Shown here: piece by piece, positions 1-64,000 of the stretch
How the letters are laid out: each line of letters opens with the position of its first letter
Position numbering within the stretch: position 1 is the stretch's first letter
Assembly: GCA_044892525.1 (NCBI GenBank)
Contig: CM097885.1
Location: 10,232,001 to 10,296,000 of the forward strand
Source: Schmidtea polychroa
Taxonomy: Eukaryota
DNA: 64,000 bases
Direction of reading: 5' to 3'
Position numbers and translations under genes: made by a program
The notes under the pieces: model-generated
Databases searched by the model: none
What the model saw: the letters and a program-made list of their open reading frames with translations, nothing else
What the model was told of the DNA's origin: nothing

Positions 1-673
1 AAGGTTCTAGTGGGCTAAACCAGGATTGCCGAGAGAAGTTCATTGTAGGCTTGAGTCTTGCGTGCTCCAGCTGTCTCCGCTCGTTGCTGGGAATTGCCAA
101 TAGGATTGACAGTTGCGGATAATTCCTAAACTTTACGAATTTACTAATTTTAAATTTACAGTCTAACTTACTTCGAAGGATCCAGATGAATTGCAACACA
201 GAAGGGAATGAATCTAAAAATCTAATATACCAAAATAAACTAAATTTATCAGGAAAAAGTTTTTTTTTATATTTAAAAGCCTTATAATTAAATGTATTTA
301 AAATTTACTATTCAAAACCATTGTAGTTTACTTTAAATTTGACCTTATTATGATTGTTACGATAAAACACCGTAAGATATGCTAGGGAAAATTAATCGAG
401 GTGATTAATTGGTAATTTCCGCGTAAGTTAAATTTTAATGTATAGTGGAAGACTTGAATTTTAATTTAAGCAAAAGTTGAGGTACCCTTTTAAGTACAAT
501 TTAAGTTAATCTGATTAATTGTTTAAATTATGAACATTTGGAGTTTGCTTCGTATTGTAAGCCAATTTTTTTTTTGATTGTGTGTGGTTTCATATTAGCC
601 CGGGAGCGTTGTAGAGGTAAACGTTCTCGTTTGAATTGTGATAACCTTATTAATCCTTACTACCCAAATAGAT

Positions 674-1039
674 ATGTCACACTCAGACGACTCCAACGAT
701 GATGAAGGCTACAGACAAATGATCACCCGGCTCCGGTCCCGGTACGTCTGGCATCACATCCATCGGTGGGGCCAGGGACGGGACTTAGATTGTTCCAACC
801 AAGTAATCCGGACGGGCCCCGAAGTAGATGCCCCGGCGTGGGTAAAAGTAGAACCCACCAACAACGTGCTCCGGGAAGCCCGCGATCGAGCGGCCGATGA
901 GGTAGTAGAGGCCCAAAAGGGGCTGAGGAGACTCGAGCTCCAACTCAAGGCCGACACGTTGGGGATAGCTCTTGAAGAGCTGGAGGAGACCGATGCCCCT
1001 CCACGAAAACGGGGGAGGCCCCGCAAGAACCCGGCCTAA
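674..1039 (+). CDS. LTR-encoded small protein with coiled coil and C-terminal AT-hook (PRKRGRPRK)
   Basis: ATG 2 nt after a TAG acceptor; GC-rich ORF; RGRP AT-hook core; AATAAA about 20 nt after the stop; intact in both LTRs. Confidence 0.65.
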   Translation: MSHSDDSNDDEGYRQMITRLRSRYVWHHIHRWGQGRDLDCSNQVIRTGPEVDAPAWVKVEPTNNVLREARDRAADEVVEAQKGLRRLELQLKADTLGIALEELEETDAPPRKRGRPRKNPA

Positions 1040-1328
1040 CTTATCGACAATCGCGGCCTGAATAAAACGATTTTTACTGACCTGATTTAGTGATATTTTA
1101 GTAACCTAACGAATTGTATTTCTCTTTTGTTTATCAAACATAATCTATCGTGTAGTGATGCAATAAATTATATTTTAGTTATTTATACTTTGGGCTTTAT
1201 AGCTAATGGGGCGTATTCATAATTGAGGTGACCCTTTTCTCATCACCCACTTACAAATTCCATGCATGTACTCTAACCAACTTTGCGCACCAGAAGGCGA
1301 ATGAGGGGATTTATTATTATTTTCTTCA

Positions 1329-1763
1329 GTGTACCAGTTATTGGAAAACCTACGAAAGGACCGCGAACAGGCCCAGCAACAATCCGAGGGTCTCCGAGGT
1401 CGGGTCGAAAAACTCAAGCTGAAGTATCGAGAACTCCAAAGTACGTGGTTCAGTCCGGCCGACATGAAAAAACAAACTACGCGCATCTCACAACTCCAGA
1501 CCCAGGCGGAGCAAGATCAGCTCGAGATCCGAGCGCTGAAGCTACAAGTGCGCTCGCTCGAGAGTAAATTGAACGAAAAATTTGTCCAGGACACCCTTTG
1601 CGAGCAGATTCGTCCACTTTCCGTAGAGTTGGCCCGGATATACCCACCGGCCCAGACGAACAAGCCGAAACGCAAACGGTTAGGACGGAACACCCGAGAG
1701 AAATTGAAAAGGGCCTGGCTGGCTGAGCAGGAGAAAGCGAAAGGGCCTGAAGTCAATCCATGA
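1329..1763 (+). CDS. LTR-encoded coiled-coil protein with basic C-terminus; likely a spliced exon (no ATG)
   Basis: Begins at a TTTTCTTCAG acceptor; heptad-rich; KPKRKR basic patch; AATAAA at about 1818; identical in both LTRs. Confidence 0.55.
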   Translation: MYQLLENLRKDREQAQQQSEGLRGRVEKLKLKYRELQSTWFSPADMKKQTTRISQLQTQAEQDQLEIRALKLQVRSLESKLNEKFVQDTLCEQIRPLSVELARIYPPAQTNKPKRKRLGRNTREKLKRAWLAEQEKAKGPEVNP

Positions 1764-2145
1764 TCTTGGGAGGCGTTCGAGAGTGCGTGAACAATCTATG
1801 TAATATGGTGGTGGCTTAATAAATGAGTCTTGTTATTTAATGAGTATGAGAGTGAACTTTGCTGTTGTCTAAAACAGGATGGTTGGCGGGAAGGCGCTTG
1901 GAAAAACAATCTCGATGAGGGACCGAAATAAATCGGACACGTGCCTTCTATCGGCGTCCGTGAACCCATAGAGTGCTCGACAATTACAGTGCTTGGCGCG
2001 CTCACTTTTTGCGAGTACTCAACCCCTTGGTACAGTACCAACGTTGATTGCTCAACGGGTACCAAGAGGAAAACAATGTTGTATTCTGGGTTACGCTGGT
2101 AACAGCACTTAAACATTCAACCACCAGTAACCCACCATACAAATT

Positions 2146-2163
2146 TGGGGGCTCAGCCGGGAT
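2146..2163 (+). promoter_or_regulatory. Primer binding site, tRNA-Pro
   Basis: TGGGGGCTCAGCCGGGAT, 16/18 identical to the MLV tRNA-Pro PBS TGGGGGCTCGTCCGGGAT; just 3' of the 5' LTR. Confidence 0.9.
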
Positions 2164-2859
2164 TTGAAAATTTAATTGGTGAAAGAACCCGAGAATAGAT
2201 ATAATAGAGAGAGTAAAAGCTGATATAAAGTGATATGCATTCAAGACCGAGCAGGTTGTCTTCCCAAGCGCTTAAACTTAGTATATGGATATGTGAATAT
2301 GATAAAATGTATGTAGAATGTCTAAATGAGTGATGGAAGTTTTAAAGTATGACGACATATGAATGTATTGAAAGTGGGTATGAGAATGCTGTACGAATAA
2401 CTTAGTAATAGAATGAATGAGGATAAACGAAAATTAAAACGAAAACAAATTATAATAAAATTGTAAATATCAACGATTAATAAAATGTAAATATAAGGAA
2501 ATAATAAAAATTTAAAAATAGGGAAAAGGGGGGATAGCACGCTAATAAAGATAGAACAAACGAACAATGAAATTAAACTTAATCAGAAAACGTGTAAAAT
2601 ATGGCGATAACGAATGGGATATGGGTTATATATAATTAAAACGATTGTAATAAAATCACAAGATCATGAAAGAAATTTGCGCGGAATAGAGCATTAAACA
2701 GAGGGAGACGGGGTTGTTAAGGGTAATAAGTAGAATGTAAAGGTTTATCGAAGCACTAATAAAATAAAGTATTCTGGATATTAGGGGGAAAACGATAAAG
2801 GGGGAAAATGACGCGGAATATTAATAAAAAGAGAACTTTAATTAATAAATCTTAATTAG

Positions 2860-3342
2860 ATGGAATCAACCGGCTACATTACAAAGAGACTCGAAAAATT
2901 CGTAGATTTAACACACAATTCGTTACAACGGCTAAATCGCAAAGCGGACCAATTAATAAAAATCCAAGATGAGATGAGCTTGAATCCAAGACCGCAAGCT
3001 GAGGAAATATGTGTAATGATGAAAATAGCGACACCTAATGCAGAATTGACCACTAAAAGAGTTTATCAACTTCAAAATTTACGATTAGATAATGCCAAAT
3101 TTAACATCAAATGGCAGGAGATAATGATAAAAATGGAAACGATCGAGGAAGAAATTAAAGAAGCAATCGAACATCAAGTTAAAGATTTTAGAAAATGCTT
3201 CATATGCAGAACCAATGAAATACGAGTAATGACGATTCCATGTGGTCATTTATGCTACTGCGAGAATTGCGCAGAGAAAATTAAACGATGCAACGTATGC
3301 GATACGAATGTTAGAGAGAAAATTGTAATATACCTCCCATAA
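2860..3342 (+). CDS. Coiled-coil plus IAP-type C3HC4 RING protein (no BIR), putative E3 ligase
   Basis: CFIC...PCGHLCYCENC...CNVC and IAP-like C-terminal IYLP tail; TAG|ATG start; AATAAA after the stop. Confidence 0.85.
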   Translation: MESTGYITKRLEKFVDLTHNSLQRLNRKADQLIKIQDEMSLNPRPQAEEICVMMKIATPNAELTTKRVYQLQNLRLDNAKFNIKWQEIMIKMETIEEEIKEAIEHQVKDFRKCFICRTNEIRVMTIPCGHLCYCENCAEKIKRCNVCDTNVREKIVIYLP

Positions 3343-4039
3343 GGAGATGTTGTCAAATAAATTTCTTGTGAATGAATATGAAGTGATAAACTTAGTAAAT
3401 TATATTAAAAATCCATTATAGCAACCGAAAGGTATAAAACATACGATGAACATAGACATATAAAGAACACAGAATACGTTAAATAAATAGACAAGCAACA
3501 CAGCAATTAGAACTAAAATCAAAGTTGAATGCAGGACTGATCATAGTCAGTACGATTTTTATTTCCAATTTTCTTTTCTTCCTGTTTGTTATTTTGGCAT
3601 AAAGAGATACGATAATGAGGGGATGACAAGTGAATCGTCCTTACGACACTTGCCCGGATGGGGAAATCCTGATCACCCTGATGAGAGAATGTAGTAGGAT
3701 CCATCGCAAATGTTGGGGAGTTTCTGTCCAGTGACTGATCACCACTTGTGGGAAACGAACCAACGCGATTATTATATTTTTTGTCTGGGAGACTGGGACT
3801 AACTAAAAGGGCGAATAAAAATAGAAAAATAAAATAAAAATTGAAAAACGCGCGCTAAATGTTAAAAATTTAATCTGAGAGCAGCTGCGGATTTGAAGAA
3901 ACCGTTTTTGGACTTCAAATCAGATGAGAATAATGATTTTTCCCTAGCGAGTGATGAGGCACCCGAGTACAGCGGCTAACCACCGGACTGTAGTGTCCAG
4001 GAGATTATCAGCCAAGGGACTGATGATGCTGGATCACCC

Positions 4040-4610
4040 AATACAAAAACCCTGATGCCACACCGAGTATTGGGCGCACTTTTTTGAGTTGCTAGCGGGA
4101 CTTGATACAAAAACCCGGAAGGGTAGCGAACGAGAGAGACCCAGTTACCTACACCGAGTATCAAGGAGCCCAGTGAAACGGTTGTGAGATGCGAGTCAAC
4201 CGGTAAAGGACTCGTACTCAACAGGCAACCAAGATTGGACCAGTTGTGAGGCGGGAGACCGAGAGTCAACTGCATATCCAATTTCCTTTTAGCTTCACTA
4301 GTCGGGAGATCTGGTTCATCACTTTTGAGAATCACGATCAAGGCGATTAGGCATTTCCGTGTTTTTTAAATCCTGATAGATAGGATGTTTTTGCTTCGTG
4401 ATTATTGCTAGCAGGGGTCGGTACAAAACCCGGATGCCCACACCGAGTACCGATAGGCCCAGTGAAACGGCGATGAGATTAGAGTTACCGGTATTAGACT
4501 CTTTTCAATAAGCGGCCAAGAATTGAGCCAGTTGTGAGGCCTCAGCAGATTAAGAGTTTGAGTAGGAGGAGCCTCGAATTTTTGATTAGCCCGAAAGTCA
4601 ACTGTCAACT
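4040..4610 (+). repeat. Degenerate direct repeats in the 5' leader
   Basis: Blocks TACAAAA(A)CCC..ATGCC..ACACCGAGTA, GCCCAGTGAAACGG and CCAGTTGTGAGGC recur at about 4041-4270 and 4421-4545. Confidence 0.75.
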
Positions 4611-4720
4611 CAATTTAATCGCGGTAGGGACGATAGTAGGTGTTAAAACCGAAGGCGTCTGGGGGTTGAAGAAACCTCATTTAGGGCATTTGAAACCGGT
4701 CAGGGACCGAAGACCGCGAA

Positions 4721-5034
4721 TACGGCGTAATGGTGTAAAAGCCCAGGCGTCTAGGAGTCGTAAAAGACTTCAATTTTGATTAAACCGGCCGGAAGCCGAT
4801 GCCGACGCGGAGGTCTAACAAACCAAAGCGTTGATGGGTAATAGGAGATTATACGGCGTAATGGTGTAAAAGCCCAGGCGTCTAGGAGTCGTAAAAGACT
4901 TCAATTTTGATTAAACCGGCCGGAAGCCGATGCCGACGCGGAGGTCTAACAAACCAAAGCGTTGATGGGTAATAGTAGATTATATGGCGTAATGGTGTAA
5001 AAGCCCAGGCGTCTAGGAGTCGTAAAAGACTTCA
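4721..5034 (+). repeat. 131-bp tandem repeat (about 2.4 copies) in the 5' leader
   Basis: TA(C/T)GGCGTAATGGTGTAAAAGCCCAGGCGTCTAGG starts at 4721, 4852 and 4983; decayed partial units continue to about 5190. Confidence 0.92.
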
Positions 5035-5903
5035 TGAGATTAAAATGAGTTGATTAAACCGGCCAAGGAGCCGATGGTAATTGAGTGAAATGATTTAAAT
5101 GAAAATAAAGGAGTTGAACAAACCGGCCAGAGAGCCGATGGTAAATAAAGGTGGATGTAGAGGTCGCGCGAACCAAAGCATCAATGATTAACTATGAAAT
5201 TGATTAAACTGAAATAGATTAAGTGCGATAAATATGTAATGAGTTGAGGAGAATTATGATAAAGCGCCGGCGCAAGCGAAAATGAAACCAGTTTTTGGAT
5301 GGGGAAAAGCGAACGAATAGATAGTAGTTGAATTATTGAATTTTATTTATTAATGATATGTTTATTTTGATATTTATGTGATTGATATTATATCTCTATG
5401 ATAATTATAAAAGGGATAGATAATTGATGCGACTATATAGATAATTGATACGAGTTATAGATAATTTAAAATCAACTTAAAATCAAAATGGGGCGAATAG
5501 CGAGAAGTGTAGAAAAGCTAGAAAATTTGAAGCGAAGGGACAGTAAAATAAAGGGAAAAGGAAAAGTAAATGAAGGGTTTAATAAAGAGAATTTATGATA
5601 TGTACTAGAGGTGTTAATTATTTTAGAATAAAGCAAACAATTCAGAAAGAAATCAAAGAAATCAAGAAAGCAATAGAAATCAAGAGATATAGAGAAATCA
5701 ATTAGAAGCGAAGAATCAAGGAAATTAAAAAAACCAAATCCAAGAAGAGTTAGAGAATCGTAAAGATTAAAGCGAGAAAAATACTTAGAAAACATCGAGC
5801 TCGATTGACAAAGTAGAAAATTTATCAAAGGATATTAAAAGGAGGAAAAATTGATAGCATAGCTAACCGAACGAGGCGAAAAAGTAAAGGAAACCTCAGT
5901 TTA

Positions 5904-7439
5904 TTGGAAAAGGAAGAGATACAAAAGGCCAAGACCAACAGAAAACTACACAGGAAGCCAGCATCAGTAGAAACAGTATTTGAATCAGACAGTTTAACAA
6001 ACGAATTTGAGAACAGCGACGACCTTAAACGAACCGAACTAGATCCGATAAGTGACATTGAATCATCAGACGAGGAAGGAAATAGTTCAGAGTCAACCAA
6101 TATAACAATTTTGTGTCAAGAAATAATGACAGACGGAATTCCAAATGTAACAGGGCTAACGGACCCACCGGAAACAAGTAATGTGCACGTCAACATTGGA
6201 GAATTCAGAGAGAAATTTCGAGGAGAGCCATTCGATGGAAATATAAACCAGCTGGAAACGTTTATAAAGGAATTCGAAGTATACATTACGATATGTCACT
6301 GGCCAGATATAGTCGTACGAGAACGAATACCCCTATATCTAAAGGGAAGCGCCCAAGATGTATACTTGGAGGCGAAATGTGATGCAACAAAGTTGAGAAC
6401 GTGGAAAGAGATCAAGGAGTTTTTAATAAAAACATTCGGTACCGAAAAAGAGGGAAATCGAAAAATGTTAGACTTTCTGCATCGAAAGCAGAAATATAAC
6501 GAATCCAACGCACTGTACGCATGCGAATTGAGGCGACTAGCACGAGAAGCCTTCGATTCAAATCAACCAGTTCCGGAAGACAAAATAATAGCCGTATTCG
6601 TAGATGGCATGAAACGAGAGGATATACGGGCAACCTTGGGATGCCGAGCACCAGAGACGCTGGAAGAAGCACTAAAAATCGCTAACAAATGTGAAACCTA
6701 CTTAACACCAATACAAGTAGCAGCAATGACAGCAGCTCCAGCAGCTCCAGCGGCAACAGCAACAACCACAAACAACCAAGTCAATAATGCAAATCCAGTA
6801 ATGAACCAATTCATCCCAGGATCGCAACAGTTGTTCAAAACCCCACAAACGAGAAACCAAGACAATGGAGGTAATATTCAAAATTTTACTAATAATTTCA
6901 GGAACAACGACATCAACAATCGAACGTGCAACATATGCCAAAGACCAGGGCATTGGAGCAATGAATGTTATAAAGCAAGGATGTGTCAAAAGTGTGGGAG
7001 AAGAGGCCACACGGAAAATGTCTGCAGAGGACCCATGATGTCTATGGGCAGAGGAGGAACCAGAACCTGCTACAATTGTAATCAGCCTGGACACATGGCA
7101 AGAGAATGCACGATGAGAACCAAACCAAATCAACCAGGATCAAACAATCCAGTTCAGAACACACAAATCAACCTCATGCAGGAAATCGAACAATTAAAAG
7201 ATATGATCCAGCGAATACCGACTAATAACCAACAACAACGAATCAACATGATGCAGAGCACCGAGGAAATCCGGAACCAACCAAGTAAGCAACAACAAGA
7301 TCAGCAACGAGTCGAATGGCAAAGATTACAAAACGAGGAAGCCAGAGAAATTCAAGAAAGATGGAAACAACGGGAAGCGAATCCCGGAAGAATAAATATG
7401 ATGAGATTACCAAATAAAGAGGAATCGCACACTGCGTAG
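5904..7439 (+). CDS. gag: Gag (capsid-like region plus nucleocapsid with three CCHC zinc knuckles); first ATG at 6126
   Basis: Retrotransposon Gag-like PFDG...LKGSA..Y segment; knuckles CNICQRPGHWSNEC, CQKCGRRGHTENVC and CYNCNQPGHMAREC. Confidence 0.93.
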   Translation: MEKEEIQKAKTNRKLHRKPASVETVFESDSLTNEFENSDDLKRTELDPISDIESSDEEGNSSESTNITILCQEIMTDGIPNVTGLTDPPETSNVHVNIGEFREKFRGEPFDGNINQLETFIKEFEVYITICHWPDIVVRERIPLYLKGSAQDVYLEAKCDATKLRTWKEIKEFLIKTFGTEKEGNRKMLDFLHRKQKYNESNALYACELRRLAREAFDSNQPVPEDKIIAVFVDGMKREDIRATLGCRAPETLEEALKIANKCETYLTPIQVAAMTAAPAAPAATATTTNNQVNNANPVMNQFIPGSQQLFKTPQTRNQDNGGNIQNFTNNFRNNDINNRTCNICQRPGHWSNECYKARMCQKCGRRGHTENVCRGPMMSMGRGGTRTCYNCNQPGHMARECTMRTKPNQPGSNNPVQNTQINLMQEIEQLKDMIQRIPTNNQQQRINMMQSTEEIRNQPSKQQQDQQRVEWQRLQNEEAREIQERWKQREANPGRINMMRLPNKEESHTA

Positions 7440-10400
7440 CAGTGTGTTAACAACGACGGGAGTGAACCGATAATAAACAAGGAGATAAAAACGACAAAAG
7501 AAAATGAGATTGATCCACGAACAGAATTGAGCAGTGAAGAGAAAATACAATTGATTAAAGAATTTACCAAAGAGGAGAAAGAAAGGAGACAAAAGAGAGA
7601 TGAGAGTAAAGACGAACCAAAAAGCAATGAGATAGTTACAAAAAATCGAATTCAGAGGGTACTACTACAAAAAATCGAAGACAGAATCAAAAACGAAAAC
7701 CCTACATTAACTGAGGAACAAATAAAAGAAAAAGTGAAAGAGCATTGGTTCAGGAAAAATGAGTGGTTTGAAAAGAAGGAACCACATACCAAAGCTAAAA
7801 TAAACATGCTGAGACAAATGCGGAGCGATCAGACGGATCAGGAAGATGAGAAAAGTGAGGTGAGTAGCCTGGGAGGCGAATTATTTCAGTCAAGTGAGGA
7901 AAATAACGAACCGAAAACACCTCCAAACAGTGAAACACCTCAAAGTAGTGAGGAGAGTGAAAATGATGACATGAAATCAATGATAGAAAAAGATGAAGAA
8001 GAGATATTCGAGGAAATTCTCGACACAGTAACAGAAATAGAGCGAAATGAGAGCTACATCAACGAGTTAACATACAGAAAATGCTTAAAACTTATAACTC
8101 AAGTATACCAGTGTGAAGGAGGTATAATAACGGCAGCATGGAAAGATTTAGCAACAAAATATAAAGAGAAACTAAAGGAAGCAGGCCCAGATCAATATCA
8201 AGTAAGTATTCAACACCCCGAGATTCAGATACAGACTATTGAATTAAAAGGAACAAATACCGATGAACTGTACAACTGGGTACAGGAAAAAATGGGAACG
8301 AGCCATAAAAATAAACAATTATATGTCGATGGTTACAAAGTTAAAATGGGCATACATTTGGTAGATGCGATGATATGGCCAAACGAAACTAACATCTTAA
8401 CCTTAGAGAAAACCAGAGATGACGACTCGGTAGCAGAAATGTTCAAGAAAATCCAACAAGTGTTTAACAATGAAGTGGAACCAGAATTGGAAAAGATCGA
8501 ACGAAAAATAAGGAAAGAAAATCAAATAATCTTAGTCAAACAAGCTATCGATCAGACAAGGAAATACATTAATAGACTGAGAGAAAGATGGCCACAACTA
8601 ATGAAACAATTCGTTAAAGACGTACGAGACACGGAAATCATGAGATTCGAAGACAAACGAGCGACAGAATTGATATCTAAATACGGAGAATACGAGAGAA
8701 CCAAATGCGAGCATGAAACGATAAAAATAAAGGTGAAGTTGCCAAATGAAGAGAAACAAATAATAGAAGTTAATCCCGATTGCCAAGTTGACGAGTTAGT
8801 GCAAATCATAGATCAAGAGATCATCCAAAAAGCTCGAGAAAATAGTGAGGATGGAATGATCGAAGATGTGATAATAATGTACAACCGGCACATGCTAGAA
8901 AGAGGAGACCGAACTGTAATTTACGAACTGGGAATCTGGGAAGATGGAGCCGTCATCAATATAATCGCGATGGATGAACCATCTGGTGGGCACAAAAACG
9001 CCACGAAAACCGAGCAACAAATTAAAAGATTCCAATGGGGAATGAGGGCAAAGATGGATCGAATAATAGATATTTATAACCATTGGCTAAAGGATGATAA
9101 ACTAAAACTAGCAGCCTTCAATGACGAAGATTGCAAACTGATACCATGGAAAAAAGTGTGGATCGAAAGTGAAGCTCGATGGGAATGGGAGCAGCAAAAG
9201 TTGGAACCAAATTGGATAGATAATATACCCGAAGAGATCGCAGCAGTATGGGTAAGGGAGAAACCGATCGATACTTACCAGGATATATTACCACAAGAAT
9301 TCCAAAATGAATTACCATCAGGAGAAGATGAGGAGATACGAGAACCAGTAAGGTTAGCACCATTCACGTGGAAAATTGAGAATTGGATGGGAAAGATAAA
9401 ATCAGCAAAGGAAGAGAAAATCACACGATTAGTAAGTCCACCGTTCTACTCAGGATTAGGTGAGTACAAGATGAAATTGCGAATATACCCGAACCGAGAC
9501 GGGATAGGTAAAGGAAATTATGTGTCGGCATTCTTCGCCATCTGCAAAGGAAATTATGACGACAAGGTACCATGGCCGTTTAGCAGAAAAGTGACGATAG
9601 CAATCGAACCATTGAAAGATAGCCTTAACATGCACAAAGAAACATTGAAACCAGATCCAAGGAGCGCCTGCTATCAACGACCAACAACATCAGAAAATAT
9701 CGCTTCTGGGACACCTAAATTAATACGTCTAAGTTACATTGAGAATGAGCAGTCAAAATTTGTGAAAAACAATGCTATCCAGATCAGAGTAGAAGTTGAA
9801 ACAGAACAAGAAATGAACCAACGACTGAACATACCAGAAAATCAACCGAGAATCTGTATGATGAGGAGAAGAGTGCCTGATTCAGGACATCTACCAATAG
9901 ACGCAGATGCAGATGAGGAGGAAGCAGCAACATTGTTGGAAGCACAAAAATGTAAGGAGTTGATGGAGATATTACAAAACGGGGCGAAAAATCGTCGACG
10001 AGCGGTGGTAGAACTAGCAAAATGGATAGCCGAATCATGCAAAAGGATTCAAAACCTACGAAAAATCGTTAAAGCGATTGAAGAATATCGACGGGTGTAC
10101 GTATGGTACCCTGAACAATTTGGTGAAATTATCCGGAAATGGAAACAACAAGAGTGGGCCGAAAACTCACCTGAGAAATATCAATTAAAAATATTCATGC
10201 CAGATTTTGAACCAATGGAAAAGGAATTCTATACGACAGCTAAAGTCAGAGAAGTTAAAAAGAGAATACCTTATGAACTCCCATTCCACTTACAACACGA
10301 GGGACGATCATTAGACGACGATATTGAGATTGGTGTGACACCACTCCAAGGAGAAATTGTGAACAGATTAACGGTGAGTAAAATTGCAGGTAGAGAGCTA

Positions 10401-19400: not shown

Positions 19401-20192
19401 AGACGGGAAGTGCAGATAACTATTAACCTCAACAAGAAAGGTGAAGAGGTAATTACAGTCAAAAACCAAGAAGGAGAACCAATCATAAGGATATGTGTAA
19501 TGGATAAGACGGGAATAATCGACTGTACAACAACACCGATAGACAAAGGTGCAGACGTCAAAATGGAGACAGGAAAACGAAAAGAACGATACCAAGTATG
19601 TATCCTTAAGAAAGGAAGAGGAACCAGCGTATGTCAACCAATAACTCAACAAAAACCCCAATTAATAAACATACCGTGGATACCCCGAGATCAAGAAGGG
19701 GGAGAGAAACGGGAAAATCACAGTCACCTAACAGAAAAAGAGAAGGAGCGATTACATCAAGCATTCAAGAAAATCAAAGCACCAGAAACAAATACCACAG
19801 GTAGTACAATATTAACGACAGAAAAAACAAACAAGGGAACAACGATAATCACAAAGATGATATGGATAACTAGCGCGATAGTAAGCACGGTAATAGCGTT
19901 AGCAGTGATTCAATGGATAAGAACCACCAAAAGATGTAAACAAAAACCGAGAAACCGAAGAAAATGGCCCAAGGTAGAAAAATTTGAATACGGTATTCCA
20001 ACAGAAAATCTGAATCTAGAAGAATACGAGGTGGTAGAGGATCCCGGATCCAGCGGATTGTGGATGTCGGAACTACCAAGAATACCCACACCTAACGAAT
20101 GGACACACGAAGTCGATATATACCGACTAACGGACGAAAGATATGGGGGAATGCGCACGCTGCATTCCGGCCCCATGGCGACACTGGTATAA
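7440..20192 (+). CDS. pol: Giant Env/Pol polyprotein, in frame with gag after a single TAG
   Basis: Open from 7440 to 20192 in the gag frame; DTG protease, YIDD RT, DASG RNase H, HHCC and DDE integrase, plus extra domains. Confidence 0.95.
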   Translation, partial: QCVNNDGSEPIINKEIKTTKENEIDPRTELSSEEKIQLIKEFTKEEKERRQKRDESKDEPKSNEIVTKNRIQRVLLQKIEDRIKNENPTLTEEQIKEKVKEHWFRKNEWFEKKEPHTKAKINMLRQMRSDQTDQEDEKSEVSSLGGELFQSSEENNEPKTPPNSETPQSSEESENDDMKSMIEKDEEEIFEEILDTVTEIERNESYINELTYRKCLKLITQVYQCEGGIITAAWKDLATKYKEKLKEAGPDQYQVSIQHPEIQIQTIELKGTNTDELYNWVQEKMGTSHKNKQLYVDGYKVKMGIHLVDAMIWPNETNILTLEKTRDDDSVAEMFKKIQQVFNNEVEPELEKIERKIRKENQIILVKQAIDQTRKYINRLRERWPQLMKQFVKDVRDTEIMRFEDKRATELISKYGEYERTKCEHETIKIKVKLPNEEKQIIEVNPDCQVDELVQIIDQEIIQKARENSEDGMIEDVIIMYNRHMLERGDRTVIYELGIWEDGAVINIIAMDEPSGGHKNATKTEQQIKRFQWGMRAKMDRIIDIYNHWLKDDKLKLAAFNDEDCKLIPWKKVWIESEARWEWEQQKLEPNWIDNIPEEIAAVWVREKPIDTYQDILPQEFQNELPSGEDEEIREPVRLAPFTWKIENWMGKIKSAKEEKITRLVSPPFYSGLGEYKMKLRIYPNRDGIGKGNYVSAFFAICKGNYDDKVPWPFSRKVTIAIEPLKDSLNMHKETLKPDPRSACYQRPTTSENIASGTPKLIRLSYIENEQSKFVKNNAIQIRVEVETEQEMNQRLNIPENQPRICMMRRRVPDSGHLPIDADADEEEAATLLEAQKCKELMEILQNGAKNRRRAVVELAKWIAESCKRIQNLRKIVKAIEEYRRVYVWYPEQFGEIIRKWKQQEWAENSPEKYQLKIFMPDFEPMEKEFYTTAKVREVKKRIPYELPFHLQHEGRSLDDDIEIGVTPLQGEIVNRLTVSKIAGRELRGREIKQKSSTQQPGSLDTPEVPNAVSEVTIETTGEDEILDELQEIVEAGEIMRASQSGDLFIDEGEPTTDDLDGFVCAQRQPVETTEAETDLDNGERGANKDVTTTDEWSNWRVDPGATTSKDTTYNPPKRKDTGTAMDRRTRGRPKTDKAEIEPKSKVQAQMEQVKTKMDKLSALVKQVKVKTSVREQGTRWINDLLANMLALANPDVKRVMRKDNIPTEAKQLWAVLKPIIMKIMDNKIRLTLKDPVELRLIVEHLLSRSEDQNRFLVGLAYLVYNVIGQYKKRMPKYNATGYEFTVTEIIKRSIEPYILEQGGWSSFIESTGKKDQTEMMQAKLRDLLTEFEGTINMNDPRASRKGMNAIITTILIWMMCIKGTESFAVYDCDNIKIHEKYSLKDTEDCKAANPRKLQTVMASVTYNVYQEADFIKTMVQECTVTRKIFAHHCGSSSHSTIIEPGLESTVILLSREECEEGFRSGRIHLRQGIEIAAEPGKIKTTRVYTAGRITKGDGTCETGTYTLNGQLVSGVVVIESYEAKLEKYQGYFDPDTQAMKKYPSCLASDRSCSTGMSTLVYHADQKVCRLMLLKTAIFEEIQGKVYSEPKGEAERRAMEELRARKGFREDVITSKLESEVTPTAIISKDDGIGMRFIKNKMVSKCDEMVISTNYKGIYLSRRTLANAVGRLSEKDVKLYLYANNKMDFLYHRGLTSTEKVYHDLLRNDCLLNKEILRTKLAMAITNPDNAIPLLPLQEGYFGRIVGEVMYTYQCKKIMARLPENPIIPRDKCANELEIIHEGKPRFVQAVTRIMNPVGFQPNLFNCSNAYGPMYEKEDGQWVQFPSKTIVVTPKKFGLTELTTELEFKPIDVSQSGLYTPKDLESARAHMLFPAQRQAILSNIVIISGGNNYGESPNYELLLSPSHYQQATANMMKAMWGRFLIFGQMMAGILGIILIIQIVRVILTQMLACFDIYKRERKVNWKLAIGFLPFLAKTMVLHGHSKDIHRIKRLLKILTQMKGTDEEVGRKFKVIMRLEAERTQEKAKGTGKWKKWMNLRRDDDSDNDNDDFDDDDNNQGGAMLINKNTATWENEKMKPWGSPYSQAPYLQAPTNGPMRRPGTMRERIRMGTGRLPIPNIYPTAYEPNWAAMDPTMIKQAKSVEQEVETRTIAVLQTPAGPSLTITVEVNGIEMDAMIDTGANISAINMNMLPGRLWPCIEETTMDVITCSKQSIAVVGRVWSTIEYKGVKVTTYLAVIRQLSVSCIIGTDVMPELLKEIVIDLSSMKLKDKTGQICTMRTEVRCSEKMIIPARTQTICYVKVDNGAKGDMIFEPSQKFEKRRELPLAREIVSINEDNEIPINITNFDEEDKVIYENERLGKLTPMMNIELPEIKSEGADEKELWTIDSELLNEDEKEQLRQLLIEFKDIFAASDLDLGTSDVTQHIIPLTDETPITLRPYRLAEAQKTVAEEEVQKMLDAGVIEPSCSPWQFPVVMVKKKDGTQRFCIDYRRLNAVTKRDTYPLPDINEMLQMLHGAAYFTSLDLKSGYWQIKVKEEDREKTAFTIGKDLYQFKKMPFGLTNAPASFQRCMNFVTHGIKQCMVYIDDLLIYSGTFEQHLIDIRNVFVRLKQWKLKLKPSKCDWAKERVTFLGHIVSAKGKEPDPRNVEKIKNCPIPKTVTQVQEFLGLCGYYRKFIKNYATIAKPIQELTKKDTSFLWEREQQIAFESLRDKLIASPILIHPDFKKPFLLATDASGYASGAVLGQWDEEKRERVIGYYSKTFKKHEKNYSVTEREALAIIQAIKHFKYLLWGHEIIITTDHQPLVWLGQHKEASSRLMRWAMQLQEYSPYIKFKSGKANANADCMSRFVFEELMDHDVRRICMIIAEDIDFTNLKNEQKEDSELKLIIEFLEKNDMKIFNNDDRLKEHMEKNRHRYTIEKGWLLVMDGDKRLMCLPESRRKEIMIQYHDGKLGGHMSAKKTEARLKQKYYWPKMSDDVKEWIKNCLICATRRTTGSKLKPPLKPMPIPPEPMTMIAMDVVGPLPETNSGNVYILVITDYLTKFPEAFAMPDQKARTVARILVEEICCRYGTPKQILTDQGTNFMSEIINEVTNYFRIAKLRTSPYHPQTNGQTERFNGILIDMMSNYVSKHQKDWDEYIKLCLMAYRMSIHSATKMSPFKLMYGRECNMPMDLEYQPPISQYMEIDDYVTKFKERMQEIWKTAGMNIRFNQESYKELHDKKKNVQNHQFKVGDWVIIETPELIPGTTKKLQRNGRGPYEIIYVNENNARVKLVNNPLIRPIYVNTCRCKAVAKTATKDPETRKIITRSQTNVTTEPEVSGRLTRSQTRRIFMLRRETSSSANKGTETESEADAMARSQATWNMTVKIAREIVPEWANITNKYQVLGKLMRVAERYAKGRRNAEGVQVPTQMYELVRRLPIMFLTSDLSNNWPIHHAVKAGQEKRALEIIRIMENCKQSTNVKNSKGKTPLMKAIAIGASRKVLRELLRTGATLKEKDNKQRTILRYAVKSKRPSILSFITGNATTEEAEVLGQSIEPILEAIRGNLDRTAAMLIKWKQNELRAEVIDINQFQNNENIVLRSAIYSRPPMPKTIKAILQRNRTELTGNWWKCTKTHAMKKQLEILVWEWQRKQRKYQGTKEERESIHNDKKEIIKKYEEMIKAANVEDDIFGKTPGERNDDDDDDERMGDNDNNPEENDREQNPEGGETTGDDEELEEDEEDQCRGEDQGFDKTENKKRKSPLHSIVCRNQIQPILLQRIFIILTSICLTETKNMRIVREASQEGEVFMIKVSDYDGNAVGICVQLMEGTGVSCDFRSITKGKIFSSQKRDPRLCGDYDICKDISTEEMELERANETGVHFQLNILEEGIEIEDKGSRSITHVCIREDRDICIVTDMTQHHKFFWGEVKPNTPTVVCAGTQGIVVCKGTRTAPRKDKPKSMAMKQDPLRGITTKKPNKSVSTKTATEQNQTELITTTTWINEVIKDERREVQITINLNKKGEEVITVKNQEGEPIIRICVMDKTGIIDCTTTPIDKGADVKMETGKRKERYQVCILKKGRGTSVCQPITQQKPQLINIPWIPRDQEGGEKRENHSHLTEKEKERLHQAFKKIKAPETNTTGSTILTTEKTNKGTTIITKMIWITSAIVSTVIALAVIQWIRTTKRCKQKPRNRRKWPKVEKFEYGIPTENLNLEEYEVVEDPGSSGLWMSELPRIPTPNEWTHEVDIYRLTDERYGGMRTLHSGPMATLV
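8196..8972 (+). other. Two ubiquitin-like (beta-grasp) domains in the polyprotein
   Basis: YQVSIQHP..IELK..TDELYNWVQEKMG...QLYVDG and IKIKVKLPNEEKQIIEVNPDCQVDEL...IIMYNRHMLE...YELGI..GAVINII follow the ubiquitin pattern. Confidence 0.55.
9360..9800 (+). other. TRAF-type MATH domain in the polyprotein
   Basis: FTWKIEN...SPPFYS...YKMKLRIYPN.DG.GKGNYVSAFFAICKGNYDDKVPWPF. Confidence 0.9.
10179..10376 (+). other. Third ubiquitin-like domain (degenerate)
   Basis: YQLKIF...TAKVREVKKRI...LQHEGRSLDDD resembles ubiquitin TIENVKAKI...LIFAGKQLEDG. Confidence 0.45.
10980..11375 (+). other. Bcl-2-like domain
   Basis: BH2-like IEPYILEQGGWSSF preceded by a BH1-like NRFLVGLAY in a helical region. Confidence 0.7.
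11481..13385 (+). other. env: Envelope-like glycoprotein (chuvirus-G / class III-like) embedded upstream of the protease
   Basis: Signal peptide MNAIITTILIWMMCIKGTES then FAVYDC; Cys-rich ectodomain; GEVMYTYQC and SGLYTPKDL motifs; TM FLIFGQMMAGILGIILIIQIVRVIL. Confidence 0.8.
13920..17320 (+). other. Aspartic protease, reverse transcriptase, RNase H and integrase (with GPY/F module)
   Basis: MIDTGA at about 13970; PFGLTNAPASFQ; YIDD at 15192; TDASG; TDHQPL; H..H..CLIC; DVVGP; TDQGTNF; ERFN; GPY at about 17208. Confidence 0.98.
17727..18240 (+). other. Ankyrin repeats C-terminal to integrase
   Basis: WPIHHAVKAG, NVKNSKGKTPLMKAI...LLRTGA, KDNKQRTILRYAV. Confidence 0.85.
18702..20192 (+). other. 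Second predicted type-I membrane protein at the polyprotein C-terminus
   Basis: Signal-like ILLQRIFIILTSICL; repeated (I/V)C-x7-10-C units; Thr-rich stalk; TM MIWITSAIVSTVIALAVIQWI at 19857 followed by a basic stop-transfer stretch. Confidence 0.6.
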
Positions 20193-20338
20193 CGAGAAGA
20201 GGAGTTGCTGTAAATAATGTATAAATGAAATGATAAAAGTAGTGATAATAGTAGTAGTATGTACAAATAAAAATAGAAAATTAAAACAATATGTAGAAAA
20301 TCAAAAACAAGTATGATGACCATGTATTATAAATAGGA

Positions 20339-20779
20339 ATGAACCAGAGAAACGAAGAGCAAGAACACCCAAATGGGATACCACATGTTGTTGAAGTAAG
20401 AGAACAGCCGTTAATGAATGTACATCCAGTAGACATGATGGAAATGAACGTGCCAAACCAGCCGAGTCAGCCAACAGGATCCATGTGGAGGGCACAGTGT
20501 GAATTAATGACCCAATTGACAAATCAAACTCAAGAGCAAACGGCGTTGATAGAGAGTATTAATAGAAATGCAATATATATTACAAAAATAGAGGAACAAC
20601 ACCAAATAATCGCGCAACTAGAATACAATAACAATCAGTTAATAAGCCAAATCAGATGGCAAGCGGAAGAAATTAGAAGGTTACACGAAAATCGACAACA
20701 TGATGATATTGCCAGTCTAGTCGAATGGATGACCGGGCTACCAGGAACTGGGGAACCGGACTCGACGGTGGATGTATAG
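20339..20779 (+). CDS. Accessory coiled-coil protein, unknown function
   Basis: 146-aa ORF with an acceptor just before the ATG; Q/E-rich heptads. Confidence 0.7.
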   Translation: MNQRNEEQEHPNGIPHVVEVREQPLMNVHPVDMMEMNVPNQPSQPTGSMWRAQCELMTQLTNQTQEQTALIESINRNAIYITKIEEQHQIIAQLEYNNNQLISQIRWQAEEIRRLHENRQHDDIASLVEWMTGLPGTGEPDSTVDV

Positions 20780-20866
20780 GAGAGAGAGGAGTAAAATGTA
20801 AATAACCTTGTAAATAAATAGAGTATAACCAAGTAGAATCCCAAGATTTAAAGTTATCATTGTAGA

Positions 20867-22291
20867 ATGCAAAACAAAGCAGAAGAAAACCGGAGAGAAG
20901 CAGAGGAACAAAAGATTAACTATGAGTTGATGAGAAAATACCAAGCCGAGCCGGACGAGTTCGAAGAGAGATTATTATGTGCCGATACAGCATGTAGAAG
21001 ATTATTAATTGGAGCAAGTCAAACTCGATGCGGGTGTAGATTGTGCCGAGGGTGTGATATAAGATTAGCCAGACTAAAGCGAGAAACTTGTCCAGGATGT
21101 GGAGAAGCATTTAAGTTGGTTCCCACTGGTACGATACCGGATAGAGCAATGAACCGAGAAATCAGAGAAGTGAAAATAAGATGCACCCAAAGGTCATGCG
21201 AATGGACAGGTCGAGTAAAGGAGTTAAGAGCCCACACAGACGTATGCGAATATTTAGAATCGGAATGCGAAGCATGCACGGTAAAGTTTTTACGAAAAGA
21301 GAAAACCAAACATAAAGGAGAATGCGAAGCGCGAACGGAAAAATGTGAATTTTGCGGAGAAACTGCTAATTGGAGAGAGATCGAAATGGAACATCGAAAC
21401 GCAGTAGAAAGACGGATTTGCGACGAATACACAGGGAGATGCCCAAACGAGTGTGGAGAGATTAACGACGTCAGATTAAATGAACATTGGGAGATATGCA
21501 CGAGAAAAGCGATAAAATGCCCAATGGTGACATTCGATTGTAGAGTACAATTACCAACAGAAGAAATGAAGAAGCATGTGGAGGAGAATACATTCGAGCA
21601 CATGCAAAAGATGATGAGAGCAATAGAGTTAACAGCAAGGGCAATCGAAGACGTCAAAGACGAACTCAAATCACATAAAATCATGATAAAAGAAATGCTG
21701 AGCTCACAGGAAAGCTTCGAAAATACGAGAGAAGCCGTAACACAAAGGATGTTGAAATTAGACGACAAATTAGTCGAAGTAACTAAACTACAAACCAAAT
21801 GGATGGCAAAGGAACTGACAACAGAGGAACTACCAATACTACCATACATGTGGAAAATCCAAGGAATAACGGAAATAATGGAGCAAGCAAAGCAAGGAAT
21901 CCAGACAACGATAGTGAGCAAACCATTCTACGCCAAGAAACATGGATACAAGATGAAATTGAGATGGTTTCCAAATGGTGAAGGAAAGTTCAAAGATCGG
22001 TGCATGTCCATATATATGCAAATTTGTAAAGGAGATTTTGACGACCTAATAGCATGGCCATTCCGACATAGATTAAAAATATCTCTCTTAGGAGCAAAAA
22101 AGACACATATAATGTGTTTTCGAGCATCCAGTCCAGCAGGGAATAAACCGATTACAGAGGTTAATCCTGCGGTAGGAGTAGCAGAGTTTATGCAGCTATA
22201 CCAATTTAATGAAGGGTCCTACATAGAAAAGGACACTATATTCTTCCTAATCGAACTAGATGAGGAAGGACCAACAATAGAAATACGATAG
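20867..22291 (+). CDS. Full-length TRAF-like protein (RING, TRAF zinc fingers, coiled coil, MATH)
   Basis: C..C..CGCRLCRGC...CPGC RING; CEWTGRVKELRAH..C and CEFC zinc fingers; YMWKI...SKPFY...GYKMKLRWFPNG...KGDFDDLIAWPF MATH. Confidence 0.92.
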   Translation: MQNKAEENRREAEEQKINYELMRKYQAEPDEFEERLLCADTACRRLLIGASQTRCGCRLCRGCDIRLARLKRETCPGCGEAFKLVPTGTIPDRAMNREIREVKIRCTQRSCEWTGRVKELRAHTDVCEYLESECEACTVKFLRKEKTKHKGECEARTEKCEFCGETANWREIEMEHRNAVERRICDEYTGRCPNECGEINDVRLNEHWEICTRKAIKCPMVTFDCRVQLPTEEMKKHVEENTFEHMQKMMRAIELTARAIEDVKDELKSHKIMIKEMLSSQESFENTREAVTQRMLKLDDKLVEVTKLQTKWMAKELTTEELPILPYMWKIQGITEIMEQAKQGIQTTIVSKPFYAKKHGYKMKLRWFPNGEGKFKDRCMSIYMQICKGDFDDLIAWPFRHRLKISLLGAKKTHIMCFRASSPAGNKPITEVNPAVGVAEFMQLYQFNEGSYIEKDTIFFLIELDEEGPTIEIR

Positions 22292-22431
22292 ACGGATAGA
22301 AGGGAACTGTAAATATTTTGTAAAAACGATGTAAAGTAAAAATAAAGTTATTGTATACAGTAAAGTAACTTGCCAAAACCATAAAAATTAGAAAAAGAAA
22401 ATGTAAAAAGAAATGATGAAATTTATTATAG

Positions 22432-23610
22432 ATGATTAATCAAGAGAAACCGAATATCCGAAAGAAAACGATCACAATGAGAGAGGAAGAGGACAATATG
22501 TCACCTAGAGAAAGAGTGAAGGATGCGGAAGTCAACAAAACAAAACCAAGTAGTTACACATATTATCGAAGAAGGGGAAACGATTATAATTTGGTACATG
22601 AAAATTTGAAACTGGGAGATAATGAACAATTCAGATGTGAGAACCAGAGATATCTGTCATTTGAACATCAGACCATTTTCACCAAGGAACAGAGCCGAGC
22701 GCTAGCACGCGACGGATTTTTCTTCTCCGGAAAACCAGAGATACCCGATCAAGTAACGTGTCGTTTCTGTAAAGGGAAATTAGCAGAATGGAAAAAAGGA
22801 GAGCACCCAAAGGAGGAACATCGTAAACGATTTCCAACTTGTCTATTCGTACTGGGATTCGATGTACACAACAAACCGGAAATCAAATATGAAGCCTTGG
22901 AGAAATTGAAAACTGAAGACGAAAAAGGAGGGAAAATGAGCATCGCGATAACCAGAATCGTTGATGAGTATGTTCCAACTTGTGAAGGGGAATTCCTCAC
23001 GCAAATAGCAGATAATAGAATGAAAACGTTCGGAGATGATACGAGAGGACCTGAATTAGCAATAAGAGGGTTCTACCTAACAGAAAATCAAATACTAAAG
23101 TGTGAAAGATGCGAAAGTCAACAGAGATTACCAGAAGAAGGCATACCAGAAATTAGACATCAAGCATGGTGCCTGTACCACAACGAACAAGAAACCGAAT
23201 ACCCAGAAGTGCTAGTAACAGAGGAAGAGGTTGACGAAGTGGTAGACAAACCCAACATGTGCAGAGCGTTGAAAGCAGCCGGAATAGGCACGACAAGGGC
23301 AAAGAACATGATTAGAGAGAGACTACAGAAAAATGTACATATACCAACAACAACGTACGATATGATCAGAGCGATAACTCAGTATAGAGAAAAACCTGAA
23401 ACAAAAATAAAAGAAGAATCAATGGTCAAAGCAGCTATCTTACGAGATATCAAATGTACTATGTGTTGGGAGAGGAGTGTAGAAGTTATTCATATGCCAT
23501 GCGGACATTTGATCGCATGTGCCACATGTAGTAGAAAAGTAAAGGAATGTCCGATGTGCAGACAGAGGATTGCGCAGCGAATCAAAGGATTCCGCTACGC
23601 CGATCAATAA
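22432..23610 (+). CDS. Inhibitor of apoptosis (BIR-BIR-RING)
   Basis: BIR1 LARDGFFF...VTCRFC...W...EHRKRFPTC; shorter BIR2 RMKTF...LAIRGFY...CERC...H...C; C-terminal RING CTMC...PCGHLIACATC...CPMCR. Confidence 0.93.
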   Translation: MINQEKPNIRKKTITMREEEDNMSPRERVKDAEVNKTKPSSYTYYRRRGNDYNLVHENLKLGDNEQFRCENQRYLSFEHQTIFTKEQSRALARDGFFFSGKPEIPDQVTCRFCKGKLAEWKKGEHPKEEHRKRFPTCLFVLGFDVHNKPEIKYEALEKLKTEDEKGGKMSIAITRIVDEYVPTCEGEFLTQIADNRMKTFGDDTRGPELAIRGFYLTENQILKCERCESQQRLPEEGIPEIRHQAWCLYHNEQETEYPEVLVTEEEVDEVVDKPNMCRALKAAGIGTTRAKNMIRERLQKNVHIPTTTYDMIRAITQYREKPETKIKEESMVKAAILRDIKCTMCWERSVEVIHMPCGHLIACATCSRKVKECPMCRQRIAQRIKGFRYADQ

Positions 23611-23692
23611 CAACAATTAAAATTCCGTGTATAAAGTGTAGATAATAAATGTATGAAATAATAGTAGTAGTAATAGTGTAACTATTTAGACA

Positions 23693-25291
23693 ATGAATAA
23701 AGAATCACAAACCTATGTGGAAACCGAGATGCAACAACTCGAACAGTACAAATCCATCATACAAACATACGAAGCAGAAAGAGTAAAGAGAGAAATAGAA
23801 ATGTACAAAACCATGTATGAGAAAAAGCAACAAGAGTTAGAAGTGGAGAAGGCGGAAGCACTAGCAACAAAGGAGGAGTGGATGAAACAGGTAGAGGAAT
23901 TAACCGAGGATGTGAGAAATACCTCAACATACCAAGAATTGGAGGAAGAGCTCTCGAATTTACGAACTCAGCGGATTATGGAGATAGTTGGGTTATGCGG
24001 AGAGATAATAATGCAGAAGGCACAAATTAGGGAAGCAAAGGAGCAATACGAGGAGGAACAGCGTAAAACGGAACGAATAAAACTACAAGCGCAACAATGG
24101 AAACTAAAGTACGAAACCCTCCAGACAAGGCAGAATGATAGTCACGAACATCAAATACGGAATTACAAGGCCGAACTAGAAGAAGTAAAGGGCAAATGCG
24201 CAATGATGAAAGAAAAATGGGAAAGATGCAAAAAGACCCTAAACGAAGTCAGAGGGCAAGGGAGGAGAACACCGCATAGAGAACCAATTGTTAAAGATAA
24301 CGTATTAGAGCGAATTAACACACAAATAAAGATACAAGCCCAGAAATGGAAGTATAAATACCTAGGAAGTCAAACTCAAGTGCTCTATTGGAAAATCAGT
24401 AGCAAGGAACAACTGCGATTACGAAAAGCAGACCAAGAATTTTACGAAATAAGGGCTACACAGCGAGAAGAAGAGGAAGTAGAGTGGAGAAAACGACAGC
24501 AGAAATTTGAGGAAACCGAAGAGTGTCTCAAGCATCAAGCCCGAAAATGGAAAAAGAATTGGAAAGAAACCAAAGAGGAGTTAAGACAGTTACCAATGAA
24601 ACTGATGGAAAGAGACGAATTTAAAATGTGGGAAACGATAGAAAACCAAAAAGATGAGATCAGCCGATTGAGTAGAGAACATAGAATCAAGACGCGGACC
24701 AGCGACGGTAGACGGAGAGTCATAAAGAAACAGACTCGAGAAATAAGAAGGTATGAATACCAGGAAAAGAGATGGGAACAACAATTGACAGACCAAGATC
24801 GACAGATCCGACAATTACAAACAGAGGTAGAAGAAGCTAATCAAGAGATGAACGGATATAAAGGTATGTACACCCAAAGGGATGTGAATTGGAAGCATCA
24901 GATTGCGCTTAATGCGAAATGTAGAGAGGAGTGCGAAAAGGCAATTCAACAAGCCAAACAGGAAACCAAGATAATAAAACGATGCTTCGAAGAAAATGAA
25001 GCGAATCTGAGAGCAGAAATCGAGAAGTTGAAAATGCTTGAAAAAACCCAACGATTGGAAGAGGAATTGGATGAGATGATAGAAAACGAAAGTAGATTAA
25101 CGTTTCTGTTGGATGAAGAAATAAACATCTCAACGGAATTGCGGGAGGAAGTAGATCGGTTAAGAAGACAACCACCAATACTATTAATGCCACTCTACCC
25201 GTTCCCATTACAAGTGCCACAGCCTGCCGAAGTCACAACAGATGAAGGCTTCGAACAAAATAACGAACAAAATAACGCAACATGGAATTAG
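23693..25291 (+). CDS. Long coiled-coil accessory protein
   Basis: 532-aa E/K/Q-rich heptads with internal repeats (K.QA.KWK.KY); no ATPase motifs. Confidence 0.8.
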   Translation: MNKESQTYVETEMQQLEQYKSIIQTYEAERVKREIEMYKTMYEKKQQELEVEKAEALATKEEWMKQVEELTEDVRNTSTYQELEEELSNLRTQRIMEIVGLCGEIIMQKAQIREAKEQYEEEQRKTERIKLQAQQWKLKYETLQTRQNDSHEHQIRNYKAELEEVKGKCAMMKEKWERCKKTLNEVRGQGRRTPHREPIVKDNVLERINTQIKIQAQKWKYKYLGSQTQVLYWKISSKEQLRLRKADQEFYEIRATQREEEEVEWRKRQQKFEETEECLKHQARKWKKNWKETKEELRQLPMKLMERDEFKMWETIENQKDEISRLSREHRIKTRTSDGRRRVIKKQTREIRRYEYQEKRWEQQLTDQDRQIRQLQTEVEEANQEMNGYKGMYTQRDVNWKHQIALNAKCREECEKAIQQAKQETKIIKRCFEENEANLRAEIEKLKMLEKTQRLEEELDEMIENESRLTFLLDEEINISTELREEVDRLRRQPPILLMPLYPFPLQVPQPAEVTTDEGFEQNNEQNNATWN

Positions 25292-25444
25292 TCGGAGAGA
25301 GGTTGCCTGTAAATAAGAATGAAAAAAAAAAAAAAAAAAAAAAAATCATAAAGCCAAAACCAAATAAAAATTAGAAATTACAAAACCAAAAATTCAAAAT
25401 AAAAGGGAGACGAAAGGAAAAATGATGTGTATATTTTTGTAGAT

Positions 25445-26210
25445 ATGAATTATTTAAAAGACAGAATCAACGAGTAACGTAAGAAAATCAATTGACCAAC
25501 CTGAACAAAGCCAGAATACGATACCAATCAAACAAGAACCGATGAAATATTATAGTAATAAATGGAGAGTCAGCAAGAAGTTGTTCAAAACAAAAATCGC
25601 AAATCAAAATGTAGAGATTACGAGATTGAGACAGCATATTGTTCAATCAAGACGATTAATAAACACTGTCAAGCAGGAAATTTTGAGGGAAATAAATGAA
25701 TCGAAACTAAAAGAGACGGAAAATAAAAACTTGAGACAAGAGATAGTAGAGTTAAGAGCTCAGGCAGTAATCGAAGACTATTGGAAATCAGAAACAAGGA
25801 AGTTGAAAAAGATTGTGAATATCGACCAAGTTTATATCGAACAATTGGAAGCACAATACGCTTATGCAAAAACGAGAATGCGGGAAAGTAAAAAGGTCGA
25901 CAAGAGAAACGCAAGACTCAAGGAGGAGATCAAGGAACAAAGAGAGGAAACAGAAAAACAATGGAAGTTGAAAGAGAATTATCGGAGAATTTTAAATCAA
26001 AAACGACGAAGCATGCAAGCACTGCAGACGACAATGACCATCAGACAGAGAAAATGGAAAAGTGAAGAGAAGCGATTACAAGAAATACCAGAATTAAAGA
26101 GACAGTTGATGGCAACGCAACTCGAAGTAATAAGGATGAACGAGTTGAGTAAAAGACGAGCACCTGAACCTCCCGTAAAATTAAGGGATGAGGTCGGTGG
26201 CTCCCAATAA
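25445..26210 (+). CDS. Coiled-coil accessory protein; probable +1 frameshift near 25455-25459 (open from 25542)
   Basis: TAG|ATATG at 25440-25447; removing one A from TTAAAAG joins this ATG to the 222-aa ORF. Confidence 0.7.
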
Positions 26211-26286
26211 ATGAGATAAAATAACTGTGTAAATAAATTGTAAATAAAGCCAAGTAATTATTATTAACGTATATGTATATGTAAAG

Positions 26287-27273
26287 ATGAGAAGCCTAAC
26301 CGTGGTGATAATTATAATGACAATGCCCAGAATCCTGCAAGCTGAAGAATCAATGATCAGATGCCAGAAAGAATACCCATATCGCAGAGAAGATAGCACC
26401 TGTAGTAGCTTTAAATCAATCTGTGAAAAACCCAATGAAGAATGCGAACAAATCGAGTTGCAATGTTCGCAATGTCCACAAACAACTGGAAGTTCGACGG
26501 AAATGCAAATGGCTCAGACAATGAAAACAATATTAGAACAAGAAATGAAAGTTATCAGAACCCAGATAGCAACATTAGCCAAACAATTCCAAAGCCAGAA
26601 ATCAAAGAAAGAAACCCAAACGGATCCGGCCGCAATGAGAATGATGGTAATAATATTAGAGGAAATAAAACAACAGGTAACAGCAACCGCCAATGGACGT
26701 TCAAGCAATTGCGAAATAGTAGTAAAATCTTTAGAGGAAATGAAAGGAAAAATAACTTCCATCATCAAAGAGGAACCCAGCATTAAAAATGAGGTAACGA
26801 AAACCTTGAAAGAAATGACAAAAGAAGTCCTAACTACCATAAACAAAAACCCAATGAACTCCGAGAAGATGATTAAAACCCTGGAGGAAATAAAGAAAGT
26901 TGTCACCTCGGAAGAAAACAAATTCAACAAACCCGAAAAATCTGAAATTACAGATACAACCCAATTGGGAGAAATGATAAACAAACCCAGAGTAGTAGAA
27001 CTAAGAGAATCTGAACCCCTCACAATATTGATCCTATTAGCAGCAAGCCTAATGATAAACATTACCGTACTGAGCCTGATTGCACTCAAACCCAATTCCA
27101 GTAAAGCAAGAAACAAAACCCTCAAACTAAAAGAACAATCAAAGAGTATTCGTATCCCAATGGAAGAACAGCTAATCCAAACAACGAACCAACCAAGATA
27201 CTTCAAATCTTCCCCAAACATCGAAACCAGAGCCGTCATCGAGACGAGATCCCGAACAACAGAATTCTATTAG
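26287..27273 (+). CDS. Type-I membrane protein: signal peptide, Cys-rich N-terminus, repeated helical stalk, TM and cytoplasmic tail
   Basis: MRSLTVVIIIMTMPRILQA signal; six Cys; ~23-aa repeats K(S/T)L(E/K)E(M/I); TM LTILILLAASLMINITVLSLIAL. Confidence 0.8.
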   Translation: MRSLTVVIIIMTMPRILQAEESMIRCQKEYPYRREDSTCSSFKSICEKPNEECEQIELQCSQCPQTTGSSTEMQMAQTMKTILEQEMKVIRTQIATLAKQFQSQKSKKETQTDPAAMRMMVIILEEIKQQVTATANGRSSNCEIVVKSLEEMKGKITSIIKEEPSIKNEVTKTLKEMTKEVLTTINKNPMNSEKMIKTLEEIKKVVTSEENKFNKPEKSEITDTTQLGEMINKPRVVELRESEPLTILILLAASLMINITVLSLIALKPNSSKARNKTLKLKEQSKSIRIPMEEQLIQTTNQPRYFKSSPNIETRAVIETRSRTTEFY

Positions 27274-29099
27274 TGTGACATCATGACAGTAAAAACATTT
27301 CACGACATTATAAACGATAAATCATCCTGATCGAACAATTGATTTCAAAGACTGAGACTACGATTAATGACACTGATTCTTGAGCATGATAATTTTATTT
27401 TTATGTGGGCCGACCTCGGTCGTTCTTTTTCTTCATCTTTCAACCCATCTGTAAAATGTAGTGTAATAGTAGCATTTTTATGTATGTGGGTATTGAGGTC
27501 ACGACCCTGTAGCTCGTGGACCCAATTTGCATGTAGGCACTTGTAATATAGTGCAAGTATTCTGAAAATTAATCTTATTCATCTTTGGATTTAAATTGCG
27601 GGTCGCAATTTTATGGGCCCCCGAGTGTTTTATGTTGGGCTAGAACTGATTTCTAGACCCAAACTACTAATTGTGACTGAAACGTGCAGGTACACAACAT
27701 GTAAAAAGCAAAAAGTATAGTTAAATATTAAAATACACACCAAATAAACAATATTAACTAAAGGAGAAAGCAACAAAAACATAAACAAAGAAATTAAATA
27801 AAATTATACAGAAGCAAGAAGTGATGCAAAAACCTAACTCAAAAATAATCAAACAAACATAGAATTACCAAAAGCAAACTCGAATAACTGAAAAGACGAT
27901 AAAAATAGTAAAAAATTCCAGAAAAACCCAGAACATTCTATAAAATGGCGATGACCATCACAAAAGTCATCTAGAACAACAAAAGTTAAGGAAAATAAAT
28001 GAATTAGTATTAAAAATAAAAAATCTCAAAAAGAAATTCATAAAAACATCAGTTAAAATAAAAATTAAATTAAAAGTAAAATAGAATGTTCTGGAACCGT
28101 TCCAAATCCATCATGGACGTCAAATTAACAAAAAATAATTAAAAAATAAAAATATAAAAATAAAAACAAAAATTATGGCACAAAAATCGCCATTAAAAAT
28201 AGCAAAATCGTAAAATAGAAAATTCTGGAATAAAAAGAATTCGAGTTTGTTTTAACGCATCAATACATACACGTGTACAAAATAGGTATATATACTGACA
28301 CGTTTCAGGCACAAGTAATCATTATTTTGTTTATGCCAATATTTTATTAGAAATTTTCCGAAAGTTATTAGTAAGTAGATTTTTCTTTTGTTATTCGATG
28401 TTATCATGATTAATGTAACTATTTTAATGTAGATTAATATCCATAAGATCAATTTCTTTTTATGTTTATCTTTTATTAAAAATTTTTGTTTGAATACGAC
28501 TGATCAGCGGCGTCGCAGTGCGTCTCTGTTCAGTCCTGCATTTGATATTAACAATTTTTGAAACATGCAGACATGCAATATTCTATATATATATTTTTTT
28601 TTTGTTTGGTCATCGGAGGTCGGCCACTTCATGGTTCTACCATGGAGTTGTGTCGATAAAACCCCTCCGCTATGGCTCTATATGCTTTATTTATCGGTCG
28701 ACAGTGATGTTTCGACTCAACACAACAGTAGGGCTTGTCGTAGCGGTCACAGTGGGGCCGTGTAAGCAAGCATTCTTCCCGAGTACAAGCAAACATATTT
28801 AATTTCAACATTAAAAATCGTAGACAATAGGGTACACTAAGGTCGTAATCGAGTAGATCTCAGACCCAAATTGAACACAGCAATTACAATTCAGCTAATG
28901 TAGTCGGTTAAGACCTCTCCACTTACACGTTTGTCGAACCTCATTGAGAAATAATTTTTCGTATCAGTGTAAATGTCTCTCTCGAAATTAACCGTAATGA
29001 TGCTCACGAAGGAGTTCGACAAGTGTGAATCGTAAAATGAACTATATACTCTCCTGTTACACTTAAACATCAGGCTATAAATGTATAATGTTCCTAAAC

Positions 29100-30400
29100 T
29101 ATAGAAGATATGTTAGAATTGCTAAATACTTAGAATTCCTAAATGGTAAAACATAACTTACTACTGTACTTAGAATTATATGTGATAATTACGTAATACC
29201 TCTAAATTACAAATATGAGTTAATATTGTCTTCAAAAATATAATTTATAAAAGTTAAATTGTCAAATACCTCTTAATACTATGCCTGAAAATAATGCGGA
29301 ATATTCATAAATTATAAAATTTTACTTTATACTATCCTCAAAATTATAATCTATAAATGTGTAAAACATAATTTATAAATATTAAATTATAATATACATG
29401 CTTGAAAAGCAATTTTAAAAATGTGTAATATTCCTAAATTATAAAATTTTACCCTATCTTATTCTTAAAATTATAACTTATGCCTGTGTAAAAATATAAT
29501 TTATAAATGTCAAATGGTAAAATATAACCTAGTACTATGCTTGGAGGTATAATTTATTATAAAATATAACCTAATTCTATACTTAAAAAATAAGTTAAAA
29601 GGTACGTAAAAAATTTTTTTTTATTGTACCTAAAAATATAATTTATAAATATGTAATATTACTAAATTATAAGATTGTATTGCTTGTGGTTCGTAAATCT
29701 TACCTTGAGATTATCGGTAGCAAACTAAAATGTAAACTCATACTACGTATAAATTATAAAATATATCTTAGTATTTTCTGTATAAAAGTATAAAGTCATG
29801 CTACTCATAAAGTACAAATTATGTCCTAGAATTATACACAAAAATATAAACTATAGGTTTATATTGCCCATAAATTATAGAATGTAACGTATGCGTAGAA
29901 TGTAAATTACAAACTATAAGGTATGATTTTGGTTATAAGTTATAATTTCGGTATCCATAAATACAAAGTATAAATTCCAAAGAATAGAAACTATAACTAG
30001 CTATATATAGCTCATGAGTCCGTAAAGTGTAAATTGCAAGGCTGAAGTGTGGATTATGGAGTAATTATATAAAGTATAAACCGTAAATTATTTGTATAAA
30101 AGTATAATCTAATTATATATCTAAATTACAAACTTATAAACACAATGGTAAATCTAAATTACAAACTGTAAGCTTAAATTATATATATGAAGTATAAACC
30201 GTAGATTATTTTTATAAAAGTATAATCTAATTATATGTCTAAATTATAAAATTATATATCAAAATTATCTATCTAAAAATTATATATCTAAATTATACCT
30301 CTAAATTATATATCTAAATTATATAAACTTATAAAATACAATCATAAATTTAGATTACAAATTACAAACTATGATTTCATACTCCATATAAGGTAAAGGA
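29100..30400 (+). repeat. AT-rich short-period repeats inside the LTR (TAAATTATA / TCTAAATTATATA / AAATTACAAA)
   Basis: Many copies, most regular at about 30100-30370. Confidence 0.7.
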
Positions 30401-31339
30401 CCAAATTCTGAATTCTAAGTTTATATTTCGTATATAATTGATAAATGACGAATGTATAAAATGTACAGTTGCGTATGCGAAATTAGCTAGGTTATAAATA
30501 ACCCCTACGCCAAAATTATGGAGTATAATGACAAACATAAAGGAGAAGCACGCCCGACCTCTAGATCGGAAACCGCAGTGAAGCTTGACGATAATTTAAT
30601 TAAAACTAATTTAACATCCAGTCGAAAGAGAGAATAATATTTAACATTTATTTTACAACATCAAGGTTCTAGTGGGCTAAACCAGGATTGCCGAGAGAAG
30701 TTCATTGTAGGCTTGAGTCTTGCGTGCTCCAGCTGTCTCCGCTCGTTGCTGGGAATTGCCAATAGGATTGACAGTTGCGGATAATTCCTAAACTTTACGA
30801 ATTTACTAATTTTAAATTTACAGTCTAACTTACTTCGAAGGATCCAGATGAATTGCAACACAGAAGGGAATGAATCTAAAAATCTAATATACCAAAATAA
30901 ACTAAATTTATCAGGAAAAAGTTTTTTTTTATATTTAAAAGCCTTATAATTAAATGTATTTAAAATTTACTATTCAAAACCATTGTAGTTTACTTTAAAT
31001 TTGACCTTATTATGATTGTTACGATAAAACACCGTAAGATATGCTAGGGAAAATTAATCGAGGTGATTAATTGGTAATTTCCGCGTAAGTTAAATTTTAA
31101 TGTATAGTGGAAGACTTGAATTTTAATTTAAGCAAAAGTTGAGGGTACCCTTTTAAGTACAATTTAAGTTAATCTGATTAATTGTTTAAATTATGAACAT
31201 TTGGAGTTTGCTTCGTATTGTAAGCCAATTTTTTTTTTGATTGTGTGTGGTTTCATATTAGCCCGGGAGCGTTGTAGCAGAGGTAAACGTTCTCGTTTGA
31301 ATTGTGATAACCTTATTAATCCTTACTACCCAAATAGAT

Positions 31340-31705
31340 ATGTCACACTCAGACGACTCCAACGATGATGAAGGCTACAGACAAATGATCACCCGGCTCC
31401 GGTCCCGGTACGTCTGGCATCACATCCATCGGTGGGGCCAGGGACGGGACTTAGATTGTTCCAACCAAGTAATCCGGACGGGCCCCGAAGTAGATGCCCC
31501 GGCGTGGGTAAAAGTAGAACCCACCAACAACGTGCTCCGGGAAGCCCGCGATCGAGCGGCCGATGAGGTAGTAGAGGCCCAAAAGCGGCTGAGGAGACTC
31601 GAGCTCCAACTCAAGGCCGACACGTTGGGGATAGCTCTTGAAGAGCTGGAGGAGACCGATGCCCCTCCACGAAAACGGGGGAGGCCCCGCAAGAACCCGG
31701 CCTAA
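31340..31705 (+). CDS. AT-hook protein, 3' LTR copy
   Basis: Same as 674-1039 except for one G>R change. Confidence 0.65.
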   Translation: MSHSDDSNDDEGYRQMITRLRSRYVWHHIHRWGQGRDLDCSNQVIRTGPEVDAPAWVKVEPTNNVLREARDRAADEVVEAQKRLRRLELQLKADTLGIALEELEETDAPPRKRGRPRKNPA

Positions 31706-31994
31706 CTTATCGACAATCGCGGCCTGAATAAAACGATTTTTACTGACCTGATTTAGTGATATTTTAGTAACCTAACGAATTGTATTTCTCTTTTGTTTAT
31801 CAAACATAATCTATCGTGTAGTGATGCAATAAATTATATTTTAGTTATTTATACTTTGGGCTTTATAGCTAATGGGGCGTATTCATAATTGAGGTGACCC
31901 TTTTCTCATCACCCACTTACAAATTCCATGCATGTACTCTAACCAACTTTGCGCACCAGAAGGCGAATGAGGGGATTTATTATTATTTTCTTCA

Positions 31995-32429
31995 GTGTAC
32001 CAGTTATTGGAAAACCTACGAAAGGACCGCGAACAGGCCCAGCAACAATCCGAGGGTCTCCGAGGTCGGGTCGAAAAACTCAAGCTGAAGTATCGAGAAC
32101 TCCAAAGTACGTGGTTCAGTCCGGCCGACATGAAAAAACAAACTACGCGCATCTCACAACTCCAGACCCAGGCGGAGCAAGATCAGCTCGAGATCCGAGC
32201 GCTGAAGCTACAAGTGCGCTCGCTCGAGAGTAAATTGAACGAAAAATTTGTCCAGGACACCCTTTGCGAGCAGATTCGTCCACTTTCCGTAGAGTTGGCC
32301 CGGATATACCCACCGGCCCAGACGAACAAGCCGAAACGCAAACGGTTAGGACGGAACACCCGAGAGAAATTGAAAAGGGCCTGGCTGGCTGAGCAGGAGA
32401 AAGCGAAAGGGCCTGAAGTCAATCCATGA
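31995..32429 (+). CDS. Coiled-coil/basic protein, 3' LTR copy
   Basis: Identical translation to 1329-1763. Confidence 0.55.
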   Translation: MYQLLENLRKDREQAQQQSEGLRGRVEKLKLKYRELQSTWFSPADMKKQTTRISQLQTQAEQDQLEIRALKLQVRSLESKLNEKFVQDTLCEQIRPLSVELARIYPPAQTNKPKRKRLGRNTREKLKRAWLAEQEKAKGPEVNP

Positions 32430-33078
32430 TCTTGGGAGGCGTTCGAGAGTGCGTGAACAATCTATGTAATATGGTGGTGGCTTAATAAATGAGTCTTGTT
32501 ATTTAATGAGTATGAGAGTGAACTTTGCTGTTGTCTAAAACAGGATGGTTGGCGGGAAGGCGCTTGGAAAAACAATCTCGATGAGGGACCGAAATAAATC
32601 GGACACGTGCCTTCTATCGGCGTCCGTGAACCCATAGAGTGCTCGACAATTACAGTGCTTGGCGCGCTCACTTTTTGCGAGTACTCAACCCCTTGGTACA
32701 GTACCAACGTTGATTGCTCAACGGGTACCAAGAGGAAAACAATGTTGTATTCTGGGTTACGCTGGTAACAGCACTTAAACATTCAACCACCAGTAACCCA
32801 CCAATAATAATTATATTGACACTAAATGTAATGGGGAAGGCGTAATGACATTAACATTTTTGTTTCTTGGGTAGGAATAGTGTGACATATTGGTTAATCA
32901 ATACCAGTAAAATGGTAATACTGATTATGGGAAGTGCTCAATGATTTGATCAGTTGATATATAACAATTCGTCCAATAATCAATAATAATCATCCTCTTC
33001 ATCACCAGCAGAAATAATTAAGACAAAACAAACTTTATTAAAAGATCTAATATAAAATGAATGATTGAAAATAAACAA

Positions 33079-36000
33079 TTAATTGAAATTGTCGATCTGC
33101 AGTTTTCTCAGTGCTTTCTTGGCAGCAACACTTTTTGCGATTCTATAATTCCTACCGATCCCATAAAATCGGCCTTTACCAATTATTCTCACACAAACTC
33201 TCGTCTTTCCATCAGCGGTCCGTTTCGGATATCTACAATGGAATGAATGGAGTAGTTTACAGCGCTCTAATTAACATATTAAGTCTTACTCAAAATTCAC
33301 GATTTCCGGCATCGCTTCCAACAACTGACGGACCGGGGATTTCGGTATGAGAGAGGTGTATCGCTCTGAATGAACAAGTTCATGTAATCACAGAAATCGC
33401 ATATATTTTGAGTCAATTTAAAATTTAAGAAATAATATAACACAAATTATTAATATTATCAAACATTAATTCATTAAACGATCGCAAAGTGAAAAAAAAT
33501 TAATATAAAAATTATTATATAAATATTAATGAAAAGTATCAAAAACTTTATTGAAATTTAAATTATTTTCTAAATTAAATATGGCAAAAATGATTATTTA
33601 AACAAACGCGTTTAAAATTAAATTTTTAAAAGAAATAATAGATATTTTATATCATTCCACAAATTTCATTTGATATAATGATCTCGATTAATTCGAATTT
33701 AAATAATAACTAAAGTCTTACCAATTCTTTCATGGAAAAGAGGATGAAATACTTTCCAAACTGTATTCAAATCCATTCCTGAATCGAGAAAAATTGCTCC
33801 AGCTAAAGATTCAAATATATCACCAAGACATTTAGGAATTTCCACTTCCTCATCAATATTATGAAGACTTTCGTCTATATTATTTTGAAAAGTTTCCTAT
33901 AGAATCAAATATTGTCGTAAAACAGCAATGAAAAACCACCTAATACCTGATGTATTACATAATCCAAATCATCTTTCATTACAATTTTTTGATAATAAAC
34001 AAATTTGTCTATCAATTTCCATAGAACTGGAGATATACATTTAAAATATTGATGGACATTATATCTGACAACAAGCGATGCAAATATATTGTTATTGACA
34101 AGAGCCGATCGGAGATCTGTCAAATCTCCAGGAGAATGCCGCCTACAATCTTCATATAGAAATCTTGTTATTGTGTAATCGAGAACAGCATCTCCTAATA
34201 GTTCTAATCGCTGATAGCAATCCGTAAATACGTTTAAATAATAACTAGAATGTGTCATGGCCTATAATTAATTACAAATGAATTTTATTAGAAATTTAAC
34301 AAATTTACTTGAAGCAAATACGCTTTTTCCTTAAACTGATAGCCTATGATTACTTCTAAGCCGATAACGTCTTTTATTAAATTATTATAACAAGTTATAT
34401 CCTTGTCTGTTTCCAATTTGACAGTAATAGGGCTTTCTGGTTTAATCCAGAGATCAGATGCCTTGCAGGTGTCACTCGGAATGGCATGTTCATCAATGGG
34501 AATGCAATTAATATTAAACCATTGCAACAATCGCAATGCTGAGACTTCACCCCTTGTGGCAAGGTAGCACCCAGTAAGAGATTCTACAACATCTGCTAGA
34601 TTTTTATCAGTGAGAAAATGTTGAATTCTTGGACAGAAATTGGAATAATTTTCGCTATTAAATAAATAAATTAATCCAAATTTTAAATTAAAAAAATCAA
34701 TATAAATATTAAATGATAAAAACATGGAGGGATATAAGAGAAAGTGAAGGAAGAGTACATAAAATCTTCATTAGAATCAAACATCTTTGTAGACAAATAG
34801 GATTTATACTAATAAAGTAAGTTTCATTTTGTAAAAGATAAATTAAGAATTTAATTTATTAACTGTTATTATTTTTTATTTAAACAATGAAATAATTATA
34901 ATAATAATAATAACAATGTTATTAAAATTAAAAAATCATAAATAATATTACAAAGGTATAATATCATATAATATAGCTTTTACTTTATTATTTGACTGAC
35001 ATCGATATTTTCGGTATATTTATATCCAGGGAGCATCCAGTTATCTTGAGGATTAAATTTTTGTGAATTTAAAAATCCCGCCAAATTTTTCTCTTTAGCG
35101 CGTAAATATAGATTTGAATTTGAAACTTGTTTACTCCGTAAATAACTCAAGCGCCCTTCGTGCGCGTAAGGATAGCGAAGGAAATTATAAACTGTGGAGG
35201 CATATTTTAAAAAAGAATCTCCAACAGTTTCCATTCGTTCTAAGTTAATGAAATCACTTGCACATAGCATTGTGATGGCTTCAAGAATGACATGGGGACC
35301 TGGAACATTCAGTTGGGCATCGGTGATTCCGGGAATTTCCTTGTTATTATGTCGTTGTCGCGTAATAACGTCGTATCGAACATTATCTTCGTCGGGCAAA
35401 TACAATATCTTATCGTCTTCAAAGCTATCATCACTTTCAACATCAGAAACTGATTCTAGATATTCTTGTTCATTTTCTCCTAAAAATTCACTTGCCCTAA
35501 ACAAGAAGTTAAATATTAATTACAGTTAAATTTAATAGAAAAATAAATATTAAGGCAAGAAAATGGCGCAAATTGACAATATAAAAATTAGATAATAATA
35601 AAGACACTGAAAAGTTATTTTTTATAATATATTATTTTTATTATTATTATTATTATTGTGTCATTTCTTATGTGGAAATCTTATTTTAATTTATAAAATT
35701 TTCAGCCATTTATTTAATTAAAATATTGAAATCAATTTAATATTGAATTCAAATATTATTTTTAATTCTTATATTTAGTTCTATATCAAGGATTTTCAAG
35801 AATTACTTTTTTACTTTAAAATTTTCAAGTATTAAGATATTAAGAATGCTTCGCAGTTAATAATGCTTCAGTTAGCGCTTTATTGCAAAGAATGCATAAA
35901 TGTAGCTACAATAATAATAACCCTACCATTAATAAATCACGATTTACCTAATTATATAAATTAATTGTTTTTATTAATATAAAATTTCACGCCAACGACA

Positions 36001-39000
36001 AATGACAACATTCAACAGATATAGTAATTCTAATTTTATATGTTTCACCTTAAATATTATATTTCCCTTAATAAAATAGCAGTATTAAGGGAAAAAAATA
36101 AAATAATATTCAAATAAAATCTTAATGTTGATATTTTCATAATAAAATTAAACTCACCGAAATTCTCCATAATCATTGTCTGATCGCTGGGCATTATTCA
36201 AAGACAAATAATTATTCTGATTATCGTTTTCTAAACATAATAAAATACATAATAATAATGTTAATAATATTAATTTAAGATTATAGAATTACAATAATAA
36301 TAGAAAATAATTAAAAACTATAAATAGTAATAACAATAAAAAACAATAATTAATAATGAAAATAAAATAAGAATAAAAAATACAAATAATAATAACAAAG
36401 TAGTGAAAAAATAATAATAATAAAATATCGGGAAAAAAATTAATCAAAGAAAGAAAGCAAAGTTTTATTAATTGAAAAACGCCAACTAAGTAAATGTATA
36501 ACATCACGCCATATCATTATTCATTTTATTTATATACTTATTTGTTTTTTCTTTAATATTTATTTGGAAAAAAAACCAACCATAAAAAACTGACAAACTT
36601 TGTGCAAACTCTATTTCACTCATAACCAATCTTTATTCTAAATTGCATTGGTATCAAAAATTTAGAAATTAATTTCTGCGTCCCGTATATAGTTCAACCA
36701 AAAGTTATTAGTAATAAGAAGAATAAGAATAATAAAATACAAATATACAAATAATAACAATGAAATTGTGGGAAAAAATAATATAATAATTAGTAATAAT
36801 AATAAAAATAATAAAAATTTAAGATTAAAAAACTAAATTATAATAGAAAATAAATAAAAACTATAAATAGTAATAAATAAATAGTAATAATAAAAAAACA
36901 ATAATTAATAATAATAAAATAGTGGAAAAAATAATAATAATTAGTAATAATAATAATTATTAGTATTAGTATTATTCAAAGAAATAAGGCAAAGCTTTAA
37001 TAATTGAAAAACGCCAACTAAGTATATGTATAACATTACGCCATATCTTTATTCATTTTATTTAAAAAAGGATATTTTCCATATACTTATTTGTTTTTTC
37101 TATAATATTTATTTGAAAAAAAAATCAACCATAAAAAACAAGGTTGTTTAAACTCTTTCACTCATAACCAAAATTTCAATATGCACTCTCTATGCTATGA
37201 AATATTTATTATTACGTAAAATCACTTTTGTGCTGGTTAGGACAAATATGTAATCTTATGAAATGGAAATTTAATCGCTCTTTAGATTATGGCATAAATG
37301 CCGTTTCTAGCTGAAAATGTTTGCGTTGATCTACAGATTTTAAATAAATATATGCAAATTTCAGGAACACAGAACTCATTATACAAGAATATTTACTACT
37401 TCAGACAAATCGATTTCTTCTATCTAGTTATTTTTAATTTGGAATTTAAAAAATTATAAAAATCGCCAACTAAGTATAGTAAAATATAACATTGCTATAT
37501 ATTTTGACCGTTTAACAGTCTTCTTCGGGCTAAGAATAGTATTGATAACAACTGAATGAAAAAAATAATATTCAAAAAAATTAACAGCTAATAATCATAA
37601 TCAAATTGTATCAAAAAGATATTTTAATTTTAAAAACACACAAAATTGTGAATATTCATTCTCATACAAAAAATCCTTTTTAAAATTAATATAAAATATA
37701 AATTTTTTTTACAAACATCATCCCAAATATTAAATATACAAGTTAAATTATTAAAATACATTCAAAATCCCTGTAGACTGGGGACTTTGAATATTAATTA
37801 TAGGATTTAAAGATCTAAATGGAAACGCCTTGCACGTCACTCGTTTCCAGTAATTACTCGACAAGATCTTAAAATCAGCAATACCTATTTTTTTACTGGT
37901 AAACTTCCTAAAATGATCGTTAATGCGGGTCAATCCAATCCATCGACAATGCTCAAGAACTCGAGTGCAGAGATGACGGGCAGTCTCTCCAAAGTCATCA
38001 CACCCATTACATGAAAATTGACACAGTAGTTCTAAACACATACCAATTGGGGTTGAAAGCTTATTAGTGAACATACAATCAACCTTTCAAGACGTTGAAA
38101 CGATTCTAAATATAGTCGATGGTATTTATTACTTTCCAATACTACTGATTATCTTCACTTTCATAAACTGTGGAGATAATAAAACATTTAATTTGTTAAT
38201 ATAGACGTCATGGTCCGAAATCACTTTATCATATTGACAAACATTGATATATATTTTTTACGTTAGGATACTATATTAAATATGAGTAAAATTATGTTGT
38301 CGAAGGAGGAGGAACAGGTGTTGAAAATTGGCTCTAAAAACAATTGATAAAAATAAATTATTCTCAAAATTTTTAAGATTGTATTACATCAGAAACCACT
38401 CAGGTACATAATTTATAGTGATGGTTAGTGTGTACACTGATTGGTCTACAATTGATGACTCACCAATTTAATGAATTTCATTTTTCATTAAAATTGGCTT
38501 TTAGGAGATGTTTAATTTTAAGTAAATTTGAAGGCTTGAATTTTGATCCAAATAGATATCAGATCATTATTCAAGTTCTTAAATATTACTTTTGTCTGTA
38601 TTTGTATTATAAATTAATTTTCAGGTTTTTTAGGAATTTTATTAAATTTATTTTATAATTATTTTGATAAAATGTTAGTCAGATATATTTTTAATTATAA
38701 TTAAATCAATCTCCAAAAATGTGTTTTTCTAAAATATGACGAAATATCAGAAATTCTAATGAATATTTAACTCAAAAATAATTCTTACGATGATATTTCG
38801 TCATTTTCATGTCAATTCAATAGTTTCTTTATAAATACATTTAAAAACATTTTCAGAGTTAATTTTTTTGCTAAAAATTGTCTAAAATAAAGTTATTATA
38901 GAAACGTATCTCAGCGGTGCATTTCTATATATCGAAAGTTTGCATGTGTTTTTTAGTATGTGTTGTGTTTGTGTGCAGTATCTAATTTTTCTATCACTTT

Positions 39001-39999
39001 TTAGATTTCGATAGTAAACATCAGAGTGAAATCTAAGTATTATGTTATGTTTCTATAATATATGAATATAGATTTTTTTCTTATATTATAGAAAACATCT
39101 CAGTGGTGTTTGGTGTATTTGTGTTGTTGAATTTTTGCACTAATGTCAAAAAAAATTATTGATGAAAAACATATAACTTGTAAATGGTTGTTTGGAAACT
39201 GAATATTATTGCATTAAATGTTTAATTATCGATTGAAATTAAAAATTATTAAATATTCAAATCAATAAATTACATTCATTTAAAATAGTTTTTTGCTATT
39301 ATTTGAGATAGTGTAACGGTTTAAAAAGAAGTCATTGTCTAAAATCGAATATTTCAGCACTAATCGATAGAGAAAAGTCGATTTTCAGAAAATCTTGCGT
39401 TGTCTTGCTATTAGAGCAGTTAATAAAAAATCGAAAAGGAATGCCTTAAATGAGAGATATCTCTATATTAATGGCAGCGCGTATATGAGTGATTTATTTG
39501 CCAGATTTAAACGGGGCTAATTCGAAACTTCAAGGTGACACATTGAAATCTAATCAAACTAGAAGTGTAATATCTGCGTTTCTTGCAAAACCTTTGCTGT
39601 AGAAAGAAAAAAAGCTTGGGAAGAGGAGAGAATGTTCTCAAATTGTTTCCTAATCTTTCACAATTCCAAAATAGAGATGAAGATTTGTTTGGTTATTGTA
39701 AACAGTTAACGGCGCTTCATTCGGACCTTAACCAATGATTTGACGACATTCTTCACTTGGATATATTGACGACTGGGCGCGTTGAGATCTTTTGCAGACA
39801 GTCAAACTCACACGGCACAAATACAGATCAATACATACTCACATACAGGTTATTAACCGAATCTTTCGCCAAAATCTTAAAATCAGAAATACTTATTATT
39901 TTACTGGTACACCTCCTAAAACGATTAATAATGTAGGTCAATCCATTCCGTCGGCAATGCAAAAATAACTCGAGTGCAGAAATGACTGGCAGTATCTCC

Positions 40000-40032
<33 letters not shown>

Positions 40033-43000
40033 CTTCAATAATTTTAGTTTCATTTAGATAAGAACCAATAATAATATTGGAATTTCGGTTAATTTCTTCT
40101 TCATTGCGAAGTCCACCACTTAAATTGTAATCCATGATTAACTTCTCAGTTTCGATGGGGAAATTCAGAAGCCCCAGACCAACATCAATAGCAATTTGTG
40201 ATCTCAACTCCTCAGCGAGCAGCAACTGATTTATTCGATGCATAATGGTAGGCATTGAGGCTGCCTTATGCCAAACTGAATGCGACAAAATAAACCCACA
40301 CAAATAATTAGAATAAGTACATGTTGCTGGAAACGGGTGAATATAACACAATTCCGGAATTAGAAATTGTTTCTGGCTGTTGGACTCGCGAAAAAATTTC
40401 TTTTTTGCCGCTGATGGAACTGGCAAAGGAACTCCTTTAAAATTCACATGTCGCGGAATGGTCAAATTCAATCGCATTACACTGAAATCGGCATCTAACA
40501 GTGGTTGTTGGTAATTGGTAATTTTTGCTCCGTATTTTTTCGTGTAATATTCGGCAAATGTCGAGAAGTGTTCCCCAGGAAAATCAGTAGTTGGTCTCAT
40601 GTTCCAACTATCATAGAAATAAAATGCGAATTACCAAAAGAAACTTGTAAATTGAAAAATAATTTATTATCTAAATCAAAAGATTGTTTTTATAGAAAAA
40701 TTAATAAAATTAGTTCATAAAATCTATAATATCCAGTTTTTTTCCTATCCTATCTGGCGATAAGAGCAACACTTTGTAGCTTCTTTTCCTTATGTTGATC
40801 TATTAAAATTATGAAAAATGAAAATAATCGATAATTTTTCCTCAATAACTACAATTTTATCGAATTTTGATGTCAATCGAATTGATTATCAATAAATCCA
40901 AGAAAAATGAAAATAATCGATAACCTTCAGAAATAATTCTGTCCACTAAAAGATTTCAACAATTATCGACTTTCAATATCAATTACAAATTACATTGATC
41001 TTCACTTTCACAATAGATCAATCTATTTTTTTTACTATTTAACACAAATCTTCGGCAGTCTTTTTACTTTTAACATTTTTTTTTGAAAACCAGTTATTGC
41101 TACATTTTTAAAGAAGAAAAAAAATTAATTTTGTATTTGTATTTATTAAAAAGCTTGACTATGAATCAGTAAATATATCGATGTTTTTAATAACATTTTG
41201 GAATTAAAAAAAAATTCTATTTTCTATTTTTCGTGTCTTATTTAATAGTAGCAGAGAAATTTACTACTGGTGTCTCACAACGAATTATTACGCGCCTAGA
41301 AATACTTTTTCCCAGCTACCAATCGATAGTCATACTCGGCGACCTACATTAAACATATGAAACATGAATGAATAATCTTACCAAATATCGGCGACATAAT
41401 AGTATTGCCGATGATCGAAATTACGATACGATGGCATGACAACTGCATTTTGGTAGTCTAATTCATTGAACTCAAACATCCCATTTGGTTTTCGACGAGT
41501 CTCTAATCGGCAAACATTTTCAACGCTATTATATGACCGAATAACTAAGTCAATAAATTCCCAGTCAACGTGTCCAGGGACATCTTAATACGATTGAATT
41601 CAAGTTTCAAAATAAGAAATGTTGTACTTTTATTTAAAGGCACTAAAAGTAACTTGATTACCGCATCCTCTAGATCGAATACCATTCCCTTATCCAATTT
41701 CAAACGAAATACAGATGTTATCAAGATGTGATGGAATTCAGATATTTTCTGAAATTCTTTCTCATTAAAAACCCAAGTTTCAACACAACTATTCAATGGA
41801 AGTAATTGCTTGATCTGCACTTCTTCTTCGCCAGACCTTGTAAAAATAGGAAACTTTAGAGTCTAATTTTTGTTAATATTAGATATTCCGAAATGTAATA
41901 TAACACTTTATCTAAACCGATTTGACCGCAAATGATTCCAAAATCTTTGGCTTCATCAGCTGAAATCATTATTTTTCGGCCTTTAAGGTTTTGTTCATCG
42001 GGGATTTTGCGTGATAATTCCAGAGTAATAGAATACATATAACACGGAGTATTTGGTAGGATTGGAGTGGTAGATATGCATTTGGCAAACTAGAAATAGT
42101 TTATTTATCACGAGAACAGAAGGTATTTTATTTCCAAGACAAAACGTTAAAATAATTTAAAATTTTGAGACCCTCAATTTTCTGAGCGCGATTTTTTCGA
42201 ATTTTCATTGAAATATGGTAAAAAATATTTGTTTTTATCCTCCACATTACTCAAAATCAACCGATATTTTCTATAAACTTTTATTATTTGTCGCCGACTA
42301 ATTTTAAATAATTGAGAAAGGGGGAAATTTATTTCATTTATATTTCATTTAGAATTTCGTATATCTTCACTAAATTTTCGAAATATTTCATTTTTTCCTA
42401 TTTAAGACAAATTTTCAGTACTATAAAAAATCACTTGACGTACTGACACTATATATACATCTAATTCCGAAATAAAAGTTTCTATAATCTAAAAAAATCG
42501 AAAAAGTTATAGTATCTGTGTAAAAATATAAAGTTTCAGAACTTAAGTTTTTATATAGAAATTGAGAAAGTAACAAGAAAATAATTTTACATAAAAACAC
42601 AGCACACATAATAAAAAATATTAACAAATCATGGTAGAAAAATATTTTGATATCGGACATCTCTACTTTGAACTACGGGCAATTGCCCCATAGAATTTCC
42701 CAAACCATTCTATTTTTCGATTAATTTAAACACATTTTAATAGATGCGCTCAAACAGTGTTGGAAAAACCCAAGACAAAAAAAAATTAATAAAAAATTTA
42801 ATTTAAAGAGACTTCATGTTTTTTTAATGTTATTAATTATATCTGGAAATCAATGATTTCAAATCATCTTATTTGTATAAAAACTTTCAATATTAACTGA
42901 CGTTCTGATTTAAAAAAAAGTGTTCTATTTTGTAAATAAACGAAAAAAAGTCCTATTTTGTATAATGCCCAAATATTTATTATACACATGCATTTTTTTT

Positions 43001-43957
43001 TCAACTCTCTTCCCACCTAGAATTCCCACCTTCATTCTACTTGGTAAAAAAAATATTTATGCCCCCCGCCCTTGGAAAAATTCCCCTGGACGCTGATACT
43101 TTGAACTGTAGAGAAAAGACGATAAAATATCGTAAGATCTAATTATAAAATAATTTTAAATTTAATATTTCTTAAGATTTTCAGATATTTCTCTGAAAAC
43201 GCTGCTTTTTTGCGAAGGTAAAGAATTGGCAATGTAAGATTTATTCATTAATTTACAAATAATTAAAATAATTAACAGTATATTAGATATTTCTTGTCAA
43301 ACGATGCCTTTGTGTGAAGGTAAAATTTCAAATATTAAATAAGGTTCTTTGACATTTGCAGAAAAAAATTCGAAAATCGTAAATTTTAATAACTTATTTA
43401 AAAAAAATAATATTTTCATAGAATTACAGAACATGACAAAATTCGACTAATTAATGCGTTTGAAAATGTTGAAAATTACGAAGAATTTGAAAGATTACTT
43501 GAAATCACCAAAAATTTGATTGGAACAATAACTTACAGATATAAAAAACAGAAAAATTTGCAAAGGGAAAAAGCATAGCAGAAAACAAATTATTTCAGAA
43601 GAACAGGGAAAAATTTTGTTTGATTTCGTACAATCCATTTTTATGCATCTTCAGAAGAAATGAAAATTGTGTTTGGCGATTACTTTATTTATTTATAGTT
43701 TAAAATATATCTGACTTACATTATATCGAAATAATTTATAAAACAAATGTTGTCTAAAATTACTGTATTACTTCGAATATAAGCCGCACTTTTTACTTAC
43801 ATTTTTAATGTGCAAAATAAGAGTGCGGCTTAGATATATGAATTAATAAGCAATTTACAAAAAGTCGATTTCGAAAGATAAAAAAAATATGATATATCTG
43901 TTTCGCTTTTTCCTTAGGAGGGTTAAAGTTTTTGTAGCGGAAATTAACAAACACATG

Positions 43958-44047
<90 letters not shown>

Positions 44048-47000
44048 CTCATAATTATATAAAATCAAAATTTAAGCCTTAAAAGTTACTTAAAATTAAA
44101 AAAACTTACTTCAAAACCATTTATAAATTGAATAAATGAAGTTACAAACTTTATTTTCTCATAAATGGCGAGTCATATCAACTGGTGAACACATCAATGT
44201 GTATTATAGAAACTTTAATATATTTCGGAATTAGGTGTAATAACAGTTATCATAGGAATATTGGTTTGCAACTTAGCGGTAAAGGTGTGTGTCTGTAATC
44301 AACATCAAAAGTTAAGAACGTACATACAGCGGTAAAAATTAATGATAACAACTCAATTTCTGATTTGTTTTCTATTTTTATTTTCATTTTACTAATTAGG
44401 AACGACTATGTTGTATTTTATTGATTTTTGTTATTCTCTTATTTTCATTTTTTTTCCTCAATTATGTTTTTCAGAATTCTAGAAAAGAATTCCTTTTATT
44501 TTTTTCTATTTTCCAACAATCATTTTTTGCATCATTTTATTTTATTGAAAATTTGTTTTAATGGATTGATTATTTATTATTTTTTAATGTATCGTAAACC
44601 GAATTGATAAAATTGTATGGAAATTATTTTGGTTTATTTGCGATAATATTACTTGATGAAACAAAATAATCACTACATTAAAACAAATTTCTATTTTTTT
44701 CACATTTGATCTGTTTTTTTATCTGAAATCCATTTATATTCATATATATTTAAACTCTAGATCAAATACTTATCTTATATATATAATTTTTATCTATAAT
44801 AGAAACCTAAATGAAATTCTAATTATAAAATTCACTTCATTAAAACAAAATATTAATTTAAAAAAATCACTCCATTCAGACAAATTAATAATATAGAAAC
44901 AACTTCATTTAAACAAATATTTAATTAATTACTTTTATTCATTAAAACTAAATATTGATTTAAAAAATCACAACATTCGAGCATATATGTATAACTTTAT
45001 TTAAATCCATATACAAATAATTATTTTACTTCATTAAAACAAAAATATTATATGAGATTTCTAAAATTTAGGGAGGTCCGAACGACAGAACAATGGTTCC
45101 ATAGGATAAATGCTGATACAGGTGAGAAATACTTATAAGTTATAAATGACATTATTTTTTGAAAAAATCTAAAAGGAAAATTAATTGTTACCAATGTGAG
45201 TTGTGAACAACGCAAATATTTCGTTTCAATATCATTATCATTGTAAAAAAGGTATGCAAAGAGCACGAATTAAGAATTATCAAAACATGAATAATAACCT
45301 GACGCTCATAGCAATAACGACATTTGGAAGATCCCATCAGCATACCTCCAATATTTTCATCTATTTTATTACTCTCATCAATAGACACAACTTCCCTGTT
45401 ATCTTCCTTATTCCATGGATAAAAGTGATTATCCAATTCTCGTAACTCATATAACTGTTTCAATGTTTGCAAAGCCGAACTCATTTTCGCTGTGCTAATT
45501 GTAGGCATCCATTTACCCTTGAGAGAATACTAAGAGGACAAATATAAGGGCATGATCTAACCTTAGTAACTAGTCTATGTGGAGAATTAATAGGTAATCG
45601 CAAATGACATCTATAAAGAGTTTTCTGTGATTTATTATCACATTCAATTCTCAATTCGGGAGTGAGCTTTGTGAAACTATCAGTCGGTAGTCTTGCACAA
45701 TAGAGGTTAACAAGTGCAATTGCTTGACTCAAGGTTACCTGAATAAATGAAATTATAATTAAATCCTGTCGAACACAATATCTGCGAATCCGAATAATTG
45801 ATAATATAAAATGATTATTTCTTGGTAGTAGCATCAATTAACTAAATAAATTTAATAAACAATATAATAAAACTTGAAACTTGTTACAAAAGCTCACTAT
45901 ATAATTTATTCCTTAATTTTATAAATAATTTATATCATTAATAATCTTAAATAAAATAAAAAAACAAATTGTTAATGAGTGCAAAAAATATTAGGCACGT
46001 TTTAGTCTTATTCTACATGGCAATTGAATATTTTATTAGCATATATTTGTTATTCACTTGGCGTTAAGAGCAAAAATAATAAAAAGTATGTAATATCGCA
46101 TCAAATTATAATATCTTGGAATGTTTACTTACTGATAGACAATTCAGAGATATTTTGATAGAGTTTAATTTTTCTCAAAACAATAGTACGAATTGTACTT
46201 TCATGAGCAGCTAATTGGTGTATGAGAAACTTTATGATGACGAAATCGCTTATCCATAATCTATCAAAGTCGTGAAGGAATGAACGCATGATATAAATAA
46301 TAAATACTAAAGGAACAGATTATGAGGAAAACAGAAAGAAAGGATTTGATATATTTGAAACCATTTAAAACGGCAGAATCTTTGAGAAAATGTATACGTA
46401 TGTACATGTATTGGTCAGTTTAGTAAATAGATAGTGTTAAAGGTAGAAAAAGCACAAGATGACGATGTTCCTATGAATATGGAAATTTGGTCCACTAAAT
46501 GAAGCTCACGTTAATAAAGCAAAATGTTTTGATTCGAAAATTTTTATAAATATTACAAACTGAAATACAAATCCAAAAAATGAGTTTGAATTTCTTTGGG
46601 ATGTAGAAGGAATATAATTTGAAAAATGGGCAGAAGTAATACCACATAAAGTTTCCAATTCAACAATGTAAATAAGTCAGTTTATGGAAGAAAAGTATGC
46701 ATAGCGTTTAACTATTGATCCAGAAAATAACAGGGGAGTAAATAAAAACTTGAAGGATATTAGGAATCATTTTACCAGGAAGCATTGTTGAAAGATCTCC
46801 AAATTAAATCGATTCATAAAGTGTCCGAAGAATAAAAAGAAAAACCTGTTCAAATGATCAAAATCGGAAAGAAATTTAAAGACGTTGCTAAAGAATTTGA
46901 TGTCCATCACCATACCATTAGAAACTGGATGAAAAGGAAGTAACTTAGTATTTCTAGTACGATTGATTTGCTAAGTATTTATATATATTCTAAGATTTTT

Positions 47001-50000
47001 ATTTTATTTTGCTAATAAAACAATTCTTGTAAAAATATTTAGAATTAATTTATTTGATAAAAAATGAAATACCAAATAACTGAGTAATACCGCATTAGCC
47101 CGAATATAACGCGACAATTTTTAACATTTTATTTTTATTAAATTTTGATTTAAATTAATTAAATTTATTGTCATGAATATAACCTATGTATTACTTTTAA
47201 TTTCCTAACAAAACGCTTATCTGATTGAATTTCCCATTTTTAAATTGTTTTATGAGTATTTTTTTCTATATTCGGGGTCGCGTTATATTTGGGCTAATAC
47301 GGTAATTAATAATTAACTCTTAGTATTTCTTCATTAAATCTTGATTTTGGATTAATAATAAATTTTTTGTCCAAACTGCTTGAAGGAGTCATGTTTAAAA
47401 TTGAATTCATGATACTTTGTCATTACTGACATCTTACGATTATAAGTCAATATGCAATTCTATTTCCAAGAGAAAGAGAGGGATAGAAAGGGACAATTGA
47501 GAGAGGGAGGGAGAGAGGTGGAGAGAAAGGGAGAGAGAGAATAAGCTTTAAGTGGCACGTCCTGAGTAAAAGGTTAAGGATTTCGATATTGTGTCAAAGT
47601 TTAACAGATGAATAAGTTTCATTATCTCATTCGAATGATTCACAACTGAATAAATGAGATAATTAATTTGTTTTCAATAAAAGTATGTTTGAAAAGGTTG
47701 AATATTTTTATTGGTGAAAAATGATTAATTACTTGTATGAGAATTTTAAGAATAAAAAACGGTGTTTTTATGCATAAAGTGATGGTTTCTTGGTAGCAGC
47801 AATAATTAAATGTTAAACAATTAAATGATAATTTAACCTTTTGCTTGGTTTTTTTAGTTTGTGTGGTTGAAAACTCTTTCATTTTATTAAATATATACTT
47901 CGCAACAGAAGGCTTAAATTATCATTTAATTGTTTAATAACTAGATTTTTAAATAAGTAAATTTTATCATACTTCTTGAGAATCTATCCCACTTGATTGA
48001 ATTGGAAGTTCCAGAGAGTTAATATCAAGATCTACGACTGGATTTTGATTCATAAGATCATCTGATTTATGACTCGATACTTTGTTTATACGATTGATGA
48101 TCCCGGTTTCCACTTTCCGGTAGCTAAAATTCATTATCGTAGATAAGAACCACAATTTATATAGGGACATTAAATGTTCATGATTTTAATATTTTATTAC
48201 ATTTATGAAAAATATCGAGATATGAAATCAAAAAAAGAGCGACGGAACATCCATACAAAGACCTATATAATACAAAAATAATATTTAAATAGTATTATTT
48301 GTTTGATTTTGTAAACTAATTACATCCATTAAAAATATAAAAAAAATTTCTAAGAAAACTTAATATTACTTAAACAAATAATATTTCGTACAATATCCAT
48401 ATTTGTTTTTTATTTATGTTCAAATATTTATTTCATCATAATACTTCATTATTTAAGCAAAATTAAATTAATATTTTGTTAAAATGGTTTTGTGTGATTA
48501 ATGCTTTTCTAATCACAACGCTCATGTTTCCATATTTTTTACTCACTTTATATATATATATATATAAATCAATTACCAGAATTAGATTTAGAAAAGTATG
48601 TTAAAGATGATGGGAAATGATACGATACCTTGCGATACGATAATGCTAGGAAGAATGTTAAAAGTTGAAATTTGTATAGAACATAAAACTTCTATCTGTA
48701 AAATCATTTATTTTTATTTAGATTTCGACTCTAGATTGAAAATTTTTAGTGGAAATCTACATGAAGATAAATAAAATTTACAATTAGAATTAAATAAAAA
48801 GCGAACTGGATAAAAATCGTTACCAAAGAGTTTTTATGGTTGATGAATGAATGCGAATAAGAAAGGATTATTGTTAGAATTGTGAAAAGAAACATATTAT
48901 CAATACAAATTGAGTCGTCCTAAGTTATTAGTTTATCATAAAAGGATTAATAGTCAGAGAAATCGGAAATAAGTGTGAGGCGAACTTGGAAAAAGAATTT
49001 AAAGAAAATATGGAAATTTTAGAAAGTTATTATTATTATTGTTATTTTGTGCAGTTATGACGAATTATTTGGGTAGGAATGAGATTATCTGTATACGTTT
49101 GGGGTGGGGAGGGGGTAATTTGATGGTAAATCACCCAAAATGCACTAAGCGATTAATTAGTTCAACATAATTGAATCAATTAATATCAATAGAATGTCAC
49201 TTACTCATCTAGATGAGACAAAATGGAGCATTTATCTTCCTTTGAAATCATATGGATCAATTTAGCTTTACTCCGATCGCTCAAATGGCTAATAGCATCA
49301 GCTACCGAAGAATTAGCCTTTCGCAGCATACTAGCGGCATTCGTAATTATCCCTACTCTAGATTTACACGAGAAGTATTGCTGTAAATTCATTACGGGAT
49401 CAAATCGAATGACGAGGTTGCACTTTTGCAGGTCAAATTTAAAGTTATCAAGAATTTGTGTTGTCACTAAGCAATTTGTTTGACCTTTTCTAAATTTGTT
49501 TATAGTCTCTTCTTGGCCCAGTGACACAGAACCTGTGTCATCGTTTTTTTTGTTTACTCCCTGACTGTCTGCGTGTATTTATTAAGAGCTTTTAATATAT
49601 GAAAATCAGGTCTTACTACAGACGGTAAAAACATGTCCAGGATGCAAGAAAAACAAATCTGGATCCCAAATACATAATTCATCCAGCAATCGACTGAGTG
49701 CGTACGCAGTAAAGGAACAGTTGACGTAGATCAAGCAACAAAGTTTATTGAAGTTTTCATTAGAAGAATCACTCGTCGTAACCTCTGGAACAACAGCACG
49801 AAACAAAAATCTGTTGGCTGATGATTTATTAACTGGATCTGGTATTCCTAATAAATGAATGGAATTTCGGTTTATATTATTCAAATTAGCTGTTAATCCA
49901 TCAAAATGAAGTAAGTATGATTTCATTAGGAAATTTAAACAATGACTAGATTTTTCTTTTACAAAATATAGTAATAACTTTATGAATAAATTAATCAAAA

Positions 50001-53000
50001 ATAAAAATTCACAAAAAATACTTATTTGTAAAAGTTTCATTATATATAATAATTCTCAATGCATGTATGTAAGTGATTATGGAGTGATTATATTATTATA
50101 ACTTTTAATTTTGTTCGACAACATGGCATTTTTATTTTAATGTTATCTGAAAATCGACTTTCCTCTATCGAATGATGCATAATTTGCCCAATTTGCACCA
50201 TTAATTCTTTTTTATTCCTTATGTTAGTCATTTTTGGTTTAATAAATATGAATTAAACCAAATATTGAATCTTTTTTTGAATATACAAATCAATGGATAA
50301 TTATGTATTTGGATTGATAACATGATTTCGTCATTTTTGAATGGTTATAGTCATAATTATAGTTACATAATTCTCTAGGTATGTGAGTGAGTATGCATGT
50401 TAGTCCATAACGCAATATGGACTATTGATGTTTTTCAATTTTTATTTTAAATCTTGTGAGGTTGGTGGCCACTGTTCTGCCAATAAACCCAATTCTCATC
50501 AGAGGTAATAAGGCAATGCTGTAAATTGTTGAGGTGGTACTTTTGAAGTAGGTGTTTACACGTAACTATTTTCGTCTTCACTGCATCGGTTAGCGAATAT
50601 GTGATCCATATGTTGCACAGATAGCGTTTTCCCATTTGAATCACTCTTTTCCTAACGGTCTCTTTCTCACTACCAATGCTCTCGACAATTTGTTTTGTTA
50701 TGGCGCGTGGATCTTCAATTAAAACATATTGAATCTCCTCATCCAGATCGTATGACGACCGTCCACTACGTGGCTACTATTCACCGACAAAGTTTCCGCT
50801 CTTGAATTCGGCTACCCAGTCGGGGTTTATCCAATTATGAAATTGTATTGTGTTGAGATATTAGCAATTGCAGACATTTTGAAATTTTTAGAGTATAGTG
50901 AATTTGATATTTTAAATTTCAATATAATTGTTAAAGAGAGACATAACTGTAACAAATTTTATTATCCAAAATAAATATCCAACAAACTCTTATATAGCTC
51001 TTCATTGCATAATATCTAAAAGGGGAGTTTATTGGTTTACTTATTATTGATACAGAATACTTACAAATACACATTCATATCATCATTTACAAACAGCTAA
51101 TAAACATTATACATAACATCTGATCTTGAAAATACGATTTTGACATATTATTATGCAATAGGTTGATTTTTAATTAATTGTATAATATCTATTTATCATC
51201 CTTCCTTACAATAATCAATATTACAATAATATGTTTACATGTCAATATAAATTTTATTATGTTTAATTTTATATTTTTTATGATATTTATATATTTTTCT
51301 TTTTTCTTTTATTCCATGTACAACAATTTTCATTTTTGCGTTTTTTAAAATGGTTTATTTAATTTATCATTAAAAGTAAATTTTAAATTATTTGTTGAAT
51401 AACTAATTGGATAAAAAGTAAAATTTTACCTCGATGTCTTTTGCAATGATTTTTTCTTTTAGAAAACGTTCTAGTTCTAAAGGTCGGTCCACCTCTATCT
51501 ACAGATGGATTTTCATCATCAGTTGGGACGCTTTCATTTTCTGAAGTATCGAAATCAGAATAGTGATTATCTTCAGACAATTCTTTATTTCTAAAGTCAT
51601 GAGATTTTATTAATTTTTTTTTGTTATTAACTAATACAGAGATTCCAGGCTACTGGCTGATGATATTGTTCCACAATCGGAATCTTTTGATGAAGAAGGA
51701 AGTTTTATAGCTTCGATTTTGAAATTGAGAGATGGTTTGTATAATTTTAGTTCTTCGACAAGATGTTTGACTTTGCTAGACATGACAGTTTGAAATTCAC
51801 TATAATCTGCCATTCTATTGATAAAATAAAAATCAACAGCTAATAAGTGCGGATACTCAATTTCGTCGTTAATTCTATTAGAATATGTAAAGAATTTAAC
51901 TTTACCCATCAAAAGTTGTTGAACAGAGTCGGGATATCTCATTCATCAATGAAGTGATATTACGCATGATTCTTCCTATCTCATCCTCCATCGATGGATC
52001 GAAAGATGATATTTCACCATTTATTAAACACAGTTCGTTTAAAGTGTTTTTTCTTGTAAAACTCAATCGCAATAGGTGACGAATAAATGCTCTTGCTACA
52101 GTCCAACAACACCAGATCCCAAGATTGTCAAGAATTTCCTTAATTTTGATTTGATTTATAAACAGCGACAGTAAAGCTCTATTACAGTTGATTATCCGAA
52201 AGTATAAAGTGCCCAATTCATGATACGAATTCATTGATCAAATTAATAAATTCAATATCAATTGAAAAGAAATCAGTGGTGAAAATTGAAAAAAGTTCTT
52301 ATAACAGCATTATTTAGTTTATAGGAAACAATATAATAATAAAATAGTATTATAAATTTTCATTAACTTTTATAGGGATTTCGATCAATCTGGACATATA
52401 CAAATTTTTTTAAGTAAAGATAAAATCAGGAAATTGTAAATATACACGGAGTAAGGGCAACTATTTTCTCGAATTAAAGTTCTCGAATTATCCATTATTT
52501 ATGTAACGTTAATTAACCCAAACTATCACTATTCGTTATTGGTACTCTTTCTCAATGCTTAATAAGATTATGTGAGTTAACTAGAGAACAAAGATGGAAT
52601 AATGTTACTTTACCCATTTGAATTCAAAGTTATACAAAAATATAATGATTATTTGGAAATCTTCATTCATGATCCAATAGATTTAAATACTCATCAAAAG
52701 AAACAAAAAAATTAATAAACAACAACAATGTGAATGCTAACCTCTCTAAAAAAGAACTTAAAATTATTTCAAGTCAAGATAACGAAGAAACTGTAAATTC
52801 AAAAAACAACAATTATGTATCCGCATGAGCCTATTGGGATTCCAAGAAGTGTCAGATCATTTTTCTGACAAAAGTTTAAATGCTGAATATAATAAACATA
52901 GTCAGATTAAGTAAAGAAAATAATCAAACAGAACTTTTAGAGAATAAATGAAGTAAGGAAAGAATTTTTACGCAAATTACATTTGAAAGAATTCCTTGGG

Positions 53001-56000
53001 AAGAAAAATTGTTGAAGAATTTATAAATAAAATCATTAATTTTTTTGTCCAATTTTGATACGGTATTTTGTTACTAAAAAATCCCATTCATCTTATGGAA
53101 TATGAGGACCAAAACTAAATATTAATAATATTGCGAGCAATGTAATTATTCAATTTCAACCTACCACAAACATAGGAATATATAATAATATTTATAAATA
53201 CATCTTACACCCTCTCCTTTAAAATATATCTTTAGTTTTTAAATTCATTTTGCCATTCTACATGTCTTATTTTATTTTTTTTATTGGCATTTTTATCACG
53301 TTACTCCGATCATGTTTATTACATCATATGTGTTACATTCTTCTTAATCCATAACATATCACCGACGAATTGTCGATTAATTACAGATTCATTATTAAAG
53401 GATAATTTCATTTCATTCTCTTCTATTTGTATCTTAATCCTTTTTCTTTATTTTTCTTTTCGACATACTCTTCCGTATACAAATCTTGGCTGTCGTTTGA
53501 CGGCCATTCTTTATATATTTTTCTCATACACTACTTCTGTTGGACAAAATCATATTGTGCTTTGAATTGTTGAATTAAGCATAAATTTCATTTCTGTCAC
53601 GTATTTAATATTTATGTTTAGGCCTTTTCTATTTCAGTTGCTGAGTAGAAGGCAAATTGACGTTTAAGAAAAGCTCTTCTAACATGGAGAAGAACAAGGA
53701 AACCTGGACAAAGAAATTAGTTAAGTTTCATGCTCCATCAAGAGGTAACGTGGTAATTTATGAAGCATCTTTGAGTGAATAGCGTTGCATGCCCCATAAA
53801 AACCACGTCATTGAACGCTTCAAATTTCTTGAATCCGCTACCAAAAAACGTAGAAAAGGATCAGTCTAATTGCTCTTGAGCTTAAATCCCTATGGAGGAA
53901 AACATTGAACTTCCCGCATGTATCTGATCAAGCCATTTGTGCAAAACTAGCAAAATTTCTGAAAGACCATGAGCACTGCAGAAAGAAACAAAAGTCTGAT
54001 GCACTGAATTAACTGTTTGATGTGACTAAGGTGAAACGCAAATGGATTTGCAAAGAGGATTAGAACCTCTACAAACTGTAAATTCAGAGCAAGAACAATG
54101 TTAGTTATTCCACTGACAAACCTGCTAGTGCCAAAACCGTTCACCCATCCAAGCGAAAGACAATGGAAGCGGTTCTTATCACACTTATCAGCTCAGCGCC
54201 ACCTGATTGTCCTGAAAGTACCACTGACTAATCCGACTACAGAAAAGGCAGTTCTAAGGATAATGAAAATGGAGCATCAACGAGCGCAAGGAAGCATAAC
54301 TCAGCAAGCATTGCGAAACGCCTTGTTTCAAGCTCAAAGCTATCTATCCCAATTCTGTCGAAAATTGCATCGGTATCCAGTATAATTTTCTTTTAAAGCA
54401 CTAATCTTTCGAATAGATTATTATAAATCAATGTATTCAAAATTTTAGTTAGAATTGTCAATTAAATCATTGATCGATAATTATTATTTCTTTATTCATC
54501 CCTATTTTTATAGATCAAACATTTTTTGTATTATCAATATAATATTTAACATTTTCATCTTTTATCGATTATTTGCACATTTTTGCGCTTAAAATCCAAA
54601 TTCACTTTTAAATCAATATTAGTAAAAGTAATTGATAATATTATAGCAAAAGTTTCAACAATACTACATGTAACAATCATAAACATTTTTTTGCACTATT
54701 AAATCAATAGTGCAGTTTTTTATTAGAGAAAAAGTAGTCTTGGAACCAAAGGCACTAATGACTAAAGTCAGAAATTTTATTTTTAACTTTTGCAGTTAAA
54801 AGCCCATATACGCAATTCTAAATCGACATTAGAACTTAAAAACATAAAGCGCAATATCGGGATTTCCCAGTATACCTTACCTCGGGGTTGCACGATAACT
54901 GATGGTGGCGTCGACCTCTCATAGCTATATACTACTTTTATTATAACTTCATTTATATAAAACTATTGACAAAATCTAGAAATATTTTATTTATATTTTA
55001 TCGACTATTTTGTATATTTTTTAAAATTTTTCTTATTAAATTTTTATTAAAATTTTATATAAAAATTTCTAAAACTTTTCAAAAATATTTTTTAATTAGA
55101 TTATCATTTTATTATGAAAGAAATTCACAAAAATGACATTGGTAAAATATTTATAAATACCTACAGTTCGGATTACGTATAAAACCAAAGAAACTTACTC
55201 TACATTTGAGGCAGGAATTGAGGCAATACGAGAATATCTCTTCAGAGGCATTGTTTTCACCAATCTAAATAACGCAATAGTTCTCATTGCAAGTGAATAG
55301 TTAAACGTTAATTATGTTAGAACTGTCAAAACTTCCGGTGTCGAAATAATCAGACTTTTTTAAAGACATTTTATCGCTGGATCACGGTGGAATTGAATAG
55401 ATGTACATTGCCTTATACTATCGGTTCCCAAACTTTCATGGATCAATACACACTTTTAAAAAAAAGTATCTTTCTAGCAAATATCGCTTTATTTTTTTTT
55501 CAGTTTTTTCTTTTCATATATTTATTTAAGAAATATAAATCTAACCATAAATTTCCAATAGCATTTATTAATCAACAGCCAATCAGATATAATTAATTAT
55601 TTTTGAATTTTTTTGAGAGGAAATTATTAAATAATTTATTAAATTGATTATTAAATTATGCAATTGATTATTAAATTAAATATTAAATTATTAAATTTAT
55701 TAAATTGATTATTAAATTATGATATTGATTAATAAATTCATAAAACATTACTGCGATAATAGAAAAATTTAAATTTGTTATAATGAAAAAATACTCGATA
55801 GAGCACAGCTATGGTGAAGAATTGATCGATAAAGCACATTTATGATAAAGAAATACTCAATAGGCAACAAAATCTACAATGAAAAGCACACGATATAAAA
55901 ATCACGATCCCAGAAAGGATTATCAGATGAAAGAAATATTATATCGACAAAAATTATATTCAAAATAATCCAATCAGAAAAATCTATTAGATAACTTTAT

Positions 56001-64000: not shown

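Follow-up and report, generated by a model that had tools for sequence, protein, structure and literature searches.

A recently inserted 36-kb Ty3/gypsy element of Schmidtea polychroa, probably of the Burro family, carries conserved cell-death, ubiquitin-signalling and envelope modules

The first 32803 nt of the Schmidtea polychroa window (the whole 64,000-nt stretch of contig CM097885.1 analysed here) make up the right-hand 32.8 kb of a Ty3/gypsy LTR element of 35,832 bp. It is most probably a recently inserted member of the giant Burro family (GYPSM1/Burro-1 type), planarian Ty3/gypsy elements resembling endogenous retroviruses. The Burro architecture and the view of these elements as "tinkerers" were reportedly published already by Jurka (2007) and Grohme (2018). 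The accessible parts of a review by Arkhipova and Yushenova (2019; PMC6431247) list gag, MATH_TRAF_C, Ubi2/SUMO-like, BCL2, in-frame env, PR, dUTPase, RT, RH, IN, ankyrin, BIR, Smc and AIR1 RING components for Burro, and state both a provirus hypothesis and a "tinkerer" hypothesis involving apoptosis and ubiquitination. With the domain list and hypotheses already printed there, the suggestion in the original prediction that this architecture is poorly described does not stand, and the novelty of the architecture and of the apoptosis/ubiquitin idea is low. The observation in the original prediction holds in the main and is partly confirmed here, and its interpretation is partly supported.

The predicted size of about 36 kb is borne out by the element boundaries. 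The 5′ LTR is 5166 nt long in all, begins 3028 nt before the window and extends to position 2137; its right 2137 nt (1–2137) align to 30663–32803, and the upstream flank holding its left part aligns to 27633–30662. The 3′ LTR (27633–32803) is 5171 nt long. The LTRs start with TG, end with CA and are 99.79% identical, their ~5.17-kb alignment containing four mismatches and five gap openings; the copy is very young. A 4-bp target-site duplication, ATAA (32804–32807), with its counterpart adjoining the 5′ LTR beyond the window edge, is weak evidence taken alone in AT-rich DNA. The primer binding site (2146–2168) begins 8 nt past the LTR end and is a perfect 23-nt complement to the 3′ end and CCA of a tRNA-Pro(UGG) present in the same genome. 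No polypurine tract adjoins the 3′ LTR. The 3.7-kb leader contains two tandem 131-nt units of repeat family D4 (4720–4981). All ORFs of the element, and the other features described here apart from the target-site duplication, are on the plus strand.

The attribution to a Burro-class giant gypsy element, as predicted, fits everything tested. Like Burro, the element exceeds 30 kb, is present in thousands of copies and encodes a gag with three CCHC knuckles, MATH, Ubl and BCL2-like modules, an env in frame between BCL2 and PR, a PR-RT-RH-IN core, ankyrin and BIR modules, a RING and coiled-coil ORFs, the likeness being to the published description. Burro ORF1 is reported to have 4,873 aa, versus ~4,791 codons stop-to-stop here, and Burro is reported with a dUTPase, whereas the Pfam search of this element yielded no dUTPase-like match; beyond these two points no structural difference from the accessible Burro description is demonstrable.

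Every ORF and domain is under purifying selection between subfamilies. Against a copy of a sister subfamily (copy B), dN/dS was about 0.02–0.36 in all 24 ORF or domain segments, values that for most segments come from one copy pair and a counting method without transition/transversion correction. Shifted frames gave 0.39–14.4, about 1, and the non-coding leader 0.49–0.67. The leader control places the null below 1, therefore the values for MATH (0.31) and the third membrane protein ORF (0.36) are only marginal. Within the LTR of copy B lie a transposase-like ORF of 426 aa and microsatellites.

In other copies, ORF1 is a single open frame of about 4,790 codons stop-to-stop, encoding in order gag, Ubl-like segments, MATH, a Bcl-2-like region, a Monjiviricetes-type fusion glycoprotein, PR-RT-RH-IN, ankyrin repeats and a second membrane protein. 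In the window copy it is split by a private in-frame stop (7437–7439) into the gag part (5817–7436, first Met at 6126) and a remainder of 4250 codons (7440–20192) with the accessory domains, env, pol, ankyrin repeats and second membrane protein. This site is a sense codon in 29/29 other copies, and position 7437 has a different letter in contigs of sequencing runs X1, X2 and X9. The prediction that essentially all ORFs are intact thus fails for ORF1 and holds otherwise; because ORF1 carries a nonsense codon, the window copy does not qualify as a candidate for autonomous activity. Of the 29 other copies, 19 are open over a 3.2-kb stretch around the end of gag, and ten have extra stops there. 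The gag part matches zf-CCHC (E 6e-13), Ty3_capsid and Retrotrans_gag in Pfam (dN/dS 0.15). Protease (13932–14207), reverse transcriptase (14871–15347), RNase H (15534–15923) and integrase (16248–16763) were assigned by the Pfam families RVP, RVT_1, RT_RNaseH(_2), Integrase_H2C2 and rve, with dN/dS of 0–0.02. The predicted ankyrin repeats were found at 17739–17999 (Ank_2, E 3.8e-8; dN/dS 0.13).

The Env-like glycoprotein of the original prediction was identified as a mononegavirus-type fusion glycoprotein ectodomain with a TM anchor (11541–13280, anchor at 13224–13280) by a match to PF24664 (Monjiviricetes_fusion; 229.6 bits, E 7e-68). It follows the Bcl-2-like region and precedes the protease in the same reading frame. 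It has 2580 candidate loci in the genome. An internal signal-peptide-like hydrophobic segment recognised by sequence inspection (11487–11540) directly precedes it, and a divergent family keeps both the anchor and a similar hydrophobic segment at the same place. It is unlikely that this env is a dead endogenous RNA-virus fragment lodged in the polyprotein of an element that spreads within cells only, as an ordinary retrotransposon. The in-frame placement with no separate ORF is unprecedented, the ectodomain has a single NxS/T sequon, no spliced env message was found in the sequencing runs (none of them on record as RNA), and no particles are reported in the accessible Burro literature, all of which would suit such a fragment. 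However, among the accessory parts env is under the strongest constraint, with a dN/dS of 0.04 (5 non-synonymous versus 35 synonymous differences, p 7e-19), it covers the whole length of PF24664 except one internal stretch, and the segments that flank it are conserved.

Hydropathy also revealed two further type-I-like membrane segments, in agreement with the two additional membrane proteins of the prediction. The second membrane protein forms the ORF1 C-terminus (18702–20189; dN/dS 0.25) and, judged by hydropathy and by Cys and NxS/T counts, comprises a signal-like segment (18702–18746), a Cys- and sequon-rich two-module ectodomain, a TM segment (19857–19913) and a tail of ~92 aa; no family was found for it in Pfam or further similarity searches. 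The third is encoded by a separate ORF (26248–27273, Met at 26287) and has an N-terminal hydrophobic segment, a Cys-rich and then a heptad-like region, and a TM segment near the C-terminus. Coiled-coil proteins are encoded by a small ORF (20333–20779; 146 aa from Met, dN/dS 0.03) and by two longer open frames at 23690–25291 and 25458–26210 (dN/dS 0.11 and 0.16). The longer two match no Pfam family at E ≤ 0.001, the second having only CRM1_C at 0.0066.

Profile searches bear out most of the cell-death and ubiquitin modules. The expected BIR-less RING protein (2860–3342, 160 aa) has a C-terminal IAP-type C3HC4 RING (PF13920, E 3.4e-12; dN/dS 0.09). A full TRAF is encoded at 20852–22291 (Met at 20867; dN/dS 0.16), with a RING-like region, TRAF zinc fingers, a coiled coil and MATH: Pfam detects three zf-TRAF and one MATH, and phmmer against the PDB aligns the N-terminus to the RING-zinc-finger region of TRAF6 (E 9e-10) and the C-terminus to TRAF5/1/3 (E 8e-20). 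The MATH (TRAF-C-like) domain inside ORF1 (9363–9797; MATH_2, E 3e-27, 96 bits) is 33% identical to that of the TRAF ORF (E 2e-23), in agreement with the prediction of a second MATH. The IAP ORF (22432–23610, 392 aa) was thought to contain two BIRs and a RING. One canonical BIR (E 1.3e-15) and a C-terminal IAP-type RING (E 3e-12) are clear in Pfam, with PDB matches to NAIP/XIAP/cIAP; the second BIR is a degenerate CxxC...H...C motif seen by eye only and is unsupported by Pfam at E ≤ 5, phmmer against the PDB or BLAST against BIR1. This ORF has 3373 candidate genome loci, is intact in 104 of 105 scored copies and shows dN/dS of 0.06–0.27 versus 15 copies.

The remaining two modules are more tentative. 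The predicted Ubl domains correspond to two putative beta-grasp segments (8196–8990; dN/dS 0.10), of which 8700–8990 gives concordant matches to OTU1_UBXL (E 0.007), PI3K_rbd, UCH_UBL1 and UBX; all are sub-threshold, no curated threshold is passed in the window copy and there is no PDB match. Several weak lines agree on a Bcl-2-like region (10890–11486; dN/dS 0.04) with BH1-like (11193–11228) and BH2-like (11334–11369) motifs. The best 60 PDB matches listed for a four-sequence profile are all Bcl-xL/Mcl-1/Bcl-2 (E 0.06–0.18), the Foldseek matches listed for a low-confidence model (ranks 1–50) are all Mcl-1, and the positional counterpart in the divergent family matches PF00452 at E 1.6e-6 (29.1 bits versus a cut-off of 31.4). 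The window copy has no Pfam match here and passes no curated threshold; support for the predicted domain is weak but concordant.

A reading of the apoptosis and ubiquitin genes as passenger host sequences, copied along with a gypsy element and useless to it, is very improbable and already largely refuted. The closest solved relatives of these genes are indeed animal host proteins (NAIP/XIAP/cIAP, TRAF1/2/3/5/6), and copies decay after insertion, as seen in the extra stops around gag and in the ~28 of 150 BIR matches that sit in shortened frames. Nevertheless, dN/dS of the RING, MATH, Bcl-2-like, ankyrin, TRAF and IAP segments (0.03–0.31) is as low as that of gag and far below the shifted frames at about 1, hence the accessory genes are not carried along neutrally. 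The same modules stand in the same order in the divergent family, which is only ~20–26% identical in the Bcl-2-like region, and are reported in Burro-2, -3 and -4 and a Dugesia/Girardia element in the accessible parts of PMC6431247. Two outcomes that would have counted against the original prediction, absence of the accessory ORFs from other copies and their neutral evolution, were not observed: thousands of copies carry them under purifying selection. That the 36-kb unit is a chance nest of several transposons or gene fragments between two LTRs deserves almost no credence and is refuted by collinearity across copies, since copy B aligns collinearly over 1898–28909 with 89–95% identity, candidate loci for IAP, env and the LTR exon each number in the thousands, and one ~4,791-codon frame runs through gag, env and pol with all ORFs on the same strand, even though the insertions in the copy B LTR show that nesting occurs in the family and run X9 contains low-depth internal joints with non-canonical ends.

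The LTR itself contains a conserved coding exon (1330–1763; second copy at 31996–32429), recognised by conservation of its frame and acceptor. A polypyrimidine tract and an AG acceptor (1328–1329) lie upstream of the exon, whose first ATG does not occur before codon 45. All 12 LTR variants compared retain an intact exon and a conserved acceptor, and 147 of 150 scored genome matches, among thousands of candidate loci, are free of stops. The median pairwise pN/pS is 0.19 (66 pairs) versus 1.23 and 1.77 in shifted frames, and amino acid identity to copy B is 66%. A sequence scan found AATAAA (1818–1823), a candidate polyadenylation signal, 55 nt past the exon stop. The exon may supply the 3′ terminus of an accessory mRNA made by splicing; 16 sequencing runs, none on record as RNA, showed no canonical splice joint. 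Complex retroviruses have accessory genes encoded in the LTR or U3, such as MMTV sag, HIV nef overlapping U3 and foamy-virus bet. As in these, the LTR contains the coding sequence, with a polyadenylation signal following it, and the sequence would end up 3′ in transcripts; unlike them, it is known from its acceptor and coding signature alone, and no sequence similarity to the three genes was found. In the accessible literature we found no published description of such an exon with its own acceptor, of the membrane-threading logic of the polyprotein proposed below, or of the tRNA-Pro primer.

In errantiviruses (Drosophila gypsy, ZAM), env is a separate 3′ ORF of baculovirus-type F protein origin expressed from a spliced mRNA. 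The present element similarly joins a gypsy-type core to a viral fusion glycoprotein acquired by capture, which makes it a potentially infectious, piRNA-restrained retroelement, but its env belongs to the Monjiviricetes type and sits in frame upstream of the protease, and the element is ~5x larger and carries host-signalling genes. Large DNA viruses mimic cell-death genes, with baculovirus IAPs and herpes- and poxvirus Bcl-2 homologues. The element shares with them virus-borne IAP (BIR and RING) and Bcl-2-like modules, presumably serving host-cell survival; unlike those viruses with their roomy genomes, it is a reverse-transcribing element that carries this strategy partly inside a polyprotein. 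Mosquito Pao/BEL elements ("Anakin") captured a chuvirus glycoprotein (PMC7642597), likewise uniting an LTR retroelement with a negative-strand RNA-virus glycoprotein from the same broad group, but they belong to another retroelement superfamily and host phylum, with no apoptosis/ubiquitin gene set in the accessible report.

We propose that the alternating hydrophobic segments would keep gag, the signalling domains and pol cytosolic and thread both ectodomains into the ER, which would let env come from the same polyprotein. The IAP, TRAF, MATH, RING, Ubl and Bcl-2-like modules may be captures from animal hosts that benefit the element by inhibiting death or stress signals in the cell expressing it; judging from the gene content, the element could suppress cell death and rewire TRAF–cIAP signalling. 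In the accessible reports, BURRO1 RNA detected by FISH is enriched in the intestine and raised on smedwi-2 RNAi (PMC8532177), and Burro ranks with the most active TEs in ribodepleted stem-cell libraries (PMC6884822). Env might let particles pass between cells, and such movement, if true, would matter in planarians, where inheritance runs through a stem-cell pool guarded by PIWI.

A stop-to-stop ORF scan of the window, C1:10232001–10296000, revealed a series of frames between 2.8 and 27.3 kb, all on one strand. A repeat surrounds them, with positions 1–2137 recurring at 30663–32803. In the 8 kb adjoining the window on its left, within a 781 Mb assembly with four very large contigs, the repeat extends 3,028 nt further, which gives LTRs of 5,166 and 5,171 nt with 99.79% identity (4 mismatches and 5 gap openings). 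Both start with TG, end with CA and are flanked by ATAA on each side. The whole element comprises 35,832 bp, so the size of about 36 kb and the right boundary at 32803 given in the original prediction are correct. The primer binding site is located at 2146–2168, 8 nt past the 5′ LTR, and its 23 nt are fully complementary to the 3′ end of tRNA-Pro(UGG) with its CCA. The genes for this tRNA form a large tandem array in the same genome, arranged head-to-tail with a 475-nt period from locus L056 (C1:130899510–130902533) to about C1:130.97 Mb; a 24-nt pattern of the T-arm and acceptor has 1347 exact matches genome-wide (834 forward, 513 reverse). No polypurine tract adjoins the 3′ LTR, the 60 nt 5′ of position 27633 not being rich in purines, and the plus-strand primer may be atypical or located elsewhere.

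The pol order PR-RT-RNase H-IN and a gag with three CCHC motifs are as in Ty3/gypsy elements (Metaviridae). In the Pfam search, gag matched Retrotrans_gag/Ty3_capsid and three CCHC knuckles, and the order within the long frame was MATH (96 bits), env, protease, RT, RNase H, integrase and, after the integrase, the anticipated ankyrin repeats. The element is a Ty3/gypsy member of an already known kind, most probably Burro. A Dicer-like gene, recognized by eye from translations of RNase III and helicase type, has its exons at 33905–57274 on the minus strand, and these start some 1.1 kb beyond the right end of the 3′ LTR; hence the element lies just past the 3′ end of that gene. A histone H2B-like ORF is located at 61662–62072 on the plus strand.

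Burro, or GYPSM1, is described as longer than 30 kb and present in thousands of copies (Arkhipova & Yushenova 2019, PMC6431247). In that description, for which Jurka 2007 and Grohme et al. 2018 are given as sources, the S. mediterranea gag has three knuckles, the modules include MATH_TRAF_C, Ubi2/SUMO-like and BCL2, and env lies in frame in the order BCL2-env-PR and matches mononegavirus glycoproteins. Also reported there are dUTPase-like, RT, RH, IN and ankyrin modules, as well as BIR, Smc and the AIR1 RING, and the elements are proposed to be proviruses that have integrated and interfere with apoptosis and ubiquitination. By description, the element studied here shares the size above 30 kb, the giant ORF1, MATH, the in-frame env, the ankyrin repeats, a BIR, a RING and coiled-coil (Smc-like) modules, whereas the BCL2-like and Ubl modules are matched weakly. 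BURRO1 RNA was found by FISH to be enriched in the intestine and to rise on smedwi-2 RNAi (Li et al. 2021, PMC8532177), and Burro was ranked among the transposable elements with the highest activity in stem-cell libraries (PMC6884822). The original prediction was a real and largely accurate observation with a reasonable interpretation, but its view that the architecture is probably poorly described is not supported, since both the domain list and the apoptosis/ubiquitination hypothesis are already in PMC6431247, and the copy in the window is defective. What is added here is a selection test for each module, a private stop codon, the tRNA-Pro primer site, a reading of membrane topology and an exon inside the LTR. 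A full-text literature search found no paper that treats the LTR exon, the tRNA used as primer or the membrane topology, though supplements and Repbase may hold such information.

The IAP ORF carries a canonical BIR (Pfam, E 1.3e-15) and a C-terminal IAP-type RING (E 3.2e-12), and thereby qualifies as an IAP, for which one or more BIRs of the form CX2CX16HX6C plus a RING at the C-terminus are required. Its closest solved relatives in the PDB search are NAIP, XIAP and cIAP (E 2e-21 to 1e-9). The second BIR that had been predicted amounts to a CxxC...H...C motif, spotted by eye, whose flanks resemble those of a BIR. It gave no Pfam BIR match at E ≤ 5 (zf-C3HC alone appeared, at E 0.24), the PDB comparison returned a single BIR region, and BLAST of the two halves reached E 0.16; none of these searches supports it. 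Elsewhere in the genome, two BIR matches of the 393-aa subfamily (loci L040 and L041, C1:193600677 and C1:193630484, both on the minus strand) are 29.8 kb apart. As this distance is close to one internal region plus one LTR, they suggest a tandem pair of elements with a common middle LTR.

A 160-aa ORF 5′ of gag ends in the RING type of the IAP ORF and represents the BIR-less IAP-type RING proposed earlier. The assignment of a full TRAF was likewise borne out: Pfam found three zf-TRAF domains and a MATH domain in the TRAF ORF and, while no RING model matched in Pfam, phmmer against PDB aligned residues 38–183 with the RING-zinc-finger region of TRAF6 (E 9e-10) and residues 297–470 with TRAF1/3/5 (E about 1e-19). 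The MATH domain of ORF1, the second one expected, is 33% identical to that of the TRAF ORF. Complex prediction for a TRAF coiled-coil trimer with the IAP BIR gave a score of 0.01, which speaks neither for nor against such a complex. Because of the roles of these families in animals and DNA viruses, we infer that the IAP, TRAF, RING, MATH, Ubl and Bcl-2-like modules may damp death or stress signalling.

The Bcl-2-like region (10890–11486, just 5′ of the env signal-like segment) was defined by weak concordant matches. The window copy has no match to PF00452 or any other Pfam profile. However, 40 of 41 phmmer matches in PDB are Bcl-xL/Bcl-2, at the BH2 motif (best E 0.26). In a divergent giant-polyprotein family of the same genome, the same place before the env signal segment matches PF00452 with E 1.6e-6 (29.1 bits against a cut-off of 31.4) and aligns with the region in the window, with BH1-like and BH2-like motifs conserved. 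With a four-sequence profile, 148 PDB chains reach E ≤ 10; all of the top 60 are Bcl-xL/Mcl-1/Bcl-2 (E 0.06–0.18), aligned over BH1–BH2. The AF2 models are poor, with pLDDT of 38.9 for the single sequence and 49 for the four-sequence alignment; in Foldseek, the best 50 rows for the latter are all Mcl-1 (E 0.01–0.055, TM 0.29–0.45 on single-domain targets). The ESM Atlas yielded nothing usable for this region, and three phmmer matches among 1.84 billion representatives, all ankyrin/TPR/Ig repeat proteins, were judged spurious. The region is probably a divergent Bcl-2 fold, a weaker statement than the original one.

Genome-wide, the PF00452 profile gives 909 candidate loci (e.g., C1:15405873–15406136, C1:34775875–34776186 and C1:6418985–6419263, among L066–L069), far more than a few host-like genes would give. 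Among them are a 152-aa ORF family present in multiple copies, another multi-copy family in which one in-frame TAG always falls within the match, and the divergent giant-polyprotein family, with frames of about 3050 aa and the Bcl-2 domain just before the env signal segment. The Ubl domains are also less certain than claimed: segment 8700–8990 has beta-grasp matches that are all sub-threshold (OTU1_UBXL, E 0.007; UCH_UBL1, 0.078; UBX, 0.14), the divergent family matches Rad60-SLD at E 0.041, and the other two segments match no Ubl, UBX or SUMO profile.

The Env-like glycoprotein was identified as Monjiviricetes_fusion glycoprotein PF24664 (229.6 bits against a cut-off of 27, E 7e-68), the match covering profile positions 1–103 and 260–579, and it has a signal-like segment and a C-terminal TM. 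A search of PDB sequences gave no matches, and that of a 5.8-billion protein set gave one, P0006, with 40% identity over 36% of the query. This env follows the Bcl-2-like region and precedes PR in the same frame, unlike the env of errantivirus type, a separate ORF 3′ of pol expressed from a spliced mRNA. Hydropathy and the counts of cysteines and sequons along ORF1 (5817–20192) suggest that its product alternates across the membrane. The gag, Ubl-like, MATH and Bcl-2-like parts would be on the cytosolic side. A short hydrophobic segment at 11487–11540, with a small-residue cleavage-like site, would lead into the env ectodomain, and the strong TM anchor at 13224–13280 would bring the chain back to the cytosolic side, where PR-RT-RH-IN and the ankyrin repeats would lie. 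A second signal-like segment (18702–18746) would then open a Cys- and sequon-rich ectodomain of two modules, and a TM at 19857–19913 with a tail of about 92 aa would end ORF1. Such a topology would explain the production of env without its own mRNA. In the divergent family, env is preceded by the same signal-like segment. The searches made gave no relative for either the second or the third membrane protein; for the C-terminal one of ORF1, the PHROGs result was irrelevant, and its ectodomain gave nothing usable in the ESM Atlas.

In the window copy, ORF1 appears as a 540-codon frame, one stop and a 4,250-codon frame. The stop at 7437–7439, which parts gag from the remainder, is a private one: a 300-nt probe retrieved 29 other copies, every one of which carries a sense codon at this site, and the contigs of three public runs spanning the position all read a different letter. 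In the other copies, ORF1 therefore forms one frame that spans about 4,791 codons from stop to stop, a little below the 4,873 aa that have been reported for Burro1. Contrary to the suggestion that essentially all ORFs are intact, the window copy is thus defective. Decay is common across the family, with further stops or shifts within 3.2 kb in 10 of the 29 copies and about 28 of 150 BIR matches in shortened frames. In contigs of the very deep public run X9, many low-depth joints over 900–20899 skip 2.7–8.8 kb within the element and lack GT..AG ends; DNA copies with internal deletions, template switching and chimeric assembly could each be the source.

Selection was assessed by comparing the window element with copy B, a copy of a sister subfamily (four pieces, collinear, 89–95% identical over 1898–28909), using codon-by-codon Nei–Gojobori counting with no transition-bias correction, most segments being represented by one pair. 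The dN/dS values were 0–0.02 for PR, RT-RH and IN, 0.04 for both Env and the Bcl-2-like region, 0.03 for the small coiled-coil ORF, 0.09 for the RING ORF, 0.10 for Ubl-like segments 1–2, 0.13 for both ankyrin and IAP, 0.15 for gag, 0.16 for TRAF, 0.11 and 0.16 for two coiled-coil ORFs, 0.25 for the C-terminal membrane protein, 0.31 for the ORF1 MATH and 0.36 for the third membrane ORF. Two wrong frames of the same alignments gave 0.39–14.4, and the non-coding leader 0.49–0.67. In one-sided binomial tests against the proportions of sites, p ranged between 7e-3 (MATH) and 7e-69 (pol), and against 15 further copies the IAP ORF had dN/dS of 0.06–0.27. Since the leader puts the null below 1, MATH and the third membrane ORF are marginal. 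Within these limits, neutral evolution of the accessory ORFs, which had been named as an observation that would count against a functional toolkit, was not found: outside pol, the values are 0.03–0.36 against 0.49–0.67 in the leader. Synonymous divergence from copy B over 5817–27273 varies from 0.06 (ORF1 start, env tail) to 0.31 (RT-RH, IAP), and several copies of the 393-aa subfamily have a divergent IAP beside a coiled-coil ORF nearly identical to that of the window. This mosaic pattern is as expected from recombination of co-packaged RNAs.

Each LTR contains a conserved candidate coding exon on the plus strand (1330–1763; second copy 31996–32429). Twelve LTR variants were compared: that of the window, ten loci with 82–91% amino acid identity and copy B with 66%. 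All 12 have the frame open and, at the same place 5′ of it, a polypyrimidine tract with a C/T-AG acceptor; upstream of that acceptor their sequences diverge. The median pairwise pN/pS is 0.19 (range 0.08–0.38, 66 pairs), against 1.23 and 1.77 in shifted frames, and 147 of 150 scored genome matches, from 6,252 candidates, are stop-free. The exon begins in phase 1, has no Met ahead of codon 45, codes for a coiled coil with a basic KPKRKR patch after it, and is followed by AATAAA 55 nt past its stop. Judging from these sequence features, we take it to be the putative last exon of a spliced accessory gene, within U3 or R. Its predicted product, searched at 78–251 aa, has no match in the 5.8-billion protein set.

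Over 900–20899, the stretch compared, so that donors left of 900 lie outside it, Logan contigs of runs X1–X3 show no joints and those of X9 show low-depth joints with non-canonical ends; of the 16 runs listed as containing the sequence, none is on record as RNA. A GC-rich 134-aa frame at 635–1039 (and 31301–31705), which starts with ATG and has an AT-hook-like RGRPRK close to its end, was considered as a partner exon and rejected, because its single phase-compatible GT is in poor context and copy B has no counterpart. In the 5′ LTR of copy B, a 426-aa open frame with a transposase-like C-terminus (L052:2064–3344), beside long AT/ATT-type microsatellites, looks by eye like a nested DNA transposon.

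Neoblasts are the sole heritable lineage of a fissioning planarian. A far-reaching reading, which we consider unlikely, is that Burro is a true complex flatworm retrovirus. Internal signal and anchor segments would thread its single polytopic gag-env-pol polyprotein across the ER membrane, as happens with flavivirus or bunyavirus polyproteins, so that Env and a second glycoprotein would be produced without a subgenomic mRNA. A spliced accessory gene would have its last exon within the LTR. To our knowledge, neither an ER-threaded gag-env-pol polyprotein nor an LTR-borne last exon is known in retroelements. The IAP, TRAF and Bcl-2-like genes would keep differentiated cells alive (FISH expression in the intestine is published), and enveloped particles would carry the element from these cells into the PIWI-protected neoblasts.

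That a reverse-transcribing element possesses a toolkit normally tied to large DNA viruses is a point already in the literature. The host is a model organism in which RNAi, FISH and stem-cell biology are routine, and the evidence of selection on each module, the account of the in-frame env and the LTR exon bear on the relation of Burro to planarian cell-death control and the PIWI pathway.

Follow-up and report, generated by a model that had tools for sequence, protein, structure and literature searches.

Along a giant retroelement of Schmidtea polychroa, each of six consecutive genes is followed by a Pumilio-type motif and, just ahead of the next gene, by a candidate splice acceptor, a pattern suggesting that the extra genes may have separate messages controlled by an RNA-binding protein of the host, most likely Pumilio. 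The reading we favor, at a rough probability of 45%, is that every gene would form a cassette mRNA with a PUF site at the start of its 3′ UTR, just beyond the terminating ribosome.

Structure of the element

Positions 1–32803 of the window—i.e. the whole 64,000-nt stretch of DNA analysed—represent a planarian-type giant gypsy element of the Burro family. The element is retrovirus-like and ∼30 kb long, and its accessory-gene array follows ORF1:

1..2137, +, 3′ part of the 5′ LTR, truncated by the window start and ending ...CCCACCA (99.77% identity to 30663–32803)
2146..2163, +, primer-binding site (sequence)
2860..3342, +, upstream accessory RING ORF (Pfam zf-C3HC4_3, 3.4e-12)
5817..7439, +, gag-like open frame with Ty3 capsid and CCHC knuckles (Pfam)
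7806..20192, +, remainder of ORF1 with MATH, env-like fusion protein, protease, RT, RNase H, integrase, and ankyrin (Pfam, translation)
20339..20779, +, A1, ORF of 146 aa, family search without a match
20867..22291, +, A2, TRAF-like (zf-TRAF and MATH; Pfam)
22432..23610, +, A3, BIR and RING inhibitor-of-apoptosis-like protein (Pfam)
23693..25291, +, A4, ORF of 532 aa with no Pfam family
25445..26210, +, A5, ORF damaged in this copy close to the 5′ end
26287..27273, +, A6, last accessory ORF
27810..27823, +, candidate 3′ LTR start, purine tract and TG (motif scan)
30663..32803, +, portion of the 3′ LTR matching the 5′ LTR (sequence comparison, 99.77%)

The primer-binding site is presumably of the tRNA-Pro type. 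In this copy, ORF1 is broken by a stop codon at the gag-like frame, with no motif behind that stop, and the acceptor-proximal ATG of A5 (25445) lies in a different frame from the open stretch 25458–26210. The tract at 27810..27823 is the sole candidate of its kind between A6 and the known LTR part; a start at 27822 would make the 3′ LTR 4,982 nt long (27822–32803) and beginning TGATG, unlike the motif, the start of the 5′ LTR lying outside the window.

The Burro/GYPSM1 giant gypsy-like LTR retrotransposons of planarians, described in PMC6431247 (citing Jurka 2007, Grohme 2018), share with this element a length of >30 kb, a ∼25-kb internal region, the order gag-CCHC-MATH-env-PR-RT-RH-IN-ankyrin, and a BIR-bearing ORF among other accessory ORFs. 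Burro1 reportedly carries a BIR and RING "B-IAP" (cited in PMC13465017). Nowhere in the window does any of three published BURRO1 oligos align with fewer than 5 mismatches, so the element may not be Burro1 itself. On accessory-ORF expression and spacer signals, the available excerpts of this literature (PMC6431247, PMC13465017) are silent.

Position and letters of the spacer motif

The six spacers are 76–153 nt long and A/T-rich (20–29% GC). All eight motif copies reported in the initial annotation are present, all on the + strand—i.e. TGTAAATA at 20209, 20797, 20809, 22308, 25308, 26228, and 26239, and TGTAGATA at 23637—together with the three GA runs it quoted. Spacer by spacer, the features are:

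20194..20204, +, purine run behind the ORF1 stop (sequence)
20209..20216, +, PRE-type 8-mer at +17, ORF1–A1 spacer; further TGTA at 20218 (+26)
20245..20259, +, 15-mer identical to 23658–23672 (masked alignment, 0/300 shuffles; spacer paralogy)
20266..20271, +, AATAAA, ORF1–A1 spacer
20797..20818, +, two PRE-type 8-mers (+18, +30), A1–A2 spacer, preceded by a purine run (20780–20791); the second overlaps AATAAA (20813–20818)
22308..22346, +, PRE-type 8-mer at +17, A2–A3 spacer, purine run upstream (22298–22306); TGTAAA recurs at +28 and +39; AATAAA at 22341
23628..23657, +, A3–A4 spacer with TGTATAAA at +18 (7/8 letters matching), a perfect UGUANAUA at +27 (23637), and TGTA at +40; AATAAA at 23644; purine run absent
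25308..25315, +, PRE-type 8-mer at +17, A4–A5 spacer, purine run upstream (25294–25302); ∼24-A run after the 8-mer; AATAAA at 25363 and 25398
26228..26248, +, two PRE-type 8-mers (+18, +29), A5–A6 spacer, each overlapping AATAAA; purine run absent

The first TGTA starts at +17, +18, +17, +18, +17, and +18 from the stop. The distance first described as 16–27 nt is tighter, 17–18 nt, the figure of 27 belonging to the perfect A3–A4 copy, where the +18 copy is imperfect. Specifically, the standard deviation of this spacing is 0.5 nt relative to the stop, vs 18 relative to AATAAA and 33 relative to the acceptor. AATAAA lies downstream of TGTA in all six spacers, at distances of 15–57 nt. The six stop codons are mixed (3 TAA, 3 TAG) and the ORF ends unrelated.

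Tested against shuffled sequence, as the initial annotation proposed, the enrichment by position exceeds chance. When any k-mer at any offset was allowed within a 2-nt stop-anchored window, none of 1000 dinucleotide-shuffled spacer sets reached the observed value for k = 4 or k = 6 (1/1000 for k = 5, 2/1000 for k = 3), the statistics being those of one element copy with six partly paralogous, not fully independent, spacers. Anchored on the next ATG, the same test yields nothing comparable (96–1000 of 1000 shuffles reach the value). At control stops (open frames of at least 40 codons), TGTA is found at +17/18 in 2/133 cases on the host + strand, 0/119 on the host − strand, 3/228 on the element − strand, and 6/93 on the element + strand. 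Behind the last ORF the motif is absent, which the initial annotation had overlooked, and it is also absent behind the ORFs upstream of gag: no TGTA occurs before +177 after the A6 stop and no AATAAA before 27743, and the upstream RING ORF has AATAAA at +14 past its stop with no TGTA at +17/18.

Across the window, the excess of TGTAHATA is small (24 vs 13.96 expected; 1/100 shuffles as high). Locally the excess is large, with 7 copies of TGTAAATA on the + strand in ∼685 nt of spacer. None occurs in 20,373 nt of element coding DNA or in the 5,530 nt behind the last ORF, while the 5′ leader (3,980 nt) holds 2 and the host DNA (31,197 nt) holds 3. Spacer TGTA favors the + strand over the − strand by 24 to 3, and the module is nonrandom and strand-specific, as first proposed. 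In other copies, 5 substitutions in the ORF1–A1 spacer (among the 40 of 812 listed) miss the first motif, and 4 spacer indels (among the 12 of 81 listed) leave the stop-to-motif linker length intact and miss the first motif, both weak indications.

The initial annotation also proposed a module duplicated with each gene. Two spacer pairs do share 15–25 nt beyond the motif (after correction, 2 of the 15 masked pairs are significant) and, by these alignments, duplication had a part in the origin of the spacers. The linkers, in contrast, have a mean identity of 0.33 (0.19–0.56), so plain copying fails to explain the fixed spacing. Purine runs of 9–12 nt lie within the first 17 nt of 4/6 spacers, a length of at least 9 being reached by 5.9% of coding 17-mers; the PUF model leaves these runs unexplained.

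Conservation covers positions 1–4, 6, and 8 and then ends. Among the six first copies, A6 is found in 6/6, T7 in 5/6, A8 in 6/6, A9 in 4/6, and A10 in 1/6. Over all 24 spacer TGTA, A6 occurs in 21 (P = 2e-4), A8 in 19 (P = 4e-3), and T7 in 12 (P = 0.01), with no excess at positions 5, 9, and 10; host and LTR TGTA have A6 in 33–45% and A8 in 30–35%. Against a PUF site, only 9/24 are a perfect UGUANAUA, one of these being an acceptor, 1/6 first copies is imperfect (TGTATAAA), and local folds leave the first site partly paired in 2/6 spacers. By its column profile, the motif is a PUF-type 8-mer and not a bare CFIm UGUA. The likeness to a Pumilio element noted initially is borne out, as the 8-mer fits the PRE UGUANAUA (PMC11182014) at just those positions by which PUF and CFIm recognition differ.

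Candidate splice acceptors and probable separate messages

The second half of the module, also overlooked initially, is an AG located 0–3 nt upstream of 8/8 accessory ATGs (TAG in 7/8), compared with TAG at 3–9% and AG at 17–30% of control ATGs. Among these eight, the LTR ORF and the upstream RING ORF, the latter with TAG abutting its ATG, stood outside the data that formed the acceptor idea. The three ORF1 ATGs tested have no AG acceptor pattern.

423..598, +, candidate 176-nt leader intron, LTR, GTAAGT ... TAG (pattern)
617..671, +, candidate 55-nt leader intron, GT ... TAG (pattern)
20334..20336, +, candidate acceptor TAG, 2 nt before the A1 ATG (pattern)
20863..20865, +, candidate acceptor TAG, 1 nt before the A2 ATG (pattern)
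22429..22431, +, candidate acceptor TAG abutting the A3 ATG (pattern)
23687..23689, +, candidate acceptor TAG, 3 nt before the A4 ATG (pattern)
25440..25442, +, candidate acceptor TAG, 2 nt before ATG 25445 of A5 (pattern)
26284..26286, +, candidate acceptor AAG abutting the A6 ATG, TTAAC 23 nt upstream (pattern)

Both leader introns are proposed from sequence pattern alone. The second ends 2 nt short of the ATG that opens the LTR ORF (674–1039), and its donor is a candidate common donor. Donor-like sites in the LTR lie at 372, 423, and 617, and no GTRAG donor occurs in any of the six spacers. The spacers hold 21 ATGs (19.6 expected), which exclude scanning re-initiation at the downstream genes. 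With these upstream ATGs and an AG before each start, downstream genes probably need splicing, from the LTR leader or a spliced leader (SL), and we consider splicing at the AG acceptors, in cis or in trans, likely from these patterns. Against this, none of the 15 of 45 contig joints listed has GT..AG ends, and among the 24 of 853 loose contig ends listed, none lies at an acceptor or carries a leader or poly(A) tail.

In complex retroviruses and adenovirus late units, a common leader is spliced to alternative acceptors just before the accessory ATGs. The candidate acceptors here lie likewise just before each accessory ATG, but each cistron also bears a repeated, stop-anchored 3′ module, unlike in those systems. 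The array also resembles SL-resolved operons of flatworms and nematodes (in flatworms, intergenic distances are 300 bp or less and typically ∼100 bp) in its closely spaced same-strand genes and its AAUAAA followed by an AG acceptor with no donor between (PMC12582326, PMC8629364). It differs from them in lying inside a retroelement whose genomic RNA has to be kept whole, with LTR donors offering a cis route, in the absence of SL reads among the listed contig ends, and in the UGUA module upstream of AAUAAA.

A proposed PUF site behind each stop, and the alternatives

Under the PUF reading, each spacer would join two signals. At its 3′ end, the acceptor (A/T-rich tract, WAG, 0–3 nt, ATG) would make each accessory gene the first ORF of its own mRNA, via cis-splicing from an LTR leader donor or SL trans-splicing. 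At its 5′ end, the 3′ UTR would start with the stop, 16–17 nt, one to three UGUANA(U)A sites 9–13 nt apart, and then AAUAAA. These AAUAAA sites may be weak or optional, since full-length genomic RNA must pass all six. A terminating ribosome covers ∼15 nt past the stop. Because the spacing is kept to 1 nt while the linker letters and the remaining spacer vary, the site is on balance probably recognized in mature, translated RNA, where it would lie close to the first nucleotide left uncovered by that ribosome. The reader would most likely be a PUF protein (Pumilio) that sets the output of every cargo message (those of IAP-like A3 and TRAF-like A2 among them), presumably through deadenylation and translational repression; alternatively, it may alter the NMD judgement of termination in long read-through messages. 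Nothing in this analysis supports the stem-cell control suggested initially.

Like known PREs, the motif is a sense-strand 8-mer, clustered downstream of stops in AU-rich context, and up to three clustered sites in a 3′ UTR strengthen repression in Drosophila (PMC11182014). Unlike them, it sits at a fixed +17/18, is carried by a retroelement, and retains only UGUANA in many flanking spacer copies; binding is predicted from sequence, and planarian Pumilio may differ in specificity. Drosophila PREs favor the 3′ end of UTRs, and their location is uninformative in the model of PMC11182014, so Pumilio has no known need of an exact +17/18, which counts against the PUF reading.

An unlikely alternative, and the one that survives best, is a CFIm-type poly(A) enhancer, in which tandem UGUA pairs would bind the CFIm25 dimer and activate each spacer's AAUAAA, each gene being an alternative last exon or operon cistron and the stop distance being fixed by compaction and common descent. 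CFIm25 recognizes UGUA with no demand on positions 6 and 8, and the conservation of A6 and A8 would be unneeded. As in CFIm elements, UGUA lies upstream of AATAAA in 6/6 spacers, in tandem 9–12 nt apart in 5/6; the last ORF, able to use the LTR signal, is without the module; spacer lengths match flatworm operon distances (PMC12582326, PMC8629364); and planarian CFIm25 is present (PMC5068929). However, a nuclear factor would be blind to the stop codon, yet the spacing is fixed to the stop and not to AATAAA. AATAAA barely exceeds chance, downstream regions contain only 10–37% T, and the excerpted parts of PMC5068929 report that UGUA is not enriched ahead of planarian poly(A) signals and that CFIm59/68 could not be identified with confidence. 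The CFIm function evoked in the initial annotation is weakened accordingly.

It is rather improbable that the motif is a relic of the junction between polypurine tract and LTR start, copied at each 3′ gene addition or used for extra plus-strand priming in a 30-kb genome, with no mRNA role. A purine run, 1–5 nt, and TGTA follow one another in 4/6 spacers (3/6 under a stricter rule, by which 12.4 kb of pol yields 1 such site and the host + strand none in 31 kb). Spacer pairs share sequence, and in a distant gypsy element (32% integrase identity) a purine run is followed after 5 nt by TGTAAC ∼300 nt past the pol stop, at a candidate LTR start. Against this, the motif persists at +18 in the 2/6 spacers that lack a purine run, it occurs in tandem copies, and neither the candidate LTR start (27822) nor the LTR end resembles it. 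A neutral relic should also not preserve linker length while linker identity drops to 33%.

Still more doubtful is a non-PUF, termination-linked stability element that would shield stops from NMD in nested accessory mRNAs ending together in the LTR. The motif follows exactly the six stops with further ORFs behind, including that of ORF1 in unspliced RNA, is anchored on the stop, and is absent after the last ORF and the upstream ORFs (the latter with AATAAA at +14 to +55). On the other hand, the column profile fits a PUF 8-mer, AATAAA is also present in every spacer, and the known viral element, that of Rous sarcoma virus, which shields a long-tailed stop from NMD, is long and pyrimidine-rich, unlike the motif.

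Internal promoters acting at the DNA level, each spacer driving the next gene, are very improbable. GTAAATA, which we take to be a forkhead-type site, is inside 7 copies, TATAAA, presumably a promoter consensus, is in two modules (TGTATAAA at 20218 and 23628), and the spacers are A/T-rich; but no motif keeps a fixed distance to the next ATG, the forkhead core is broken by a variable position 5 (A, T, G, C), the strand bias is strict, and the upstream ATGs and acceptors indicate splicing. Finally, base composition alone explains the presence of bare TGTA, which is within chance (4.8/6 spacers expected), and nearly that of AATAAA (6/6, weakly above the 3.6 expected), but is refuted by position (0/1000 shuffles) and by the 8-mer tests, and carries almost no weight.

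Position of the motif after the stops

The six spacers behind ORF1, the gag-to-ankyrin polyprotein frame, and its accessory ORFs (ORF1-A1 through A5-A6) each carry a TGTA 8-mer of the Pumilio response element (PRE) type after the stop. The positional pattern is real, and tighter than first described: the first TGTA starts at +17, +18, +17, +18, +17, and +18 from the six stops, and a perfect UGUANAUA lies within 35 nt of the stop on the sense strand in 6 of 6 spacers. All eight motif copies reported in the initial annotation are where it had placed them, and the positional enrichment that it implied is borne out against shuffled sequence. Specifically, with any k-mer and any offset allowed, the k = 4 result in a 2-nt window was reached by 0 of 1000 shuffled sets, which rejects chance as the source of the stop-anchored position. 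The same test anchored on the next ATG yields nothing comparable, and an ATG-anchored element is rejected on this basis. Among stops of control frames, TGTA is found at +17/18 in 2 of 133, 0 of 119, and 3 of 228 cases. Base composition explains part of the pattern—i.e. bare TGTA (4.8 of 6 expected) and AATAAA (3.6 of 6) are common in A/T-rich spacers—but the 8-mer exceeds it, and its position does so most clearly.

The distance from the first TGTA to the stop has a spread of 1 nt (sd 0.5), compared with 15–57 nt to AATAAA (sd 18) and 58–134 nt to the candidate splice acceptor. The linkers, i.e. the bases between stop and first TGTA, have a mean identity of 33% and follow unrelated ORF ends; purine runs of 9–12 nt occupy them in 4 of 6 spacers. 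A second TGTA stands 9–12 nt behind the first in 5 of 6. MAFFT alignment of the six spacers was unreliable.

The motif is missing after A6, the upstream RING ORF, both LTR frames, and the stop at 7439. A cluster of seven TGTA at 27450-27545, from +177 after A6, resembles the spacer modules without a perfect 8-mer, with a pyrimidine tract before it and several hairpins after it. A common RNA structure was rejected, with folds that differ between spacers, a z of -1.3 for 27480-27670, and 0 Rfam matches in 19900-28500 at E up to 1. The motif is also not a disguised AATAAA, as only 1 of 6 first copies runs on as AATAAA.

Element identity and origin of the spacers

The spacers belong to an element of more than 30 kb with its LTRs, as in Burro elements, with the following features:

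1-32803, whole element, 5' LTR cut by the window start
1-2137 and 30663-32803, LTR parts matching at 99.77% identity, copies 30,662 nt apart
2146 (start), + strand, primer-binding site after the 5' LTR
20339-27273, + strand, six accessory ORFs (A1-A6) behind ORF1

Eight bases (2138-2145) separate the LTR end, set by the 3' copy, from the primer-binding site; the usual gap is 0–2 bases, fewer than here. Behind the primer-binding site come a RING ORF and a gag-like frame, and then a frame of 4,128 codons with Pfam matches to MATH, a viral fusion protein, protease, RT, RNase H, integrase, and ankyrin. The ORF1 order (gag/CCHC, MATH, env, PR, RT, RH, IN, and ankyrin) is that of Burro elements, as is an accessory gene with a BIR domain: A3 carries BIR (Pfam, 1.3e-15) and RING (3.2e-12). 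Of the other accessory ORFs, A1 matches no family and A2 is TRAF-like, with A4, A5, and A6 completing the array. The layout is the same as that described for planarian Burro/GYPSM1 in PMC6431247, where BCL2-like, SUMO-like, and dUTPase-like ORF1 motifs are reported, some of them from HHpred; none of these is listed by Pfam at E 0.01 in the present ORF1. This copy has at least two breaks: ORF1 is interrupted by a stop at 7437-7439, and A5 is damaged at its 5' end. The BURRO1 probe and qPCR oligos given in PMC8532177 match the window in 0 of 3 cases within 3 mismatches (best, 5 mismatches), and the element is therefore assigned to the Burro family without being equated with Burro1.

The LTR contains open frames at 674-1039 and 1305-1763 (copies at 31340-31705 and 31971-32429), with AATAAA at +22 and +55 after them, respectively, and a candidate 55-nt intron before the first. 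The LTR may hold a spliced, coding leader. The long 5' leader has tandem 131-nt repeats at 4720-5076 and a diverged ~115-nt repeat at 4139-4540. Contig depth over the LTR middle (28871-31125) is ~20x below that of the internal region in run X8, a hint, from a measure that is no copy number, that LTR middles differ between subfamilies. Long open frames on the - strand over A6 (26514-27239, 241 aa) and A2 (21019-21849, 276 aa) probably result from the coding strand being rich in A.

The suggestion that the module was duplicated with each added gene is upheld in part. With all TGTA 8-mers masked (15 pairs, 300 shuffles), the ORF1-A1 and A3-A4 spacers have an exact 15-mer in common (0 of 300 shuffles) and the A2-A3 and A4-A5 spacers ~23–25 nt (1 of 300); the match in a third pair (P = 0.04) is put down to A-rich noise, and the remaining 12 of 15 pairs have nothing. 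Spacers were therefore partly reused as genes were added, so the six are not fully independent.

The motif may also derive from the junction of a polypurine tract (PPT) with the LTR start and have been used later as an RNA element. A purine tract closely followed by TG in 3–4 of 6 spacers does resemble such a junction, and one occurs at the candidate LTR start of a distant gypsy (L001). However, the sole PPT + TG candidate of the element itself (27810-27823) starts TGATG at 27822, unlike the motif, and the LTR end CCCACCA gives no inverted match to it; this start is a candidate, as the 5' LTR start lies outside the window. In addition, the motif persists in two spacers that lack a purine run.

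Searches of viral contigs with A3, A4, and RT gave no relatives with flanks. Metagenome contigs (L001, 32%) and genome contigs (L007, 42%; L008, 37%) hold distant gypsies only, with no accessory arrays in the stretches covered of L001 and L007. L007 has a eukaryote-type gypsy pol frame of more than 2,100 codons at 331-6657 although its contig is assigned to a bacterial MAG, and is probably contamination from a host. Five IMG/VR contigs (L002-L006) match a degenerate spacer pattern, probably by chance. Protein searches returned 3 molluscan IAP-like proteins for A3 (covering 12–29% of it) and none for A2, and A1 has nothing at 0.9 or more in Atlas.

Candidate splice acceptors and probable separate messages

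In Burro elements several accessory genes follow a huge polyprotein, and the literature searched does not state how they are expressed. We find an AG 0–3 nt upstream of the ATG at 8 of 8 accessory starts, 2 of which were checked only after the idea was formed; it is TAG in 7, and it sits behind 73–91% A+T. By comparison, 3–9% of control ATGs have TAG at the same place. With 21 ATGs in the spacers (19.6 expected), ribosomes could not simply scan on, and scanning re-initiation is rejected; splicing at the AG would remove all 21.

The genes lie on the same strand 76–153 nt apart, within the 300-nt limit for spliced leader (SL) operons, with AG before the downstream ATG and no GTRAG donor in any of the six spacers. 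Donor-like sites (372, 423, and 617) and two candidate introns (176 and 55 nt) are found in the LTR by sequence pattern. According to PMC12582326 and PMC8629364, flatworms also resolve operons with ~100-nt gaps by SL trans-splicing and often use acceptors common to cis and trans splicing; the former adds that the flatworm leader ends in AUG. A leader AUG would be in frame at 4 of 8 acceptors, which does not settle trans-splicing. Each accessory gene is quite likely to be expressed as its own cassette mRNA, by either cis or trans splicing.

In contigs from 4 of 15 runs, none of the 15 of 45 joints and 24 of 853 loose ends listed shows splicing, a leader, or a poly(A) tail. Of the 24 listed records from runs presumed to be RNA, five bridge a spacer; they say nothing on transcript structure because that label is a guess.

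Probable reading of the motif at termination

Across the 24 spacer TGTA, A is found at position 6 in 21, at position 8 in 19, and T at position 7 in 12, with no excess over the spacers' 51% A at positions 5, 9, and 10. Positions 6 and 8 are identical in all six first copies, one of which is imperfect. The Pumilio response element is given as UGUANAUA in PMC11182014, and the spacer motif shares its profile, conserved at positions 6–8 and not beyond. The same paper reports that Drosophila PREs lean toward UTR ends, with location uninformative in its model; this and the imperfect first copy count against a reading at termination. Here the motif lies upstream of AATAAA, in what may be a mature 3' UTR.

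CFIm25 is not known to read more than UGUA. An upstream element in which UGUA enhances the spacer poly(A) signals, also raised in the initial annotation, would fit UGUA lying upstream of that signal in 6 of 6 spacers, but the spacing is tied to the stop and not to the poly(A) signal, and the conserved letters extend beyond UGUA. Moreover, PMC5068929 describes UGUA as not enriched upstream of S. mediterranea poly(A) signals, and CFIm25 as present with CFIm59/68 not confidently found. Of the two identities first suggested, the PUF-type profile therefore stands and CFIm is the weaker one. No tag among those listed in degradome table S6 of PMC5068929 is recognisably from these spacers.

A ribosome, unlike a nuclear or DNA-binding factor, can measure from a stop codon, and we therefore infer that the motif is read at translation termination (probability about 0.6). 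The terminating ribosome casts a shadow of ~15 nt, and +17/18 would be the nearest position free of it. That the reader is a PUF protein, by putative binding, has slightly under even odds. If a PUF-type site is indeed kept at one distance from six stops that are unrelated, it would be a rare natural case in which selection acts on how far a 3' UTR element lies from the ribosome at termination.

A fuller scheme, which we hold to be rather doubtful, is a termination-coupled switch in which cassettes (acceptor, ORF, stop, and PUF site) would set a Pumilio-type protein 16–17 nt from the terminating ribosome, the host post-transcriptional network would time the anti-apoptotic and TRAF-like proteins, and the nested, long-tailed messages may be shielded from NMD. 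If true, the host network would decide when these proteins of the element appear. PMC13465017 cites B-IAP, a Burro accessory protein, as protecting planarian stem cells. The stem-cell control proposed in the initial annotation finds no support here; in PMC8532177, BURRO1 RNA is reported to be enriched in the intestine upon failure of silencing. The spacer signals are undescribed in the literature searched; the 2026 Burro1 paper (Lee et al.), Grohme 2018, Jurka 2007, or supplements may describe them. The spacer anatomy supplies exact coordinates for candidate acceptors (20336, 20865, 22431, 23689, 25442, and 26286), putative 3' ends, and the presumed regulatory site, plus candidate host factors. 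RNAi of such factors is routine in planarians.

Two further observations can be added. Host DNA at 43958-44053 forms a near-perfect palindrome of 96 nt. Directly behind the A4-A5 motif is a run of ~24 A (25321-25346). It may reflect slippage; if it is instead a captured poly(A) tail, the 3' end of an mRNA would lie here.
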